64,000 bases of DNA from Candidatus Babeliales bacterium. Lineage in GTDB: Bacteria > Babelota > Babeliae > Babelales > JANWKD01. The notes beneath the pieces were generated by a model, which saw only the letters and a list, made by a program, of their open reading frames with translations, was not told the origin of the DNA and did no database searches. The stretch spans positions 1,248,001 to 1,312,000 of the forward strand of contig CAVRJM010000001.1 of assembly GCA_963722075.1 (NCBI GenBank), given 5' to 3'. This document shows, piece by piece, positions 1-64,000 of this stretch (the stretch's first letter is position 1; every line of letters starts with the position of its first letter). Made by a program: the position numbers and the translations under genes.

Positions 1-21
1 AATAACAAAAAGGAAAAAGAA

Positions 22-651
22 ATGAAAATTATAGATATTAGTTGGCCGCTTTCAGAAAACATGACGCAATATAAAGATGTAGATTTATTTTCAGCTACTC
101 ATATTACAAAGCCGACTAGTGGTGCGATGGAAACGCACGTTTCTCTTTCCTCTCATACCGGTACGCATGTTGATGCGCCAGCGCATTTTATAGCAGATGG
201 TAAAACAATTGATCAAATTCCCTTGCAACAATTATTAGGTGAATGCCGGGTGCTTGATTTAACGCATGTAACAGAAAAAATTACCCATAATGATCTTGCT
301 GCTCATGCAATAAATGAACATGAAATCATACTTATTAAAACCACTAATAGTTTCATTAGCTCTGTTGATCGTTTTAATCCGGCATTTGTATATGTAACAG
401 CAGACGCAGCCCATTTTTTGGTAGCAAAGAAAATTAAAGCACTGGGCTTTGATTATTTAGGTATTGAACGCAATCAGCCCGATCACCCGAGCCATAAAGC
501 ACTAATGATGGCCAATATTCCTATTGTTGAAGGGTTGCGGTTAGTGGATGTGAATGCTGGGATCTATTTTTTTTGCTGTATGCCGTTATTATTACCCGGT
601 GCCGATGCAGCACCTGCACGTGCTATTTTAATTGAAGATATCATTAAGTAG
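22..651 (+). CDS. Cyclase family protein (kynurenine formamidase-like metal hydrolase)
   Basis: HTGTHVDAPAH motif, G-x-D (GFDYLG), IVEGL, GADAAPARA C-terminus. Confidence 0.9.
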   Translation: MKIIDISWPLSENMTQYKDVDLFSATHITKPTSGAMETHVSLSSHTGTHVDAPAHFIADGKTIDQIPLQQLLGECRVLDLTHVTEKITHNDLAAHAINEHEIILIKTTNSFISSVDRFNPAFVYVTADAAHFLVAKKIKALGFDYLGIERNQPDHPSHKALMMANIPIVEGLRLVDVNAGIYFFCCMPLLLPGADAAPARAILIEDIIK

Positions 652-658
652 CATTAAT

Positions 659-1837
659 TTATTGTTGATTGGGCAAATGCAAGGTGGAGCAATACCCGCA
701 TTCTTTAAATACGGTTAGGAGTGGCTCAAAGGTCTTTCGTTTAGACGGAGTAAGCAAATATGGTTTATCATGGAACTCATTTATATCTTTTTGGAGATTT
801 TGAATTGCCGAATGCTCATTTTGTTCTTCATCTTCGGGATCAATATTCTTGTATAATTTATTAGGATTAGCCTCATTTGATAATAAGAATTTAATAAATC
901 CTAACCAGTTATTGCGCCTTGTTTTACAATTGTCAGTACAAAAATATTCAATAGCGGCCATTAGCAATGGTAATCTGCGGAATGTATATTTTTTTCTACA
1001 CTGATAATAGATTCCAGGTCCAATAAATAAATTATTTGGATTTACGCCATATTGTAATAATTTCTGGACAAATAAATTCAATTCTTGAAATGTTTTATTC
1101 AAAGCTATTGTTTTACAGCACTTACATTCATAAAAATTAAAAACATTCCTTTTCTTGCAGTTATCACAAAAAATGCCGACAGGATAGTTTGAATCCCAAA
1201 ACAACGTATAGATGGTTTTTGGATCAATAGTGGCTTTTCTGTTCATTAAATCAGTACTAAGTTCAAAATCACCAATCAAAAGCGAGAAAAATAATATCGA
1301 TTTTCCTTGAATTAAAAAATTACTTTGCATATTGTTCTTTAGAAGAATAGTAATTGCATCGAGCACCGGTAAAATATGCATCTGTGCACATTCTCGCTCA
1401 TCTCTATTTTTAAGATTAGGAAACTTCTTTAAAGTTTCTACTATATAATTTGCATTAATACAAAAACTATTTTTTGTAGTGTCACTTTTTTTATTAAGTT
1501 GTTCCATAATTTCAGTCAATACACAATCAGAAGCGATATTCCATGGGAAGTTTTTGTGGATGAGCGGGTCTTGTGCTATCGAGTGATTATGATGTGAGCA
1601 TAAACTGAAACTTAAAAGAGACTTATATGAATTAAGTGCACGTTCAAATTGCTTATAATTTTCAATGGTCGCGGGCATTCCGCAAACAAAGCCTGCTACA
1701 TGATAGCTTAATTCATTAGGCAAGAAAGTGAAAAAATCAATTGCAATAGAAGTTTGATTAGTATTACTTGCTTGCTCCATGAGTAAGCTTTTTGTGGGCA
1801 ACATTAATACTATTAATAATATTATGCATTTTTTCAC
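659..1837 (-). CDS. Secreted F-box-like and ankyrin-repeat protein (putative effector)
   Basis: Signal peptide then MEQ; FTFLPNELSYHVAGFV...LLSFSLCS...DPLI resembles an F-box; ankyrin-like KLLQYGVNPN, PLLMAAIE, FIKFLLSNEANPN. Confidence 0.6.
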   Translation of the reverse strand: MKKCIILLIVLMLPTKSLLMEQASNTNQTSIAIDFFTFLPNELSYHVAGFVCGMPATIENYKQFERALNSYKSLLSFSLCSHHNHSIAQDPLIHKNFPWNIASDCVLTEIMEQLNKKSDTTKNSFCINANYIVETLKKFPNLKNRDERECAQMHILPVLDAITILLKNNMQSNFLIQGKSILFFSLLIGDFELSTDLMNRKATIDPKTIYTLFWDSNYPVGIFCDNCKKRNVFNFYECKCCKTIALNKTFQELNLFVQKLLQYGVNPNNLFIGPGIYYQCRKKYTFRRLPLLMAAIEYFCTDNCKTRRNNWLGFIKFLLSNEANPNKLYKNIDPEDEEQNEHSAIQNLQKDINEFHDKPYLLTPSKRKTFEPLLTVFKECGYCSTLHLPNQQ

Positions 1838-2031
1838 GTAAAATCCTTTATTAATGCTTTTATTAAAAATATGATTGATAGTATTCTATCGAAAAGAAGT
1901 AATTATATCAAAATATTACAATATGGAAATTTCCATGAAGAAGGTATGAGTCCGAATCTAAAAGTTCCTTGTAAAATTAAAATCATAATTAAAATTTACA
2001 AGGAATTTTTGTTTTTTTAAGTCAATAGGGC

Positions 2032-2071
2032 ATTATGATTATGGTCATAGATAATTGACCATAATCATAAT
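2032..2071. promoter_or_regulatory. Perfect 16-bp inverted repeat upstream of the superoxide dismutase gene (operator candidate)
   Basis: ATTATGATTATGGTCA-N8-TGACCATAATCATAAT; the ATAATCATAAT arms resemble Fur-family boxes. Confidence 0.45.
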
Positions 2072-2118
2072 AAAATGGTATTTTTTTGTACGAAATTATA
2101 GTTATAAAGGAATAAACA

Positions 2119-2856
2119 ATGAAAAAAATTGCTATTATTATTGGCTGCATATTAGTAATTACCATACAGGCGAGCTTTCTTTCTGAATCTTTGATAGGTA
2201 AAAAAGAAAAAAATGAACTACAAAAGCTTCCTCTGCCCCATTATGAATCAAAAAAGTTTGATTTACAGGCAACATTGAAGGGTTTTAGCAAAAAACAAAT
2301 TGACGAGCATAAAGAGCTGTATCAGGGATATGTTAATAAAAGAAATGAAATAACAGAGCGCTTACAAGATGCTGATCGCTCACCTGCCAATAAAAGTTAT
2401 TCATCATTCAGAGCTCTTAAGACCGCTGAAACGTTTGCTATGAATGGTGACATTTTACATCGTTTATATTTTCAAAATATGGGATCAACGGGCAAGAAAA
2501 TAGGCCCAAAAACAGAAGAATATATTATAAAAAATTTTGGTTCTGTAGGTGCCTTCAAAGAGGATTTGTTTGCTACTGCTAAAGCAGCACGCGGCTGGGC
2601 GGTAACTGCCTTTACTCCCGATGATGGACGCATTAATAATTTTCTTTTTGATACGCATAATCAAAAAGTTCCTGCACTTGCTATACCTATTTTAGTTCTT
2701 GATGTGTATGAACATGCATATATGATCGATTTTGGCATTAAAGTAGTCTCTTATCTAGATGTTTTTTGGGATAATATTAATTGGGACGTTATAGAACAAC
2801 GCATGAATTTCATCGATAAGTACCATAATGTATGGAGCGAATATTTTATTGATTAG
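2119..2856 (+). CDS. Fe/Mn superoxide dismutase with N-terminal signal peptide
   Basis: LPLPHY, His ligands in DEHKELY and ILHRLYF, LDVYEHAY motif, INWD C-terminus. Confidence 0.9.
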   Translation: MKKIAIIIGCILVITIQASFLSESLIGKKEKNELQKLPLPHYESKKFDLQATLKGFSKKQIDEHKELYQGYVNKRNEITERLQDADRSPANKSYSSFRALKTAETFAMNGDILHRLYFQNMGSTGKKIGPKTEEYIIKNFGSVGAFKEDLFATAKAARGWAVTAFTPDDGRINNFLFDTHNQKVPALAIPILVLDVYEHAYMIDFGIKVVSYLDVFWDNINWDVIEQRMNFIDKYHNVWSEYFID

Positions 2857-3439
2857 TACCTGAATCGTCTTTACAGCAAATCTTTAATAGTTGATGAGCC
2901 CATAACATTCTTTGGTCTCTAAAACTTTCATGACAATTAGGGCAGTTGAATATACTTTCATGCTTATGGTTAAAAATATGTTCATCGAATAGGGTCTGTT
3001 TGTAAAATTGTTTGGCACAGTAATGACAGACCTGTAATTTTCTTGTGGGCATAGTTTTTGTAGGTTTTTTGTATTTTCTTTTTGGCTTTGTTTGTGAAGC
3101 TACTTTCTTATTGGACGTTTTATTAATAATTAGTTTATTAACTGTTAGAATATGAGTCTTTTTTAGAATTGTGTCATTGAAACAGTTTGTTGATTGAGGT
3201 GATGGAGTTATAGTTTGATTTGATTTATTTTGTAACGGTCCAGTTGCAATGGGACTCAACATAGAATCATTTTGAATTGAAACCGGAGTTTGTGAGGGTA
3301 CTGTAAAATCACTTAGAAATGGTAATAATGTAGCATCTTCTACCTTTTCTGCATCAGGAAATTCGTAAATCCAGGTTAAATTATCCATTGCTTCAAGATA
3401 ACCGATAAAAAAGATTAGTATAAAAAAATTTTTTTTCAT
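2846..3439 (-). CDS. Secreted C2H2 zinc-finger protein (eukaryote-like)
   Basis: Signal peptide LEA|MD; CHYCAKQF...EHIFNH and CPNCHESF...AHQLLKIC fingers; basic PKRKYKKP segment. Confidence 0.7.
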   Translation of the reverse strand: MKKNFFILIFFIGYLEAMDNLTWIYEFPDAEKVEDATLLPFLSDFTVPSQTPVSIQNDSMLSPIATGPLQNKSNQTITPSPQSTNCFNDTILKKTHILTVNKLIINKTSNKKVASQTKPKRKYKKPTKTMPTRKLQVCHYCAKQFYKQTLFDEHIFNHKHESIFNCPNCHESFRDQRMLWAHQLLKICCKDDSGTNQ

Positions 3440-3578
3440 AATTACTTATTCCTTATTAAATTTAATTCTTAATAATGATACTGTTTTTTACAAAAAATTC
3501 CATTTGTTGTTTTTTATGAACGGTTTTTGCTAATATAATATATGTAAATTTATATTTGCAATTAAAGGAAAGAAGAAT

Positions 3579-4133
3579 ATGAAATTAATTAAGTATATTT
3601 TTTTTACATATATATTATTACTTAGCTTTTTTATTAAGGCATCAGAAGTCAATATTAATGGTTTAAAATCTAAAAATGCTAAAATTACCGAGAAAGTTGA
3701 ATTAATTTCACGTAAAAATGTGACCGAAATATTGAAACTTGGATTTCCGAGATTTTATGAATTATTAGGCAAAACGGGATATCTTCCAGCTTTAGAAGGT
3801 GCTAACGCTGTTACGATATTTGCCCCAACCGATGATGCGGTGAAAAAATTAAATGACATTTTTGGTGGAAAAGAGGCATTTAATAGGATTTTTGGTACTT
3901 CCGAAGGTATAGAAAAATTAAAAAAGATAGTGCGATTACATATTGCTCCTGATACTACGATGGCAGCAGATATTATGGAAATGAGTTCCATTCAGCCTTT
4001 TGGGGGTGGGAAATTGAATTTAAAAACCAAAAATGGTGTTATAACCATTAACGATAGCTCCGCAGTAATTCAAGCAGACATTTTAGGTAGTAATGGCGTA
4101 GTTCATGCAATTGATGCGGTAATTATGCCTTAA
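3579..4133 (+). CDS. Fasciclin (FAS1) domain protein
   Basis: TIFAPTDDA and NGVVHAIDAVI motifs; signal peptide. Confidence 0.9.
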   Translation: MKLIKYIFFTYILLLSFFIKASEVNINGLKSKNAKITEKVELISRKNVTEILKLGFPRFYELLGKTGYLPALEGANAVTIFAPTDDAVKKLNDIFGGKEAFNRIFGTSEGIEKLKKIVRLHIAPDTTMAADIMEMSSIQPFGGGKLNLKTKNGVITINDSSAVIQADILGSNGVVHAIDAVIMP

Positions 4134-4873
4134 AACCCAAAAAGACGAATAGTGCTTATAAAATCATTATAATTTCCGGTGACGATCCATTGTACTTTTG
4201 AATCGGTAAGTGGATTGGCATGCAATTCAAATAATACGGTGCGTATGAGTAATTCAGGGGAGACTAGGGAAATAGTGGCATGGTAATTGCTTACTATCAA
4301 CTCTTTAATCAAAGCATAATGAGTACAACCAAGAAGTAACGTATCAATATTGGTATTAAGAAATATCTTAAAATAAGATCGTAGTAAAGAAACGATTTTC
4401 TGTTGATTTGTATACTGCTTTTCTATAGCGCTTGCCAATTGAGGACATGCTTTATCCAAGATTGTTAAATTGGCATTATATTGTAACAACTTTTTCTTAT
4501 GAAGTTGGGTAGCAATAGTTGCTTTTGTTCCTACAATACCAATGATGCCATTTTTAGTAGTAGTGAGCGCTTCTTGAATGATAAGTTCAACGATATCGAT
4601 AAAATAGATAGTTGGAAATTGTTCTTTTAAGTAATTTAATGCATTAGTTGATGCAGTATGGCAGGCAATAATGATAATGGTACATCCTTGTTGTACTAAA
4701 TGATTCACTGCAATATAGGTCAGATTTTGAATTTCTAGCGCACTTCGTTTACCGTAGGGCATATGAAGGGTATCAGCAAAATAAATGAATTCAAAGCCTG
4801 GTAACGATATGATTTCCTTTAAAATTGATAAACCACCAATGCCTGAATCAAAAATGCCAATTTTTTTTAACAT
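4130..4873 (-). CDS. murI: Glutamate racemase
   Basis: IGIFDSGIGGLS, PYG, IACHTAS, LGCTHY. Confidence 0.95.
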   Translation of the reverse strand: MLKKIGIFDSGIGGLSILKEIISLPGFEFIYFADTLHMPYGKRSALEIQNLTYIAVNHLVQQGCTIIIIACHTASTNALNYLKEQFPTIYFIDIVELIIQEALTTTKNGIIGIVGTKATIATQLHKKKLLQYNANLTILDKACPQLASAIEKQYTNQQKIVSLLRSYFKIFLNTNIDTLLLGCTHYALIKELIVSNYHATISLVSPELLIRTVLFELHANPLTDSKVQWIVTGNYNDFISTIRLFGF

Positions 4874-4977
4874 GACAACTTATTAAGTTTAATTCTTCTT
4901 TGACTCTTTATTTTTTATAAATGGATCCAGCCTTCGTTAATCCAGCCGCCGCTAACGTATAGGATATTATTAATTAA

Positions 4978-5005
4978 TGGATCCCCACGCAAGCTCGGGA
5001 TGACG
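4978..5005 (-). repeat. CGTC-type REP-like hairpin
   Basis: Reverse complement CGTC-ATCCC-GAGCTTGCGTG-GGGAT-CCA. Confidence 0.8.
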
Positions 5006-5079
5006 ATTGCCGGAATATTGACCATACCAAATGATAATGTCTAAAAACAAAGAAAGTCATTTTAAATGCATTTGCCTGG

Positions 5080-5604
5080 TTAATAAGAAAAGTCTGGGTA
5101 AAACACTTTTATTTCTTTTTTAGCATTTTCAATCGAATCAGAACCATGTATCGCATTGTGGGTGATATCAGTGCCAAAAAGTTTTCTAATGGTCCCTTCT
5201 TCTGCCTTAGCCGGATCAGTAGCTCCCATGAGCGTACGCCAATCTTTAATGGCATTTTCTTTTTGCAATACCATAATAACGCTTGGTCCTGAGGTAATGT
5301 AATTAATTAACTCCTTAAAGAAAGGGCGTTCTTTATGGATTGCGTAAAATTCTTCTGCTTGTTTTTTTGAAATTACCACTTTTTCTATTTTTAATAGTAC
5401 AAAATCATGATGTTCAATACTATCAATAATTTTGCCGGTATTTTTTGCCGTTACGGCATCGGGTTTAATAATAGCAAATGTTTTTTCAAAGGGTTCACAA
5501 CTTGTTTTAACGTCTAATAATTTTTTAAAATTACTCACATTTAACAGAATAAACAGCGCTAATCCAGCAATAAAAACTGAAATTACCATCATTGTTTTAT
5601 TCAT
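5080..5604 (-). CDS. ndk: Nucleoside diphosphate kinase with N-terminal signal/anchor
   Basis: TFAIIKPDAV, F-Y-x-x-H-x-x-R-P-F-F, GTIR, NAIHGSDS; extra hydrophobic N-terminus. Confidence 0.92.
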   Translation of the reverse strand: MNKTMMVISVFIAGLALFILLNVSNFKKLLDVKTSCEPFEKTFAIIKPDAVTAKNTGKIIDSIEHHDFVLLKIEKVVISKKQAEEFYAIHKERPFFKELINYITSGPSVIMVLQKENAIKDWRTLMGATDPAKAEEGTIRKLFGTDITHNAIHGSDSIENAKKEIKVFYPDFSY

Positions 5605-5624
5605 AGTTATGCCCCGTTATAGAG

Positions 5625-5651
5625 AACGAGGCGGGATAAACCCGCCTCGTT
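5625..5651. terminator. GC-rich hairpin between the two ndk genes
   Basis: AACGAGGCGGG-ATAAA-CCCGCCTCGTT; weak U-tract on the coding strand. Confidence 0.55.
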
Positions 5652-5656
5652 TATTA

Positions 5657-6067
5657 TTACATTACTGTTGGAAAAAATTGCTTAATTTCTATAAGTGCAT
5701 TTTCTGAAGAATCAGATCCGTGCACCACATTAAAATCAATCGATTCACCAAAGAGCTTACGCAAAGTACCTGGTTCAGCTTTTAAGGGGTCAGTAGCTCC
5801 CATAAAATCACGCCATGCTTTAATAGCGTTATCCTTTTGCAATACCAAAATAATGGCAGGGCCCATGGTAACGTTAGAAACTAAGTTAGGAAAAAAAGGC
5901 TTTTCTTTATGAATTGCATAGAATTGCTCAGCTTGTTTTTTAGATAAATGGATCTTCTCCATTGCTAAAATTTCAAAGCCATTTTTTTCTATAAGATCAA
6001 TAATAGCGCCTGTTTTTTTACCGGTAACGGCATGTGGCTTAATAATTGCTAAGGTTTTCTCTATCAT
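5657..6067 (-). CDS. ndk: Nucleoside diphosphate kinase
   Basis: TLAIIKPHAV, GATDP, GTLR, NVVHGSDS. Confidence 0.95.
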   Translation of the reverse strand: MIEKTLAIIKPHAVTGKKTGAIIDLIEKNGFEILAMEKIHLSKKQAEQFYAIHKEKPFFPNLVSNVTMGPAIILVLQKDNAIKAWRDFMGATDPLKAEPGTLRKLFGESIDFNVVHGSDSSENALIEIKQFFPTVM

Positions 6068-6089
6068 GAAAAACTCCTGTTGTTATATA

Positions 6090-7898
6090 TTATTCTTCGG
6101 ATTCATTATCACGGCGTGCGGCATGTTTTTCAAGCTCAATTTGAAGCATTGATTTTGGCTTAGTTGTTTGTTCAGATCTTTTATCTTTATTGCGTGATGG
6201 TTTTTCGCTGATGAAAGATTCTTTTTTTGCTTTCTTTTCTCTTGATTCATCTTCATCCGTTAATTTTAAGCTTAAGCCAAGTTTATGTTCTTCTTTGCTT
6301 ACCTTAATAACACGGAATGGATATTTTTGGCCAACTTTAAGAATGTCATTAACATTATCAACATTATTCTTAGAAAGTTCAGAAACATGAACGAGGCCTT
6401 CGATACCGATCGGAAGCTTAATGAAGGCACCAAAATTGGTTATTTTAGAAACTTCACCTTCAATAATAGTTCCTATTGGATATTGTTGTTCGATGAGTTC
6501 CCATGGATTAGGCTGTAACTGTTTGATTCCTAATGCGATGCGTTTATTTTCTTCATCAACACTGAGAACAACTGCTTCTACTTCTTGACCCTTTTTATAG
6601 ATATCTGCTGGATGAGTAATGTGTTCGGTCCAAGAAAGATCTGAAATATGAACAAGGCCATCGATACCAGGCAGTAATTGTACAAAAATACCAAAATCGG
6701 TAATGTTACTGATTTGGCCTTTTATTCGTTGCCCTACTTTAAATTGTTCACCAATTGCTTGCCATGGATTTTTTTGAAGCTGCTTAATACTGAGCGACAT
6801 GCGGCGATTGTCTTTATCTAAGGAAACAATTAACACCTCAATAGTGTCGCCAACTCTAAAATGTTTATGAAGATCATGAATACGATCGGTCCAAGAAATT
6901 TCTGAAATATGAACAAGGCCTTCAACGCCTTTTTGAATTTCTACAAAGAGACCGTAATCAGTAATGCTTGAAATTCTTCCTTTAACCTGTGCGCCCACTT
7001 TAATATCTTCAGGAATGGTTGCCCATGGATTATCAGTAAGCTGCTTCATGCCAAGGGAGATCTTTTCAGTATCTTTATCAAAGGAAAGTACTTTAACGGT
7101 AACCTTATCCCCGATTTTTACTAGTTCACTTGGATGGGTTATTCTACCCCAGGTCATATCAGTAATATGAAGGAGGCCGTCAACGCCACCAATGTCTATA
7201 AAGACACCATAATTGGTAATGTTTTTAACGATTCCCTGAATAACGGAGCCTTCTTTAAGTCCTTCAAGGATCTTCTTACGTGATTCTTGTCGTTGGTCAT
7301 TGAGGAATTTACGACGAGAAATAATAACATTTCCACGTTTTTGATTAATTTTTATAATGTACGCGGTAATAGATTGGCCTACGTATTGATCAAAATCAGC
7401 AACGCGCTGTACATCAACTTGCGATCCAGGCAAGAATGCTGGGATGCCAATATCGACGCTTAAGCCACCACGTACCTTGTGGGTTACAATACCTTCTACC
7501 GGTTTATTTTCTTCAAATAGTTTAGTGATATGATCCCACGCACGTAATGCTTTAGCTTTTTCATAAGAGAGGCTTAAATTGCCTTCAATATTCTCAATCT
7601 CATCAAGAATTACTTCTATTTCTGATTGTGGGGCTAATTTTTTGAGCTCATGTTCAGAGAATTCATATAATGGAATTAAACCAAGGGATTTATAACCAAT
7701 ATCAACTAAAACACCATTTTGATCGATAGAAACAGCTCTTCCTATAACTATTTTACCTGGTTTGAATTTATCTACGATACCATTGTAAATAGCGTTTAAT
7801 TCTTGCAGTTGTTCTTGATTAAAATCGACTAATGGTTCGTTACTCCAATCTTTTTTAATATGGGCAAATTGGGTACTTTTTATGACTTCTTTGGACAT
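6090..7898 (-). CDS. rpsA: 30S ribosomal protein S1
   Basis: Six S1 repeats (NITNYGVFIDIGGVDGLLHITD, GLVHISE and others). Confidence 0.97.
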   Translation of the reverse strand: MSKEVIKSTQFAHIKKDWSNEPLVDFNQEQLQELNAIYNGIVDKFKPGKIVIGRAVSIDQNGVLVDIGYKSLGLIPLYEFSEHELKKLAPQSEIEVILDEIENIEGNLSLSYEKAKALRAWDHITKLFEENKPVEGIVTHKVRGGLSVDIGIPAFLPGSQVDVQRVADFDQYVGQSITAYIIKINQKRGNVIISRRKFLNDQRQESRKKILEGLKEGSVIQGIVKNITNYGVFIDIGGVDGLLHITDMTWGRITHPSELVKIGDKVTVKVLSFDKDTEKISLGMKQLTDNPWATIPEDIKVGAQVKGRISSITDYGLFVEIQKGVEGLVHISEISWTDRIHDLHKHFRVGDTIEVLIVSLDKDNRRMSLSIKQLQKNPWQAIGEQFKVGQRIKGQISNITDFGIFVQLLPGIDGLVHISDLSWTEHITHPADIYKKGQEVEAVVLSVDEENKRIALGIKQLQPNPWELIEQQYPIGTIIEGEVSKITNFGAFIKLPIGIEGLVHVSELSKNNVDNVNDILKVGQKYPFRVIKVSKEEHKLGLSLKLTDEDESREKKAKKESFISEKPSRNKDKRSEQTTKPKSMLQIELEKHAARRDNESEE

Positions 7899-8012
7899 TC
7901 AGTGCTCGTAAAGGGTTTAAGGGTTAACAAAATACAAATATTGTAAAGTTTAACATCAAATTGAGAAATTGACAAATCTCATAAGTGCTTTATTGAATAT
8001 TTGCAACGATTT

Positions 8013-9815
8013 TTATTCGGCTTGGGAATGGTCACTATTTTGGGTTGCTTGTTTTTTCCATAAGCGAGCATAAAGACCGTCCTTTTTAATGAGTTCTTCA
8101 TGGGTACCTTGCTCCACAATAATACCGTGTTCCAGCACTATAATAGAATCAGCATGGGTTACCGTGGAAAGGCGATGGGCAATAATCACCGTGGTTGATC
8201 CAGCAGAAATTTCCTCTAGATTCTTTTGAATTTCCCGTTCCGTTTTAGTGTCTAAGGCAGAAGTAGCCTCATCAAACACATAAATAAGGGGCTTCTTTAA
8301 TAATACACGAGCGATGGCTACGCGTTGCTTTTCACCGCCTGAGAGTTTAAGCCCCCGCTCACCAACAACTGTTTTTAAGCCTTCGGGTAACTGTTTAATA
8401 AACGTATCAAGATGTGCTAAATAAGCAGCATGTTCTATTTCTTGGGCAGTGGCGTCAGGGCGCCCGTAGGCGATATTGTAATAAAGCGTATTATTAAAAA
8501 GAACGGTATCTTGAGGGACAATACCAATCAATTTTTGTAATGATTGTTGGGTAATAGTGCGGACATCATGCTTATTAATTAAAATAGAACCGCCCGTAAC
8601 GTCATAAAATCGATATAATAACCGTGCAATGGTCGATTTGCCTGACCCACTGGGGCCTACAATTGCTACTGAAGAACCAGCAGGAACATTAAAGGAAACA
8701 TTTTTTAAAATGGGCCGTAAGGGATTATACCCAAAGCTTACTTTGTCAAAGATAATTTCAGCATGATTTGTTTTAAGGGTAATCGAATTGGGTGCATCGA
8801 CTATTTCGGGTTTAATATGGAGCATAGCAAAAATATTCTCCATATCAGTTAATCCTTTGCGAATTTTACGTAAAAAATAGCCAAACCAACTTAATGGTTG
8901 AACAAATTGTAAAAGATATCCATTAACTAAAATAAAATCCCCAACATTCATGGTGCCATTTATGACGCTATTTCCTGAAAACCAGGTTAAAATAATAAGT
9001 CCGGTGCCTATAACGACGCCTTGTATTAAATGAACCGATTCAGAAGCAACATATTTCTTTGTGGTGGCATCTTCAACTTCTTGTAATAGCTGATCCACTT
9101 GCTGACGTTCAAATTCTTGGTTGCCAAAATATTTTACGGTTTCAAAGTTTAAAAGGCTATCAACGATACGTGCTTGCGCTGAAAAATGCTTTTCATTGCT
9201 TATGCGCTGTACATTTGCTGACCATTCAGAACCAATAATGCTAAAAGCGGTATAAATAACTAAAATAATTAATAAAATGAGTCCATAGAGGCTGCCATAA
9301 AATGACCATAAAATAGTAATGGCAACTAAAATTTCGATAATGGTTGGAATCAATGATAAAAAGAGACCCCAAAAAATATCAGGAAATGAATCTTGTGCTC
9401 GTTCAATAGCGCTGGTAATGGCGCCCGTACGGCGATCTAAATGGAAACGCAATGAAAGGTAATGAAAATGCGCAAATATTTTAATACTAATTAAATGAAT
9501 TGCATGTGACATTACCCTAAATAAAACTATTTCTCGTAATTGAAAGGTAATCTGGCTCAATAGCCATAAAAAGCCATATGACAATAATAATAGTTGTATA
9601 TAAACGGGGGCAGCTTGAGCAGTAAAGAGGGTGATAATTTTTTTTAATATAAGCGGCACTGAAATATTTAATACCATAGTGGTGATAATAAAAAATATGG
9701 AAATAAAAATACGTAATCGTAAATGCCAACTATGGGTCCATAAATAAGGGAATAATTGCACAATTATTTTTAATGGGCTTCGCTGAGATTGTTTTTTAGA
9801 AAGTAATCGAGTCAT
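8013..9815 (-). CDS. ABC transporter, fused permease/ATPase, ATM1/HMT1 type
   Basis: LSLRFHLDRRTG, DSLLNFETVKYF, GPSGSGKST, LSGGEKQRVAIAR, DEATSALD. Confidence 0.92.
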   Translation of the reverse strand: MTRLLSKKQSQRSPLKIIVQLFPYLWTHSWHLRLRIFISIFFIITTMVLNISVPLILKKIITLFTAQAAPVYIQLLLLSYGFLWLLSQITFQLREIVLFRVMSHAIHLISIKIFAHFHYLSLRFHLDRRTGAITSAIERAQDSFPDIFWGLFLSLIPTIIEILVAITILWSFYGSLYGLILLIILVIYTAFSIIGSEWSANVQRISNEKHFSAQARIVDSLLNFETVKYFGNQEFERQQVDQLLQEVEDATTKKYVASESVHLIQGVVIGTGLIILTWFSGNSVINGTMNVGDFILVNGYLLQFVQPLSWFGYFLRKIRKGLTDMENIFAMLHIKPEIVDAPNSITLKTNHAEIIFDKVSFGYNPLRPILKNVSFNVPAGSSVAIVGPSGSGKSTIARLLYRFYDVTGGSILINKHDVRTITQQSLQKLIGIVPQDTVLFNNTLYYNIAYGRPDATAQEIEHAAYLAHLDTFIKQLPEGLKTVVGERGLKLSGGEKQRVAIARVLLKKPLIYVFDEATSALDTKTEREIQKNLEEISAGSTTVIIAHRLSTVTHADSIIVLEHGIIVEQGTHEELIKKDGLYARLWKKQATQNSDHSQAE

Positions 9816-9879
9816 ACGTTTTTCCTTAGTAGGTATTGTAATGAGTATAACTCGTAAGCAAGAGAAACAACAATGTTAT

Positions 9880-10179
9880 TTATTGATTAGAGTTTTGACC
9901 TGTATTTGGGGTAATAACATTTCTGACCGCTTCTTGATAAGGAACTCTTCCTTCTAATTCCGCGTCTTTGATTTTTTGAAAGTACTCCATTGCTTCAACC
10001 TGTTTATCGACGGGGATTAAATGATATTGATCTTCAAGTTCCGGGATTTTACTGAATCGTTTTGCTGATTCAGGACGATCGGGAGAACGAACCACGTATG
10101 ATCTTTTTCTATTAATGATGGCGATGATGTATGAAAAGGTGAATGCTATCATCATTAAAAACAGTAGTTTTTTTGTCAT
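9880..10179 (-). CDS. Hypothetical protein with N-terminal hydrophobic anchor
   Basis: ORF; likely start MTKKLLFLMM; no recognisable motif. Confidence 0.5.
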   Translation of the reverse strand: MTKKLLFLMMIAFTFSYIIAIINRKRSYVVRSPDRPESAKRFSKIPELEDQYHLIPVDKQVEAMEYFQKIKDAELEGRVPYQEAVRNVITPNTGQNSNQ

Positions 10180-10312
10180 GATACAATCGCTTTGCTCGAA
10201 TAGAAGTTGAAAATAAAACGTCGTTACGATCCGCCCCATACTAAGATTTGGCGAATATGTCTTTGCCAAAACAATCCAGCTTAATATTACATCAATAAAG
10301 TGAATATTATAG

Positions 10313-10488
10313 CCTGGAGCCGCCTTCGCTAAATCCAGCCGTCGCTAAAGCTATGGCGGAGTAAACAGCTTCGACGCCCAGGTCCCCACGACGCCTTGTT
10401 CGCCGAAACCTATAGGTGAAGACTGGATCGGGACGACGATGGTCGAAAACAAAAGAACGTCGTTGCGAGCTTGTCGAAGCAATCCAGG
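10313..10488. repeat. Composite REP-like element with nested palindromic inserts
   Basis: GC-rich island; ends in CGTCGTTGCGAGCTTGTCGAAGCAATCCAGG; contains CCTTCGCTAAA and GCTAAAGCTATGGCGG modules. Confidence 0.75.
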
Positions 10489-10558
10489 AATATTTTAAAC
10501 ATCGATGACTTATTACTAATAACAATAATAACTAAAAACAAACACCAAAAACAATGCT

Positions 10559-10775
10559 TTAACTGATTAATTGAGGTAATTCTTGCAAGGCTTCTTGAAA
10601 CGGCATCACGGTAATACCGTCATGGTATTCTTTATGAGAACCTAAAAGCAAACAATATAATTTTGCTTGTGGGTAATCTTGGGCAAATTCTTTAAGGCAT
10701 TGGGCGTAATGCACAATAAACACCAGCATCAAAAAAATAGAATTTTTGATGCTGGTGTTTATCGTTTGGCTCGAT
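10559..10775 (-). pseudogene. Remnant of an AAA_14/DUF4143-type ATPase gene
   Basis: Minus-strand translation gives KFYFFDAGVYCALRP, then in another frame LKEFAQDYPQAKLYCLLLG...GITVMPFQEALQELPQLIS*. Confidence 0.6.
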
Positions 10776-10846
10776 GAGTAAAAGGAAAAATTCTATTTGC
10801 TAGTAGTAAGTCAAATTTGTTGGATTGCCTATCAAAAATTTAAAAT

Positions 10847-11251
10847 TTAATTATCAAATGCTGATTTGTGGCCATTATATTGGAATGGGCGGTAAATGCC
10901 ATATGCCATATCATCCCATATTTCATGAGCTCTTTTTTCTATATGAGGGTAAATATGGTTATAATAAAACCTATCAGGTGATTGGTTGGTTTCGCCTACA
11001 TATCCTTCAATCATGAATCGAACTTCTCTTTGAATTGCGCGTGTTACATACTGATGTGATACCCAGGCATTGTTCTTAACAGCTGCTTTGGCAGTCATCC
11101 CTGCGTCCTTTACACACTGATCGATAATAGGTTTGAATTGGGTTACTCTGTTTTGTAAGATTTCTAATGAGCTACCATAGGGTAGGATAGTTGCAATAGT
11201 TGTGTTAATTAATAAACAGATAAAAAGAAGTCTTTTTAAAGATATAAACAT
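10847..11251 (-). CDS. Hypothetical secreted protein
   Basis: Likely start MFISLKRLLFICLLINTTIA; no known motif. Confidence 0.55.
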   Translation of the reverse strand: MFISLKRLLFICLLINTTIATILPYGSSLEILQNRVTQFKPIIDQCVKDAGMTAKAAVKNNAWVSHQYVTRAIQREVRFMIEGYVGETNQSPDRFYYNHIYPHIEKRAHEIWDDMAYGIYRPFQYNGHKSAFDN

Positions 11252-11482
11252 TGGATTGTTCCTTTCATAGCTCCTTTTATAATAACAATATATCACAATA
11301 TTAAAATTTGTGAAAAAGGCTATTGGAACAGTGTTCTCGCTAAAGTCATAATTTCCTAAACAATTGCGATTTAATGCTTGTTATAATTGAATAATTGACA
11401 TATTTTCTATTAATTGTATATTTGAATATATCTAGGTAATCAAATCGAAATCTTACAATAAAAATGAAAATGAAGGTTACAT

Positions 11483-12010
11483 ATGGTTAAGTTCAAGGTT
11501 CGTATTAGCTTATTTTTGCTATTATTCATCTCTCTTTTTTCTAATACTTTTGCCATGTCGCGCTTAGGCGTGCTGAATATTTTCCAGCAAGGAATTAAGA
11601 AAATTATACCTTATAAATACACAATTTGTGCTGGAATAGGGTTAACTGGGGCAGGAATTATAGGTTATTTATTATATAACAAGTTTTATCAGTCCATAAT
11701 GCTAAAACACATTACTTATACGTTAAATTTAAATATGCCTTATGAATATGGTAACGGTTATTTTTATACAAAAAGCACAGATCTCTTTAAAGGCAAACGT
11801 GAGGAAATTACCTTACAAAAATATATAAGTGAGTGTGACTATATTAACGTAGTTTTAAAAAAACAACATGAACTGGATGAAATTGACTGGACATTTAGAA
11901 ATCAATTTTATGGACGATATATAGACAATGATAAAGAGCCATCAGATGACTTTCATCTGCACTATTTAACAGGACTTACGCATTGGTCGAAAGTTCTGAT
12001 TGGGACTTGA
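11483..12010 (+). CDS. Secreted protein with a TM segment, truncated by the IS (last 13 aa encoded by the IS)
   Basis: Signal TFA|MSR, TM segment; ORF runs through the IS left TIR at 11969. Confidence 0.6.
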   Translation: MVKFKVRISLFLLLFISLFSNTFAMSRLGVLNIFQQGIKKIIPYKYTICAGIGLTGAGIIGYLLYNKFYQSIMLKHITYTLNLNMPYEYGNGYFYTKSTDLFKGKREEITLQKYISECDYINVVLKKQHELDEIDWTFRNQFYGRYIDNDKEPSDDFHLHYLTGLTHWSKVLIGT

Positions 12011-13117
12011 AATAAATAAAAAAGGGTGCTTCAATTTTGTGAATTAAACAACAAAAGCAAAAAAGAAGGACACCCGAAATGAGAATAACAAATACAAATG
12101 AAGAATCAAGCACACCAAAATATGTAATGGGTTTATTAAAAACAACGGCACGAAAAGTTTGCACAAATATTTCTGAAACACTGGGAATAATGCATGATGT
12201 GCTCAATAGGGAAGTTGAAAAAGCAGCCCAGAATGCAGCAGAAATAACAAGCTCATTACAAAATGTTGCTCTAGAAAGTCTTAGCAATTGCGAAAGATAT
12301 TTGATAATCGATGATACTCCCGTAAATAAGCAATATGCTAACGATATTGAAGGATTAGAAATTGTTTATGATAGTAGTGAGAAAAGATCAGCTTTGGGAT
12401 TACGGTCTGTAATTGGCATGATCACTGATACCAGAGTAAGAATACCGATTGATGCGGAGATTATGATAAGCAAAGTATTTGGAGAAACCAATTACAAGAC
12501 AAAAAGTGAAATTGCTTACATTATTATAGAGCGTGTTCTAGGATCAATTCGGTTTAATTGGTTAATTGCAGATGCCCATTATGCGACTGAATACCTTCTG
12601 CCAAAGCTTTTTAACAGGTCAATAAAATTTCTGATGAAAATTCCCAGAAATCGCGTTGTTACTATTAACAATAAAACAGGACAATTGCAAAAAATTTTAC
12701 GTTTGAAAAAAAATAACAGATTTGCTTGTGGATACGGCACTATTTTTGGTCTTTCCTGTTATTTCTATGTGTTAAAAATTGATAAGGAAAAAATTATGTA
12801 TCTTATCAGTAGCCATCAGCTCGGCAAAGAGAAGCTAATTTCTACATATAAGATTCGTTGGCAAATTGAATGCTTCAATAGAACTGCCAAACAACTTCTT
12901 GGATTCAGCGAATGCCAAATGCGTTCTTTTAACATGCAGCGTGCGCATTTACTTTTCGTGTTATGGGCTTATGCTTTAGCCGACATAAGGCGGGTAAAAG
13001 ATAATTTCGACAATACTGAACAAGCTGTCAGATCCTTTCGGGTCGCAAAACCCCCTACACCATCTAGTTTATTTTATGCTTTTAAAGAGAACTCTTATGC
13101 TCTTGCGTAAGTCCTGT
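11969..13117 (+). mobile_element. IS701-like insertion sequence
   Basis: 14-bp perfect TIRs ACAGGACTTACGCA (11969-11982) and TGCGTAAGTCCTGT (13104-13117) enclosing a DDE transposase; no clear target-site duplication. Confidence 0.9.
12079..13110 (+). CDS. DDE transposase (IS701-like)
   Basis: IIDDT, IADAHY, YKIRWQIECFNRTAKQLLG motifs; stop codon lies inside the right TIR. Confidence 0.9.
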   Translation: MRITNTNEESSTPKYVMGLLKTTARKVCTNISETLGIMHDVLNREVEKAAQNAAEITSSLQNVALESLSNCERYLIIDDTPVNKQYANDIEGLEIVYDSSEKRSALGLRSVIGMITDTRVRIPIDAEIMISKVFGETNYKTKSEIAYIIIERVLGSIRFNWLIADAHYATEYLLPKLFNRSIKFLMKIPRNRVVTINNKTGQLQKILRLKKNNRFACGYGTIFGLSCYFYVLKIDKEKIMYLISSHQLGKEKLISTYKIRWQIECFNRTAKQLLGFSECQMRSFNMQRAHLLFVLWAYALADIRRVKDNFDNTEQAVRSFRVAKPPTPSSLFYAFKENSYALA

Positions 13118-13240
13118 GAGGAGTAGAATTGATCGAAAACAGGTAAAAAACATATTTGGCTCCTTTTTTAAAAATATATGAATATAATTAACATGATTGA
13201 TGAGAAAAAAGATAGCATTGAATAACTGCTAAGGAAAGTT

Positions 13241-13492
13241 ATGGATTTTGAAAAACTAAAACCATTTTCTATGCAAGCGCAATCGCTGCAAAAGGGAAAG
13301 TACCGACATTATAAAGGGGATGATTATGAAGTTCTTTTTGTGGGCCGCCATACTGAGACGTTGGAAGAGTTGGTGGTATACCGTGCTTTATATGGTTCAT
13401 ATGACGTGTGGATACGGCCAATAACGCTTTTCTTTGAAGATGTAGAATTTAAAGAGGCAATAGTGCCGCGGTTTGAGCGTATTGGTGAATAA
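13241..13492 (+). CDS. DUF1653 family protein
   Basis: GKYRHYKGDDYEV...HTETLEELVVYRALYG...WIRP...PRF. Confidence 0.9.
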   Translation: MDFEKLKPFSMQAQSLQKGKYRHYKGDDYEVLFVGRHTETLEELVVYRALYGSYDVWIRPITLFFEDVEFKEAIVPRFERIGE

Positions 13493-13500
13493 ATTATAAG

Positions 13501-13839
13501 TTATCTTCCTCGTTGCATTGCAGCGGCATAACCAAATTCATTAAAATACTTTTGCCAAAATTCGTCAGTAAAAGAATATTGATTATCGTACATGAAGTAA
13601 TCAATGAGGCATTCACGAGTGCGCAGTATTTCTTTAAGTCGTTTTCTATTTTTAGGATCAGCAATTGTTAAATCTAACAATTCAATTACTCGTTCAAATG
13701 CAGATTGGCTATATTGAAGATCCCCTTTTTTTCTCCATTGGATTGTTCGCTCAACATCGCTCCCAATATTTGCTAATTGTTCCATAAGAGAGAACTTAAA
13801 CCATCTGCCGGCTGCTAAGGTAGGATGATATACTTTCAT
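13501..13839 (-). CDS. Conserved hypothetical protein, partner of the DUF5674-like gene
   Basis: GRWFKFSLMEQLANIGSDVER; ATGA overlap with the upstream gene. Confidence 0.7.
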   Translation of the reverse strand: MKVYHPTLAAGRWFKFSLMEQLANIGSDVERTIQWRKKGDLQYSQSAFERVIELLDLTIADPKNRKRLKEILRTRECLIDYFMYDNQYSFTDEFWQKYFNEFGYAAAMQRGR

Positions 13840-14176
13840 TTAATCACCAATTTATTAACGATAGTAATTATTTTTTTTCGAATTATTGGATCATCAATGT
13901 AACGGCTTCTATTATTTTGCGAAGGCCGAATATTTATCATAGAATCAAATTCTATCCAATCTTCAGAGGTTTTGAGGGGATAAATATTTATCCCCCAGAG
14001 ATTTTCTTGTTGAGAGCCCATTTCTAATAGGAGTTCTTCTTGATCTGCATGAAGTCTGCATCAACAACCATGATTTCTTTTTCAATATCAACAACAGCCT
14101 TTACCAAGTTGTTAAACATTTTGGATGCCATTGGCTTTAATTCTTCTAAGGAAATAGGTTCCTTGACAATATGCAT
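13836..14176 (-). pseudogene. DUF5674-like gene with a 1-bp frameshift
   Basis: MHIVKEPISLEELK...VKAVVDIEKEIMVVDAD, frame break near 14053, then HADQEELLLEMGSQQENLWGINIYP...SMINIRPSQNNRS. Confidence 0.7.
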
Positions 14177-14289
14177 AGACCCTCAAAATATTAAATATTT
14201 TAAATGCTCTTTAATTATACTACCGTTTTTATAGATTGTCTTGAGTATGCAATAGGTGGGGTTCTATAAGATTTTTATTATAAAAAATC

Positions 14290-14552
14290 AATCACTAGCA
14301 AGTACTACAAAACAGCAATAGCATGCTAAACAGGGAGTCATTAAGCATTTAGTGAATTTTTAACAAAAACAATAAGCGTCTTCATTTCTCCCAACAATTA
14401 CTGCAATCTCGCTGGGAATCGAGTGGAACATCTACTAAATTCTGCTGGTCTTCATTTAATAATTGTATTGTTACATGATTACTTTTATTATCCATCCCAT
14501 ACATTTATATATAGGAAAATAACATTACAAACCAGAAAAGTTTTTTTTGCAT
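14290..14552 (-). pseudogene. Decayed secreted-protein gene of the signal+Met class
   Basis: MQKKLFWFVMLFFL, frameshift, then YG|MDNKSNHVTIQLLNEDQQNLVDVPLDSQRDCSNCWEK*; 3' extent uncertain. Confidence 0.4.
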
Positions 14553-14738
14553 AAGCTTCCTTTCTTTAAATTTCTGACCAATCTAGTAATCGATTAATGG
14601 ATTTGTCAGAAAAAATATCATAAAAACAGGTTAGGAGGCAAAAAATATAAATTATCGTTTTCCTTCATTTTTTATTTTTTTATACTTGCTTTTAGAATTT
14701 ATGGTATAAAATTCTGCTATTTCTGATATTAATAAAGG

Positions 14739-16001
14739 TTAGTTGATTTGGCCCATAAATTGTAACAAGTTAAGCCACTGCGAATCTTGGGCAAAAGTCG
14801 TTTTATAATAAGAACTATCAATAACATTGTATGGAAGATATATCGAAAGCCCGTACGCATTGTTTCTTGATTTAAATCCGCCACAATGAGCCACTGCCAT
14901 ATGAGAAACGGTTTCGTAAAAATCGTTAAAAGCTTTTTTTAAATGATCATCGTAATATTCTAATGGTAATTGTTCTTCTACTAATTTGATGAATGCAACC
15001 ATATCGGTATACATTGGCCACATGCAAAAGCGAGGAGCTCTATTGCATGCCTGTTCTAGGATTGGTTTAATTTCAGGAATTTCAAGTAATAAAGTAAGTA
15101 CCGCATCAAATTTTTCACGAACTTGATTTACTACTGAAAGATCTACGGCGGCATGGGTATAAACTCCTGATACATCATTTTTTGTGTAATAAGAATCAAA
15201 AGCTTTTACCATCTGTGCAGCTAATTGAGCGGGTGAGGGATTAGAATTTATGAAACTAATGATTGGTTCATAATTAAACCCATCGCGTAATGAACAACTT
15301 TGGTTGCCTACTAAATAGTGTGCATAGGGAGCACATTGATAGGCAATTTCAACCATGGCTCCCATGCAGGTATCAAAAGCAAGGATATCGATTTTTTTGC
15401 CATTAAGAATGTTTTGAGTAATAAATGCTAAGCTTTTTATCAATTTTTTATTTGTAAGATATTGGTGAGCATTGTCGTTAAACATAAAGCCGCGATGATT
15501 TTTATGTTCTTCTAATTGCTGAACAAATGAACGCTTAATGCTGCAGGGGCCTTCAATAGGGCATGAGTTATTGCTTGCATTATGTACCGATTCCCATTGT
15601 TCTGATTCAGTATTCCATATGGGATCTAAGATGCCCCAGCCATGATTAGATAAAATGAGCATGGTGTGTTCTGCGTCGTCATTTTTAAATGCCCATTGAG
15701 CTGCATTAATAAAATCATTAAAGGGATTACCGCTTAAATTAACTTCTTCAATAAAATGTAAATTATTATTGCTGATGCGGTATCGTAGCCCTGCATTATA
15801 ATAGGCATGTACCTGAATAAGAAGTTCTATGGAATCATTTGGGTTGCCGCGCATCATATCAGTGATATTTTTAATTGCCATGTCACTCAAATCATCACTT
15901 GAATCCATGTAAATAAAAATATTCCAGGAATGTGCTATTAATGGATTGTAAGTAAATGATGCGATAATCAATGCAAGAAAGAAAATAGATGTGCGATTCA
16001 T
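14739..16001 (-). CDS. Clostripain-like cysteine peptidase (family C11), secreted
   Basis: WNIFIYMDSSDDL, catalytic SNHGWG and FDTCMG, GLSIYLP; likely start MNRTSIFF. Confidence 0.85.
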   Translation of the reverse strand: MNRTSIFFLALIIASFTYNPLIAHSWNIFIYMDSSDDLSDMAIKNITDMMRGNPNDSIELLIQVHAYYNAGLRYRISNNNLHFIEEVNLSGNPFNDFINAAQWAFKNDDAEHTMLILSNHGWGILDPIWNTESEQWESVHNASNNSCPIEGPCSIKRSFVQQLEEHKNHRGFMFNDNAHQYLTNKKLIKSLAFITQNILNGKKIDILAFDTCMGAMVEIAYQCAPYAHYLVGNQSCSLRDGFNYEPIISFINSNPSPAQLAAQMVKAFDSYYTKNDVSGVYTHAAVDLSVVNQVREKFDAVLTLLLEIPEIKPILEQACNRAPRFCMWPMYTDMVAFIKLVEEQLPLEYYDDHLKKAFNDFYETVSHMAVAHCGGFKSRNNAYGLSIYLPYNVIDSSYYKTTFAQDSQWLNLLQFMGQIN

Positions 16002-16177
16002 AATAATTCTCCCTAAAAATTTATCCCTATCCAAATAAATATAATTAATGATGTAAATTTTTCTCAATAAAATGTTATTTTCCACGGCATTCATACAGCT
16101 GTAAACGTTTGATCTTACCATATAAAAATGGTAAATCTTGAAAAGTTGAATTCAATTTTTGTTTAAAGGGAATAGTA

Positions 16178-16882
16178 ATGCACAAACACAAACATACAAT
16201 TATATTTTTGTTTTCAATTTTTTGTATCTTTGAATCACTATATTCAATGAAATGTAATCGGAAAAAAGTTTTTGCGATGGTGTTTAATTCAGTGCAACAA
16301 AACCGGTCATCAGCCAATCTTTTTAGGCCATTATGTCATTATAATGCGATAGCAGAAAATGATTTAAGTATAAGTCAACCATATAGAACATATTCAACTA
16401 ATAATGAAGAAAATATACCTGAAGACCCTTATATTTCTTTTTGTACTGATCGAGAACTATTAAAAGAACTTATTGATGCTCGACTAAAAATGGTAAGAGA
16501 ATTTAATAATGAACGTATCCAGGCTCATTCGGATGGGCTATTTGATTTATTCCTAGGAGGAGTGTTAGTTATACCAGCTTTTGGATTAGGTGATCTTCTA
16601 ACAGAATTTTATAGCTGTTCTTTATCGTTAAGTTGCCCCCTAAAATCTATTTTGGCTCTTATAATAAGTTCTCCGTTTGCTGCATTTGACGGAGCGCTTT
16701 TAGGCGGATCGGCATTTTGCATTTTGGCTGGGATATATTGGACAACCAAACCGTTTATTTCAATTCCTGCGGAAATTAAAGCACGATCAATTGCGCGTCA
16801 AGCAGTTAAATCTCAAGAAAAAAAGCTAAAAGAAAAAGCAAAATTACTTGGTTTATCTGAAAACGCAATAAAAACGAAATGA
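16178..16882 (+). CDS. Secreted membrane protein with a presequence-like segment
   Basis: Signal LYS|MK, basic stretch ending RTYST, two hydrophobic segments. Confidence 0.6.
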   Translation: MHKHKHTIIFLFSIFCIFESLYSMKCNRKKVFAMVFNSVQQNRSSANLFRPLCHYNAIAENDLSISQPYRTYSTNNEENIPEDPYISFCTDRELLKELIDARLKMVREFNNERIQAHSDGLFDLFLGGVLVIPAFGLGDLLTEFYSCSLSLSCPLKSILALIISSPFAAFDGALLGGSAFCILAGIYWTTKPFISIPAEIKARSIARQAVKSQEKKLKEKAKLLGLSENAIKTK

Positions 16883-16914
16883 TGTAACATTATTTTCCCT
16901 AAAAATTTATTTCC

Positions 16915-17394
16915 CTATACAGCTCTTGGCCAATTCCCGTGACCAAGAGTAAGACTTTTTCTTTCATGAGATTGTTCTTCATTATTATTCTCTTGTATAG
17001 ATTCGCTATCTGTTGATATATTTTTATAAATTATAAATTTTGCTGTTGCATAGGAAACACCGATTGTTGATAACCCCCATAAAAAACCAAGTAAGCCCCT
17101 ATAGGTCGTATAAAATGATTGGCTGTTTTGAGCTTCACGACATAAGCATAATTCTAGCTTTCTTATATCGTACGTATTATTAGAGTTATATGTTAATGTT
17201 TGTTCGATAGTTTCTTTGTATGGTGCAAGATTAAAATAAGAAGTTACAGAAGTTTCTTTTCCACCAATAAAAAATTTATTCGTAAAAAAATCACCGGCCT
17301 TATCAGCTTTTACTGCTCTTTTAAAAATTCGATGCATGCCAAAATTAGTGCTGAAAGATATTATAAGAAGCAATAGCAAAAATAGTTTATTCAT
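16915..17394 (-). CDS. Hypothetical secreted protein with a TM segment
   Basis: Signal NFG|MHRIFKR; one TM segment near the C-terminus. Confidence 0.55.
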   Translation of the reverse strand: MNKLFLLLLLIISFSTNFGMHRIFKRAVKADKAGDFFTNKFFIGGKETSVTSYFNLAPYKETIEQTLTYNSNNTYDIRKLELCLCREAQNSQSFYTTYRGLLGFLWGLSTIGVSYATAKFIIYKNISTDSESIQENNNEEQSHERKSLTLGHGNWPRAV

Positions 17395-17472
17395 GACCGT
17401 CCTTTTTAGTTAGATCTTAATGATATTGAAGATACTGTAGCAAATAATAATTTAAACTACAACGCGACTTAT

Positions 17473-17901
17473 TTATTTCTGCCAACCATGTTCAGAATAG
17501 ATGATATTTTGCTGAATCATCTCTAATGCATGTCGATGAGCAGGGACCATATTTTCAGGCAATTTATCTAATGAAAACCATTGCATATCATCATGACGAT
17601 CGGGTTCATTATTACATAAGTTGCCATTCCATTGCGATACGGTAAAAACACAAGCAAAAAATTCAGGCTCATTGCATTTGCGATACATTACATGAATAAA
17701 TTCCAAATCATCGTGGTTAATAATTAAGCCAAGACTATTTTTTGCTTCGCGCACTAGAGTATCGCGTGCGGTTTGGCCTACTTCTATTTGCCCGCCAGGT
17801 AATGAATAACAATTGTTACAAAAAGGTGTGTTGATTCTTCTGAGTAAAAGAATTTCATGATTAAGATTAAATAAGAGTAAGAGTGCAAAATTTGGAAACA
17901 T
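17473..17901 (-). CDS. NUDIX hydrolase
   Basis: LPGGQIEVGQTARDTLVREAKNSLG (degenerate Nudix box), NNEPDRHDDMQWF. Confidence 0.85.
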   Translation of the reverse strand: MFPNFALLLLFNLNHEILLLRRINTPFCNNCYSLPGGQIEVGQTARDTLVREAKNSLGLIINHDDLEFIHVMYRKCNEPEFFACVFTVSQWNGNLCNNEPDRHDDMQWFSLDKLPENMVPAHRHALEMIQQNIIYSEHGWQK

Positions 17902-18055
17902 ATCTTTTCTTTAATTAATTATCGTTTAAGTAACACTATATATAAAATTCTTATTTAAAAATCAAAATAATTTTTTTAAAACTTCCTATACATTTCTATT
18001 GTTTCTATTAGACTCGAAACAATTGCGGTGATTTACTTTAACATAAGGGGTTTTT

Positions 18056-19489
18056 ATGAATTTATTTATATTGGCATTTTATTTTGCGGTTTCTTTTGGC
18101 GGTGTTATTAATGCAATGGAAGACGCAAGCGATGTAAATAATGACCCACATTTTTTAGCACTGAAATCAATGCCACCTTTAGTTGATGGAATAATAAAGG
18201 CTAATGAATGTCCTTTTGTAACTGAGCGATCCATACAGCCTTTAACGAGATTATGTATTCCCGCGCTGAATGCGTATGTTCGAGCTCAAATTCAGCATAA
18301 CCCTCAATTTAATGTAACGCAATTTGAAAATTTGCTTTTATTAATTGGTGAGCATAGTTCTTATTTACAACAATCTCTTGCGCAAGAAATTGATACGGTG
18401 CCGCTTGAAATACAATATGAAGAAGACAAAAACGAAAAGGAAAACTATATATATGAAATAAAACTTGCGGGTTCAAATATGATTATCAGTCAAAAGGAGA
18501 AAGCTTTATTTACAAGAGAAAATAAATTAAAAAAAATTGCGAGCAAAAAACGGTCTCATATAACATCTATTAATGATAATACATTTGTTGATGGGAGAAA
18601 ATATTTTTCTATTTCAAATAATGGCAGGGTAGCATATCTCGATAAGACTTCTTTATATTTACAACTACCGTCGGATATAAATGATTGGTTACCAATAAGC
18701 TTTTTAAATGAATTATCACTATCTGAATCTTCTTCACCGGGATCTACTAAAGGACGTAATAGCTGTGCATGTGTTACATTTAGCCCCAATCAAGATTATT
18801 GCTTTGTAGGTACTACCGGTGGGGAAATTTTTAGGATTAATTTTCCTGCAGTGCTAGAATTAACCAAGAAAATATCTAAACATAGCATTAAGGCACTTTA
18901 TTGCGCAACTAATGGCTGTGTGTATGTTTCAGATGATAATGAGAAAAACTTCGTCTGGTATAATGAGGATATATTTGAATTACCATTTAAACAGCATACT
19001 AAAGAGATAATAAGTTCTGCAGATAATAATCTTGTTGCATTTCAACATCAAAACAATGAAGAAGTTTCAATAGTTGATTGGCATGCTCGTTCTATCGTTA
19101 CTCTCAAATTAGGTAAAATAGTAGCCATTACCCCCGATCATACAATTATAGCATCACGTGGTGAAGAGTTATTATTCTATAATATTCATGGCGAACTATT
19201 AAACAAAATCCAATTGTCTGCGGGGAGCACCGTATTTGGCAATACCGTTCCTTCATTTGATCCTCAAACCCCCTTATATGTGGTTGCAACAAAAGAAGAG
19301 CAAATTATCGTAGTTGATGATTATGAAACTTATGATGATACATGGATTCCAAGCATGAGTAGAGCTCCTAATTGCAAAAAAGTTGGTTCGCATACAGAAA
19401 AAAAATTAAAAAATTGCTTATGGTTTCCAAAGCAACTTTCAACTCAAGAATTATTTGATGAACTTAGTAAATTGCGTAAAAAAGAGTGA
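18056..19489 (+). CDS. Secreted WD40/beta-propeller-like protein
   Basis: Signal INA|MED; CVTFSPNQDYCFVGTTGGEI and other propeller-like strands. Confidence 0.6.
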   Translation: MNLFILAFYFAVSFGGVINAMEDASDVNNDPHFLALKSMPPLVDGIIKANECPFVTERSIQPLTRLCIPALNAYVRAQIQHNPQFNVTQFENLLLLIGEHSSYLQQSLAQEIDTVPLEIQYEEDKNEKENYIYEIKLAGSNMIISQKEKALFTRENKLKKIASKKRSHITSINDNTFVDGRKYFSISNNGRVAYLDKTSLYLQLPSDINDWLPISFLNELSLSESSSPGSTKGRNSCACVTFSPNQDYCFVGTTGGEIFRINFPAVLELTKKISKHSIKALYCATNGCVYVSDDNEKNFVWYNEDIFELPFKQHTKEIISSADNNLVAFQHQNNEEVSIVDWHARSIVTLKLGKIVAITPDHTIIASRGEELLFYNIHGELLNKIQLSAGSTVFGNTVPSFDPQTPLYVVATKEEQIIVVDDYETYDDTWIPSMSRAPNCKKVGSHTEKKLKNCLWFPKQLSTQELFDELSKLRKKE

Positions 19490-19535
19490 TTTTAAGTTTA
19501 TACTATTATTAAAGGCTTATTGAAAGGAATTTGAT

Positions 19536-19940
19536 ATGAAATCATTTATAGCATTATTTTATTTTTCTGTATTATTTTTTTCTGGAGTGATAAATGCAAT
19601 GGAAGCTAGTGAAGCGAAAAAAGTTGCTGAAGCAGCAGAAATAAAGGTAACAAAGGAGGCGTCTCTTATTGCCATAGTTGCAGCACAAGAAAAACAAAAA
19701 CATGATGCTTGTTATGATAAATGCCCCGGTATGAAGAAAATAGATACCAGTAAAAAAAAGAATAACGATGATGATTTTGATTATACTAAGTGGTGTCCTG
19801 GTATGAGACCACCTACAAGAAATGCAACTGAATCAGCTAACAATAAATCAAACGATAATGATTTTGGTGAACGATGGTGGCCTTCATATGAATCTACTCA
19901 TACAAAAAATGATAGTAAGCATTATGATTGGGTTCCGTAA
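19536..19940 (+). CDS. Secreted protein with four aromatic/Pro repeats
   Basis: Signal INA|MEA; repeats YDKCPGM, TKWCPGM, ERWWPSY, YDWVP. Confidence 0.65.
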   Translation: MKSFIALFYFSVLFFSGVINAMEASEAKKVAEAAEIKVTKEASLIAIVAAQEKQKHDACYDKCPGMKKIDTSKKKNNDDDFDYTKWCPGMRPPTRNATESANNKSNDNDFGERWWPSYESTHTKNDSKHYDWVP

Positions 19941-19967
19941 AAGATCTATAAATTAATGGAGGTTATT

Positions 19968-20171
19968 TTACACATTTGCTTTGCAATTCTTGCAATCCCT
20001 GCAGCCTCTACAATCTTTGCAATTACTATTAATAGCCAAATTTTTTGAATTAATATTTTTGCGTATTTCTGAAATTTTTTTATCAGAGCGTGCTAATCGT
20101 TCGGTTACCGTAGCATTTATACGAATGGTAACAATTATAGACAATAAAAATATTACTATTTTATCTTTCAT
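19968..20171 (-). CDS. Secreted Cys-rich peptide A (precursor-like)
   Basis: MKDKIVIFLLSIIVTIRINA, conserved leader VTERLARSDKKISEIRKNINSKNLA, then NCKDCRGCRDCKNCKANV; alternative start at 20210. Confidence 0.75.
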   Translation of the reverse strand: MKDKIVIFLLSIIVTIRINATVTERLARSDKKISEIRKNINSKNLAINSNCKDCRGCRDCKNCKANV

Positions 20172-20211
20172 TTTTTTCTTCTTCGCAAAGTAGTTTTGTT
20201 TGTTATTCATT

Positions 20212-20706
20212 TTAACACATATCTAAAAGCCAAATAGAATTAATTTCTTCTTGAAAAGTTTCCTCATAGTTTTTGATAAATGCTTGAAAATCATTACGAA
20301 TTTCTTCTAGTTTTTCCGGTGTTGTATTCTTATTTGTTTCAGGAATATGATGTATAAAATGGTTGCAAAATTTGCTACAAAAATCTGCATAATCCTTGGT
20401 AAATAAAATGAAAGAGTGCCATAAATTATCAACATCTTTACTATACATGCCAACACCTGATCCATTGTTAGTAATAAGTGCTGAAAGTATTAGATATTTT
20501 TTTAATTCCTTTTCAAGAATAATCATATCTTCATTTGTATAATTATGATCTTTCTGACATCTTTTAATGATATCATCCATGGGGTAATCTAATATACCTT
20601 TGATAATCTGCTTTTTATTAACTTCTTTCGTTGAATAGCTATATAAACAAACAACAGTTACTAATCCTATCGTAGCAAACAATAATATTTTATTGATTAT
20701 TTTCAT
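20212..20706 (-). CDS. GRDP-like (glycine-rich-domain/DUF1399-like) protein with N-terminal signal/anchor
   Basis: ELKKYL...SKDVDNLWHSFILFTKDYADFCSKFCNHFIHHIP...YEETF...IW. Confidence 0.75.
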   Translation of the reverse strand: MKIINKILLFATIGLVTVVCLYSYSTKEVNKKQIIKGILDYPMDDIIKRCQKDHNYTNEDMIILEKELKKYLILSALITNNGSGVGMYSKDVDNLWHSFILFTKDYADFCSKFCNHFIHHIPETNKNTTPEKLEEIRNDFQAFIKNYEETFQEEINSIWLLDMC

Positions 20707-20762
20707 GATTAAATTCTTATGCAAATGATGGTACAGTATGGTTTTGATTATGAATTATTAGA

Positions 20763-20814
20763 ATATAAAGATGATTGAGTTATTAGCAATTAAATAACTC
20801 AATTATCTTTATAT
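20763..20814. promoter_or_regulatory. Long stem-loop just downstream of the peptide B gene
   Basis: 22-bp arms ATATAAAGATGATTGAGTTATT and AATAACTCAATTATCTTTATAT, one mismatch. Confidence 0.6.
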
Positions 20815-20821
20815 AAACATG

Positions 20822-21019
20822 TTATATAGATTTTTTACAGCCAGAGCAGCTTTTACAACTTTGTCTACAATCAGAAGCTGCTGCTAAATTTTTTGAATTA
20901 ATATTTTTGCGTATTTCTGAAATTTTTTTATCAGAATGTGCTAATCGTTCAGTTACTGAAGCGCGAATTTGCGCAGTGAAGATTAAAGTAATTGCTGTTA
21001 ATAGTAATGTATTGTTCAT
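20822..21019 (-). CDS. Secreted Cys-rich peptide B (precursor-like)
   Basis: RBS AAGGA; signal peptide, VTERLAHSDKKISEIRKNINSKNLA, then DCRQSCKSCSGCKKSI. Confidence 0.8.
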   Translation of the reverse strand: MNNTLLLTAITLIFTAQIRASVTERLAHSDKKISEIRKNINSKNLAAASDCRQSCKSCSGCKKSI

Positions 21020-21279
21020 TAACGTCCTTTGTGTTTATGTTTATTTAACCATACGTTTAATAACATTTTTTATTTGAGTGTGCAAGCAAAGATGAGGTTT
21101 TTATTGTACAATAAACAAAAAATTATAAGGAGTGGTAAGCTATTTGGTGGAAGTTGTTTTACTATTATTTTTTTTGGTATTTTTACAATTTTAACAATTG
21201 CCGTCTGTTACCATTAAATTTTTTGAAACTGATTTTGCTAGTAGCATTTCAGTTGTTGAAATGAAGGGTTTAACAATTT

Positions 21280-21594
21280 TTATTCGTGCCAGCTACATAA
21301 TTCATATATAAGCTTCTCATGCTCCTCGCTCTTTTGTATCTGAAGGCTTAGTGCATTGAGTTTGTTATTATATTCATTCTGTGCCTGATGCATATCCATC
21401 CCATGTTTTATATTTTCTGCTATTAATGCTTGTTCATTATCCAAAAAATATTGATGGTATTTTTTTAAGTCTGCACTTGCTGTTTGATTAGTTGTTTGGT
21501 TATTATCTACCCAATTAAACAAGCTTTCTTCCATTGAAAAAATAAAGTTACTATACGTTAGTACGGATAAATAAAAAATTCTTACTGTTTTCAT
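21280..21594 (-). CDS. Small secreted helical protein
   Basis: Signal IFS|MEE. Confidence 0.6.
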   Translation of the reverse strand: MKTVRIFYLSVLTYSNFIFSMEESLFNWVDNNQTTNQTASADLKKYHQYFLDNEQALIAENIKHGMDMHQAQNEYNNKLNALSLQIQKSEEHEKLIYELCSWHE

Positions 21595-21641
21595 ATTAAT
21601 AAATCGACTAATTTTGAGTAAAAAACTGGTGATTAAAACTT

Positions 21642-21797
21642 TTATTTTTTTGTAGTTCTACAATCTTTGCAGTTATTCTTACCATGTTTACAGTGACCTG
21701 CTAGAACATTTTTTGTTGGATCGGTTTGTTTTTGGGTAGTTAGGGAATGGGCTGATATCATGATGCATACTAGCGCTAGGAATAATGTCTTTTTCAT
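21642..21797 (-). CDS. Secreted Cys/His peptide C (51 aa, below the ORF-track cutoff)
   Basis: Hand translation MKKTLFLALVCIMISAHSLTTQKQTDPTKNVLAGHCKHGKNNCKDCRTTKK*; shares KN(V)LA and NCKDCR with peptide A. Confidence 0.65.
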   Translation of the reverse strand: MKKTLFLALVCIMISAHSLTTQKQTDPTKNVLAGHCKHGKNNCKDCRTTKK

Positions 21798-21869
21798 TTT
21801 TTGATTTCTTTCTGCTCGTTGAAGTTTATTTTAGTATTAATATTTTTTACTAAAATATGCCATAGGTAA

Positions 21870-24316
21870 CTACTTGATTGCAATTTTTGCTTTATATACT
21901 TCCTGATCTTTAACTAATAGTGATTCAGAAAGATCTGAAATCTGATAATGTATCATTTCTGCTTGCGTTACCCCTTTAATAAGTTGTTCTAAGGGAGCTA
22001 AAGCATCCAATTTTTTTTGTTCAGCGCTGTAAATTTCGAGTGCTTTTAAAGGTGTTTTTAATGATAGTTGCTGTGCAGTTTTTAATGTACGAACTTCACT
22101 AATTACTTGTAACGCAATGGTCATTGTTAGTGCGCTTGCTTCAAAGGTATATGCTCGTTGATCAAATTCAGTATTATGAATAGATGGATTTTTTATGGTT
22201 GATTTATATAGTTCTTGATAAATCGCTTCGGTAATATATGGTATGTACGGTGCAAATGGTTGCAATATATTCAATCCTACCGTATAAAGCGTCCATCGGG
22301 TACCAGCAATTTCTTGTGGTGAATACAATTCTGGTTTGAATAACTGTTCCTTAATTATTTCAATATAATTATCACAAAAATCGTTCCAAAAAAACTGCTC
22401 AATAGCATCAAGCGCTAAGCTAAATTCATACTCATCAAAATAATGTCTGTAATTTTTAAAACAAAGCGTCTTTTGATGTAACAGCCATTCATTAGCTGCA
22501 CCTAAATATGCCGGTTGCTCAGTAGGAATATCGCGCATATGTTCATGAATAAAACGAAATGCATTCCATAATTTTGTAATAAGGCGTTGACCAATTTTGA
22601 GTTGATTTTCTGAAAATGCAACATCGCTGCCCAATCGTCCAGATGCTGTCCAATAACGGATAACATCTGCTGGATATTGTTCTAGCAATTGTTCAGGAGC
22701 TAAGCGAGCATTTTCTTTTGATTTTGATAACTTTTCTTTTGCGTCACTTAATACGTGACCAGAAATAACAATCGTACGCCAAGGAATTTGTTCATAATGC
22801 ATCCAAGATTTTACGACGGTGTAAAATGCCCAGGTGCGAATAATATCATGCGCTTGGGGCCGCATACTCATGGGTATAAATTCTTTAGCCGCGTCTCCAA
22901 ACGGGCTTTCTTGCGGATTATATAATGAAAAACAAAGTTGTGGTGTTAATGAAGAAGTGTTCCAGGTGTCCATTACATCAGTATCTGGTTCAATAATACT
23001 GCTTTGGCAGGTAGGGCAATTTGCAGTATATGCTGTTTCTTGCGGATCAATAGGCAGCTGTTTTTCATCTGCTAAAATGACATGCCCATTATTACAATGC
23101 CAAGCTGGAAATGGGATACCATAAAAGCGTTGACGCGATAAGCACCAATCCCAACTTAATGATTCAACCCAATTAACATAACGTGACCTCATAAAATGTG
23201 GGAACCATTCTATTTGATCAGCAAGCTCAATAAAATTCTTTTTATAAGGAAGAAGCTCTAAAAACCATTGTGTTAATGCTAAATATTCAATCTCTTTTTT
23301 GCAGCGTTCGTGTACATTTACGGTATGCATAATTGGTTTTTGATTGAGCAATTTACCGTGCTCTTTAAGCTCAGCTAATACCTTTTCTCGTGCTTGGTGT
23401 ACTTTTAACCCAGCTAAAATACCGGTATCTTCATTCCACCGGCCATCTTTACCAATTGATGGTTTATACGGTAAGTTATACTTTTTAATCCACTGAATAT
23501 CTGTTTTATCGCCAAAGGTACAACACATTACCAACCCAGTTCCTTTTTCAATAGACACTGCATCATCGGCTAAAATAGGAACCGTATAATTATAGAGCGG
23601 GACAATTGCTTTTTGCCCAGCCAGGTGCTGGTAACGGGGATCATGAGGATTATAAAAAAGCGCTACACAGGAAGGTAGCAATTCAGGTCGGGTAGTTCCC
23701 ACAATAAGCGGACTACCATCAGCAGCGCTGAATGCAATATCATTAAAAAAAGATGATTTCTCTACATCGTCCAATTCTGCTTGCGCGACTGTGGTGCGGC
23801 AGGTGGTACAATATAGAGCTGGTTCATGTTTACGATAAATAAAGCCTTTTTTATATAAGGCGATAAATGATTCTTGTGAGATTCTTCGCGATCTAGTATC
23901 AATGGTGGAATAGCTTAACTGCCAATCAACAGAAAGTCCCATCCGTTGCCACAAGCTTTTAAATTGTTCTTCAACTTCATGCGTTTCGAGTAAGCACAGT
24001 TGAATAAACTCTGAGCGCTTCATAGCATGGGCGCTTATTTCTTTTTTTTCTCTACAAATCGTTCAGTCGGTAGACCGTTATCATCAAAACCAAAGGGATA
24101 AAAAACAGAAAAACCGGTCATTCGTTTATAACGAGCTATAATATCGGTTTGTGTATAAGAAAAAATATGCCCTATATGTAAAGATCCTGACACCGTTGGT
24201 GGTGGGGTATCAATGCTGTAGGGAGGCTTATCAGCGGATGCTTTGTAAATATGCTCCTTATCCCAAAGCTCATTTATTTTTATTTCATATTTTTTATTAT
24301 CGTACTGTTTTTCCAT
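21870..24316 (-). CDS. valS: Valine--tRNA ligase (type 2, archaeal-like), split by a frameshift at an A8 run
   Basis: DTPPPTVSGSLHIGH in 24035-24316; GTGLVMCCTFGD, WCLSRQR, DIIRTWAFY and KLSKS in 21870-24023; a -1 shift near 24045 joins them. Confidence 0.9.
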
Positions 24317-24322
24317 AAAATA

Positions 24323-24460
24323 TCATTTTTTTATTGGAGAAGTTTTGTGCCGTTGTTCTTCTTGCATCTGTTTTACCAGCGGATTGTGTAAATCAGCATT
24401 GCATATGAAAGTAGTTAAGAAAATAGAAATGTTTAATAAAAGAATCTGTTTTGTAATCAT
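24323..24460 (-). CDS. Small putative secreted peptide (45 aa)
   Basis: Hand translation MITKQILLLNISIFLTTFICNADLHNPLVKQMQEEQRHKTSPIKK*. Confidence 0.4.
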   Translation of the reverse strand: MITKQILLLNISIFLTTFICNADLHNPLVKQMQEEQRHKTSPIKK

Positions 24461-24533
24461 GAATGTTGCCTTATCTTTTTAAAAATACCTTGTATGTATT
24501 TTATCGCGTGCAGGCTATAAAGTAAAGTTGGCC

Positions 24534-26789
24534 TTAGGTGCGACCGGAACGAGCCATTGCTAATTCATTGCGGGCAACTACTTTAAATTGCTCTGGTGTT
24601 GCATTGTCCTTTATAATATTTTCTAAAAGACGTTCCATTTGGGGAATCTGGTTAAGAAGCTTATGGCAATATGCTATCCTCAACGGTAAATTAGGAATTG
24701 CGTGATTAAGCTCCTTAGCCTTATTAAAGGAATATAATGCCTTTTGCGGGTTATTTACTTTTAAGTAGACTTCGCCCAAATTATACCAAGCATTTTTTTC
24801 TGCGGGAAAATTCTTTAAAAGTTTTTCATATATTTGTATAGAGCCGGTAAAGTTTTCATTTAGAAAATGCGCATGTGCTAAATTAAATATATTGTCTTTG
24901 GTTGGCTGTAATTCTACCAATTTACTATAGGCAAAGGCAGCCTCGCTGTATTTTTTTAAGCGCATGGACATATGCCCATATAATTGAAACCCTGATTCAT
25001 TATCTAAATCAGCTTGAGTACAAGCGGCTTTAAAACATTCAAAGGCTTTTTCTGCATTATCTTTATACAGATATACTTTGCCTAGATTAAAAAATGCTTT
25101 CCCATAATAAGGGCGTAATTTAATTGCATATTCTAATGCTTTTTCTGCTTGGTCATATTCTTTTTTAGTTATTAAGAATGAAGCAAGGTTGTTATAGGCT
25201 TCAGGGTACATAGGTTGAATCATAATGCTTTGGCGTAATGCAGCGATTGCCTTATCAAGATCGCCTAAAAAAGAATAAGCTACCGCAATATTATTAAGAG
25301 GATCTGGATATGAATTATCCATAGCAATTGCTTTATGATAATAAGGAAGCGCTTCTTTATATTGTCCTTTTTCAGATAATGCTACGGCATAATTATTATA
25401 TGCGCGTGCTTTTCCGGGAGCATTTCTGATAATATTGCCCCAAAAATCCTCTCCTGAGCGCCAGACTTTATTTCGTTCATTGGTGGACCACCCTAATGAC
25501 AGGGCTATAAGAAATAAAAAAAGATAATGAAAGTGTTGTTTATATTGTAGAAATTGTTCATATTTTATTTTTTCAATCAGATAAATAAGCCCTTTTATGA
25601 TAAAAATTGCAAGGAAAAAAGCCATACCAATTGAACCAACATACGTTTTATAATCAGTGAGTAGTTCTGAAGAAGGAATAAATGAAGAACGTGGCGCAAT
25701 GCTGATTAAAAACCATAATAATCCCATAACATATAAGTTAACGGGATCATATCGTAACTGTTTGAAAATTATATAAGCAAGAGCACATAAAAGTAAAAAG
25801 GGAAAAAAGCAATCTAAGGAAAAGAAGCTATGAACTAATTTCCAATCATATTCTACACAAATATCAAAAGGCCAAATAAAAATATAAAGATAATGCAGTA
25901 TTACTTTAAATTGTGAAATGAAAAAATGGAGCGGTAGAATTTTATCCGTTGCTTTTTCAGTCAAAATATTACCAATGTTATTACGAGCTTCCATTTTAAA
26001 ACCAAAAAGATTTACAAAAAATGATGGTTTTAAATAATAGATATATAATCCTATGATTAAAGAAGAGAACATAAGATGTATTAACAGTCGTTGTTTAAGC
26101 GATTCTATTGATCCTTGGGCGATAAAAAACCAATCAAAGAGAATAAGTAGTATCGGTGATATGATAGCTATTTCTTTGGTGCCGCATGAAAAAGCGCCAA
26201 AAATGAATACTAAAGTTCCTAATAGATATTTTATTCCTGTTGAGGATGTTTTTGAATATCCTAAAAAGCATAAAACAATGAGCGCTATAAAAAAAGCAGC
26301 AAAACCTTCTAGCTGCCCTTGAATAACATAAGATACCGTTTGTGTTTGTACCGGATGGAGTAAAAAGATTGTTGCTGAAATAAATGCTAAAGAGAATGCA
26401 TTATGGGTAAAAAATGATTTTTTCTTCAATCCGGTAAGCGCATAGTAAAATATAAAGAAAATAGTAATGCTGGTTAAAGAATGTATCGCTACATTTAATA
26501 ATCTATAACTAAAGGGATCAAATTTTCCAATGGAATAATGAACAGTATTTACCCAATAACTGATCCAACGAGAATGCCCAAAAAAAAGATCTTTAAGTGA
26601 AGCATGCCGTATACTAAAAAGTTTGGTAATGTTAGCTAAATCATCAAATTGAAAATTATAATGGAGTGATGATTTATAAAAAATAAATGAAAGAAACGAT
26701 AAAATGATGGGAGAAATGATTAAATATATAAAAGAAGTGGGATGTGCTTCTTCTATAATTACGGCCTTTTGTGCCTTAATTTTTTTCAT
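24534..26789 (-). CDS. TMTC-like multi-pass membrane protein with C-terminal TPRs (GT-C glycosyltransferase-like)
   Basis: FQFDD, LLHPVQTQTVSYV, TKE, ERNKVWRS...LW-like segment, many TPR repeats. Confidence 0.8.
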   Translation of the reverse strand: MKKIKAQKAVIIEEAHPTSFIYLIISPIILSFLSFIFYKSSLHYNFQFDDLANITKLFSIRHASLKDLFFGHSRWISYWVNTVHYSIGKFDPFSYRLLNVAIHSLTSITIFFIFYYALTGLKKKSFFTHNAFSLAFISATIFLLHPVQTQTVSYVIQGQLEGFAAFFIALIVLCFLGYSKTSSTGIKYLLGTLVFIFGAFSCGTKEIAIISPILLILFDWFFIAQGSIESLKQRLLIHLMFSSLIIGLYIYYLKPSFFVNLFGFKMEARNNIGNILTEKATDKILPLHFFISQFKVILHYLYIFIWPFDICVEYDWKLVHSFFSLDCFFPFLLLCALAYIIFKQLRYDPVNLYVMGLLWFLISIAPRSSFIPSSELLTDYKTYVGSIGMAFFLAIFIIKGLIYLIEKIKYEQFLQYKQHFHYLFLFLIALSLGWSTNERNKVWRSGEDFWGNIIRNAPGKARAYNNYAVALSEKGQYKEALPYYHKAIAMDNSYPDPLNNIAVAYSFLGDLDKAIAALRQSIMIQPMYPEAYNNLASFLITKKEYDQAEKALEYAIKLRPYYGKAFFNLGKVYLYKDNAEKAFECFKAACTQADLDNESGFQLYGHMSMRLKKYSEAAFAYSKLVELQPTKDNIFNLAHAHFLNENFTGSIQIYEKLLKNFPAEKNAWYNLGEVYLKVNNPQKALYSFNKAKELNHAIPNLPLRIAYCHKLLNQIPQMERLLENIIKDNATPEQFKVVARNELAMARSGRT

Positions 26790-26983
26790 ACAATCCTCTT
26801 TTTTTTGTAAATTTTTAATAATCTATATGATCTATAAAAAACCTAACCCTTTTTTTGAGTTCAAGCACATTCTACTTAATCAGTAGATTTTGTTCAAGGT
26901 GGTGTTGCTCTTAAGGTTTGACCCATCGGTAACTATCTTTTAAACTAAAGAAAAAAGTATTTAATAAAGGTATAATCGATAAT

Positions 26984-27685
26984 ATGATAAATTTACGCGA
27001 TATAGAGTCGATAATTTATACAATAGTATTTATAATTGCATATCTTATTGCTGAAACAATAAGTGGCTGGTTTCGCGCATATACAGCGCAAAAAATGGGA
27101 GATGATACTCCAGCGCAATTAGGGTTTTTGAGTCTTAACCCATTGGTACATGTTGATCCGGTTGGTATGCTTTTTTTAATTTTATATGGGTTTGGATGGG
27201 GACGTGCCAGTCCACTTAATCCGTATAATATTGAGGATCCTCACCGAATTTTAAAGCTTATATGTGCTTATTTTTCTGACACCTTTGCACATTTAATGAT
27301 TGCAATAGTATCTTTAGTGTGCTTGTTATGGGGGTTTGGCATTACCATGATCGAATTAACGCAACCAATTATTTTATATCGTCGCGCCTCACTTCCCTTA
27401 TTAACAACGTATTATCCACATAGCTCATCCTTAATATTAAGTATTGCTATGGTTCTGGTGGCTCTTATTTATTTGAGCGTTATTTTAGCGGTCCTTAATT
27501 TTATTATTAATGGATTTAGGCTTATTATGGTTTTATTTTTCCATGAATCTATCGGATTATGGTATATAGATTTAATAGTGCCAATTTTACTTATCTTATT
27601 TTTTGCTAATCCATTACGCGAAGTAGTGGTCCATGGCATAATGAACGTGGCATATTTTTTAGTTTATAGTATTGGAGTTTTTTAA
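26984..27685 (+). CDS. Site-2 protease (M50)-like membrane protein lacking catalytic motifs
   Basis: MGDDTPAQLGFLSLNPLVHVDPVG...GFGWGR signature present; HExxH and NxxPxxxxDG absent. Confidence 0.75.
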   Translation: MINLRDIESIIYTIVFIIAYLIAETISGWFRAYTAQKMGDDTPAQLGFLSLNPLVHVDPVGMLFLILYGFGWGRASPLNPYNIEDPHRILKLICAYFSDTFAHLMIAIVSLVCLLWGFGITMIELTQPIILYRRASLPLLTTYYPHSSSLILSIAMVLVALIYLSVILAVLNFIINGFRLIMVLFFHESIGLWYIDLIVPILLILFFANPLREVVVHGIMNVAYFLVYSIGVF

Positions 27686-28896
27686 TGGTCACCTCGATAT
27701 CTAAGCCTGTTGATTTACAAGTTGATACTATTAAAAAGGGCACCGTTTCTATTATTCAAGAAGATGAGTTGAAAAAAAAGTTAGCCAGTGGTAAAAAATT
27801 AAAAATAAAATTAGGAGCAGATCCTACAGCGCCTGATTTACATTTAGGCCATGCCGTTGTTCTTTCAAAATTAAAAGAGTTTCAAGATTTAGGACATGAA
27901 ATTATTTTTTTAATTGGAGACTTCACGGCACGTATAGGCGATCCTACCGGTAAATCTAAAACGCGTCCCCCGTTAAGTGAAGAACAAATTGCTCTTAATA
28001 CCGTTACCTATTTTGAGCAAGTTGGTAAAATTTTAGATCCTGCCTTAATAAAAATAGTATATAATTCGCATTGGTTAGAAAAATTGACTGCCAAGCAGCT
28101 GGTTGATTTATGTGCAAAAGTAACGGTTGCGCGGTTGATTGAACGCAATGATTTCCAGCAACGCCTGCAAGAAAAACAATCAATTAGTTTTCATGAGTTA
28201 TTATATCCGCTGTTTCAAGGATACGATTCAGTTGAATTGCAATCAGATGTAGAATTGGGTGGTACCGATCAAACATTTAATTTACTATTGGCTCGTGATT
28301 TGCAAATCGAATTTGGTCAACAACCCCAAACAGTGATTACTACGCCCTTGCTCGAAGGGCTAGATGGTGTAGCAAAAATGTCAAAATCGCTGGGCAATTA
28401 TATTGGATTGAGTGAACCAGCAGCACAAGCGTATGGCAAATTAATGTCTATATCAGATAAATTGATGTGGCGCTATTATGAACTATTGTTAGGAAAAGAA
28501 CCGTTAGAAATTAGTGCCATGCAAGAGAAGGTAGCTGCAGCATATCTACACCCGATGGAGCTTAAAAAAGAGATGGCTCGGGAGATCATAGCTAAATTCT
28601 GGTCTGTTGATGAATCGGTACAAGCGCAGCAACAATTTGAAGCTCTTTTTCAGAAAAAAGATTATTCACAAGCAACGCCAGTAAGTTTACCAGTGACAAC
28701 TCCTTCTGAGATATGGATTGTTGAATTATTGAAACTGCTGGATGCCGTAAAAAGCTCTTCAGAAGCGCGCCGGCTTATTGAAGCAGGAGCGGTTAAAATT
28801 AATGATGTAGTTGTTGAAGATAGTAAAGCGACTATAACCTGGCAACCAGGCACCATCATTAAAGTAGGCAAATATCGTATTTATCAAATTAAATAA
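27685..28896 (+). CDS. tyrS: Tyrosine--tRNA ligase
   Basis: GADPTAPDLHLGH, YPLFQGYD, GGTDQTFN, KMSKS, C-terminal S4 domain. Confidence 0.97.
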   Translation: MVTSISKPVDLQVDTIKKGTVSIIQEDELKKKLASGKKLKIKLGADPTAPDLHLGHAVVLSKLKEFQDLGHEIIFLIGDFTARIGDPTGKSKTRPPLSEEQIALNTVTYFEQVGKILDPALIKIVYNSHWLEKLTAKQLVDLCAKVTVARLIERNDFQQRLQEKQSISFHELLYPLFQGYDSVELQSDVELGGTDQTFNLLLARDLQIEFGQQPQTVITTPLLEGLDGVAKMSKSLGNYIGLSEPAAQAYGKLMSISDKLMWRYYELLLGKEPLEISAMQEKVAAAYLHPMELKKEMAREIIAKFWSVDESVQAQQQFEALFQKKDYSQATPVSLPVTTPSEIWIVELLKLLDAVKSSSEARRLIEAGAVKINDVVVEDSKATITWQPGTIIKVGKYRIYQIK

Positions 28897-29009
28897 CAGT
28901 ACCTGTTTATAAGAGCAATTAGCTCTTGAATTTAATGTCAATTATGCTATTATTTAATAATGGCAATATCTATTATTCCTATATGTAATTTTTGAAAATG
29001 GAAGGTTTT

Positions 29010-29489
29010 ATGAAAATCAAACAGATCCTTTATATTATTAGTATTATGGTTGGTATCTCATCAGCATGCCATGCTATGGAACAAGATCCCGCGGATAATC
29101 AAACCTTAAATGGTGTTACTAAAGTTGTTAAAGCTTATGTTAAATCAAAAATTAATAAACTGTTTCAGCGCCCCGAATTTAAGCTTGATAAGCCACTCGA
29201 AATTATAAAAACTCCTTTAAAAAGTGGCAGTGTTGAGATTGAAGCGGAAAGTGTTATTGAGCAACTTGATAAAGCGCTTAAGGCACGTGAATTAACATCC
29301 GATTCTATCATTAAATGTTCAGTTATTATCACTAATGAAACTGATGAGCATAAAATTTTAGGAATTTTTAAACGCAAGAAATTTAGTCCTAAAAATTTAA
29401 CATTCGTACGCATGGATTTTAAAGAGTTTAAAGTTGCGCTAGAAGTGCGCGTTTATAATGGTGGTAAGAAACAGAAAGCAAAGCTGTAA
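29010..29489 (+). CDS. Hypothetical secreted protein
   Basis: Signal CHA|MEQ; ends in KKQKAKL. Confidence 0.6.
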   Translation: MKIKQILYIISIMVGISSACHAMEQDPADNQTLNGVTKVVKAYVKSKINKLFQRPEFKLDKPLEIIKTPLKSGSVEIEAESVIEQLDKALKARELTSDSIIKCSVIITNETDEHKILGIFKRKKFSPKNLTFVRMDFKEFKVALEVRVYNGGKKQKAKL

Positions 29490-29560
29490 GTAAATTTATA
29501 ACTGGATTATGATAAGTTTTTTTAGAGGCATTATAAAATTAACTCAAAGTACTAAAAATA

Positions 29561-29872
29561 CTGGATCACCACGTTGCGCGCAAACCATGTCCGCCGAAGC
29601 TCTTCGAGCGAAGGCTGGATCGTGACGAGTTCATCGAAAAAGCCGTCGTTGCGAGCCTGTCGAAGCAATCCAGGTTATATTAAAATATTAAAATTTTTCA
29701 ACCTATTTATAAGTTACAACGAATTAATTTGTTCCATGAAAAAATATTTATATTGTTTTTATAGATAGAAATATTTTTTTATTATTTAATAATTTACTAA
29801 AACTTTATTTTATATTTCAGATTTGATTTTCATTTATTGAGCCTGGATTGCTTCGGCAAGCTCGCAACGACG
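29561..29872. repeat. REP cluster: nested element plus an inverted pair around an AT-rich spacer
   Basis: 29561-29630 minus arm with an inserted palindrome; 29644-29674 plus arm; 29842-29872 minus arm. Confidence 0.85.
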
Positions 29873-29947
29873 ATTTCTCTATGCATATTTTTTAAGCTAT
29901 GAGTATATATAAAACTCATAAAAAATTTCAAATAAAGCTCGTTTCTA

Positions 29948-30637
29948 TTACAGACGTATATTTCTCATTTTTACAAAACTCTTTGCTTCACACCGCTGCA
30001 TAAAGTTAACCACTGCATCACAATGTTTTTTAAATTGTTGTGGGTTTTCTTCAAATTCATCATTACAATCCAAAACTAAAACAGGAACTTGTTTTACATA
30101 AGAAGCTACCTGCTCTTTTTGTATTAAAAATTGTTCATGACGATAATCAATTTGATGTAAATAATCTAAGGGTAAAGAAGCCTCTGCGGTTCTATTTCTC
30201 TTTTTTATACGTTCATAAGCAACAGCTGGATCAAGTTTTAAATAAATAAAACCGGTCGGTTGAATTGATTGTTTAGTCAAAAAAGTAAACCATTCTTGAT
30301 AAATATGCCATTCAGTTGCTGTTAGGAAACCGCTTTCAAAGCTATTGCGTGCAAAAACATAATGGCCAGAAAAGATGGAGCGTTCAATAAAGAGTGGGTG
30401 TATATGAGTATTTTCTTTTAGATATTCATATACCCGTTGTTTCATGGTAAATGTTTCAAAAGTAAAAGCCCAACGATGCGGGTTTTCATAAAATTGCGCA
30501 AGTAATGATTGGCCGTATTCTTTATGCTGCCAGTTATCTACTGATTCTAGCTTAATAACAATATTATTAATGGCAGTTGCGAGCAGCTTTAGAAAAGTGG
30601 ATTTACCCGCGCCAATTGTCCCTTCAACAATAAACAT
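29948..30637 (-). CDS. Deoxynucleoside kinase (dNK family)
   Basis: VEGTIGAGKST, ERSIFS, RIKKRNRTAE lid. Confidence 0.92.
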   Translation of the reverse strand: MFIVEGTIGAGKSTFLKLLATAINNIVIKLESVDNWQHKEYGQSLLAQFYENPHRWAFTFETFTMKQRVYEYLKENTHIHPLFIERSIFSGHYVFARNSFESGFLTATEWHIYQEWFTFLTKQSIQPTGFIYLKLDPAVAYERIKKRNRTAEASLPLDYLHQIDYRHEQFLIQKEQVASYVKQVPVLVLDCNDEFEENPQQFKKHCDAVVNFMQRCEAKSFVKMRNIRL

Positions 30638-31233
30638 TATTTATCAGTAACATGAATTATGCGTGGTTGCGCTTTAGTGGATTGTGCAGTTGGTTCTTTT
30701 GCTTTATTAAGCGTAATAATAAGCATATCGTCTTTATATTCGACCGTACGTTCTATGAGATCTACCGCAAACGGTAATGTTTGATATTCAACGTGCTTGC
30801 TTGCCATGCTGTTAAACTGTTTGAGTTCTTTAGTATTTGTTTTTTGTTTTTTATTTTGTTTGGTTACCCTTTTAATACTCGTTTTATCAATGATTATTTT
30901 AGTAATGCCGCTTTTTTGGGGGACTATTATTTTGAGACGTCCATTTGAGGTGTACGCTTTTATTAAATCAGCATTTTCAATTTCTGAAACAGCAATGGAG
31001 ATTTCTGCTTTGCTGTCAGCATCTTTTATTTGAATGCCCTTTGTTACCGCAGAAATAGGAGCGTTCATAGATGATGTTGAATGATCAAAAGCACTGTTAA
31101 TCATTTGCAATGCCTCATCAAAAGCAGCGGTTATTTCTTGATGAAAAGAATTTAAAGAATTCTTACGTTTGGTAAAACAGAAGGATGTAGAAGAAATTAA
31201 TAAAAGGAATATGCCTATGTTTAATTTGTTCAT
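30637..31233 (-). CDS. Hsp20/alpha-crystallin-like protein with signal peptide
   Basis: QTLPFAVD...EYKDDMLIITLNK and a C-terminal IxV motif. Confidence 0.55.
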   Translation of the reverse strand: MNKLNIGIFLLLISSTSFCFTKRKNSLNSFHQEITAAFDEALQMINSAFDHSTSSMNAPISAVTKGIQIKDADSKAEISIAVSEIENADLIKAYTSNGRLKIIVPQKSGITKIIIDKTSIKRVTKQNKKQKTNTKELKQFNSMASKHVEYQTLPFAVDLIERTVEYKDDMLIITLNKAKEPTAQSTKAQPRIIHVTDK

Positions 31234-31412
31234 AATGTAACCCCTTTAAAACAGTTAAATACAATGGTCTAATGCTATTTATTATAAAAAACAATAAATG
31301 CTAAATCAATAGGCATAAGGGGGTCCAACAAGCATGTCAAAATTCTTTAATTTTAATGAATCATCATTGAGAAATTAAGATACTATATATGTACAAATAA
31401 TATGGGGGATTA

Positions 31413-31481
31413 TGGATGGCCACGTAAGCTCGCCCTGACATTGTGGCTATCGATTGTCATCCTGAGTTTACATGGGGATCT
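31413..31481. repeat. Degenerate back-to-back REP pair
   Basis: TGGATGGCCACGTAAGCTCGCCCTGACA ... TGTCATCCTGAGTTTACATGGGGATC. Confidence 0.7.
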
Positions 31482-31598
31482 ATTAATAAAATTATTCATA
31501 ATTCGAAAGATTTCTTAACATATGCGTTTATAGTTTTCTATAAGAAATGGTATAATAAAAAGAGCTTAAAAATAATAATAAATAAATAGATACCAAAA

Positions 31599-32324
31599 AT
31601 GAAAAAAACCATTACTCAAAATACTGAACTTATTTACGGAATCCATCCTATTCTTGAATTGCTTAAAGCAAAGCGCCGTAAATTGGTTACTTTATATACC
31701 ACAAAACCAATTCCTAAAAATCTTCAAGTAATCGAATCATTGCTTCCTAAAGCAGTTCAGATTCAATATGTTGGTCGCGATGTTTTAACAAAACTGGCAG
31801 GAACCCCTGATCATCAGGGAGTGGTTGCCTATGCAACGCCATTGGTGATCCGTAAAAAATTCTTTGACCCGGCGTTGCAGAAGAAATTATTGCTATTGGA
31901 TGGTATTCAAGATGTTAGAAATGCAGGAGCAATTTTACGCTCTGCATATTGCACAGGCATAGAAGGGGTTATTTTAGTAAAAAAAAATGCAGCGCCATTG
32001 AACGCTGCGGCGATTAAGGCATCAGCAGGATTGGCCGAGCACTTAGAAATATACATGGCATCTTCCAGTCAAGCAGCAATAATTGACCTTAAAAAAGCGG
32101 GATATCATTTATATATGGCAGTAGTTCAAGGAGGCGCCGACGCAACGCATGTAGAATATAAAGAGCCATTGTGCTTGATTATTGGCAGTGAAGCAACAGG
32201 GATAAGCCCTGAATTACGCAAATCTGGCCAGCTTATTACGTTGCCGCAACGCAGCGCCGATATTTCTTATAATGCTTCAGTGGCAGCTGGTATTTTATTA
32301 TTTTTAATTACTCAACAGAAGTGA
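31599..32324 (+). CDS. rlmB: 23S rRNA (Gm2251) methyltransferase, TrmH/SpoU family
   Basis: IYGIHP, HQGVVA, DVRNAGAILRSA, KASAG, IGSEATG, SYNASVAAGI. Confidence 0.85.
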   Translation: MKKTITQNTELIYGIHPILELLKAKRRKLVTLYTTKPIPKNLQVIESLLPKAVQIQYVGRDVLTKLAGTPDHQGVVAYATPLVIRKKFFDPALQKKLLLLDGIQDVRNAGAILRSAYCTGIEGVILVKKNAAPLNAAAIKASAGLAEHLEIYMASSSQAAIIDLKKAGYHLYMAVVQGGADATHVEYKEPLCLIIGSEATGISPELRKSGQLITLPQRSADISYNASVAAGILLFLITQQK

Positions 32325-32382
32325 TTGTTTATTTTGTAGTGATTATTATTCGAGGTCTAAAAATATGTGCATCTGGAAAAAC

Positions 32383-32572
32383 CGTCGTTGCGAGCTCGTC
32401 GAAGCAATCCAGAAAAAATTAATTTATTTGTATTTATGCAAGCGGAAATAAACTCAAAAAATTCAATATAAAGCATTAAATGCACTTTACAACAATAAAA
32501 ATAATTAATCAATTTATGCCATAATGATTATTAAAAATTGAATCTGGATTGCTTCGTAAACTCGCAACGACG
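32383..32572. repeat. Inverted REP doublet (REPIN-like)
   Basis: CGTCGTTGCGAGCTCGTCGAAGCAATCCAG (32383-32412) faces CTGGATTGCTTCGTAAACTCGCAACGACG (32544-32572). Confidence 0.85.
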
Positions 32573-32653
32573 TTATACTTGCAAAATTTATATTGATGTC
32601 TGAACTCACTTTGCTGATTATTGAAAATGAAATGTTAATTAGTAGGTAAACTA

Positions 32654-33070
32654 CTAATCATGATCGCAACATTTTCCTGATTTTTCTTGGGCAGCTTTAT
32701 GTACTGCTTCTTTAACTTTTTCAGGTGTTGGTTGATATAAATCGATAATATTGTTACCTGGATCTTTAAAGCTTACAATGATGCCATGAATTGCTTCAAC
32801 TGGCTCGTTTATAAAAGATACCTCATCTTTTTTTTCTTCATAAAAAGCCCTGAGATCGGCAATTTCTAATACAATTCCTGTTCTACGTTCTGGTAGTTCT
32901 TGATTGGCGTATGCCAAACCAAGCTTTACACCTTCAATATCGAATTCTGCCCATTTATTGGAAATGTGGAATTTTAAATGCAATCCCAAATCTTTATAAA
33001 ATCCGACTGCGTGTGCAAGGTCGTGTTGCATAAGAATTATCATATTTAATTTTATAGTTTGATTGGGCAT
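32654..33070 (-). CDS. VOC/glyoxalase family protein
   Basis: DLAHAVGFY..LGL and FKDPGNNIIDL. Confidence 0.8.
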   Translation of the reverse strand: MPNQTIKLNMIILMQHDLAHAVGFYKDLGLHLKFHISNKWAEFDIEGVKLGLAYANQELPERRTGIVLEIADLRAFYEEKKDEVSFINEPVEAIHGIIVSFKDPGNNIIDLYQPTPEKVKEAVHKAAQEKSGKCCDHD

Positions 33071-33085
33071 TTTATCCTTAAAATT

Positions 33086-33664
33086 TTATTGTATTCTATT
33101 TACCACTTGACCAGTTTGATTATAAATGAGCTCTTCATTTGTTGAATCCCATACATAGTGACCGGGAAAACCGGTAAGATTATAGGTATATTCATTTCTT
33201 GAGATATCTGAGTTAATTACTACTAGGCAGCGCACGCTGTCGCAACATGAAGATATGCATGCATTTTTGGAATGGAAGGTAAATCCTTTGCCGTTTTGGC
33301 TCGTTTGTTGGAGGCCGTAGCCGGGAAACTTCATTTTTGGATATCCATTTCGGACTATATCCGAGAATATATTTGGTTTTTGCTTGGATTGTTTTGGATT
33401 TAACTTAGGTTTGGTAAAGAAATATAAATAACCAATTATGCCAAGTCCAGTGGTAAAACCAAACAAAGTGGTAAGATTACTTTTTGAGCTATAATCCTCA
33501 TAATATATTTGTCTTATAAGGTTACAGGTGCTTGCTATGGTTGTAAGAGCTCCTAGTGTATAAAATGCATCTTTTCCATCCTTGGTAAGATTCATTGCAG
33601 AAAGGTTGAGATTGGAAGAAATGGCTATGCAAAGTAAAAAAAATTTTATTATTTTCATAAACAT
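33086..33664 (-). CDS. Hypothetical secreted protein with two TM segments
   Basis: Signal LSA|MNL and two hydrophobic segments. Confidence 0.55.
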   Translation of the reverse strand: MFMKIIKFFLLCIAISSNLNLSAMNLTKDGKDAFYTLGALTTIASTCNLIRQIYYEDYSSKSNLTTLFGFTTGLGIIGYLYFFTKPKLNPKQSKQKPNIFSDIVRNGYPKMKFPGYGLQQTSQNGKGFTFHSKNACISSCCDSVRCLVVINSDISRNEYTYNLTGFPGHYVWDSTNEELIYNQTGQVVNRIQ

Positions 33665-33767
33665 GTTTCTTATTAGAGTTGTTAAATATTATACAGTTCA
33701 GTTGCATTATTGTTATATTTTATCATAGATTGTAATTAATGTAATAAAAAATAAACTTATTGTATAA

Positions 33768-33802
33768 CTGGGTTCCTACGGCCTAAAGGCCTCAGAATGA
33801 CA
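33768..33802 (-). repeat. REP-like hairpin
   Basis: Reverse complement TGTCATTCTGAGGCCTTTAGGCCGTAGGAACCCAG, near-identical to the 38662 arm. Confidence 0.8.
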
Positions 33803-33812
33803 TTTTTTAATA

Positions 33813-34463
33813 ATGAATATAAAAATTTATCCCTCACTCATTTCTTCCAATTTACTTGACTTAGAAAAAACTATTACGGAACTTAGCCCGTACTGCGATG
33901 GTTTTCATCTAGATGTTATGGACAATCATTTTGTTCCTAATTTAACCATGGGGCCAGATTTTGTTAATCAGATAGCTGAACACACCGATAAGCAGTTGGC
34001 AGTACATTTGATGGTGGAGCAACCGCTTACTATTATCGAGCGCTTAAAAATGAATAGGAATGCCATTATAGCTGTTCATGTTGAAACTGATTTTTCAAAA
34101 ACGGTAATAGAAAAAATAAAAGCGCGCGGCTGGTTAGTAAGCATAGCTATTAATCCAAGTACGCCCTTAGAGCGTATATACCAATGGGCAGCTCAGGTTG
34201 ATCAAATCCTTTTAATGTCAGTACAGCCAGGGTTTTCAGGTCAGCAATTTATCCCTGAATCGGTAGGACGGCTTCAAAAACTAGTAAATTATAAAAAGGA
34301 GCATTCATTGCGCTTTGAAATTGCAATGGATGGGGGTATTAATAGCCATAATATTGCACAATTAGTTTCTATAGGTTGTACTTCTTTTTGTGTGGCATCT
34401 GCAATTTTTAATGCAGCCAATCCTGCGCTAGCACTTAAAAAATTATCTGAAGCCGTTTTTTAA
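33813..34463 (+). CDS. rpe: Ribulose-phosphate 3-epimerase
   Basis: HLDVMDNHFVPNLT, VHLMV, MSVQPGFSGQ, DGGI. Confidence 0.95.
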   Translation: MNIKIYPSLISSNLLDLEKTITELSPYCDGFHLDVMDNHFVPNLTMGPDFVNQIAEHTDKQLAVHLMVEQPLTIIERLKMNRNAIIAVHVETDFSKTVIEKIKARGWLVSIAINPSTPLERIYQWAAQVDQILLMSVQPGFSGQQFIPESVGRLQKLVNYKKEHSLRFEIAMDGGINSHNIAQLVSIGCTSFCVASAIFNAANPALALKKLSEAVF

Positions 34464-35846
34464 CTCATCATGCTTTTTCGCGCCATGATGTAATAAAATT
34501 TCGGTAACTTTTGGTGAGGTGGCATATTCTAGAGGAGTAAAGCCATCTAAATCCTCTGTATTTACGTATAAATACACTGCTCGTGAATCTTTGCCAAACA
34601 CCGATTCGATTGTTTTGATTAACCGTTCTATAATATTAAAAAATTCATCTTGATCTGAACTAAAATTGACTGCTGCTAATAAAGGGGTAAAGCCTTTTCC
34701 ATAAATACTAATATTCATGAGCATATATAAATAGAATTTATTAGGCGCGTAATCCATTATCTTTTTAATAAGTAGTTTAGAAATATCAAAATTTCGTCGT
34801 AAAATTGTTATACATAATGCGCCACGGCCATCTTGGGCAACATTTCTGAGTATGGTGTATATGGATTCTTCATCATTTTGAAAGAATCGTTCCATAACGT
34901 GTAAGAGAAATGCGGTATACTCATAGCTTAGTGCTGAAGCATGCATGAGTGGATCCCATCCATTGTGGCTGCGAACCGTTAACATCTCTAAAAATAGATG
35001 GGGATTATCTTTATATTGTTCTTGAGTGGTAGCAATTATTTTTTGAACAGCACTAAAGCGATCCTCGCGGATCGATTCAATCAATTCTAATCCTATCTGC
35101 CGCGCTTGTTCTACGTCTGGCGGTGTTTGATGAATAATGATGCCGCCATGCTCAACCAGTTCTTTTTTATGGCGGACGTTAAAATATGCTTCTGAAAGGG
35201 GCGTTTCGCCATAGGCATTTTCAGCATTAATAAAACTTTCAAATTCATTTGAATCTTTGCCCAATATTCTTTCAGCAATCGCGATCACCGTTGTTAAATT
35301 AACTAATGCACCTTGATAAGCAAGCCAATGTAATGGTGTCCATTTATCATTGTAAGCATTTGGGGTTAAAAAGCGGAAAAAAAGCTGCTTTTGATCGCCT
35401 ATTAAATCAATAATGTGATACATCATGAGTTCAATAATTTTTCGAGGAGCGTTTTGCACTATAAGATAAAATGCCGTATGCCCTTGTAGATTTTGTGCAT
35501 TTATAAAGTTAAAAACAGCCAACAGATCTTGCGTGCTGGTATTATAATATTGTTTAAGCCTTTCTAGGATAAAAACAATTTGGGTTATATCATTGAGTGC
35601 GGCAGCTCTAACCAGTACGGTACTTCCATAGCCATCGCGAGTGTTTATAAATGTATCAAAAGCAGCTTTATTATTTCTATAGGATTGCATTGCTTGCGTT
35701 AATATTGAGTTAAATTGCGTTTGATCTTTTAAGCGTTGTGCTCTGAGTAAACTGCGTCCCCGTTGTTCTGGTTCCGCAAAAGGGCGTAGTGTGTGTGTGA
35801 GTGCCAGAAATAATAGTACTAAAAATAGCGCATTGTTTTTAACCAT
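34443..35846 (-). CDS. Secreted ankyrin-repeat protein
   Basis: GSTVLVRAA, WTPLHWLA, GETPL, GFTPLLAA, GFTPLEYA...LLHHGA. Confidence 0.85.
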   Translation of the reverse strand: MVKNNALFLVLLFLALTHTLRPFAEPEQRGRSLLRAQRLKDQTQFNSILTQAMQSYRNNKAAFDTFINTRDGYGSTVLVRAAALNDITQIVFILERLKQYYNTSTQDLLAVFNFINAQNLQGHTAFYLIVQNAPRKIIELMMYHIIDLIGDQKQLFFRFLTPNAYNDKWTPLHWLAYQGALVNLTTVIAIAERILGKDSNEFESFINAENAYGETPLSEAYFNVRHKKELVEHGGIIIHQTPPDVEQARQIGLELIESIREDRFSAVQKIIATTQEQYKDNPHLFLEMLTVRSHNGWDPLMHASALSYEYTAFLLHVMERFFQNDEESIYTILRNVAQDGRGALCITILRRNFDISKLLIKKIMDYAPNKFYLYMLMNISIYGKGFTPLLAAVNFSSDQDEFFNIIERLIKTIESVFGKDSRAVYLYVNTEDLDGFTPLEYATSPKVTEILLHHGAKKHDELKNGFR

Positions 35847-35917
35847 TATAGGACCTATTCAATGATTTTATTATCAAAAGAATGGTAACAATAATGAAAA
35901 ATTGTTTGCAACACTTA

Positions 35918-36508
35918 CTATATATTTTTAATACAAATCATATAAAGCGATCCCAATGGGATCGTATGCATATATGGTTCTAAGATTAGATGATTGGGAT
36001 ATAGATAATTGATGGTAACGTTATGCAACGGTGCTGCTTTTTTGAAAAATGATGGCCATAAGGGGTCGCATGTATATGCAGATTTGTTGAATAATTTTCT
36101 AATAGTATATATAAATGGGTTGAGTTCAAAAATAACTAACGTTCCTGACGGCTTGAGCGCCGCTAATAAAAAGGGAATAAGGGCCTTTCGCTCTTGAGGG
36201 TTGATATGATGCAGTACATTTACCATATAAATAAGGTCTGCATGAACTTTTGTATCACGAAGCTGTTCAGGGCTCAAAAAGGTAATATGAGGGTACTGTA
36301 TCCTATTATAAGAAAGGGCAGCGACATCAGTATCTATACCTAATAATTGGGCGTTGAAGAAGGCATTGCCCACCAATGCGGTTAATTGGGCGTCGCCACA
36401 GCCAAAATCAATAATGGTTAGTGGATCAGCGATATGATGAAATAGCGAACGCATTATACGGTCGCAAATATAGGCGTGTAAGGCTAAAGATTCCGATGAG
36501 TGGGTCAT
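35918..36508 (-). CDS. Class I SAM-dependent methyltransferase
   Basis: IIDFGCGDA, VLHHI, LKPSG. Confidence 0.85.
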   Translation of the reverse strand: MTHSSESLALHAYICDRIMRSLFHHIADPLTIIDFGCGDAQLTALVGNAFFNAQLLGIDTDVAALSYNRIQYPHITFLSPEQLRDTKVHADLIYMVNVLHHINPQERKALIPFLLAALKPSGTLVIFELNPFIYTIRKLFNKSAYTCDPLWPSFFKKAAPLHNVTINYLYPNHLILEPYMHTIPLGSLYMICIKNI

Positions 36509-36621
36509 TTTCTACTGTTTCATTAAAAAGCTTGATTCCTATTTATGAGCTTATCATAGTTAATAAACGAATAGAATTTTGGTGGTTTTAACGAAAGATT
36601 CCTCCCATAAGGCTGGGCCTT

Positions 36622-36650
36622 TAGACAAGGGGTAAAATATATATTATAAT
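36622..36650 (+). promoter_or_regulatory. Sigma70-type promoter of the RRM gene
   Basis: TAGACA-17 nt-TATAAT. Confidence 0.7.
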
Positions 36651-36754
36651 TATCCATATACTATGAAATTGTTTTAACGAAAGGCTGGGCTCTCTAGAAT
36701 ATATAAGTTTGTTGTTTATGACGTTTTTTAATTTTTTATGAGTACAAAGATAGA

Positions 36755-37108
36755 ATGAATATTTATGTTGGTAACCTCGCTCGTACGGTTACAGAAGATC
36801 AGTTGAGAGATTTATTTGCCCAAAAAGGGACAGTCACTTCAGTAAAAATTATAGTTGATAAATTTACTGGTGAAAAACGTGGATTTGGCTTTGTTGATAT
36901 GCCAAATCAATCAGAAGCTCAGCAAGCAATAGCGGAACTTGATGGTTATGAATTAGAGCGTCAAAGCCTAAAGGTTAACGAAGCTCGTGAACGCGAAGCT
37001 CGTGGCCCTCGTTCTGGCTCAGATCGTTTTGGCGGTGGTAGAGGCGGCGGAAGCAGCAGCGGTGGAAATAACCGTTCTTGGGGCTCCCCACGACCAAAAA
37101 GATTTTAA
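36755..37108 (+). CDS. RRM RNA-binding protein with Gly-rich tail
   Basis: RNP2 IYVGNL, RNP1 RGFGFVDM, LKVNEAR, G/R-rich tail. Confidence 0.95.
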   Translation: MNIYVGNLARTVTEDQLRDLFAQKGTVTSVKIIVDKFTGEKRGFGFVDMPNQSEAQQAIAELDGYELERQSLKVNEAREREARGPRSGSDRFGGGRGGGSSSGGNNRSWGSPRPKRF

Positions 37109-37127
37109 TTAATTAGAATCTTACTAG

Positions 37128-37158
37128 AAGGGGCGAACATTTGTTCGCCCCTTTTTTT
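37128..37158 (+). terminator. Rho-independent terminator
   Basis: AAGGGGCGAACA-TT-TGTTCGCCCC followed by a T7 tract. Confidence 0.85.
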
Positions 37159-37204
37159 ATGCAAATGCATTTAAAATATCGATTCAAAAGACTTAAATAG
37201 GATG

Positions 37205-37280
37205 CTGGATTGCTTCGTAAACTCGCAACGACGTCTTTTTTCGAACGTCGTCGTCCCGAGCGTAGCGTGGGGATCCAGGC
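37205..37280. repeat. Back-to-back two-family REP unit (BIME-like)
   Basis: CTGGATTGCTTCGTAAACTCGCAACGACG-linker-CGTCGTCCCGAGCGTAGCGTGGGGATCCAGGC; same layout at 41024 and 62848. Confidence 0.85.
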
Positions 37281-37351
37281 TGAAGTTAATATCTTTAAAA
37301 TATTTGGCATAAATACTTATTGTTTAGAGTCTCGGCTCTCCATTTATGCCT

Positions 37352-38593
37352 TTAACGAGTATAAAAGAGAGGAAATTGTTTACAGAGCTTTTCAACTTCT
37401 TGTTGTATTTTTGTTAGTCGAGTATCATCCTGAGCATTTTGTAATGCATTATCAATAAACTCAACAATGGTGCCCATTAATTCCGCTTTCATGCCTCGGG
37501 TAGTAATAGCAGGTGTTCCCAGGCGAATACCGCTGGTAATCCATGGCTTAGCTGGATCAAAGGGGATACAGCTTCTACTTACGGTTATTCCAGCTTTTTC
37601 AAGTGCTATTTCTGCTTCTCTTCCCGTAATATTTTTATTACGGAGATCAATAACAAAAAGATGGTTGTCGGTGCCACCAGCTACAATCCTATATCCTTTT
37701 TCTTGCAGTATGCAGGCCATACGGCGCGCATTGGCTATCACCTGTTGCTGGTATGCTTTGAATTCAGTTTGTAATGCCAAATGAAAGGCAACTGCTTTAG
37801 CGGCAATCACATTCATAAAAGGCCCACCTTGAATGCCCGGCATAATTGATCGATCAATAAGTTCAGCGTATTCTTTTTTACACATAATTAAGCCGCCTCG
37901 TGGGCCGCGTAATGTTTTATGGGTGGTGCTGGTAATGAAATCGGCATAATTGACTGGAGAGGGATGCAATCCTGCGGCAATAAGGCCGGCAATATGCGCA
38001 ATATCGGCCATAAAGAGAGCCCCTACTTCCTGAGCAATTGCTGCAAAACGTTTAAAATCAATTGTTTTAGAATAAGCTGATGCCCCTGCAATAATGAGTT
38101 TCGGTTTATGTGTATAAGCCAATTGCGCAATGTGATCATAATCAAGCTCTTCTGTTTGGCGGTTAACGGTATAAGAAACGGCCTTATAAATAGTTCCTGA
38201 AAAATTTACGGCGTGACCATGCGTTAAATGACCTCCCTCTGCTAAGCTCATTCCTAAGATCGTGTCTCCTGGTTGCAGCATCGAGAAATAAACGGCCAAA
38301 TTTGCTGGGGATCCAGCATGCGGTTGCACATTAACATGCTCTGCATTAAATAGTTTTTTACAGCGCTCCTGCGCCATAATTTCAGCTTCATCAACAAATT
38401 GGCAGCCGCTATAATAACGCTTGCCGGGATACCCTTCGGCATATTTATTAGTTAATACCGAACTAAGTGCTTCCAAAACTGCCGGAGAAGTGTAATTTTC
38501 AGATGCTATTAAATTAATAGTAGTTTCTTGGCGTACTTTTTCTTGTTCAATAGTGGTTGCAATATGAGGATCAATGAGCGGTAATTGTTTCAT
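37352..38593 (-). CDS. glyA: Serine hydroxymethyltransferase
   Basis: LIASENY, NKYAEGYPGKRYY, GGHLTHG, TTHKTLRGPRGG. Confidence 0.98.
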   Translation of the reverse strand: MKQLPLIDPHIATTIEQEKVRQETTINLIASENYTSPAVLEALSSVLTNKYAEGYPGKRYYSGCQFVDEAEIMAQERCKKLFNAEHVNVQPHAGSPANLAVYFSMLQPGDTILGMSLAEGGHLTHGHAVNFSGTIYKAVSYTVNRQTEELDYDHIAQLAYTHKPKLIIAGASAYSKTIDFKRFAAIAQEVGALFMADIAHIAGLIAAGLHPSPVNYADFITSTTHKTLRGPRGGLIMCKKEYAELIDRSIMPGIQGGPFMNVIAAKAVAFHLALQTEFKAYQQQVIANARRMACILQEKGYRIVAGGTDNHLFVIDLRNKNITGREAEIALEKAGITVSRSCIPFDPAKPWITSGIRLGTPAITTRGMKAELMGTIVEFIDNALQNAQDDTRLTKIQQEVEKLCKQFPLFYTR

Positions 38594-38661
38594 AAAATTC
38601 CTTATAATTATTTAATTAACACATGAATTCGATCTAAGAGATCTATATTAAATGCTCTAAG

Positions 38662-38755
38662 CGTCATTCTGAGGCCTTTAGGCCGTGAGAATCCAGTAAT
38701 AAAATAAAGACTTTATTATTTATTCATTGGATCCTTACGCAAGCTCAGGATGACA
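38662..38755. repeat. Inverted REP doublet with ~30-bp spacer
   Basis: CGTCATTCTGAGG...AGAATCCAG, spacer, TGGATCCTTACGCAAGCTCAGGATGACA. Confidence 0.85.
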
Positions 38756-38905
38756 ATTTTGTCTGAGAAATGTAAGGCGATAATAAAATCGAATCACGTT
38801 TACAGTAATTATTAAGAGCGTGCTGATTTTGAAAAATAATTATATTTAAGTTATTCTATCAAGTAAGTAAAAGCTAAAAAATTAAAAAATGTAAGGATAT
38901 ACGCT

Positions 38906-39643
38906 ATGAAACATATGTCATTATTCCTAGCGTTATGTACCTTTACCGGTATGTATGCTGCTCAATCAATTTTTTATGGATCGATACAATTTCCTATCCA
39001 AATTAAAAATCCACCACCATTAACGCTCTTATTTAAAGGGAGCGAATATACTCTCATGGTTGATAAAGATGGTAACGTTTCTAAAAAAGGCACGTATGAA
39101 ATTTATGAAGAAAGTGATTGCCAGCAATTGTATATATTAATAACAGAAAATCTTAAATTGCCGACAACGCCTGATATAGCGTATTTAGAAACAGCTATTG
39201 GCCATTCCTATAAATTATATAAATTAACACGGTGTTATAAAAAAAGAGAAATACCGCTTTCCCAAGAAGAATCTTCTAAGCCAGCAGTTATGGTTGAAGC
39301 GGTACAGTATTGGGAAATTGAAGAGATAAAATCTGATGAATCGTCTATAAAAATACCCGATAATACTATTATCCTTTTAATGAACCCTGTCTTTATAACT
39401 GAAATTACTTCCGAACCATGGCGTTCTGATGATGCTGTTATAAAGCTGCCTACTATTATCTTTGATGATACTATTAATGAAAAAGCGCTGCAGGAAGTAA
39501 GTACTAAAATGTTGTTTGCTACGATTGATTTACGTTGTTTACATAAAAAGATAACTAAAACAACTAAAGCATATGCACAGAATCGTATTCTATCAGTTCC
39601 TGATCCATTGAATTGCTATACGCCTACTAATATACAATTATGA
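38906..39643 (+). CDS. Hypothetical secreted protein coupled to tsaD
   Basis: Signal peptide; ATGA overlap with tsaD. Confidence 0.65.
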   Translation: MKHMSLFLALCTFTGMYAAQSIFYGSIQFPIQIKNPPPLTLLFKGSEYTLMVDKDGNVSKKGTYEIYEESDCQQLYILITENLKLPTTPDIAYLETAIGHSYKLYKLTRCYKKREIPLSQEESSKPAVMVEAVQYWEIEEIKSDESSIKIPDNTIILLMNPVFITEITSEPWRSDDAVIKLPTIIFDDTINEKALQEVSTKMLFATIDLRCLHKKITKTTKAYAQNRILSVPDPLNCYTPTNIQL

Positions 39644-40662
39644 AAAAACGGCTGGTTTTAGGAATAGAAACTTCCTGTGATGAAGTAGCAGCCGCTGTCT
39701 ATGACTCGCATAAAGGCGTATTATCAAATGTGCTATTTTCTCAAATAGAGCTTCATCAGCACTATGGCGGTGTTATTCCTGAATTAGCTTCACGCTCAGC
39801 GATAGAAAAAATTAATACCATTGTTGCAGCTGCATTAGATGAAGCGCAAATGACTTTAGATCATATTGATTGTATTGCGGTAACCACCAAACCAGGATTA
39901 CCTGGTTCCTTATTAGTTGGATTAAATTTTGCTAAAGCAGTTGCCTATGTAAAAAATAAACCAATTATTGGTATCAATCATTTGGAAGGGCATGCATTTT
40001 CCGCTTGTATTGAGTACAAGGTTCCGTTTCCACATCTTTGTTTAACTGCATCTGGTGGTCATACGTCATTATATTTGATACATGATTTTGGTGAATATAC
40101 CGTACTCGGTTCAACGCTCGATGATGCTGCCGGAGAAGCATTTGATAAGATTTCTAAGATGATGCAACTGCCCTATCCGGGTGGGCCGGTTATTGAGCGG
40201 TTAGCAGCTCAAGTAGGTTTTAAAGATTTTTTTCAGTATCCACGTGGTACTAAGCATATGCTTGATTTTAGCTTCTCAGGGCTTAAAACGGCAATTATGT
40301 ATGATTTAGTGAATCGGGGGTTTTATGATTTGAAAGAAAAAAAGTTTATACAAACGCCTTCGCTTGAAATACAGCAACAAATTGCTAGTTCATTATTAGT
40401 ATGCGTTAGGGATGTTTTTGAACAAAAAATTAGTTTAGCGTTAAAGGGGCATCCGGGAGTACAGGCAGTTACCTTTGTAGGAGGGGTAGCTTCTAATACG
40501 TATTTAAAAAAATCGCTGGAAGCATTTTGTAAAAAAAGATCGTTAGCATTTTACTCACCTTCACGTCAGTATTGTACAGATAATGCGGCGATGATTGCTT
40601 TTGTTGGTAATTACAAAGCAGAGCAGGGCCTATATTCAGATTTATACTTGGATATATTTTAA
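39640..40662 (+). CDS. tsaD: tRNA N6-threonylcarbamoyltransferase subunit
   Basis: LGIETSCDE, HLEGH, SGGHT, DDAAGEAFDK, FSFSGLKT, CTDNAAMIA. Confidence 0.97.
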   Translation: MKKRLVLGIETSCDEVAAAVYDSHKGVLSNVLFSQIELHQHYGGVIPELASRSAIEKINTIVAAALDEAQMTLDHIDCIAVTTKPGLPGSLLVGLNFAKAVAYVKNKPIIGINHLEGHAFSACIEYKVPFPHLCLTASGGHTSLYLIHDFGEYTVLGSTLDDAAGEAFDKISKMMQLPYPGGPVIERLAAQVGFKDFFQYPRGTKHMLDFSFSGLKTAIMYDLVNRGFYDLKEKKFIQTPSLEIQQQIASSLLVCVRDVFEQKISLALKGHPGVQAVTFVGGVASNTYLKKSLEAFCKKRSLAFYSPSRQYCTDNAAMIAFVGNYKAEQGLYSDLYLDIF

Positions 40663-40676
40663 AAAGAAAAAGATGT

Positions 40677-41100
40677 TGTCATCCTGAGCGTTAGCGTAAG
40701 GATCCAGTTATAACTTTTTTCGTTAAATTTTTAATCGATAATCTTCATGTACGCCTGATCGAAAAGCCGTCGTTGCGAGTTTACGAAGCAATCCAGGTTG
40801 AAATATTAAATTACGCTATAATGTTAAAATTAAGTTAATGAATTACTCAAATAAAGAAATTATTAAGATCTCATTACCTTAAAAACTATTGCAAAAATCG
40901 TGTACGAAGCTTTTGCTTTGCGTAAATAATTTATAGTTCTCCTACCAACAATTCTTAAAATTATTTTTTTACCGTATACTTTAAATGAATTAAAATAGCA
41001 AAAAGAGGCATTAATTCTATTGTCTGGATCCCCACGCTGGCGCTCGGGACGACGATAGTTGAGAACGAGAATGTCGTTGCGAGCCTGCGAAGCAATCCAG
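40677..41100. repeat. Cluster of four REP arms
   Basis: 40677-40707 (+), 40768-40797 (+), 41024-41055 (-), 41073-41100 (+). Confidence 0.85.
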
Positions 41101-41148
41101 AAAAAGTTGTTGTGTTTTAAACCCTGACTCAACCGTAAATAAACAACT

Positions 41149-41649
41149 ATGGTTGATTTATGTGATTTTCCAAAAAAAATGAATATGATACCAGTACTAT
41201 CAATTACTGAAATTAAACAATTTTTTGGTAATGATGTTTTTAATAAAGCAAATCATTACGTTGATTATGATATCTTTAAGACATTTCGTACAAACGATAC
41301 GTTATTTAGTTCCTGTCGTGGCTCTTCAGGAATTTACAAACAACAATGCAGATTTTTAGAAGGAGTGATTTCTGAATTAAAGTGTACGTGTCCTGCGATG
41401 CGTCATTTTGGCCCTTGTAAACATATAGCAGCAATGCTTTTAAAATGGGTAGAAAACAAGGGATATTTTGCACCGCGAGCGGATATAAAGATTATTTTAA
41501 AAAGTAAAACAAAAGAAGATTTAATAAAAATTATTACCACTTTATGTGATAAAAACGAGAAATATGCTGAATCTCTTCATAAACTATTAGAAAAAAAGCA
41601 AATAAAAAAGAAAAAGTTTAAGAATATGATGAGTTCTGAAGATGAATAA
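41149..41649 (+). CDS. SWIM zinc-finger protein
   Basis: CTCP...CKHIAA (CxCxnCxH). Confidence 0.8.
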   Translation: MVDLCDFPKKMNMIPVLSITEIKQFFGNDVFNKANHYVDYDIFKTFRTNDTLFSSCRGSSGIYKQQCRFLEGVISELKCTCPAMRHFGPCKHIAAMLLKWVENKGYFAPRADIKIILKSKTKEDLIKIITTLCDKNEKYAESLHKLLEKKQIKKKKFKNMMSSEDE

Positions 41650-41661
41650 AGAAGGTAATTA

Positions 41662-42394
41662 ATGCATGCATCCCTTGAACTCATTGATCAATTAAAAAAA
41701 ACTATTGATGAACGGCGACCATTTGATGAATTTTCTCTGCAGCAAATTAAAGAATATTATCGTATTGGTTTAACGTATACAAGTAATGCCCTTGAAGGTA
41801 ATTCCCTTACCGAATCAGAAACAAAAATTGTATTAGAAGAAGGTATTACCATTGGCGGCAAACGGCTTATTGATCATTTTGAAGCGGTGGGGCATTCAGA
41901 AGCATACGATTTATTACTGCAACATCACCAAAAGAAAACAATAAGCGAAGTTTTAATTAAAAAATTGCATCATCTTTTTTATTATCGAATTGATGAGGCT
42001 AATGCCGGCGCTTATCGTACGGTAAAAATATATTTAACGGGCTCAAAGTACCCTTTCCCTGAACCAGAGCAATTAGCAGAATTAATGCATCAATTTATTA
42101 ATGAATTACCTAAATTACGAACAACGTTGCATCCAATAGAGTTTGCGGCATTGGTGCATAAAAAAATTTGTTTTAATTCATCCCTTTATTGATGGCAATG
42201 GAAGAGTTGCTCGGTTACTTATGAATCTAGTTTTATTGCAAGAAGGCTATACCATTGCAATTATCCCTCCCATCATGCGTCCCGATTATTTTAAAGCGTT
42301 CGAAAAAGCACATATTAATGATAAAGATTTTATCGAATTTATAGCGCAAATGGTAAAAGAATCACAACAAGATTATATTCGCTTATTTTGCTAA
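41662..42394 (+). CDS. Fic family protein (class II), frameshifted at an A7 run
   Basis: TSNALEGN inhibitory motif in the first ORF, HPFIDGNGR in the second; extra A at 42160-42166. Confidence 0.85.
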
Positions 42395-42479
42395 TCCAGA
42401 TAAGTAGACTTAAATTGTTATATTATGCAAAAATGTTATAACTGTAATAATTGTTTAATGCGTTATTGGAGTTATACCA

Positions 42480-43169
42480 GTGAAAAAGTTTTGTATCGCT
42501 ATAATTATTCTATTTGTAAATTTAATAAATGCTATGGAAACAGAGCCTTCCTTCTCCGTTGATTCTTATAAGGTGCATGATGAAAATAGTGGCTTACGGA
42601 TTGATAATTTAAAGTCTTCTGAGCATTCAAGCAATTCTGCGGTATATCAATTTTGTATTGCCATGTCTAAATATCCTCAAAAAATAAAAGTAATAAATAA
42701 TAATGCTGCAGCTAATTATATTGAAGCTGAACAACTGAAAAAAATAATAAAAGCTATTAACTATATTCAAAGCGAGGAAAAGCTGGATTTAACTGATTTA
42801 ATTGATATTATTCAAGAACCAGTAATAATGCAGCGAGAAGAACTCAGAGATGAATTAAAGCAGTTCTATCTAAGTAATTATAATTTGAGGCAGGAAAAGG
42901 GAGAGTTAGAAGATAAACTAGCTGAAAAAAATAAACATTTAGATGAACAATTACAAAAAAGAACGGGAGAGCTTCTTGAATCAGGAGCCGCACTATCACG
43001 TGTTTCGCTCGATATTGCAAATCTAACAAATCAATTAAAACAAAAAAGCAGATGGTTTTTTCAACGTCATCCATTATTAACAGCAGGTGGCGCCGTTCTT
43101 CTTTCAATGCCCATTTATTATGGTTTGTTCCGACTTTTGCAAGAATATAAGATTCCTTGTTTTGGTTAA
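42480..43169 (+). CDS. Secreted coiled-coil tail-anchored protein, paralog 1
   Basis: Signal INA|MET, heptad region, RWFFQRHPLLTAGGAVLLSMPIYYGLF. Confidence 0.75.
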   Translation: MKKFCIAIIILFVNLINAMETEPSFSVDSYKVHDENSGLRIDNLKSSEHSSNSAVYQFCIAMSKYPQKIKVINNNAAANYIEAEQLKKIIKAINYIQSEEKLDLTDLIDIIQEPVIMQREELRDELKQFYLSNYNLRQEKGELEDKLAEKNKHLDEQLQKRTGELLESGAALSRVSLDIANLTNQLKQKSRWFFQRHPLLTAGGAVLLSMPIYYGLFRLLQEYKIPCFG

Positions 43170-43239
43170 AAAATAATTATTTATTTAGTAATAAAAATGG
43201 CATAATTATATTATTTGCTGTTATTTGCTGGAGTTCTCT

Positions 43240-43875
43240 ATGAAAAAATGTTTTATCGTTCTATTGCTTTTTACTGCTATATCCAATGCAATGGAAAAAA
43301 AAGAAATGCCGCAACAAGAAGCTTCTTTTACGGTTAAATACACCAAGGTTCATGAGGAAAATATTGGAAAACGTATTGATAATTCAAAATCTGATGATCA
43401 TTTAATTAGCTCAATGGTATATCACTTCTGTACTTTGTCTAAATATCCTACCAATATAACGGTGGTAAATAATAAAGTTGTTGCTAATGGTATTGGTGTT
43501 GAGCAATTGAAAAAAATGGTATCAGCTATCAAATATGAGCAAGCAAGCGGAACGTTAGATTTTACCGGTTTAATTGATGTGATATGTAAGCCGTTAACAA
43601 AACAACGAGATGAATGTTTACTTAAAATGGTAGAAGTGCAAAAAGAAAATGACGATTTACGGAAAGAAAACGATGAAGTAAGAAGAGAGAAAAATGGAAT
43701 AGCGTCCGCATTAACCAGGCTGCGCGTCCACAATAATGATTTAGGAAAACAATTAAAGCAACAAACCCGTTGGCTTTATCAACGCCATCCATTATTAACA
43801 GCAGCTGGCGCCGTTCTTCTTTCTCTGCCTTTATATTATGGGTTATTCTCATTATTAAAAACGTATCATTCTTGA
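43240..43875 (+). CDS. Secreted coiled-coil tail-anchored protein, paralog 2
   Basis: Signal SNA|MEK, RWLYQRHPLLTAAGAVLLSLPLYYGLF. Confidence 0.75.
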   Translation: MKKCFIVLLLFTAISNAMEKKEMPQQEASFTVKYTKVHEENIGKRIDNSKSDDHLISSMVYHFCTLSKYPTNITVVNNKVVANGIGVEQLKKMVSAIKYEQASGTLDFTGLIDVICKPLTKQRDECLLKMVEVQKENDDLRKENDEVRREKNGIASALTRLRVHNNDLGKQLKQQTRWLYQRHPLLTAAGAVLLSLPLYYGLFSLLKTYHS

Positions 43876-43949
43876 TAAGAACAGTGCTGATAAAAACAAG
43901 CAAATTATTCTATTTGCCATTATTTAGGGCGATAATTGTTTATATTGTT

Positions 43950-44451
43950 ATTGATGCGGAGATTATGATAAGCAAAGTATTTGGAGAAACCAATTACAAG
44001 ACAAAAAGTGAAATTGCTTACATTATTATAGAGCGTGTTCTAGGATCAATTCGGTTTAATTGGTTAATTGCAGATGCCCATTATGCGACTGAATACCTTC
44101 TGCCAAAGCTTTTTAACAGGTCAATAAAATTTCTGATGAAAATTCCCAGAAATCGCGTTGTTACTATTAACAATAAAACAGGACAATTGCAAAAAATTTT
44201 ACGTTTGAAAAAAAATAACAGATTTGCTTGTGGATACGGCACTATTTTTGGTCTTTCCTGTTATTTCTATGTGTTAAAAATTGATAAGGAAAAAATTATG
44301 TATCTTATCAGTAGCCATCAGCTCGGCAAAGAGAAGCTAATTTCTACATATAAGATTCGTTGGCAAATTGAATGCTTCAATAGAACTGCCAAACAACTTC
44401 TTGGATTCAGCGAATGCCAAATGCGTTCTTTTAACATGAGCGTGCGCATTT
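43950..44451 (+). mobile_element. Internal transposase fragment of the IS701-like element, no TIRs
   Basis: Matches 12448-12950 (identical translation IDAEIM to SFNM) apart from a 1-bp deletion near its 3' end. Confidence 0.9.
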
Positions 44452-44491
44452 GAAAATGGTATAATTATACTAGTAAATATTATTTAATCTA

Positions 44492-45181
44492 ATGAGGTTT
44501 AAGTTGAACTATTTTTTAATTATATTTTTCCTATTAACTACTATTGCTCAAGGCATGGATACGCAAAATCAAAAAGAGAAAACTCCTGTTCCTACCGAAG
44601 TGTCTTTTATTGTTGATTATCAAGAACATCTCAGAACTTGTTCGGTACGAGATAGAGAACCATTAGGGGTTGAACATATCATTAGCAGGATTGTAAAGCA
44701 TTTTGCTTTTAGTTTACGCAATCCTGAAAAAATTATAGTTCTTAATCGTGGCTACAATTGGAATTATGTTACTGAAGGTGACATTGAAAATATCTTTGGA
44801 GGATTTAGGTTTCAAGATGAACTCGATGGTCACGCAATAGCAAAACTAGATGTAACACGTTTATTGCATTATGCTCAACGAGGATTGAAGGAAAAACATT
44901 CACAGCGACAAAAAGAGATACAAGAAGAACATGATATAGAAAAAGGTAAATTAATGGAGATTATAAAAGAAAAAAAAGCAAAGTATTGTGATCTCAATAG
45001 GAAATGGCGTGCGCTTGATGCTGAAAAAAAAGATTTAGAAGATCGATTGAACCAAAAAAATAAATGGTTTTATCAACGCTATCCCTTGTTAACTGCAGGA
45101 TGTGCCGTTCTGTTTTCGATGCCTGTTTATTATAAACTATTTTTGATCTGGCAAAATTATCAAGCCGGTATTTCTTCGTAA
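44492..45181 (+). CDS. Secreted coiled-coil tail-anchored protein, paralog 3
   Basis: Signal AQG|MDT, KWFYQRYPLLTAGCAVLFSMPVYYKLF. Confidence 0.75.
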   Translation: MRFKLNYFLIIFFLLTTIAQGMDTQNQKEKTPVPTEVSFIVDYQEHLRTCSVRDREPLGVEHIISRIVKHFAFSLRNPEKIIVLNRGYNWNYVTEGDIENIFGGFRFQDELDGHAIAKLDVTRLLHYAQRGLKEKHSQRQKEIQEEHDIEKGKLMEIIKEKKAKYCDLNRKWRALDAEKKDLEDRLNQKNKWFYQRYPLLTAGCAVLFSMPVYYKLFLIWQNYQAGISS

Positions 45182-45195
45182 AGATTATTTTTCTT

Positions 45196-45882
45196 ATGAT
45201 TAATGAACTATTATTCTTTTTCCATCTCTTTATTATCATTTTTGCTGCTTTAGGTGCTTTGTGGCTGGGCAAAGAAGCTTTAATATGTTTAATAGCATTA
45301 TTTGCATTGGTATCAAACTTATTTGTAACCAAACAAATTGCTCTCTTTGGATGTAATGCTACCGCAACCGATTCTTTTGCTATTGGTATCGTGCTCAGTT
45401 TAAATCTTTTGCAAGAATATTATGGTAAAGAAATAACTAAAAAAGCGATTTGGATTAGTTTTGCGATTGCTAGTATATATACTATTTTTTCCCAGCTGCA
45501 TCTTTTATATATACCCACTCCGTTTGATACTACGCATTCCCATGCGCATGCTTTATTTAGCGTAATGCCGCGCATTATGATTGCTTCGCTGGTTACCTAT
45601 TTTATCGTGCAACGCTTAGATTGTATGGTATATGAGATCCTTAAAAATCGTTTGCACGGAAATTATTTGGTTACTCGTAATTATGGTGCGATCTTGTTTT
45701 CGCAATTAACCGATACGGTACTATTTAGTTTTTTAGGATTATATGGGCTGGTAGAATCGATAATCCCTATAATATGTATAAGTTATTGTATTAAAGTAAT
45801 CGCTATTGGAGTGGCAACTCCGTTTATTTGGTTTTCAAAAAAAATAATGGTAAAAAATACTCATGAATCCCTTTCGTTTTGA
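45196..45882 (+). CDS. yhhQ: Queuosine precursor transporter (YhhQ/DUF165)
   Basis: SNLFVTKQI, QEYYGK, PRIMIAS, SQLTDTVLF; overlaps tgt. Confidence 0.85.
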   Translation: MINELLFFFHLFIIIFAALGALWLGKEALICLIALFALVSNLFVTKQIALFGCNATATDSFAIGIVLSLNLLQEYYGKEITKKAIWISFAIASIYTIFSQLHLLYIPTPFDTTHSHAHALFSVMPRIMIASLVTYFIVQRLDCMVYEILKNRLHGNYLVTRNYGAILFSQLTDTVLFSFLGLYGLVESIIPIICISYCIKVIAIGVATPFIWFSKKIMVKNTHESLSF

Positions 45883-46993
45883 ACTGCTGTATCAATCTAA
45901 AAAATCTCGCGCTCGCGTAGGGCGTATTCACACCCCCCATGGTAGTATCGATACCCCTCATTTTGTTGCCGTAGGAACCAATGGTACCTTGAAAGCGCTT
46001 GATAGTGCCGTAGTAGATGAGATTGGGGTGCAATTGATGTTTTGCAACACCTATCATTTGATGGTACAGCCAGGAGTGGAAATTATTAAACAAGCAGGAG
46101 GTTTACATAATTTCATTAAGCGTAAGGGCCCTATAATTACTGATTCGGGGGGATTTCAGGTATTTAGTTTAGCCTATGGCACCGTGCATGATGAATTAAA
46201 GAGCAAGGGAACCAAAAAAAATGATGGCTCTGTAGTAAAAATTTCTGAAGACGGGGTGCTGTTTCGTTCGTATCGGGATGGCTCACCACTATTATTAACT
46301 CCCGAAAGTTCAGTACAAGCGCAAAAAGCATTGGGTGCTGATATTATTATCCCTCTTGATGAATTACCACCATATCATATTGATAAAAAACAATTAGAAA
46401 AATCATTAGCACGTACGCATCGCTGGGAAGAACGTTCATTACTTGAACATAAAAAAAATCCTAATAATCAAGCGATGTACTCAGTTATTCATGGGGGAAT
46501 TGATCCGGAATTGCGCAAAAAAAGTTGTTCGTTTTTGGCTCAACTAGATTTTGATGGGCATGCAATTGGCGGGAGCCTGGGGAAAAATCGTGAAGAGATG
46601 ATAGCAATGCTTACGCTTTTAATGTCGCAACTGCCATTAGAAAAACCAAATCATTTGCTGGGCATAGGGGATCTTGCATCACTTGAGCAGGCAATACAAT
46701 TAGGAATAGATACCTTTGATAGTTCGCACCCAACACGGTGTGCGCGGCACGGGCTTCTATTTACTTCTCAAGGTAATTTAAAAATCGAGCATGGCACTAA
46801 TAAAGCAAGCTTTGAACCGATTGATAGAGATTGTAGTTGTTTTGTTTGCCAAAAATATACGCGTGCCTATTTACATCACCTTTTTAAAGCGCATGAACTT
46901 ACGGGATATAGTTTAGCAACTATTCACAATCTGCACTTTATGGTACAATTGATGAATAATTATCGTAAAAAAATAATGAGTGGTGATTATTGA
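45863..46993 (+). CDS. tgt: tRNA-guanine transglycosylase
   Basis: CNTYHL, TDSGGFQVFSL, HLLGIG, DTFDS, CSCFVC..YTRAYLHHL, HNL. Confidence 0.95.
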   Translation: MNPFRFELLYQSKKSRARVGRIHTPHGSIDTPHFVAVGTNGTLKALDSAVVDEIGVQLMFCNTYHLMVQPGVEIIKQAGGLHNFIKRKGPIITDSGGFQVFSLAYGTVHDELKSKGTKKNDGSVVKISEDGVLFRSYRDGSPLLLTPESSVQAQKALGADIIIPLDELPPYHIDKKQLEKSLARTHRWEERSLLEHKKNPNNQAMYSVIHGGIDPELRKKSCSFLAQLDFDGHAIGGSLGKNREEMIAMLTLLMSQLPLEKPNHLLGIGDLASLEQAIQLGIDTFDSSHPTRCARHGLLFTSQGNLKIEHGTNKASFEPIDRDCSCFVCQKYTRAYLHHLFKAHELTGYSLATIHNLHFMVQLMNNYRKKIMSGDY

Positions 46994-47033
46994 TTTAATT
47001 ACAATCCAATCTTAAGGAAACTGATATAACTAT

Positions 47034-47672
47034 GTGACACACCACAATAATAATAGAACAAAATTTATTATAATCGTAATCACAACCTTACTCTTTAATT
47101 GTTCGCTACTTAACAGTATGAATACCCAGACAGAAACGATTATTAGAGGAGTTGCTTACCCTGTCACATCAGTGTTACAATTTGATCGTAGAAAACTTGC
47201 TCAGTTAATTTCTAATCCAGCTAAGCAGCATTTAATATATGCGGGCTATAATCAACAAGAATTAGCATTAAATAGGTTAGCGTATATAAAATTATTGACA
47301 TACGACAATGAAAGAACGCGGAAAAGCCCTCAGGAAGCGCGTAATAGAAAATTGGCTACCACTTTTAAATGGGATTTTGATATAAGTGTATCTTTATTAG
47401 GCGGGGCATACAAACTTTATAAAAATGAGGATGAAAACAAAAAAATGTTTTTTTATCCACTAATTTTAGGTATGTGCATTGGAGGCACGTATTGCTTTCT
47501 TAAAGGTCTTATCCGATTAAGCAACAATTATTCTGCTCATGCTATTGAACAAAAAAGAGAACGGCGGAAAAAAGTTAATAATGATCTAATAACTTTTATT
47601 AGAGATAAAGCTAAACTTCCCGTGACAAAGGTAATAACTACCGATAATCGGGTAATGATGAGATTAAATTAG
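47034..47672 (+). CDS. Hypothetical secreted protein with TM segments
   Basis: Signal LNS|MNT; hydrophobic segments. Confidence 0.5.
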   Translation: MTHHNNNRTKFIIIVITTLLFNCSLLNSMNTQTETIIRGVAYPVTSVLQFDRRKLAQLISNPAKQHLIYAGYNQQELALNRLAYIKLLTYDNERTRKSPQEARNRKLATTFKWDFDISVSLLGGAYKLYKNEDENKKMFFYPLILGMCIGGTYCFLKGLIRLSNNYSAHAIEQKRERRKKVNNDLITFIRDKAKLPVTKVITTDNRVMMRLN

Positions 47673-47743
47673 TTAAAAAATCAAATTATAGGAAATAAGG
47701 CTGCAATCGTTTTCATCAAAAGCAGCCTTTATAAGAATTCTAC

Positions 47744-48130
47744 CTATTCAATTCCTTTATGCATTTCTTGCATAAGTTGCTGTGAAACTTGGTCAAAAAG
47801 GGATAATGCTTGTCGCGCTAAGAACATTTCAGCAAAACTGCCTGAAATCAACATATTACCAAATATAAATGCTAGCACACGACGTAAAGGGCTTTTTTGT
47901 TTGCCTTCTTTTGCATCTGATAATGAATCATACACTAAACAACCGCCGATACCAGCAGTAATCACGCCTGCTACAATGATAGCAATAAGGCGAGGATCAT
48001 TGGTATCTACCAGAGAAGGGCCGTAAATTCTTTGCTTGAGTGCAGTAAGATTTGTTGGCATATTTTCAGCGCGGGCACCAGTTGAAGTTAGAAGAAAAGC
48101 ACAAAACATCACAATAAGGTTTTTATTCAT
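47744..48130 (-). CDS. Hypothetical membrane protein
   Basis: Signal ARA| and two TM segments. Confidence 0.55.
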   Translation of the reverse strand: MNKNLIVMFCAFLLTSTGARAENMPTNLTALKQRIYGPSLVDTNDPRLIAIIVAGVITAGIGGCLVYDSLSDAKEGKQKSPLRRVLAFIFGNMLISGSFAEMFLARQALSLFDQVSQQLMQEMHKGIE

Positions 48131-48411
48131 TTTTTTAATTCCTTTTAGGAAAATAATACAATATATATTATATATTACTAGATAAAGCTATAATTGCAAA
48201 ATTTCTCATTAATTATTACAAATGAAAATTATTTTATAAAGGTAGTATTTGTACTGTATGTATGTGCGCAATAAATCTTATAGGAATAGCTTTTAAATTA
48301 GTGGGCTTAACAGTAAGCAACTATTCATAATAGACGAGTTTTTATGATACCGTTAATGAAATAATATGGTGATAAAATAATAAACTGGCGATTCTTAATG
48401 AGGAGAAATAG

Positions 48412-48882
48412 ATGTATTATTCAAAATTAGTAACAATGCTTTGTTGCGTAATGAGTATTATTTTTGGTCAAGTAGCTTACTCAGGGCAATGGACTGAATT
48501 TTCATTTATTTTAAAACCCTCATTACTTGGTGGTATTGGCGTCTTTGCTACGCATGATATTTCTGCTAAGTCCCAGATTTTTAAAAACTATTTCAAGATA
48601 AGAACCCTAAAAATTAAAGAAGTACCCACCGATTTTATTAAATATTGTATTAAAATAAGTGATGAAGAGTGTTTATGCCCAAAGCGATTTGATCGCATGG
48701 AAATAGGATGGTATATAAATCATTCGGCTACACCCAACATTGCGCAGAGAACAGTAATTATTGAAGGCATAGAAGAATGTATTGTTTACGCTCTCAACGA
48801 TATCAAGGCTGGTGATGAAATTTTAATCGATTATAATTTTCTTAATGAGCCAGAGCATTTAAAAGAGGATTATTATAAATAA
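48412..48882 (+). CDS. SET-domain protein with signal peptide
   Basis: GIGVFATHDI, YINHSATPN, ALNDIKAGDEILIDY. Confidence 0.9.
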   Translation: MYYSKLVTMLCCVMSIIFGQVAYSGQWTEFSFILKPSLLGGIGVFATHDISAKSQIFKNYFKIRTLKIKEVPTDFIKYCIKISDEECLCPKRFDRMEIGWYINHSATPNIAQRTVIIEGIEECIVYALNDIKAGDEILIDYNFLNEPEHLKEDYYK

Positions 48883-49541
48883 TTTTTAGCTGATAGTGCT
48901 CTATCTTCTGGTAAAATAAACCTACCCTGCAAATATTCTTGAAAATCTTTTTTGCGCAATAAAAGAGTGCCATAGCCCGTTTTAAGCGGTTGTAACGAAA
49001 GCCCTTTTAATAAAAGAGCCATACGCATTTTAACATCTTCAAGTTGAGAAATATCGCGAGCCATAAGCTCAATTTCTAAAAACGTACCTAAGTTAGCAAC
49101 CTGATCAATACAAATCGTGAAAGAATCATGTTGATAGGTAGTACGCATTTTATCTACGGTATAATGAATTTCAAAATTATTAGCCCTCATTAAATCCGAA
49201 AAATCAGCTTTTTCTATGGCATTGAACTTAAGACTTATTAATAATTCATTAAGACGCGTAAGTTCATTTTCAATAAGTGGTAGAATAAAGGTGTGTTCTT
49301 CGCAATAATCCTGTATGGGCAAATTTGGATTATCAAGAGTTGCGCGATTAAATTTAATTTCTAATTTTTTATTATTGCGGGCGCGTATAAAAATACCTAG
49401 TTTGTAGAGGCGCCGATCCACTGTATCATAATACTCATCAGTATCATGCCTAGTATTGCGTAGCGAATAGTTTTTTAAAAAATCAGCTAATTCTTGATGG
49501 TTTAATATTTCATACCGCAATTCAATTTCGATAGTATTCAT
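48873..49541 (-). CDS. CYTH-domain protein (class IV adenylate cyclase/triphosphatase-like)
   Basis: IEIELR, DEYYD, KMRTTY, IDQVANLGTFLEIE. Confidence 0.85.
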   Translation of the reverse strand: MNTIEIELRYEILNHQELADFLKNYSLRNTRHDTDEYYDTVDRRLYKLGIFIRARNNKKLEIKFNRATLDNPNLPIQDYCEEHTFILPLIENELTRLNELLISLKFNAIEKADFSDLMRANNFEIHYTVDKMRTTYQHDSFTICIDQVANLGTFLEIELMARDISQLEDVKMRMALLLKGLSLQPLKTGYGTLLLRKKDFQEYLQGRFILPEDRALSAKNYL

Positions 49542-49699
49542 AATGGTGCCTCTATAATTAAATTATTCTTCATCGAAACATAAGCATTTTTAGGATTTTT
49601 TTTCTGTGTTTGCTCAATTATTTCAATTATTAATTGACGAGCATTTCTTGTTTTTTGAAAGCCACTCCCGCCAATGGCAATAATTTGTTTTTTAATCAT
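49538..49699 (-). pseudogene. Peptidase E (S51)-like scar: N- and C-termini kept, core deleted
   Basis: MIKKQIIAIGGSGF..., frameshift, IIEQTQKKNPK joined to NAYVSMKNNLIIEAPL*; stop overlaps the CYTH ATG. Confidence 0.55.
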
Positions 49700-49743
49700 A
49701 TTTTTTCGTATTCATGTTTGGCTGATATGAGGCCAAAGACTTA

Positions 49744-50607
49744 CTATACAAATTGTAAACATCTACTCCAACGAATTCGCTTCCAAAAATCGATTGGATG
49801 TAATAGTAAATCGAATATAAACCATGAATCATAACTATCAATTGAATAAATACGAAAAACTATTTTGCCATGAACTAAATGCTTATCAAAGGGACCAAAA
49901 TAACGAGAATCAGCACTGCCTTTACGATTATCTCCCATTGCCCATATTTGATTAGGGCCTAAATGAACATCAAATTCGTCAACATTACGGCCATTAACGA
50001 TTGTTGGTGTATAGGGTATTAAGAGTTGCTCTTCATGTAGTTTTGCCAAATATTTTTGTGCCAATTGTACATCAGCAGCATCCATTATATAAAAAGGTTG
50101 ATCTTCATAAGAATATGATGAATCATAGGTACGTGTATAAAATTTATCATCATGATAAATAGTAAGGAGTGGGTATTTATTCAAATGGGGCTCATCTAAT
50201 TTTTGTCCATTTCTATATACCACTGGTTTACCATCTTCAATAACGCCTTTGATATGATCGCCTGGTAATCCAATCACGCGCTTAGTCCAATTTTCTGGCC
50301 CATATACATAGCGTTGAAATAAATTAACAAAATAATTGTCTGAATAGGGAAAAACAGGGCTGTTTAGCGCAATAATATCCCCGTGTTGCAACTCTCTAAA
50401 AAGCACCGTGAATTTATCGGCAAAAAAACGTTCGCCAACCAACATGGTAGTTTCCATAGAGCCTGTGGGAACTTGATAGAGCCCATAAAAGAAGGTTCGA
50501 ATAATAAAGGCGAGCGGAACGATAACAATAATTGTTTCGATATATTGAGCAAGCGTTGATTTATTGGGACGCCGTATCCATGCCCAGAACCTATGCAAGA
50601 AATTCAT
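49744..50607 (-). CDS. lepB: Signal peptidase I
   Basis: VPTGSMETT, TKRVIGLPGD, MGDNRKGSADSR. Confidence 0.95.
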   Translation of the reverse strand: MNFLHRFWAWIRRPNKSTLAQYIETIIVIVPLAFIIRTFFYGLYQVPTGSMETTMLVGERFFADKFTVLFRELQHGDIIALNSPVFPYSDNYFVNLFQRYVYGPENWTKRVIGLPGDHIKGVIEDGKPVVYRNGQKLDEPHLNKYPLLTIYHDDKFYTRTYDSSYSYEDQPFYIMDAADVQLAQKYLAKLHEEQLLIPYTPTIVNGRNVDEFDVHLGPNQIWAMGDNRKGSADSRYFGPFDKHLVHGKIVFRIYSIDSYDSWFIFDLLLHPIDFWKRIRWSRCLQFV

Positions 50608-50747
50608 ACATTTTCCTATTATTTTAAAGGGTTATATTGGTATAGAATACATCAGTTGCTTGAGGGGGGCAAAAAAATTATGGTTCATGTGTGAGTATGT
50701 TATTATCTTATAGCTAGTAACAACTGATAAAATATCAAGGAGACTTT

Positions 50748-51509
50748 ATGCAGAACCTAATTACTATCTATGAGTTATCTCAACATCTCAATCAATATCT
50801 TACTATCAATGATTATACCGATATTTGCCCTAATGGATTGCAGGTAACTAATGAAGGTTATATCACCAGCATTGGAACAGCTGTTTCTCCTGATCTTGCA
50901 ACAATAGAAAAAGCAATTGAGCGCAAAGTTCAAGTTTTAATAACCCATCACGGAATTTTTAAAAATAACGAAACCACCATTCTTAATGGTTCAAAATTTC
51001 AAAAAATAAAAAAGCTTATAGAAAATAATATTGCATTACTGGTTTACCATTTACCATTAGATGCGCATCAAATCATTGGAAATAATTGGAAAGCGGCGCG
51101 CGATTTGGGTTGGGATAATTTACAACCATTTGGCGAATATAATGGCAACGTAATTGGAGTGCGAGGAACATTCCTCTCCATAGATGCGTATGAATTTACG
51201 AAAAAATTAGAAAAATATTATGGTAATAAAGCAGCTGTTGCTATAGCAAAACCTACAATCTCATCAGCAGCACTTATTTCCGGCGGTGGATATAAATATA
51301 TTGTTGAAGCAGCAAAGGCAGGAGTTGATTGTTTTATCACCGGCAGTTTTGATGAGCCATCGTGGTACACAGCTTTTGAAGAAAATATTAATTTTTATGG
51401 CTTAGGACATGCTGCTACTGAAAAAATTGGACCCAAAGCACTGGCTGAATATATCCAAAAACAATTTAGTATGTCTGCTACTTTTATTGATACGCAAAAT
51501 CCATTTTGA
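50748..51509 (+). CDS. Nif3-like dinuclear metal-centre protein
   Basis: NGLQV, ITHHG, YHLPLDAH..IGNN, GHAATE. Confidence 0.92.
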   Translation: MQNLITIYELSQHLNQYLTINDYTDICPNGLQVTNEGYITSIGTAVSPDLATIEKAIERKVQVLITHHGIFKNNETTILNGSKFQKIKKLIENNIALLVYHLPLDAHQIIGNNWKAARDLGWDNLQPFGEYNGNVIGVRGTFLSIDAYEFTKKLEKYYGNKAAVAIAKPTISSAALISGGGYKYIVEAAKAGVDCFITGSFDEPSWYTAFEENINFYGLGHAATEKIGPKALAEYIQKQFSMSATFIDTQNPF

Positions 51510-51517
51510 GCTAAAAG

Positions 51518-51571
51518 ATGTCTTCAGAAATGCATCCAGATGAAATTCATATTAATACGGATTTAAAATAA
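51518..51571 (+). pseudogene. Possible N-terminal stub of an aminoglycoside-phosphotransferase-family gene
   Basis: MSSEMHPDEIHINTDLK* resembles the MH-x-D-E-x-x-I start of that family. Confidence 0.3.
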
Positions 51572-51643
51572 TTTTGTAAGCTTCCTATTTGACTAATATA
51601 TATTATAGATAAATAAATAACCATCATAAATAGGGGAAAATAC

Positions 51644-52261
51644 ATGTTGTCTTCTTTAATGATTACTGCTGCATATATCGGATTACAAATTTTAAGCATC
51701 CCACAAACGGTATTACTACCAGGATGGTTGAATATTTATAAAGAATATCCCATTTTAAATCAGGGAACTATCGAAGGAGTTAATGCAAGCTTTGCGAAGG
51801 TTTCAAAAGAACCTCATTGTGTATTTTTAATTGCAAAAACTGATGAATATCCGGTTGCGGGCATTGCCACCGGTATTCCATTAGCAGCATACGATGATAA
51901 CGCAGAATATTTTAAAGAAAAAGGCTTAGATCCTTCCGATTATTTTCATATCAATGATGCAATTATTTTGCCACCGTATCAAAATAAAGGAATTGGTTCT
52001 AAATTGTATAAAAAATTAGAGAAGAAAGCACGTTTATGGGGGTATAAAGGAATTTCTGTTTGCACGGTTAAGCGTGAAAAAGATCATCCTTTAAGACCGT
52101 TGCAATACAAGAGTTCTAAGAAATTTTGGAAGCGCTTGGGTTTTACAAAAGTATCTTTAATAACTAAAGAAGCATGGCCTACTATAATTGATGATCGAGG
52201 CGCCGTAGAAGAACAGTATGAAAATACGTTGGTATGGTGGACTAAGGAATTAAAGGCATGA
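51644..52261 (+). CDS. GNAT acetyltransferase
   Basis: ILPPYQNKGIG, HPLRP, FWKRLGF. Confidence 0.85.
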   Translation: MLSSLMITAAYIGLQILSIPQTVLLPGWLNIYKEYPILNQGTIEGVNASFAKVSKEPHCVFLIAKTDEYPVAGIATGIPLAAYDDNAEYFKEKGLDPSDYFHINDAIILPPYQNKGIGSKLYKKLEKKARLWGYKGISVCTVKREKDHPLRPLQYKSSKKFWKRLGFTKVSLITKEAWPTIIDDRGAVEEQYENTLVWWTKELKA

Positions 52262-52473
52262 AAAATTAATTCATTTCTTGATTTTCTACTATTTTCACGT
52301 TAATATTATTTATTGTGCTAACTCTAAAATTATAGGATATCCTTACAGTTCGCACCGATGAACATGTATCTTAAAAAATGATACAAAGGATATTTCTGTA
52401 CCTAATGATAACGATCCTATCTTTCTATCATTCTTAAGAGCTATTATATTTATTGATTTTTTTTAGGAGATCT

Positions 52474-53868
52474 ATGATTTCGTTGTTACAAACTATTTGT
52501 AAGCCAATTTTTGGCACCTTTGAACGTGAAGAATTTAAGAAATTCTTACGCATGGGTGCAATTTTTACCTGCATTATTGGTACCTATTGGACCTTACGTA
52601 TTCTTAAAAACGCGCTCTTTTGCAGCCTCGTAGGAGCAGGATATTTGCCGTGGGCAAAAACGGTGTCTATAGTGTGCCTTATTCCCTTGGTGATGCTCTA
52701 CACTAAATTATTTGATATGTTTTCCCGCGAAAAAATGTTTTATATTCTTTCGGGAGTATACGGCATATTAACGGTTGTTTTTTCATTATTATTGATAAGC
52801 CCTATAGGCATATCAACTGCTGAAAATATATGTGCGCGTGAGGGTTCTGCTTTTTGGGCTACCCAAATTATTGGCTTTTTGTGGTATGTATTTGTTGAAA
52901 GTTATGGTTCATTGGTGATTGCTCTTTTCTGGGCGATAGCTTCTGATATTACCTTACCTGATTCAGCAAAAAAGGGGTTTTCATTGGTTGTTGCTATTGG
53001 GCAACTTGGTGGTATTGTAGGCCCCTATTTTATTACCCGTTTACCGCGCTTTTTAGGGTTTTCTACCAGCGCACTTTCGGTATTTACCTGCACCTTTTTT
53101 ATTATTGGATCGATTCTATTACTGCGAAACTTTTTTAAAGTAACGCCATCAAATTTGCTGCAATCATTCCATGGCAAAAATGAAGCGCAAGAAGAAAAAG
53201 AACAAGAGCCAGGATTTATGGAAGGGCTGGTGCTTTTATTAAAACATGGGTATTTGATTGGTATCTTTGGCGTTCTTTGTTTTTTTGAAATTATTGTTAC
53301 CATTTTTGATTTCCATTTTCATACGCTGGCCGCATCGCATTATTCTGGTACGGCATTAGCAGAATATTTGGGAATTTATGGTTCCTCAGTAAATGCCATT
53401 ACCTTCTTATTCTTACTCCTTGGTATTAGTAATATCACGCGCATTTTGGGCGTTGGTGTTTCATTGGCATTGGTTCCGTTAATTTTTGGTTTTGCGGTAT
53501 TTGGTTTTACCATGTTCAATAGTTTAACCTTCTTATTTGCATTAATGGTCAGTTCAAAAGGTATCAATTATGCACTTAACGGACCTGCATTAAAGCAACT
53601 CTATATTCCTACCACGCATGATGTTCGCTTTAAATCACAAGCATGGATTGAGACCTTTGGTTCACGCGCATCAAAAGAAGCTGGATCATTATTTAATATG
53701 TTGATGATACCATTACAAAAAAGTTTAGGAGAAGTTGCTGGGCGTGCACGCCATGTGGTGCTTAGTTCTTATTTAGGATTTGGTTTAGTTATTGCATGGT
53801 TTTTAATTGCGCTATATTTAGGAAGAACGTATAAACGTGCAATTGATGCTAAGAAAGTAGTGTGTTAA
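52474..53868 (+). CDS. NTT/Tlc-family nucleotide (ADP/ATP) translocase
   Basis: Multi-pass; YWTLRILKN, YVFVESYGS..FW, KGINYALN..K.LYIP, KSQAWIETFGSR; AGGAG RBS before ATG 52474. Confidence 0.85.
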   Translation: MISLLQTICKPIFGTFEREEFKKFLRMGAIFTCIIGTYWTLRILKNALFCSLVGAGYLPWAKTVSIVCLIPLVMLYTKLFDMFSREKMFYILSGVYGILTVVFSLLLISPIGISTAENICAREGSAFWATQIIGFLWYVFVESYGSLVIALFWAIASDITLPDSAKKGFSLVVAIGQLGGIVGPYFITRLPRFLGFSTSALSVFTCTFFIIGSILLLRNFFKVTPSNLLQSFHGKNEAQEEKEQEPGFMEGLVLLLKHGYLIGIFGVLCFFEIIVTIFDFHFHTLAASHYSGTALAEYLGIYGSSVNAITFLFLLLGISNITRILGVGVSLALVPLIFGFAVFGFTMFNSLTFLFALMVSSKGINYALNGPALKQLYIPTTHDVRFKSQAWIETFGSRASKEAGSLFNMLMIPLQKSLGEVAGRARHVVLSSYLGFGLVIAWFLIALYLGRTYKRAIDAKKVVC

Positions 53869-53895
53869 AAAAGGGAGCTTTATGCTCCCTTTTTT
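53867..53895. terminator. Bidirectional Rho-independent terminator
   Basis: AAAAAAGGGAGC-TTTAT-GCTCCCTTTTTT. Confidence 0.85.
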
Positions 53896-54306
53896 ATTCT
53901 TTGTTTGTGATGCTATTAAGCGTTTTCTTCTTCAAAAATAGATCCGCAGGCAAAGCATAAGAAGCCATCTTTAATATGTGAAGTTGCATCTTGGGCCCAT
54001 GTTAATAACTCATCGGCAGATTCTTGATCAAGTCTATTTGCTTTCATCAGATGGAGGTAACGTGAACATTTTTTTAAATTCTGACTACGTGAATCTTTTT
54101 TTAACCATTTCTCAATTTTTGCTTTTTGTTCTTCTGGTGATAATTGTGAAAATTTCTCTATGAATTGTTGTTTTTTTTGGGAGAGCTTACCGAAAAACCC
54201 AATTTTAAAAAATAACCGTCCATCGCGATTGAATAGATTGTAAATACTTTCTCATCACCTTCTCAATGCTTTTATAAATTATATGGTTTTAGAATATCAC
54301 GCCTTT

Positions 54307-54335
54307 TGTCATTCCGAACGAAGTGTGGGAATCCA
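54307..54335 (+). repeat. REP-like hairpin
   Basis: TGTC-ATTCC-GAACGAAGTGTG-GGAAT-CCA. Confidence 0.75.
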
Positions 54336-54354
54336 TTTATTTATTGATACCTCC

Positions 54355-54858
54355 TTATTGATTCTTATAATACAAACTAAGAATTGCTTTTAAATTAGTG
54401 GTGGCAGTATCGCCTTGTTTTAATCGTTCTTGAATCTCTTTTGCCGTTAGCCAATAAGCAGCGCTAAAATCATTTTTTTCAAATGAAATATCGGTATGGG
54501 GAACTTTAATTTCATAGACCGCAACATAGCCATTTACTGTATGTTCAAAAGGAGAAATAAAACCCAAAAATGTATATGAAACGGTGCTGATATCAAGCAT
54601 CACTTCTTCTAAGACCTCGCGCTTTAATGCTTCTTGATAGGTTTCGCCTGAAATAACGCATCCGCCTACGCAGGCCAAATTATTGGGATAATCAATCTTG
54701 GTAGGCGCGCGGCGTGGAATAAAAAATTTATTTTCATGCCTAATGAGTGCACATACTAAACGGAAATTTTTCTTTTTTTGTGCGAATGCATCAGTGCGTT
54801 TCATGGTTGCTATAATAGTGCCAGAGGCATCTACTAAATCTATTAATTCATCAGTCAT
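54355..54858 (-). CDS. NUDIX hydrolase (IDI-like subgroup)
   Basis: GGCVISGETYQEALKREVLEEV. Confidence 0.85.
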   Translation of the reverse strand: MTDELIDLVDASGTIIATMKRTDAFAQKKKNFRLVCALIRHENKFFIPRRAPTKIDYPNNLACVGGCVISGETYQEALKREVLEEVMLDISTVSYTFLGFISPFEHTVNGYVAVYEIKVPHTDISFEKNDFSAAYWLTAKEIQERLKQGDTATTNLKAILSLYYKNQ

Positions 54859-54940
54859 GATAATTCCAAATTTATAGCTTTATATAATAATTATTTTATT
54901 ATTATACCACAGTGATCGTTAAAACTAAAAAGGTGACATT

Positions 54941-55561
54941 ATGCTATTCAGATCAAAAATTGCTTGTGCAGCTCTATTACTAAATTTATTTTTGTGCCCG
55001 TTAGCACAATCGAATGAAAGTCCTTTTAACCAAATAATAGAATTATTAGAATCCGGTGGTAACCATGATTATATTGGCGAACCGGTTTGCCAATTAGAAC
55101 ATGCCTTACAATGTGCTCAATTGGCAGTTGATGCTGGTGCTGATGATCAAACGGTACTAGCGGCATTACTTCATGATATTGGCCATTTATGCGCATCTGG
55201 TGATAACGCAACGATGGGTGAATATGGCATCGATCAACATGAAAAAGTGGGCGCTCAATTTGTTCGTGATCATGGTTTGCCCGAAAAAGTTGCGCAACTT
55301 ATTGAAGGTCATGTACAAGCAAAGCGGTATTTAACCGCTAAATATCCGGAATATTATCAAAAGCTTTCTGATGCTAGTAAACAAACGCTTGAATATCAAG
55401 GCGGCCCGATGTCGCCAGAAGAGGCTTTAGAATTTGAAAAAGACCCGTTATTTGAACAAAAGCTGCAAATGCGTTATTGGGATGAGCAAGCAAAGAAAGT
55501 GGGTTGGCAGGTAAAGCCGTTAGAAGATTATAAAACTTTGCTTGTTAATTATTTGCGTTAA
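54941..55561 (+). CDS. HD-domain protein, PhnZ-like, with signal peptide
   Basis: YIGEPVCQLEHALQCA, LLHDIGH, HVQAKRYL, LSDAS..TL..QGGPM, R.WDE.AK. Confidence 0.85.
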   Translation: MLFRSKIACAALLLNLFLCPLAQSNESPFNQIIELLESGGNHDYIGEPVCQLEHALQCAQLAVDAGADDQTVLAALLHDIGHLCASGDNATMGEYGIDQHEKVGAQFVRDHGLPEKVAQLIEGHVQAKRYLTAKYPEYYQKLSDASKQTLEYQGGPMSPEEALEFEKDPLFEQKLQMRYWDEQAKKVGWQVKPLEDYKTLLVNYLR

Positions 55562-57596
55562 AAAGATGTTTATGAGGGTAATTTTCTTTAATTTTATCCT
55601 GTAAAAACTTTTTAACTGCATCTGGTAATTTCTGAAGTGACGGTATAAATAGTTTAAATTCATCTGAGAATAAATAATCACTATTATCTTCTTCTATATG
55701 CTGTAAAGCATAATCAAATAGTAACATGGTTAAGAGGGATTGATCTTCTAGTTGCTTTTTATCATAAAAGCTATATTCAATTATTTGATTTTCAAAAGAA
55801 ACAAATAGTCGTCGATTATCATACGAAAATGCACAAGCGTTAGGTAGATCATAGGTATTATAAGGGATGGTTGTTATACATTCGCCGGTTTGGATTTCTA
55901 TTATTTGAATTTCTTCTCGTGCTGTTGGTGCATGCTTGTTTTTCAAAGTTGCCATAAGGGCACCATTAGGTGAAAAAACTAATTTATCTAAAGGTGATTT
56001 TTGTGGCAATTCTTTAAGAGATTTTTCAGCTTGTATATCCAATAAGCAAATGGCGTCTTCATCATTATATGCTAATACATTTGATGTTGGTGAAAAAGCA
56101 AAATCATATATTTTTTTATGAGTAGTATATGTTGTCACTATTGAATGTTTGGAATAATCATAAATATGAATTTTGCTATTCTCTTTTGAATCTTCATTAA
56201 TAGCAATAAGAGGGCCGTTGCGTGAAAATGCATGTTTAGTTGATAGTTGGTTATTAACGGTGATGGTTTGGTTAGTATTAAAATCATGCAAATAAGTAGC
56301 ATGCGGGTTTTGAGTAGAATATACTAGCTTATTATTTGGAATGAAGGTTATTGCTGCACAACAGCTATCTGAGTTAATAGTTTTAATACATTTACCAGTG
56401 TTTACATCCCATATTTTAATTAGATTATTATCGGTCCCTTTTTTTTGTTGGCTTGCTAAAAAAGCACCATCTGGTGAAAAGCTAAAGCATACATCTACAA
56501 GATTAATAGGTAGCTTACGTATTGGTTTCTTGGTTATGCAATCAATGAATGCAGTATCTTTAATTGTTTTTCTTATAAAAGCTGTTTGAGTGGGTGATAT
56601 AATAAATGCACCGTAATGACTGCTGGGTAGTTGTCTTAAAATGAACGATGAGGTTACTTTTTGTGCTATCTGCTTTGAAATGGTATTAATTCTTGTTGAA
56701 TGATTAATGATCTGCTGTACTAATAGCTGTTCTTGCTGCGGGGTAAGTTTAAACGCATTAAACCAAGAAATAAAGCCGGTAATAGTTTTGCTATATTTTT
56801 TTTGGGCTAATTCATACAGTTTTTCTAAGCAACTACTAGTTATTAATGAGAAATTAGTTTGCTGAACATAATCCAATAAGTGTGCAAGAGATGTTTGCGT
56901 ATAAGTAGTCCTAATACGGTTAATAATATGTGGTATACATAAATTTACTAAAGAAGGTATTTCAGCAGCTGGTAAAAAATAAGAAGTTTGCGGTGCTCGT
57001 ATTTTTTGCTCGGTTGAAGCATATTCAAAAAATAAACTGTCTGATTTTTTTAGCAAGGGATATCCTATTTGAGCAGATTGCCCAATAAGGTTGTTAATGG
57101 CATTGCGCAGTGCGTTGACAGTTTTTGTCCACTTATCGCACCCATTATTATACAAAGTAATAATTTGTGATAACCCATGCAGTTGCTTATGATGAATAAG
57201 AAAATCAATCAAAGGTAAAAGTTGTTCCAGAGCATTGTTAAAAAGCAGTTGATCTTCTTCTTGTTGAAGATGAATAATAGGCTCTATTAGTGTGCTGCAT
57301 AAATAATCAATCAGCTCATGATGAGTAGTATGCTGAATTAATTGAATCATAGCATTAAGTTGTTGATTAAGTGGTAGATTAGGGGTAAAGATCGAATTCA
57401 AAATATCTTGAAAGCAGTTATTATCCTGGTGATTAAAGGCATGTTCAAGTTGCTGTGCAATGTGGGTAATTGAAGAACTTTCTTGAATTGATATGTTGGT
57501 ATTGCTTGTATACGCTGTCTCCATAGAATATGTAAAGAAACCAGCAGTACTTAATGCAAATAGAAAATAAAGTAATTGCTTACCAATGAAATCCAC
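55545..57596 (-). CDS. Secreted WD40-repeat protein
   Basis: Signal TYS|MET; FSPDGAFLAS...IKIWD, FSPNGALMA, FSYDNRRL. Confidence 0.85.
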   Translation of the reverse strand: MDFIGKQLLYFLFALSTAGFFTYSMETAYTSNTNISIQESSSITHIAQQLEHAFNHQDNNCFQDILNSIFTPNLPLNQQLNAMIQLIQHTTHHELIDYLCSTLIEPIIHLQQEEDQLLFNNALEQLLPLIDFLIHHKQLHGLSQIITLYNNGCDKWTKTVNALRNAINNLIGQSAQIGYPLLKKSDSLFFEYASTEQKIRAPQTSYFLPAAEIPSLVNLCIPHIINRIRTTYTQTSLAHLLDYVQQTNFSLITSSCLEKLYELAQKKYSKTITGFISWFNAFKLTPQQEQLLVQQIINHSTRINTISKQIAQKVTSSFILRQLPSSHYGAFIISPTQTAFIRKTIKDTAFIDCITKKPIRKLPINLVDVCFSFSPDGAFLASQQKKGTDNNLIKIWDVNTGKCIKTINSDSCCAAITFIPNNKLVYSTQNPHATYLHDFNTNQTITVNNQLSTKHAFSRNGPLIAINEDSKENSKIHIYDYSKHSIVTTYTTHKKIYDFAFSPTSNVLAYNDEDAICLLDIQAEKSLKELPQKSPLDKLVFSPNGALMATLKNKHAPTAREEIQIIEIQTGECITTIPYNTYDLPNACAFSYDNRRLFVSFENQIIEYSFYDKKQLEDQSLLTMLLFDYALQHIEEDNSDYLFSDEFKLFIPSLQKLPDAVKKFLQDKIKENYPHKHLFNANN

Positions 57597-57870
57597 TAAA
57601 CCCTCCCATTTTAAATCAAGGTTATATAATCTAATTATAAAGAATAAAAAGAATTGTTCAAGAGTTGTTTTTTACAAATATAAATATTTTATTGTTGTTG
57701 CCTCCGATTATTTCTGAATTAACCGCAATATTTAATATTGGAATTTACGGTCTTTTAAAAACGGTAGAATCTTTTTATGATTGAAAAGTAGAAGCATATA
57801 ATCTAGAAATATATGATAGAAAAGAAAGAAGATGATAGAATAGAGCAAAGTAAAGCAGTAGGAGAGTAGT

Positions 57871-58230
57871 ATGATTAGGGCATATACGTTCCTTTTCTTT
57901 TTTTTAATTATGGCTCATTTATATGGCCAAAATGATCCGGATTTGGTTCGTTTTAAAAATCTTATTGAAAAAACCGTATCGGGCGATTTTAAAAAAATAC
58001 ATGGTGAAGAACTTTTTGATATGTTTAGCTCTATTATTTCAAAGCCATCTAATACTTGTTATAAAAAATTAGCTTTTTTTGAATTGTTAAAAAGAAAATC
58101 AACGCATCCAACTATTAAAGAGGTTCTTAGCAAGAGCAAAGAAAAGCATCCGCGCATTTATAAGCAACTTGAGCAGATTTATAAACTGAATCGAACGGCT
58201 CCGGTGGTTATTATGAATGAATGCTCTTAA
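57871..58230 (+). CDS. Hypothetical secreted protein
   Basis: AGGAG RBS, signal peptide. Confidence 0.55.
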   Translation: MIRAYTFLFFFLIMAHLYGQNDPDLVRFKNLIEKTVSGDFKKIHGEELFDMFSSIISKPSNTCYKKLAFFELLKRKSTHPTIKEVLSKSKEKHPRIYKQLEQIYKLNRTAPVVIMNECS

Positions 58231-58668
58231 TTACTTTTTAGAAAAATAATCATTGAGATGTTTCAAGAGTAAAGAAGGGTAGAGGGTATGCAACTGCGGA
58301 TCAAATTGGTTGATCTCCCACCAGCGATAATGAATCATTTCTCTGCGTTCATCTTCAGTATTATTATCAAAACTAATTGAAGCATTATCTATTTGCGCCA
58401 AGAAAATATATTCTTTAAATAAAATAGGCTGATCACGAACTGTGCGTACTTCTTGGGTGTACCAGCGATGAGTAGATTCTATTAGTGCGTTTTCTATTCC
58501 CGTTTCTTCAAAAAGTTCGCGCTGTGCTGCTTGAAAAAGTGTTTCGCCTTCTTCAACACCACCGCCGGGAGTGAGCCAAAATATTTCTTTGCCGTTATTA
58601 AATTGTAACAATAAAAATTTATTTTCAGTATTTAAAAGTACAACGCGTGCAGTGATTCGTTCTTTCAT
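58231..58668 (-). CDS. NUDIX hydrolase
   Basis: PGGGVEEGETLFQAAQRELFEETG. Confidence 0.92.
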   Translation of the reverse strand: MKERITARVVLLNTENKFLLLQFNNGKEIFWLTPGGGVEEGETLFQAAQRELFEETGIENALIESTHRWYTQEVRTVRDQPILFKEYIFLAQIDNASISFDNNTEDERREMIHYRWWEINQFDPQLHTLYPSLLLKHLNDYFSKK

Positions 58669-59345
58669 AGGTAGGCCTTATAATTTAAAAATTCTTTAAT
58701 TTTTTGTGCAATTTCAGCTGCAGATTCTTTATCGGTATTAACGGTTAAATCATAGGGCATATCCCAAAATACGGTAGCATAGTGGCTTCGCGCATGGCCT
58801 TTTGGAGAAGTGCCGCGTGCTGTTTCACGTTCTTCTAAGACCGTGATAGGTGCCTGCACCTTAACCCATACGGTAGGTATATTTTGTAGCTTATTTTGTA
58901 AATCTTGTAACCATTCTTTTTTATAAGCGATGTAATCAACGATACAGTTGCAGCCATTTTGTGCATAGGCGGCGATTGTGCTATTCATAGCGTAGGCAAC
59001 TTTTTCGCCTTGTTCTCCTACATATAAGGTAATAATTGAATTATTATCATTGTCTTGTGTAGTTTCAACCCAACGAATAGGATTTGATGATTGCCAATAC
59101 GATAAATTTTGAGGGGTAATTTCTGGCATCGGGTTATCAAAGAGATTATCAATTCCCGGTTTAAGCCATAAATTAGGCATCATTAATGCTTGAAATTCTT
59201 TTTGAATAGAACTTTTTCCTGCCGCAGAAGGGCCATTAAGAATAATAACGGTTCCATATGAAGGTTTTTGGTTGTTATTATATATCATATATATTCCACC
59301 AATGGTAATTAGTGTGCTTACTAAAATAATAAATTTATTGATCAT
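58665..59345 (-). CDS. Chloramphenicol-phosphotransferase-like P-loop kinase
   Basis: ILNGPSAAGKSS, LEERETARG, YDLTVNT. Confidence 0.8.
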   Translation of the reverse strand: MINKFIILVSTLITIGGIYMIYNNNQKPSYGTVIILNGPSAAGKSSIQKEFQALMMPNLWLKPGIDNLFDNPMPEITPQNLSYWQSSNPIRWVETTQDNDNNSIITLYVGEQGEKVAYAMNSTIAAYAQNGCNCIVDYIAYKKEWLQDLQNKLQNIPTVWVKVQAPITVLEERETARGTSPKGHARSHYATVFWDMPYDLTVNTDKESAAEIAQKIKEFLNYKAYL

Positions 59346-59365
59346 ATAAACTCTTTCATAACTTT

Positions 59366-59394
59366 ATGAGGAGATCAATTTTTGATCTCCTCAT
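59366..59394. terminator. Intergenic hairpin
   Basis: ATGAGGAGATCAA-TTT-TTGATCTCCTCAT. Confidence 0.5.
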
Positions 59395-59403
59395 TATTAT
59401 CGG

Positions 59404-60531
59404 CTAATTATTTTTTAAAATCCACTCAGCAATGATCTGCATTACTGTTGGTGCTATTGTTTCTTTTATCGTAGCATATTCGGCTAATGCACCTGTTTTG
59501 CATGTTTGAAACATATGATTCAAATTTGGTAATTCGATAAATGTACAATTATTATTCCCCGAATCGTTGAATGCTTGCTGCAATATAGGAAATGTTTTTT
59601 CACATGACACTATTGTATCGTGTGGACTTGCGATTACCAAGACAGCGCATTGCATTTCCTTAAGCATGTTACGAGGATCATAATAAGTAAAAAAGCGATA
59701 GCTTGGTGCCGTTAATTTCTCAATAAGCATATCAGCATTTTCTTGAGTAAAAGCAAAAGGTAACTTTTTTGCTTCTTCTTGTTGTGATGTGGGTAAACTC
59801 TGTAAGTATTGCATAATTACTTTGTGGATCATCTTTTGTGCTTTAGGCTGATCAGCTTCTTCTTTAATAATGTTGTAAACAATAGTCCGCACATGCTTAT
59901 CGCGTTCAATAAAATCATGACTTGCGCCATCGGCTTGCAATTGTAATCCAGCTTGATAAATCAAATCGTGAACGCCAAGTGCAACATGAGGTGCCATAAG
60001 AATAGCAAAAGCGATATTTTTGCATTGTGATGCTACTAAAGATGCTATTAACCCTCCTTCGCTAAAACCAATAAGTCCGATTTTTGCTGAATCAATTTCT
60101 TCACGTGTTTTTAAATAATCGATACCAGCCATAACATCACGCGCAAGGTCTTCGCTCGTTACTGTTGACCAATCACCCGTTGATTGCCCAACGCCTCGTT
60201 TATCGTATCGTAATACGGCAATCCCTTGTTGTGTTAAATATTCTGCAAGCACCTTAAAATAAGTATGTCCCATACCGGTTAAGTTGCGATCGTTTGGACC
60301 AAAACCTGCAATTAAAATAACCGTTGGGAAAGATGTAAGATTGTTGGGTACGGTTAAGGTACCAGCAAGGGTAATATGATCGATGGTGTTTTCAAAAAAG
60401 ACCTCTTCTTGATGATATGTTATTTGGTTTTTAGAATTCATTGTTTTTATTCTTTCAATAATAAGATTATTTGTTTTTACTTGTGTAATAAAAAAGAGCA
60501 GGCAGAACGCCATGCACTGTGTTTTATGCAT
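59404..60531 (-). CDS. Alpha/beta hydrolase
   Basis: LAGTLT.P, RYDKRGVG, GFSEGG nucleophile elbow, LNHMFQ; start uncertain. Confidence 0.88.
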   Translation of the reverse strand: MHKTQCMAFCLLFFITQVKTNNLIIERIKTMNSKNQITYHQEEVFFENTIDHITLAGTLTVPNNLTSFPTVILIAGFGPNDRNLTGMGHTYFKVLAEYLTQQGIAVLRYDKRGVGQSTGDWSTVTSEDLARDVMAGIDYLKTREEIDSAKIGLIGFSEGGLIASLVASQCKNIAFAILMAPHVALGVHDLIYQAGLQLQADGASHDFIERDKHVRTIVYNIIKEEADQPKAQKMIHKVIMQYLQSLPTSQQEEAKKLPFAFTQENADMLIEKLTAPSYRFFTYYDPRNMLKEMQCAVLVIASPHDTIVSCEKTFPILQQAFNDSGNNNCTFIELPNLNHMFQTCKTGALAEYATIKETIAPTVMQIIAEWILKNN

Positions 60532-60783
60532 GAAAATTCCTATGGAATTAATAACATTAAAAATTAATAAATGAGAAAAGTAGATAACTACCCACTTTTT
60601 TAACAAGCGGTTCTATAGTAAAAATTGATAAAAGTTGGTAATTAATTGAAAAGAATAAAAACTTTCATAAGCTACCCGAATTCTTTCTAGTAAAGGGTAA
60701 TGGAGATATTATTTTAATAATAGCAGGAAAATTGATACAAAACAAAAAAATTTAATGATTCTTACAATAGACTCAAAATAAGT

Positions 60784-60828
60784 AAAAAAACGGAGTCTGG
60801 ATAAATTTTCATCCAGACTCCGTTTTTT
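60784..60828. terminator. Bidirectional terminator
   Basis: AAAAAAACGGAGTCTGGAT...ATCCAGACTCCGTTTTTTT. Confidence 0.85.
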
Positions 60829-61620
60829 TTATACATAATCAAGACGTTTTTTTAAATTGCGAATTCCCACAATAAAGCAAAAAGCTGAGAAAATAAGTAT
60901 TACGCCAATGCATATCCAAAAATTAAGATAGCCTTCTTGCCCTAGTAGTGCTACTCGTGCGGCTTCAGTAATATAGATCATGGGATTGAGCAAATTAATA
61001 TACGCAGCAATCGGCATTACTTTATATAATGAAAGCCAAGAAAATTGAAAACCACCCATGAACCACATAGGGAAAATATAACGCATCCAAATATTTTCCA
61101 TTTGCATGATGTTTGGAATCTTGCTGGCTGCCCATAAAACAAATCCTGCATAAAAGATATTTTGTACCAGTAAAATAATTAGTAATTTGCCATACTGTAT
61201 CGTAGTTAAATCAAACTGATTCCATAATGCTAATTTACCCATGGGAAGTATAAGCAGTGTAAAAATGAAATAGATAATAAAATAATAAATAGCTTTACAA
61301 AGTAAAACGAACCATGAAGGTATAGGAAGTGTTAGATAGAAATTGATAATGCGCTCACCTTCTAAATCTGAGATAAATTCCACTACACTTGTATACATGG
61401 TAAAAAGACCTCCGGCACCAATCATAGCTGCATATTGAAACATACCAAAATTAGCATTTAAACCAAATAATGGCATAACATAGGCGGTTACAATTAAACT
61501 CATTATCACCCATATAGCTAGGTTGATAAGTTTATCTAAAAAACCTTGTTTGAAGACGGTCATTTCTATTTTTACTAGTTGCGCACAAATAGTGGCATAT
61601 GATTTTATATTTGTATTCAT
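60829..61620 (-). CDS. ABC-2 type exporter permease
   Basis: Six TM segments, LTLPIP, LNPMIYITEAAR. Confidence 0.85.
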   Translation of the reverse strand: MNTNIKSYATICAQLVKIEMTVFKQGFLDKLINLAIWVIMSLIVTAYVMPLFGLNANFGMFQYAAMIGAGGLFTMYTSVVEFISDLEGERIINFYLTLPIPSWFVLLCKAIYYFIIYFIFTLLILPMGKLALWNQFDLTTIQYGKLLIILLVQNIFYAGFVLWAASKIPNIMQMENIWMRYIFPMWFMGGFQFSWLSLYKVMPIAAYINLLNPMIYITEAARVALLGQEGYLNFWICIGVILIFSAFCFIVGIRNLKKRLDYV

Positions 61621-61661
61621 ATAATCAATCTTCGTTTAAAAGTTTTACAAAAAGGTAAAGA

Positions 61662-61750
61662 TGTCATTGCGAGCTTGCGCGGCAATCCATTTATGAAAAT
61701 AAAGACTTTTATTTACTCACTGGATCCCCACGCTTACGCTCGGGATGACA
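61662..61750. repeat. Inverted REP doublet inside the ABC operon
   Basis: TGTCATTGCGAGCTTGCGCGGCAATCCA, spacer similar to that at 38697, then CTGGATCCCCACGCTTACGCTCGGGATGACA. Confidence 0.85.
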
Positions 61751-61812
61751 ATTGTTTATTTTTACTTACTTGACCCATAGTATTGAGTTTATCAAAGTGA
61801 ATCTCATGGCTA

Positions 61813-62544
61813 TTAACCTTCGTTTAATAGGTTAACAAATAGATCTTCAAGATTTTTTTGTTGAAAATCAGCCATTAATTTTTCAGGGACATCAATTAAT
61901 TTTATTTGTCCTTTATCCAAAATACAGACGCGATCAGAAAGCTTTTCTGCTTCATCAAGATAATGGGTAGTTAATAACACCGTGATGCCATTATTTTTAA
62001 GATCTTTAATTATTTCCCATAAATTTCTTCTAATATGCGGATCTAAGCCCACTGTTGGTTCATCAAAAATGATGATTTCGGGTTGATGGATCAAGCTGCG
62101 GGCAATCATAAAGCGTTGTTTATAACCACCAGATAAAACGCCGGCATTTTTAGATAGATATTGCTGTAGATTCAGTTGTTTTGCTAAAAGATCAATACGT
62201 TCTTTTATAATCTCTTCAGAAAGACCGTATAATTTACCGGCAAAAGTAAGATTCTGTTCCAGCGTAAGTGCATTATTTAGATTTGGATGTTGCGGGCAAA
62301 AACCGATTTTAGACCTGAAAAAGGTAATATCATTATAAATTGAACTGCCATTATATTCGATATCGCCGCTGGTTGGTGGATGTAAGGTGGCAATGATTGA
62401 TGATAAAGTTGTTTTGCCTGCGCCATTAATACCCAGTAGTGTAAGTATTTCGCCTTGATATATATCTAAGTTTATTCCTTTTAGAACGGGAGTAGCACCA
62501 TAACTTTTTTGTATATTTTTAATTTTTAATACAATATTTTGCAT
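61813..62544 (-). CDS. ABC-2 exporter ATP-binding protein
   Basis: GINGAGKTT, LSGGYKQR, DEPTVGLDP, TTHYLDEAE. Confidence 0.93.
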   Translation of the reverse strand: MQNIVLKIKNIQKSYGATPVLKGINLDIYQGEILTLLGINGAGKTTLSSIIATLHPPTSGDIEYNGSSIYNDITFFRSKIGFCPQHPNLNNALTLEQNLTFAGKLYGLSEEIIKERIDLLAKQLNLQQYLSKNAGVLSGGYKQRFMIARSLIHQPEIIIFDEPTVGLDPHIRRNLWEIIKDLKNNGITVLLTTHYLDEAEKLSDRVCILDKGQIKLIDVPEKLMADFQQKNLEDLFVNLLNEG

Positions 62545-62847
62545 GATTGTAACTATTTTTGATTTTTAAAATAGTAAAAATGTTATTACTGTTTTAAAAA
62601 GGGGGTGTAATGAATGAAATAAAATAACAGAGTTTAATTATTATTATCCGTAAAAGAAAATTAATAATTAAAGTTAGCGGATGAAGGTGCTTGAAACTTT
62701 CATGACTTTTTTCTCCTGAAATGAGAGAAATGTTTTATAGATTATTTTATCATATTAAATATATTTTAATATTTTGTCAAATTAATCTTGTTCTTTATCG
62801 GGGGCAAATGCATTTAAAGTATTGAATTCAAAAAGTTTAAATGGAAT

Positions 62848-62919
62848 CCTGGATTGCTTCGACAAGCTCGCAACGACGTTCTTTTCGACCGTCGTCCCGA
62901 GCATAGCGTGGATTCAGGC
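62848..62919. repeat. Back-to-back two-family REP unit
   Basis: Same layout and trailing AAGTTAATAT as the 37205 unit. Confidence 0.85.
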
Positions 62920-63042
62920 CAAAGTTAATATTCTTTTAATAAATTCACTTCCCTAAAAACATTCAGGCAGGTATGCGAGCAGTGTCCATGAACCGATTTT
63001 GATGATACTCTTAAAAATATGATTTTGTTATAAATATGGGAT

Positions 63043-63633
63043 TTGTTGATGAAAATGGACAATATGCAAATACAATTTTTATATGAAAAGAGTAATTTAA
63101 AAAAAGCTCCTATTACTACACCGCTTGGCTCTATGATTGCCATAACTGATGAATCATCATTACATGCATTAGCCTTTGCTGATGGTGTGAATCGCGGGCG
63201 GGAATTTAATGTTATTAATCGTGCGGCGGATGCATCAATTACTAATGGGCGCACTGCCATTTTAGATTTACTGGAGCAGGAACTCGCCTATTATTTTGAA
63301 GGTTCTTTAACAGCGTTTAAAACGCCTATTAGTTTAAAAGGCTCCTTGTTTCAAACTACGGTGTGGCATCAATTACAAAAAATTCCTTTTGGCAGCACGG
63401 CATCATATAGAGAAGTTGCAGCAGCGATTGATAAGCCAACTGCATATCGGGGGGTGGCACAAGCGAATGCTACTAATCATTTGGTAATTATTGTTCCTTG
63501 CCATCGGGTGATTACCAGTAATGGAACCTTGGGCGGCTTTAGCGCAGGGCTCCATAGAAAAGAATGGCTTCTGAATCATGAGAAAAATAGTTCAATTTTT
63601 GCTAATAGTATTGAATCCATAGGGTTTATTTGA
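63043..63633 (+). CDS. ogt: Methylated-DNA--protein-cysteine methyltransferase
   Basis: FQTTVW..L..IPFG, IIVPCHRV, KEWLL.HE; the true start may be a few codons downstream. Confidence 0.9.
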   Translation: MLMKMDNMQIQFLYEKSNLKKAPITTPLGSMIAITDESSLHALAFADGVNRGREFNVINRAADASITNGRTAILDLLEQELAYYFEGSLTAFKTPISLKGSLFQTTVWHQLQKIPFGSTASYREVAAAIDKPTAYRGVAQANATNHLVIIVPCHRVITSNGTLGGFSAGLHRKEWLLNHEKNSSIFANSIESIGFI

Positions 63634-63925
63634 CAAATAAGATTATTTGGTGTAGGATATAATTATAGTATAATCTTTAACCTGGATATAAATATGATAC
63701 TCTCTCATTTGGAATCTATCCGAACCACTTAATAAACCCAGTACAACAGTATTGTTATTGTGCTGGGGATTTACAAGAATTATCTCTCAGATCTCTTCTA
63801 ATTCCCCTTTGTTATTAATTAAAAGCGCATAAGCCGTGGGCAAAGGCTGGCCTTGTCAGGCATAGTTTGCCGAGCTCGAAGGCCCGGATAAGCTAAGACT
63901 GGCGCTTATTTTAAAGGGGTATCTT

Positions 63926-64000
63926 ATGATACATATTAAAAATTTAACTTATTTATTTGGTACACGAAAACTGTATGACAATCTGTCCTGTTCTATACTA
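63926..64000 (+). CDS. 5' end of an ABC ATPase (ABC-F-like), cut by the window edge
   Basis: MIHIKNLTYLFGTRKLYDNLSCSIL after an AAGGGG RBS. Confidence 0.45.
   Translation, partial: MIHIKNLTYLFGTRKLYDNLSCSIL

Follow-up and report, generated by a model that had tools for sequence, protein, structure and literature searches.

The closest precedent for a fixed residue behind a bacterial signal peptide is the Q-rule of the Bacteroidetes, a phylum-specific preference at position +1 of signal peptidase I substrates for which stabilisation has been proposed, with glutamine cyclised on most exported proteins by glutaminyl cyclase, an inner-membrane enzyme, according to the parts of PMC5837995 and PMC10653852 relied on here. 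A second point of reference is the NatB substrate class; in the sections of PMC11735805 used, NatB is described as acting co-translationally, at the ribosome, on an initiator Met that has Asp, Glu, Asn or Gln as its next residue, and its loss in yeast leaves global stability unaffected. In Plasmodium, an intracellular parasite, PEXEL processing by a protease gives host-bound proteins an end with E, Q or D in second place (PMC10653839, in part). For the Dependentiae (Babeliota), a phylum known almost solely from genomes, the portions of PMC6561590 and PMC4378268 considered here describe numerous ankyrin, AAA and orphan proteins with signal peptides, and type II secretion as the only secretion system in Babela; the word methionine is absent from the main texts of both, and no mature-end rule was found in those portions.

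Junctions in the window

The window is a 64,000-nucleotide stretch from the genome of a Candidatus Babeliales bacterium (G000), a protist parasite of this phylum, and holds 15 genes in which a signal peptide is followed directly by Met (Table 1); cleavage sites throughout are predictions by custom heuristics. All 15 junctions listed in an earlier note on this DNA are present at the named genes, with Met as residue 18-29, and its count of 12 with M-E/D/N holds. The note had called the proteins unrelated; because 42480, 43240 and 44492 are paralogous, the window offers about 13 independent cases. Its cargo types stood in part: Pfam recognises the C2H2 protein at 2846 and the WD40 protein at 55545, no F-box/ankyrin Pfam match was found for 659, and the window's tail anchors are merely moderate in hydrophobicity (1.5-1.7). 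The lack of +1 Met in the SOD, fasciclin, clostripain and Cys-peptide genes, and in the SET protein and the 34443 ankyrin protein, was borne out.

Table 1. Signal|Met genes, predicted cutting enzymes and acetyltransferase-like genes. Positions count from the first base of the window unless a genome and contig code is given.
Feature	Junction	Position	Strand	ATG of +1 Met	Remark
Orphan	SLL|MEQ	659..1837	-	1778-1780	Met-Glu; -1 Leu non-canonical, weakest of the 15
C2H2 zinc finger protein	LEA|MDN	2846..3439	-	3386-3388	Met-Asp
Orphan	TFA|MSR	11483..12010	+	11555-11557	Met-Ser
Orphan	LYS|MKC	16178..16882	+	16247-16249	Met-Lys
Orphan	NFG|MHR	16915..17394	-	17335-17337	Met-His
WD40-effector set member by local HMM	INA|MED	18056..19489	+	18116-18118	Met-Glu
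Orphan	INA|MEA	19536..19940	+	19599-19601	Met-Glu
Orphan	IFS|MEE	21280..21594	-	21532-21534	Met-Glu
Orphan	CHA|MEQ	29010..29489	+	29076-29078	Met-Glu
Orphan	LSA|MNL	33086..33664	-	33593-33595	Met-Asn
Paralogue of 43240 and 44492	INA|MET	42480..43169	+	42534-42536	Met-Glu
Paralogue of 42480 and 44492	SNA|MEK	43240..43875	+	43291-43293	Met-Glu
Paralogue of 42480 and 43240	AQG|MDT	44492..45181	+	44555-44557	Met-Asp
Orphan	LNS|MNT	47034..47672	+	47118-47120	Met-Asn
WD40 protein	TYS|MET	55545..57596	-	57522-57524	Met-Glu
Signal peptidase I (LepB)		49744..50607	-		Predicted cutter
GNAT acetyltransferase with hydrophobic leader		51644..52261	+		Two genes from lepB; 1 of 5 G000 GNATs
Second lepB copy		G000:C1:326703-327548			
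Conserved anchored NAT-like GNAT		G000:C1:929670-930239	-		Outside the window

A genome-wide rule at position +1

Across the genome, 255 of 669 signal-bearing proteins carry Met directly after the signal, against about 30 expected. A Met-blind model using positions -13 to -1 only places Met at +1 in 122/669 against a background of 1.8% (p=2e-80), and 40 random regions of the genome give 137 of 356 signal proteins where 13.7 are expected. With a fixed, training-free -3/-1 rule, 197 of the 1026 fitting sites have Met at +1, a 10.5-fold enrichment; other residues at +1 of the same sites lie at 0.4-1.4-fold each (Gln 0.9-fold), and Met at the neighbouring offsets amounts to 2.0-4.5%. The genome-wide enrichment that the earlier note proposed to test was found, and its placing of Met at the predicted +1 position of signal peptidase I is supported. 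The rule is confirmed as genome-wide, taking in about one third of exported proteins.

In the 211-protein class, unfiltered on -1, the residue before Met is A (88), S (47), G (41), T (11), P (7), C (7) or other (10), and -3 is chiefly L/I/S/A/V/C/T, with Arg in 0/211. The Met class has the features of Sec and signal peptidase I substrates (basic n-region, hydrophobic core, small -3/-1), and the predicted product of signal peptidase I is a protein whose end retains the Met. Its cargo includes 149 unrelated clusters, and no conserved positions beyond +2 were found in the mature ends. A dedicated second signal peptidase was considered and dropped, since many Met-rich genomes have a single lepB and the raw count of lepB matches shows a rho of 0.05 with rule strength across genomes.

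The rule is limited to non-envelope cargo, in line with the eukaryote-like and orphan set named earlier: Met stands at +1 in 52 of 71 signal-bearing ankyrin, WD40, C2H2 and DnaJ proteins versus 0 of 20 envelope proteins, half of these controls being uncleaved anchors or lipoproteins. By family, the Met class accounts for 28/43 ankyrin, 17/20 WD40, 3/3 C2H2, 4/5 J-domain and 2/3 AAA signal-bearing proteins, cargo that fits a destination in the host cytosol. Both deubiquitinases, the RING protein, the SET protein and about 14 ankyrin proteins lack +1 Met despite being host-facing and exported. A CaaX-like Cys at -4 occurs in 12/255 Met-class proteins of this genome, one of the 12 being a false Met call, versus 4/414 other signal proteins and 13/678 non-signal proteins; no such excess was seen in relatives (3/128 vs 4/344) or in alphaproteobacteria (0/15).

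Start of translation and origin of the Met

Ribosome-site statistics show that translation begins at the upstream start of the signal and not at the internal ATG. In the window, a Shine-Dalgarno-like motif precedes the signal start in 11/15 genes and the internal ATG in 1/15 (19536); over the 211 Met-class genes the ribosome-site motif is found at 116 signal starts and a single internal ATG, deep internal ATGs used for comparison carry it in 286 of 6086 cases, and a G-rich peak occurs at the signal start, with none at the internal ATG. The earlier note had named an internal ATG as a possible true start behind an untranslated signal. With 1/211 ribosome sites this was not borne out, and such an ATG, as real or second start, retains almost no likelihood, even if a coding-score gene caller picked it in several window genes. 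Gene callers can choose the wrong ATG in this class and so hide the signals.

It is also very improbable that the Met descends from an old start codon, left where signals were added before existing genes, or is the mark of one signal-Met cassette copied onto many genes. One LigD-phosphoesterase cargo does begin M-P, and several enzymes have a Met 10-20 residues past the signal, but the true cytoplasmic starts of this genome carry E/D/N/Q in just 63 of 266, with K and A leading, no remnant of a ribosome site persists (1/211), and in the fixed -3/-1 scan Met keeps to +1 and is not scattered. Recent cassette copying was rejected: the similarity of signal DNA is 0.38 for unrelated Met-class cargo versus 0.37 for other cargo, and the -1 codons are mixed. 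An orthologue test with a J-domain effector returned mainly housekeeping DnaJ matches.

Distribution

The +1 Met rule is spread across the Babeliota: of 81 genomes, 76 show it in excess of a codon control. The second residue is E/D/N/Q in 69/80 cases in Met-rich relatives and in 23/52 in random relatives, where small residues show no depletion (16/52). The same pattern recurs weakly in an unrelated alphaproteobacterial order of protist endosymbionts, the Paracaedibacterales, to which the Paracaedibacteraceae belong: 640 kb gave 19/185 where 10.2 would be expected (p=0.009), and M-E/D accounts for 11 of the 19. By eye, 36 in-frame signal|M-E/D genes were counted among 150 matches listed of 321, in 19 of 25 genomes, and 12 proteins of the order showed no homology to G000 proteins beyond one weak AAA match. 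In the alphaproteobacterial sampling, five genomes were each covered by 80 kb and three of them had no excess, and free-living control flanks gave 12/128 against 7.0 expected (p=0.05), one of the 12 being the search-matched gene itself. Sampled DNA of the Holosporales sensu stricto (order of G086) gave 3/41 against 2.5, no clear excess, with in-frame cases present; other small-genome alphaproteobacteria gave 4/70 against 4.3 expected, no excess. In a GTDB-wide pattern scan of 31/64 parts and 128 loci, the loci rich in Met-class neighbours were named Babeliota or close matches to G000 proteins, and the remainder were mostly single matches, for example in one SAR11 family. Plasmid searches for outgroups found nothing useful.

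The second residue and host degradation

In the Met-blind set, residue +2 is E in 58, Q in 18, N in 13 and D in 12, together 101/122 where the local background is 0.32, and in the full Met class E/D/N/Q account for 190/255; this matches the NatB-class spectrum proposed earlier. Neutral Q and N alone are enriched (31/122, p=2e-4), so that acidity alone is an insufficient explanation. Small, MetAP-permissive residues are avoided (3/122 vs a background of 0.36, p=7e-20), and depletion extends to most of the hydrophobic and basic ones (K 0.5x, L 0.5x). The parts of PMC11735805 used list as degrons the unacetylated ends G/A/S/T/C (GASTC) and R/K/H/F/W/Y/L/I plus D/E/N/Q/C (Arg), with Met-hydrophobic and Met-basic ends as UBR4 degrons; the list derives from yeast, animals and plants, not from protists. 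The +2 spectrum of G000 is the complement of that list.

Our leading reading, to which we give an even chance, is that the Met-E/Q/N/D end exposed by LepB escapes host N-degrons without host acetylation. Cargo would be exported by Sec and cut by LepB before Met, would cross the outer membrane, with type II secretion as the likeliest route and vesicles as the other, and would reach the host cytosol or nucleus and survive there. A protein delivered post-translationally would miss the ribosome-bound acetylases, Met before a small residue would be trimmed to leave a degron, and Met-E/D/N/Q would be the sole remaining end class; acetylation, whether the host's or that of the anchored bacterial enzyme, would be optional. 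Degron avoidance, raised in the earlier note, is kept, and its appeal to NatB is weaker: the host enzyme, ribosome-bound and co-translational, may never meet an imported protein, and +2 is explained without acetylation. The +2 spectrum, the host-type cargo, the Cys at -4 in G000 and the recurrence in an unrelated lineage speak for degron avoidance. Against it stand the clearly host-facing exported proteins without Met, the lack of a Cys excess in relatives and alphaproteobacteria, the weakness of the alphaproteobacterial signal and the looser +2 preference of randomly sampled relatives, in which a universal host filter should have imposed the same spectrum. Babela, moreover, grows in a vacuole (PMC4378268, in part), which type II cargo would have to cross.

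Export and a possible sorting tag

Type II secretion is the only system found in the source genome: a T2SS C protein and two Secretin_N proteins are present, and T3SS/flagellar FHIPEP, TrbI and TatC were not found in this 99% complete genome. The cargo carries Sec signals, and its export may depend on the T2SS. It is conceivable, if unlikely, that Met-[EQND] acts as the sorting tag for a second export step raised in the earlier note, with the type II system, a chaperone or a vesicle-loading factor as its periplasmic reader. This inventory, the secretins in 52/55 Paracaedibacterales genomes, a second N-terminal helix class on 12 other G000 cargoes and a +2 strictness that differs by lineage would all suit a tag, but many exported host-facing proteins lack Met, nothing is conserved beyond +2, and the avoidance of MetAP-permissive residues would be left unexplained. 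No type II system is known to recognise its cargo by a linear motif at the N-terminus. Plasmodium cuts both ways: in the part of PMC10653839 used, mature N-termini (xE/Q/D, acetylated) decide export, but E/Q/D is dispensable for it.

An anchored NAT-like enzyme and possible bacterial capping

All five GNATs of the source genome have leaders. The anchored NAT-like GNAT is found in 69/81 Babeliota genomes (71/81 with two short generic matches), mostly in single copy; of 120 homologues, 117 carry the anchor at the N-terminus, and in 115 K/R before the anchor are at least as many as those after it. The enzyme is predicted to face the periplasm. The protein has a GNAT fold (pLDDT 93) with the acetyl-CoA-binding loop, and conserves R-x-x-G-x-G/A, which we take to be the motif of that loop in GNATs. 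In the PDB the family profile finds its best matches in NAA30 (6e-14), archaeal NATs, RimI and NAA50, and the single sequence matches NAA20 (1e-6).

A capping akin to the Q-rule, in which this inner-membrane enzyme would acetylate the LepB-exposed Met so that cargo leaves capped like a NatB product, seems to us doubtful. Conservation, copy number, anchor, the first rank of NATs in the profile search and the leaders on all five GNATs speak for it, and the enzyme loosely tracks the Met rule: rule strength has a median of 12.0 per Mb with the enzyme versus 5.2 without, and M-E/D/N/Q occurs at 25/239 versus 0/62 in sampled loci, a comparison whose GNAT-lacking side is 62 signal proteins plus pattern counts and whose co-occurrence p-values are overstated because the genomes are kin. 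But the rule persists without an orthologue (206 vs 121 control matches, with in-frame cases in G045), is slight in some genomes with the enzyme (median 3 per Mb in f5, 0/25 in G069), and occurs in Paracaedibacterales, where 0/55 genomes have a full-length orthologue. In fold comparison, small-molecule acetyltransferases come out level with NATs (Z 17-19), the score falls below the RimI cut-off TIGR01575 (56 vs 86 bits), and we know of no periplasmic source of acetyl-CoA. We hold just as tentatively the wider idea that Babeliota imitate, in full and outside the cytoplasm, the N-terminal maturation of eukaryotes, LepB exposing Met-E/Q/N/D on hundreds of effectors, a conserved periplasm-facing NAT acetylating it and ready-made NatB-type effectors entering the host, with the Paracaedibacterales reaching the same terminus independently.

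Implications and comparison with known systems

Bacterial signal-peptide junctions may, to judge from the rule, be moulded by a host degradation system, apparently twice independently. The two-residue marker picks a likely effector set of about 225 G000 proteins, most without a Pfam family, the anchored GNAT becomes a candidate extracytoplasmic N-terminal acetyltransferase, and the survival in the host of proteins exported through Sec by protist parasites becomes testable. Three observations go beyond the earlier note: the scale of about one third of the secretome, the weak alphaproteobacterial recurrence and the conserved membrane-anchored NAT-like enzyme.

The anchored GNAT resembles the RimI, NAA20, NAA30, NAA50 and archaeal NAT branch in its GNAT fold and best profile matches, and differs in its conserved signal anchor, predicted orientation and score below the RimI cut-off. 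With the described Dependentiae secretomes, G000 shares its signal-bearing ankyrin, AAA and orphan proteins. The likeness to PEXEL lies in the protease-made end and its second residue; G000 lacks the RxL motif, plasmepsin V and PTEX, and its first residue is fixed as Met. NatB substrates have the same spectrum, with degron-type second residues avoided, but theirs is an initiator Met, whereas that of G000 is internal and exposed by a predicted bacterial cut. The Q-rule is matched in its phylum-specific +1 residue and in the stabilisation proposed for it; for its inner-membrane modifying enzyme the anchored GNAT is a candidate counterpart. In contrast to that system, Gln is not enriched at +1 in G000, Met is joined by a rule at +2, and the Met rule applies there to about a third of exported proteins and to no envelope control, its reader being likely the host.

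Methionine at the predicted first mature position

The earlier note had listed 15 unrelated window proteins in which Met directly follows the predicted signal-peptide cut. All 15 junctions are present in the sequence, 12 of them reading M-E/D/N as claimed; unrelatedness fails for three, which are paralogues. Genome-wide, an earlier Met class of 211 proteins comprises 149 unrelated cargo clusters. Window gene 659 has a poor residue at -1 and no Pfam hit. The source genome (G000; 1.47 Mb, 35% GC) includes the window as C1:1248001-1312000, and among homologues of the window's ATP/ADP translocase, those with names carry the label Babeliales or Dependentiae, the phylum being one of protist parasites. 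Signals are abundant in relatives: the available passages report them on 44% of Chromulinavorax proteins (PMC6561590) and on 79/126 ankyrin proteins of Babela, which grows inside a vacuole and has type II secretion as its sole system (PMC4378268).

With our own gene caller, 669/1401 genes encode a signal-like N-terminus, a set that excludes 2 prepilin-like and 52 multi-membrane proteins and retains a few cytoplasmic false positives. A coding-score caller begins window genes 659, 21280, 33086, 42480, 44492 and 47034 at the internal ATG, and the signal is lost. Three tests agree on the genome-wide enrichment of Met at +1. A model blind to +1 places Met there in 122/669; a fixed -3/-1 rule finds it at 197/1026 sites (10.5-fold); and the rule-based Met class numbers 255/669 against about 30 by chance, 4 to 16 times the rate of any other residue.

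The earlier note had itself named an internal start, with the signal untranslated, as a reading to exclude. Ribosome-site motifs lie 5' of 116/211 signal starts and of 1/211 internal ATGs, which leaves that reading with almost no credit. Copying of a signal-Met cassette was rejected on signal DNA identity (0.38 vs 0.37 in controls), and a dedicated second peptidase is something for which the Met rule has no need.

In the blind set (n=122) the residue at +2 is E in 58, Q in 18, N in 13, D in 12 and K in 7; A, T and P never occur there. With positions +3 to +6 of these proteins as background, E/D/N/Q are over-represented (p=4e-31), as are Q/N by themselves (p=2e-4), and the small residues that MetAP permits are under-represented (3/122, p=7e-20); no conservation was found past +2 in Met-class N-termini. 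It is very unlikely that the Met is a relic start codon, as E/D/N/Q stand second in 63/266 real starts of this genome vs 101/122 at the junctions. Met-rich relatives keep the +2 pattern (69/80), and randomly sampled relatives are looser (23/52, the 52 including about 14 chance calls).

Cargo and other terminal features

Pfam was scanned over the first 400 residues of 344/669 signal proteins in 40 random regions. Among the 139 Met-class proteins covered, 116 have no family and the remainder are mainly ankyrin, WD40, J-domain and AAA. Genome-wide local HMMs place Met on 28/43 signal-bearing ankyrin (one false call, two misses), 17/20 WD40, 3/3 C2H2, 4/5 J-domain and 2/3 AAA proteins, and on 0/2 deubiquitinases. 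Envelope and enzyme controls (BamA, Skp, PBPs, DegP, S41, secretins and others) gave 0/20, half of them uncleaved anchors or lipoproteins.

Several Met-class proteins open with basic, NLS-like runs. The CaaX-like ends of small Met-class orphans suggest host prenylation. Cys at the CaaX-like position -4 occurs in 12/255 of the Met class vs 4/414 other signal proteins and 13/678 non-signal proteins, an excess that did not recur in relatives. A second N-terminal class carries an amphipathic helix, L-x-x-E-L-x-x-L-K-x-x-L-x-x-L, after the signal (12/669 vs 0.13 expected); its cargoes are unrelated (RING, EEP nuclease, orphans), and the class was not seen in sampled relatives.

Coordinates and characteristics of individual features
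Feature	Location	Remarks
PF00583 GNAT	window 51644-52261	
PF00583 GNAT	G000:C1:577510-578142	
PF00583 GNAT	G000:C1:581247-581918	
PF00583 GNAT	G000:C1:582037-582915	
Anchored NAT-like PF00583 GNAT	G000:C1:929670-930239 (-)	
Amphipathic-helix class	G000:C1, e.g. 377929-379002, 1043109-1046539, 1075684-1082832, 1132271-1133233	12 genes
Small Met-class orphans	G000:C1:812523-826230 and others	cluster; CaaX-like boxes at ends
Ankyrin and WD40 cargo	G000:C1:394994, 397169, 975617, 977783	Met-Lys-Arg start and more basic runs, resembling nuclear localisation signals
Ubiquitin C-terminal hydrolases	G000:C1:1134491-1135516, 1149061-1150455	exported; predicted Gln-Pro-Pro start for both; near type II secretion genes
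MutS domain III protein	G000:C1:746637 (L065:1009-2208)	signal, no Met
Nucleoside diphosphate kinase-like tandem pair	window 5080-6067 (-)	N-terminal hydrophobic anchor on one
DDE transposase	window 12079-13110	
Class I tRNA synthetase, presumably ValRS	window 21870-24316 (-)	split into two ORFs, out of frame with each other; perhaps an assembly error
Fic-like gene, label assumed from its motif	window 41662-42394 (+)	two overlapping ORFs
Probable insertion-sequence fragment	window 43950-44438	between Met-class paralogues; ends run into other DNA in public contigs

Distribution

The start-signal-Met pattern gives 2068 matches vs 812 for a Leu-codon control and exceeds that control in 76/81 Babeliota genomes (family medians 2 to 53 per Mb). 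In a GTDB scan covering 31 of 64 parts, multi-gene Met-class loci occurred only in Babeliota-like DNA. SAR11 has one conserved family of about 125 aa with signal|Met-Glu-Lys (loci L086, L089, L099, L105, L123 and others); no general Met rule was seen among its neighbours.

A draw of 301 alphaproteobacterial genomes flagged G156, which has a translocase and in which 5/6 pattern matches are in frame by eye; a genome of the same order, G435, has proteins labelled Paracaedibacteraceae. Sampled signal proteins of this order carry Met in 19/185 vs 10.2 expected, 11 being M-E/D (G156 was itself chosen by pattern hit, and its sampled regions avoid those hits), and 36/150 of the pattern matches listed are genuine by eye. 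The effect there is real and several-fold weaker.

Candidate enzyme and possible function

All five PF00583 GNATs of G000 bear leaders (signal peptide or anchor), and no leaderless RimI-like copy was found. The anchored NAT-like GNAT has orthologues in 69/81 Babeliota genomes, with none found at full length in families f7, f10, f11, f12 and f13 or in 55 Paracaedibacterales genomes. Its signal anchor with N-in charge bias is kept in 28/30 parsed loci and 117/120 homologues, and in 22/30 loci it lies close to the same gene, which we take to be TruA. NAA30, archaeal NATs, RimI and NAA50 rank first against its family profile; by fold, NATs and other GNATs are not told apart. The Met rule runs at 12.0 per Mb with this GNAT vs 5.2 per Mb without it, and persists in genomes lacking an orthologue. 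The enzyme is a lead for the Met rule, not its explanation, and bacterial capping of the exposed Met seems unlikely to us.

Passages of PMC11735805 give several kinds of N-degron for unacetylated proteins, namely G/A/S/T/C, residues that are basic or bulky and hydrophobic, D/E/N/Q/C once arginylated, and Met-hydrophobic or Met-basic ends; they describe NatA-C as co-translational and, in yeast, no global stability effect from NatB loss. For a protein delivered after translation, the safest end would be Met plus a second residue that is too bulky for MetAP to act and is not hydrophobic or basic. The observed +2 set is this one. We give an even chance to the reading that the Met end avoids host N-degrons after delivery. 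That reading covers both +1 and +2, the bias in cargo and the reappearance of the pattern in another protist endosymbiont; it leaves unexplained host-facing cargo without Met and the looser +2 of some families. Met-[EQND] might instead be an export tag, which we consider improbable.

Relation to known rules

No description of the Met rule was found in the open-licence papers searched, where one part of the search listed no paper naming Babeliota and was a weak test; passages from a review on bacterial N-termini published in 2026 make no mention of it (PMC13515050). The words methionine, TM6 and Dependentiae are absent from the paper on the Q-rule, the Bacteroidetes preference for Gln at +1 (PMC5837995). 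Although the Met rule fails the defining features of the Q-rule family, it too is a lineage-specific rule for +1.

Follow-up and report, generated by a model that had tools for sequence, protein, structure and literature searches.

A locus in Candidatus Babeliales encodes, as judged from sequence, a split and exported version of a widespread module that joins a small helical domain to a cysteine-rich tail, a conclusion we draw from the fused and split forms found among relatives. The locus lies in a 64,000-nt window of a Candidatus Babeliales bacterium genome (1.466 Mb, 99% complete). Two of its peptides, A and B, would be Cys-rich tails that have come apart from a PF27765 domain protein and are exported on their own, and we consider a physical partnership between these peptides and the domain very probable. 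Our best explanation of this pair, which we place a little short of an even chance, is a RiPP-like enzyme and substrate in which a metal-dependent domain acts on the tail tethered to it; the chief rival is metal binding.

Read as ORFs, the locus comprises five co-oriented minus-strand genes from peptide C to peptide A, and all of the sequence features claimed for it in the original prediction were found where they had been placed (Table 1). Signal-peptide-like small ORFs with a Cys-rich end, called by a strict automatic rule, number 11 in the whole 1.466-Mb genome, and 3 of these fall at this locus, so its peptides exceed what chance would give. Pfam and NCBIfam searches returned no match for the peptide A/B precursor family and no family that fits the genes neighboring the domain gene in the window, and an Rfam search of the locus, hairpin included, gave no match. 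No characterized RiPP enzyme was found in the window, and MNIO enzymes (MbnB/TglH/ChrH, PF05114) had 0 matches at E ≤ 1 in the 99%-complete genome. The genome does contain a VKOR homolog; a DsbA-like Thioredoxin_4 protein was not found there. The secreted-type ORF between peptides B and C, for which the Pfam search gave a borderline DUF2192 match only, is probably outside the module; it was considered as a component and dropped, as no counterpart adjoins the domain gene in the related loci examined.

Table 1. Features of the locus, in positions of the window
Feature	Positions	Strand	Description
Peptide C	21642-21797	-	51 aa
104-aa ORF	21280-21594	-	secreted-type, between peptides B and C
Peptide B	20822-21019	-	65 aa
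Hairpin	20763-20814	-	between peptide B gene and domain gene
Domain protein	20212-20706	-	164 aa from ATG; 170 aa from TTG at 20724
Peptide A	19968-20171	-	67 aa; 80 aa with ATG at 20210
80-nt direct repeat, copy 1	20035-20114		encodes helix common to A and B
80-nt direct repeat, copy 2	20883-20962		93% identical to copy 1

Peptides A and B share one plan: a signal-peptide-like N-terminus, a conserved helix (TVTERLARSDKKISEIRKNINSKNLA in A and SVTERLAHSDKKISEIRKNINSKNLA in B), and a Cys core. The core of A has five cysteines with C-x2-C spacing, that of B differs (C-x3-C-x2-C-x2-C), and the peptide B gene has AAGGA 8 nt 5′ of its ATG. The original prediction had noted differing signal peptides, a near-identical segment, and divergent cores, all of which held on measurement: the two genes have in common a direct repeat of 80 nt (93% identity) that encodes the helix right after the signal peptide. 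Identity between them is 32 of 60 nt across the signal peptide, rises to 71 of 81 nt (24 of 27 aa) across the helix, and falls to 20 of 48 nt (2 of 16 aa) in the core. A conserved helix followed by a hypervariable core is the pattern across all 14 peptides in our peptide-family alignment, and 13 peptides have a hydrophobic N-terminus with a small residue (A/G/C/S) directly before the helix. Peptide A, itself a member of the resulting profile, matches it at E 9.9e-21. The peptides thereby show the combination of conserved leader or recognition segment and variable core by which RiPP precursors are recognized. Peptide C has a signal-peptide-like N-terminus and ends in ...CKHGKNNCKDCRTTKK. Its proposed likeness to peptide A was confirmed by a 25-nt repeat (88% identity) in common with the A core; it lacks the conserved helix in the alignment, was not retrieved with peptide A as the query, and is possibly a degenerate third copy that has no such helix.

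Cysteine alone is conserved in the tails, with spacers that vary and are rich in Lys, Asn, and Arg in the Babeliales peptides versus Gly and Ser in fused representatives. Of the 40 Cys gaps in the peptides, 22 are C-x2-C and 12 are C-x3-C; in fused tails, the corresponding figures are 73 and 55 of 224. The dominance of these spacings fits the Cys arrays of metallothioneins, and together with the conservation of only cysteine in the tails and the invariant His, Asp, and Glu residues of the domain it favors the main rival explanation. The exported tails would then be unmodified, metallothionein-like thiolate ligands for Cu, Zn, or a metalloid, which they would bind jointly with the domain's His/Asp site or receive from it, and would buffer periplasmic metal stress in an amoeba-dwelling bacterium. 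There is precedent in the available part of PMC12452194, where exported Cys peptides (bufferins) protect against copper. A plain chelator, however, needs no conserved docking helix, dedicated partner, or hypervariable paralog cores, and exported vicinal thiols may be oxidized, since the genome has a VKOR homolog. We regard a metal-handling pair of this kind as possible but rather unlikely.

The 22-bp stem-loop predicted after peptide B is present and folds strongly. Its 22-nt arms (20763 to 20784 and 20793 to 20814) are 95% complementary around an 8-nt loop, and 0 of 200 shuffles folded as well as the RNA (−20.7 kcal/mol; z = −6.5). Among eight loci checked, L019, L020, L027, and L043 have an inverted repeat in the corresponding place, as L025 does weakly. 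A consensus terminator scan did not call the hairpin, whose stem is AU-rich and lacks a T-run; it likely acts as a partial terminator or stabilizes the mRNA, and its effect would be more peptide than partner.

The domain protein begins with a hydrophobic helix (signal peptide or membrane anchor), continues as an all-helical PF27765 domain, and ends in ...WLLDMC with no tail; the Cys tail sits on the separate peptides. Its assignment to PF27765 (“UCP032817-like”) comes from the precomputed PF27765.1 tag on P0001, a 100% identical 164-aa sequence, and on all 73 close homologs. The Atlas clusters nearest to it are named UCP032817-like, and one Atlas cluster is 78% PF27765 and 10% PF07173. A profile search at E ≤ 1e-3 gave the family a size of 3,405 representative clusters at 50% identity. 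The motif originally proposed, VD..WH.FIL.T..Y..FC...FIHH.P, is present in the protein, and the residues invariant in its family are R49, E67, D93, W96, H97, T103, Y106, H119, H120, P122, and W159. The D-x2-W-H, T-x2-Y, and H-H-x-P columns do not vary among 30 sequences; of 150 representatives, 143 to 149 retain them (149 each for D93, W96, H97, Y106, and H120; 143 for H119), and 139 retain E67.

The AF2 model of the domain protein (pLDDT 92.1) has one N-terminal hydrophobic helix, and its predicted fold has no solved relative. The family profile found only chance-level matches among solved-structure sequences (best E, 0.042), Foldseek found nothing in the PDB at E ≤ 0.001, and a wide VIA-align search reached a best Z of 4.7, with no fold relative that could be named. 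Because the fold lacks a solved relative, catalysis by the domain is argued from the conserved residues only. A literature search under UCP032817 and PIRSF032817 found no paper and no function reported for the family, and cluster look-up gave no names for distant members. Some metagenomic proteins fuse the domain to FAD-oxidase_C and GNAT, which may be gene-calling mergers.

The protein had been described as GRDP/DUF1399-like, and the suggested HMM comparison with Pfam and TIGRFAMs left both PF07173 and TIGR04222 unmatched while the PF27765 tag was assigned. Direct GRDP membership did not stand: PF07173 (gathering cut-off, 22.7 bits) has no match in the domain protein at E ≤ 10, none in the genome, and 0 among 30 family members (the domain protein and 29 relatives). 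The likeness does hold transitively, through intermediates. L078, a relative that the family profile detects at E 1e-18, reaches 28 bits against PF07173, above the 22.7-bit cut-off, and the distant relative L080 reaches 19 bits. GRDP-like proteins (PF07173, including plant AtGRDP1/2) have the motif region in common with the domain family of the window, whereas the Gly(/Cys)-rich region that they carry in the same protein is missing from the domain protein here. The available part of PMC4299439 describes plant GRDPs as pairing the domain with a Gly/Cys-rich region of consensus [CG]GGGCGG[GC]. These plant proteins are also larger (about 790 aa) and have a further motif, and the available accounts report growth and stress phenotypes only and no biochemistry.

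TIGR04222 (cut-off, 43 bits) likewise had no match in the domain protein, the genome, or 26 other family members. The earlier remark that TIGR04222 proteins bear tails resembling RiPP precursors proved sound as far as the available part of PMC12452194 goes, which describes their C-terminal Ser/Gly/Cys tails as predicted to face the periplasm and the proteins as putative MNIO substrates. A Ralstonia protein agrees with it, combining a PF27765-type domain at the N-terminus (family profile, E 1e-11) with a TIGR04222 membrane part and a Ser/Gly/Cys tail. TIGR04222 proteins differ from the window protein in having several transmembrane segments plus a tail, against one hydrophobic helix and no tail, and an MNIO gene, the enzyme for which they are putative substrates, was not found in this genome.

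The strongest evidence for the module comes from the neighborhoods of 50 nonredundant domain genes from relatives. In six, the domain runs on into a fused Cys-rich tail; in 30, one to three mini-genes for a signal peptide and Cys tail lie next to it on the same strand; 10 have neither tail nor peptide, and 4 are uncertain. In six of the 30 (L056, L057, L058, L060, L064, and L065) the split is partial: the domain gene stops after HHxP, and the mini-gene carries the detached last helix of the domain (Y..F..YE..F.E.P..W) plus the Cys tail. The strict automatic rule recovers a peptide at 18 of the 50, in addition to the 6 fused, against a background of 11 such ORFs per 1.466 Mb. The linkage of homologs to Cys-rich ORFs for which a neighborhood check had been proposed is thus seen in the 30 mini-gene and 6 fused cases, and the fused, half-split, and fully split forms support the earlier idea that the exported peptides correspond to a tail that is fused in relatives. 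Strong peptide-profile matches (E ≤ 1e-10) occurred only in genomes G000, G002, G019, G020, and G052, all of which have an unfused domain gene, and in 0 of the 49 domain-negative genomes searched. A further idea, that the fully split form obtained its peptide helix by duplication of the domain’s last helix, was not supported, because hhalign aligned only nine Cys-segment columns at a probability of 21%; this profile comparison found no homology between the two helices.

In one genome (L029), tails are retained by two tandem paralogs whose His motif is intact and are missing from two that have lost WH/HHxP, which we count as a precursor-like trait. The tail-less members P0074 and L075 keep the His motif. 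Because tail-less members retain the motif and 10 of the 50 relatives have neither tail nor peptide, the domain can presumably function with no Cys tail, a point against an enzyme-and-substrate pair. An AF2 model of a fused member gives low confidence to the tail (pLDDT 51 to 62) and a pLDDT above 94 to the domain, which fits a flexible, substrate-like tail.

Among the best 150 of the 3,405 representatives, 118 contain the full domain; at least three cysteines follow it in 66 of these 118, and 82 of them have no hydrophobic stretch at the N-terminus. The wider family is predicted to be mostly cytoplasmic, with the tail fused to the domain. PF27765 proteins with a fused tail (Pfam 38.1) have the same domain, D..WH...T..Y...HH.P site, and C-x2/3-C Cys segment as found here. 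In the window, by comparison, the tail is encoded apart from the domain, with a signal-peptide-like N-terminus and an additional conserved helix, and the domain protein itself starts with an export or anchor helix, unlike most of PF27765. The predominance of cytoplasmic, fused members is a misfit for secreted disulfide-rich effector or toxin peptides, for which conotoxins and defensins, with their conserved pro-region, are the model. Such peptides would be aimed at the protist host or at competitors, and the domain protein would be an immunity, processing, or export helper. The signal-peptide-like N-terminus, conserved segment, and hypervariable Cys-rich end of the peptides, their one to three diversified copies per locus, and the identity of the organism as a Babeliales bacterium would suit this explanation; the tails, though, are short and of low complexity, and we find it the least probable of those considered.

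Gene neighbors were sampled at about 70 loci out of the 3,405 representatives. Tailoring and export genes occur near fused cytoplasmic relatives. In L017, L075, L076, and L081 the next gene downstream encodes a SAM methyltransferase, and P0074 is a fusion of the domain to TPMT. Peptidase_S9 adjoins L078, L084, and L030, TauD adjoins L075, and a glycosyltransferase and/or ABC exporter adjoins the gene of the fused relative on three Rhizobiales plasmids. Ten Patescibacteria loci include a methyltransferase in only three and an S9 peptidase in two. The neighbor enzymes of distant relatives vary by lineage and are absent in Babeliales, where no other gene is conserved adjoining the peptide/domain pair in the loci examined. 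Where methyltransferases adjoin cytoplasmic relatives or are fused to them, they are of the TehB/TPMT type, families that act on tellurite, selenium, and thiols, and they count in favor of metal handling; the S9 peptidase, glycosyltransferase, ABC exporter, and TauD neighbors better fit processing and export.

The changing tailoring-type neighbors beside a constant domain and tail also suit a noncatalytic recognition or chaperone domain, comparable to the NHLP and Nif11 leader domains, whose task would be to offer the Cys tail to other enzymes or the disulfide machinery. Its Babeliales version would bind the exported peptides so that they can be folded or delivered. The predicted flexibility of the tail and the VKOR in the genome are consistent with such a scaffold. 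The near-invariance of D93, H97, Y106, H119, and H120 across 150 diverse representatives nevertheless exceeds what a docking scaffold usually needs, and Babeliales have no other gene conserved beside the pair, which makes a scaffold improbable.

Returning to the enzyme-and-substrate pair, we envisage that the peptides would be exported by Sec and cleaved just before the helix. On the periplasmic side of the membrane, the conserved N-terminal helix of each would likely dock on the domain. There, D93, H97, H119, and H120, with E67, may bind a metal, and the domain would likely modify the cysteines of the tethered tail covalently. We counted as precursor-like the conserved helix, the hypervariable core, the one to three peptide genes per domain gene, and the hairpin that follows the peptide gene here and in four to five of eight other loci. 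Some observations count against a maturase. Modification after Sec export would be unusual for bacterial RiPPs; family members have no known enzyme activity, metal, or mass shift; the C-x2-C and C-x3-C spacings with differing spacers fit plain metal binding equally well; and the window has no known RiPP enzyme and the genome no MNIO. A broader proposal, in which UCP032817-like/GRDP-like domains form a new maturase class (small, metal dependent, and directed at peptides) that is autocatalytic on fused tails and acts in trans on split ones, is tentative, and we hold it to be doubtful at present.

Known systems resemble the locus in part. Borosins, in which an enzyme is fused to its own core peptide, also have split variants. 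BURP cyclases are copper dependent, with autocatalytic and split forms, in the available part of the literature. The likeness to borosins and BURP-domain cyclases, with fused and split forms of domain and peptide and a prolyl-oligopeptidase-family gene adjoining some fused PF27765 relatives, is one of logic only: neither has a sequence or fold relation to the PF27765 domain. Bufferins, which are MNIO-modified copper-binding RiPPs, come from Cys precursors with a Sec-type signal peptide and act in the periplasm, as predicted here (PMC12452194, available part). Their defining PF05114 enzyme was not found in this genome, their precursor family is unrelated to A and B, and in the window the partner itself is predicted to be exported.

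The domain family reaches plants through GRDP-like proteins and has neither a solved structure nor reported biochemistry. By placing the domain and the Cys tail in separate small genes, Babeliales offer a simple two-component system in which to study it. If the domain is an enzyme, it would represent new peptide-modification chemistry and an undescribed RiPP-like class with extracytoplasmic maturation, and the proposed maturase class would act autocatalytically on fused tails in thousands of bacterial lineages and perhaps extend to the Gly/Cys regions of plant GRDPs. If the pair handles metal, periplasmic metal defense would be added to amoeba-dwelling bacteria. Either outcome would bring annotation to thousands of hypothetical proteins.

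The window's genome is 1.47 Mb, and close protein relatives come from Candidatus Babeliales/Dependentiae MAGs. An 80-nt direct repeat (93% identity) is common to the genes of peptides A and B, two small secreted-type Cys-rich peptides; these genes flank that of a 164-aa His-motif protein (the domain protein). The two genes match at 71 of 81 nt (24 of 27 aa) in the helix segment, where the codon differences are three synonymous and three nonsynonymous, at 32 of 60 nt in the signal-peptide segment, and at 20 of 48 nt in the Cys core. A 25-nt repeat (88%) links peptide C to the core of A, and the conserved helix is absent from C in the peptide-family alignment. The hairpin (predicted folding energy, -20.7 kcal/mol; z, -6.5) had no match in Rfam; an inverted repeat occupies the equivalent place in four of eight other loci checked, with a weak one in a fifth. 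Under a strict rule (40 to 110 aa, hydrophobic N terminus, three or more Cys among the final 25 residues, and a polar remainder), 11 ORFs were recovered genome-wide, 3 of them in this locus. The genes, A/B repeat, and stem-loop described in the original prediction are borne out.

Features of the peptide and domain protein locus, in transcription order
Feature	Window position	Strand	Placement
Peptide C gene	21797-21642	minus	first
104-aa ORF	21594-21280	minus	second, between peptides C and B
Peptide B gene	21019-20822	minus	third
Inverted repeat (hairpin)	20814-20763	minus	between peptide B and domain protein genes
Domain protein gene (164 aa)	20706-20212	minus	3' of hairpin
Peptide A gene	20171-19968	minus	last

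Elsewhere in the window, a run of eight A interrupts a valyl/class-I tRNA synthetase gene (21870-24316, minus strand), leaving separate ORFs of 93 aa (N-terminal; 24035-24316) and 717 aa (21870-24023); the break is a genuine frameshift or an assembly error at the homopolymer. Two adjoining secreted-type ORFs on the plus strand (18056-19489 and 19536-19940) both have signal peptides ending ...GVINAME; the 477-aa ORF gave only weak beta-propeller matches, and the 134-aa ORF has a repeated C-P-G-M motif plus an internal 29-nt repeat.

Relatives of the domain gene were collected from 61 genomes of the order (12 with a match), GTDB species genomes (12 loci), and metagenome contigs (36 loci). L013 to L015, weak matches with in-frame stops, were left out, and identical proteins were collapsed by their last 70 to 80 residues, leaving 50 domain genes. 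The predicted arrangement, a Cys tail made as separate exported-type peptides beside the domain, recurs among them: reading of the ORFs placed a fused Cys-rich tail on 6 (L010 twice, L011, L012, L030, and L059), and 30 are linked to one to three adjoining same-strand mini-genes with a signal-peptide-like N terminus and a Cys-rich end. At 24 of these 30 loci, including the window, the product past the predicted cleavage site starts with an amphipathic helix whose conserved pattern in the peptide alignment is [SA][VLI]x[EK][KR][LI]A...I...[KR]..[IV]. The other six (L056, L057, L058, L060, L064, and L065) are half-split, in that the domain gene stops right after HHxP and the mini-gene encodes the missing last helix together with the Cys tail. 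Four loci (L051, L052, L054, and L055) are of uncertain class, and 10 have neither tail nor peptide (L008, L017, L023, L036, L037, L040, L063, and L066, plus L041 and L049, which have <150 nt of upstream DNA). Automatic rules bracket this manual classification, with 18 peptide loci and 6 fused under the strict rule and 33 and 6 under a relaxed rule that made some false calls (0.09 expected per locus).

L022 (2609-2908, plus strand) encodes, in a single ORF, a 99-aa peptide with the helix and Cys module twice in tandem. The L008 domain (1459-2172, minus strand) lacks an export helix and is preceded by a different N-terminal region, with no Cys tail or peptide nearby. At L023, where a peptide gene was not detected, the ORF beside the domain gene (3733-4143, minus strand) appears by eye to be a VKOR-type membrane protein.

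Among the best 150 representatives of the family, 118 have the full domain, which in 66 is followed by three or more Cys (18 of the 36 proteins whose N terminus is hydrophobic versus 48 of the 82 others); ∼14 exported-type proteins end after HHxP. Strong matches to the peptide profile (E ≤ 1e-10) occurred in only five genomes, all with an unfused domain gene, and in none of 49 domain-negative genomes; this absence is the informative part, because four of the five matching genomes contributed to the profile. The 13 database matches to the peptide family are all Babeliales/Dependentiae hypothetical proteins without a Pfam family. Based on the fused, half-split, and split forms and the co-occurrence of profile matches, sequence comparison indicates that the domain and Cys tail belong together and that the window holds a fully split, putatively exported version of the two.

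The original assignment of the domain protein as GRDP/DUF1399-like holds only at the superfamily level, because GRDP-like proteins are reached transitively, via intermediate members. Local Pfam and NCBIfam searches gave no match for the protein, none of 30 family members matched GRDP-like, and PF07173, TIGR04222, and MNIO were not found in the genome (99% complete). All 73 homologs from a word-indexed search carry precomputed PF27765, named UCP032817-like in the Atlas (Pfam 38.1); an exhaustive search recovered 3405 representatives at E ≤ 1e-3, of which 295 reached E ≤ 1e-10, and the family profile matched in 10 of 201 genomes from the phylum of genome G061. Against PF07173 (cut-off, 22.7 bits), one protein from these 10 genomes, L078 (family profile E, 1e-18), reaches 28 bits and another, L080, reaches 19; in one Atlas cluster, 78% of members have PF27765 and 10% have PF07173. 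These intermediates point to a transitive UCP032817-like to GRDP-like connection. Literature searches on UCP032817, PIRSF032817, and an InterPro accession found no paper, and the listed DUF1399 matches were plant or fungal studies or an actinobacteria-plant review, none giving a bacterial function for the domain.

The Cys/Gly/Ser-rich tails originally noted for TIGR04222-type proteins were recovered in a Ralstonia plasmid “TIGR04222 domain-containing membrane protein,” in which the domain is N-terminal (family profile E, 1e-11), with a membrane part and then a Ser/Gly/Cys tail behind it. TIGR04222 tails are treated as possible MNIO substrates in PMC12452194, and in plant GRDPs the domain precedes a region with the Gly/Cys-rich consensus [CG]GGGCGG[GC] (PMC4299439). 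The Ralstonia wenshanensis plasmid protein (L085, 3809-5377) lies within a type VI secretion cluster, between tagF/OmpA-family genes and tssA.

The AF2 model of the domain protein is confident (pLDDT, 92.1; pTM, 0.80) and all-helical; it comprises a hydrophobic helix at the N terminus (residues 2-25) plus six others. Foldseek against the PDB gave no match at E ≤ 0.001, the best VIA-align Z over 48,161 chains (4.7) was at noise level for helical proteins, and a family-profile search of PDB sequences found no credible match. D93, W96, H97, Y106, and H120 are each kept in 149 of 150 diverse representatives, T103 and P122 in 146, H119 in 143, and E67 in 139. In the model, helix 90-101 bears D93 and H97 one turn apart, and H119 and H120 sit in the loop following helix 103-113; these residues may form a metal site. 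That the domain is a noncatalytic scaffold seems improbable.

Gene neighbors were sampled at about 70 loci. A SAM methyltransferase gene lies directly downstream at L075, L076, and L081, which are Patescibacteria-type cytoplasmic members and include tail-bearing ones, and also at L017, and relative protein P0074 is a domain fused to TPMT (E, 1e-59). L075 additionally has a TauD-family dioxygenase, a Peptidase_S9 gene adjoins L078, L084, and L030, and the remaining loci of the Patescibacteria-type set have housekeeping or GNAT neighbors. Among Rhizobiales, two tandem tail-bearing genes on an Agrobacterium plasmid come before genes for a GT4 glycosyltransferase and an ABC exporter; downstream genes encode an ABC exporter, a glycosyltransferase, and AsnB on a Brucella pituitosa plasmid and a glycosyltransferase on a Rhizobium gallicum plasmid. 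Four tandem paralogs occur at L029 (= L010, G057 contig 77; 225-2517), with Cys tails on the two that have intact WH/HHxP and none on the two that lost those residues. The tail of a fused member is predicted to be flexible (AF2 pLDDT, 51-62 versus >94 for the domain), and gaps between Cys are mainly x2 and x3. The main alternative to a RiPP-like pair is an unmodified metal-binding pair, which we consider less likely; this arrangement of Cys, the His residues of the site, and the connection to TehB/TPMT would suit it equally well. The genome has a VKOR homolog, and no DsbA-like Thioredoxin_4 protein was found in it. A lesser alternative, secreted disulfide-rich peptides served by the domain protein as a helper, appears very doubtful.

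We tentatively favor the RiPP-like pairing of peptides and domain. The peptides would be exported via Sec and cleaved just before the conserved helix, which would dock onto the domain, itself periplasmic or anchored in the membrane. A metal bound by the Asp/His residues may then act on the tail cysteines, and the hairpin would shift the ratio to more peptide per partner. In architecture, the fused and split forms of the domain and tail parallel those of borosins and BURP-domain cyclases, which exist both in fused, autocatalytic forms and in split forms.
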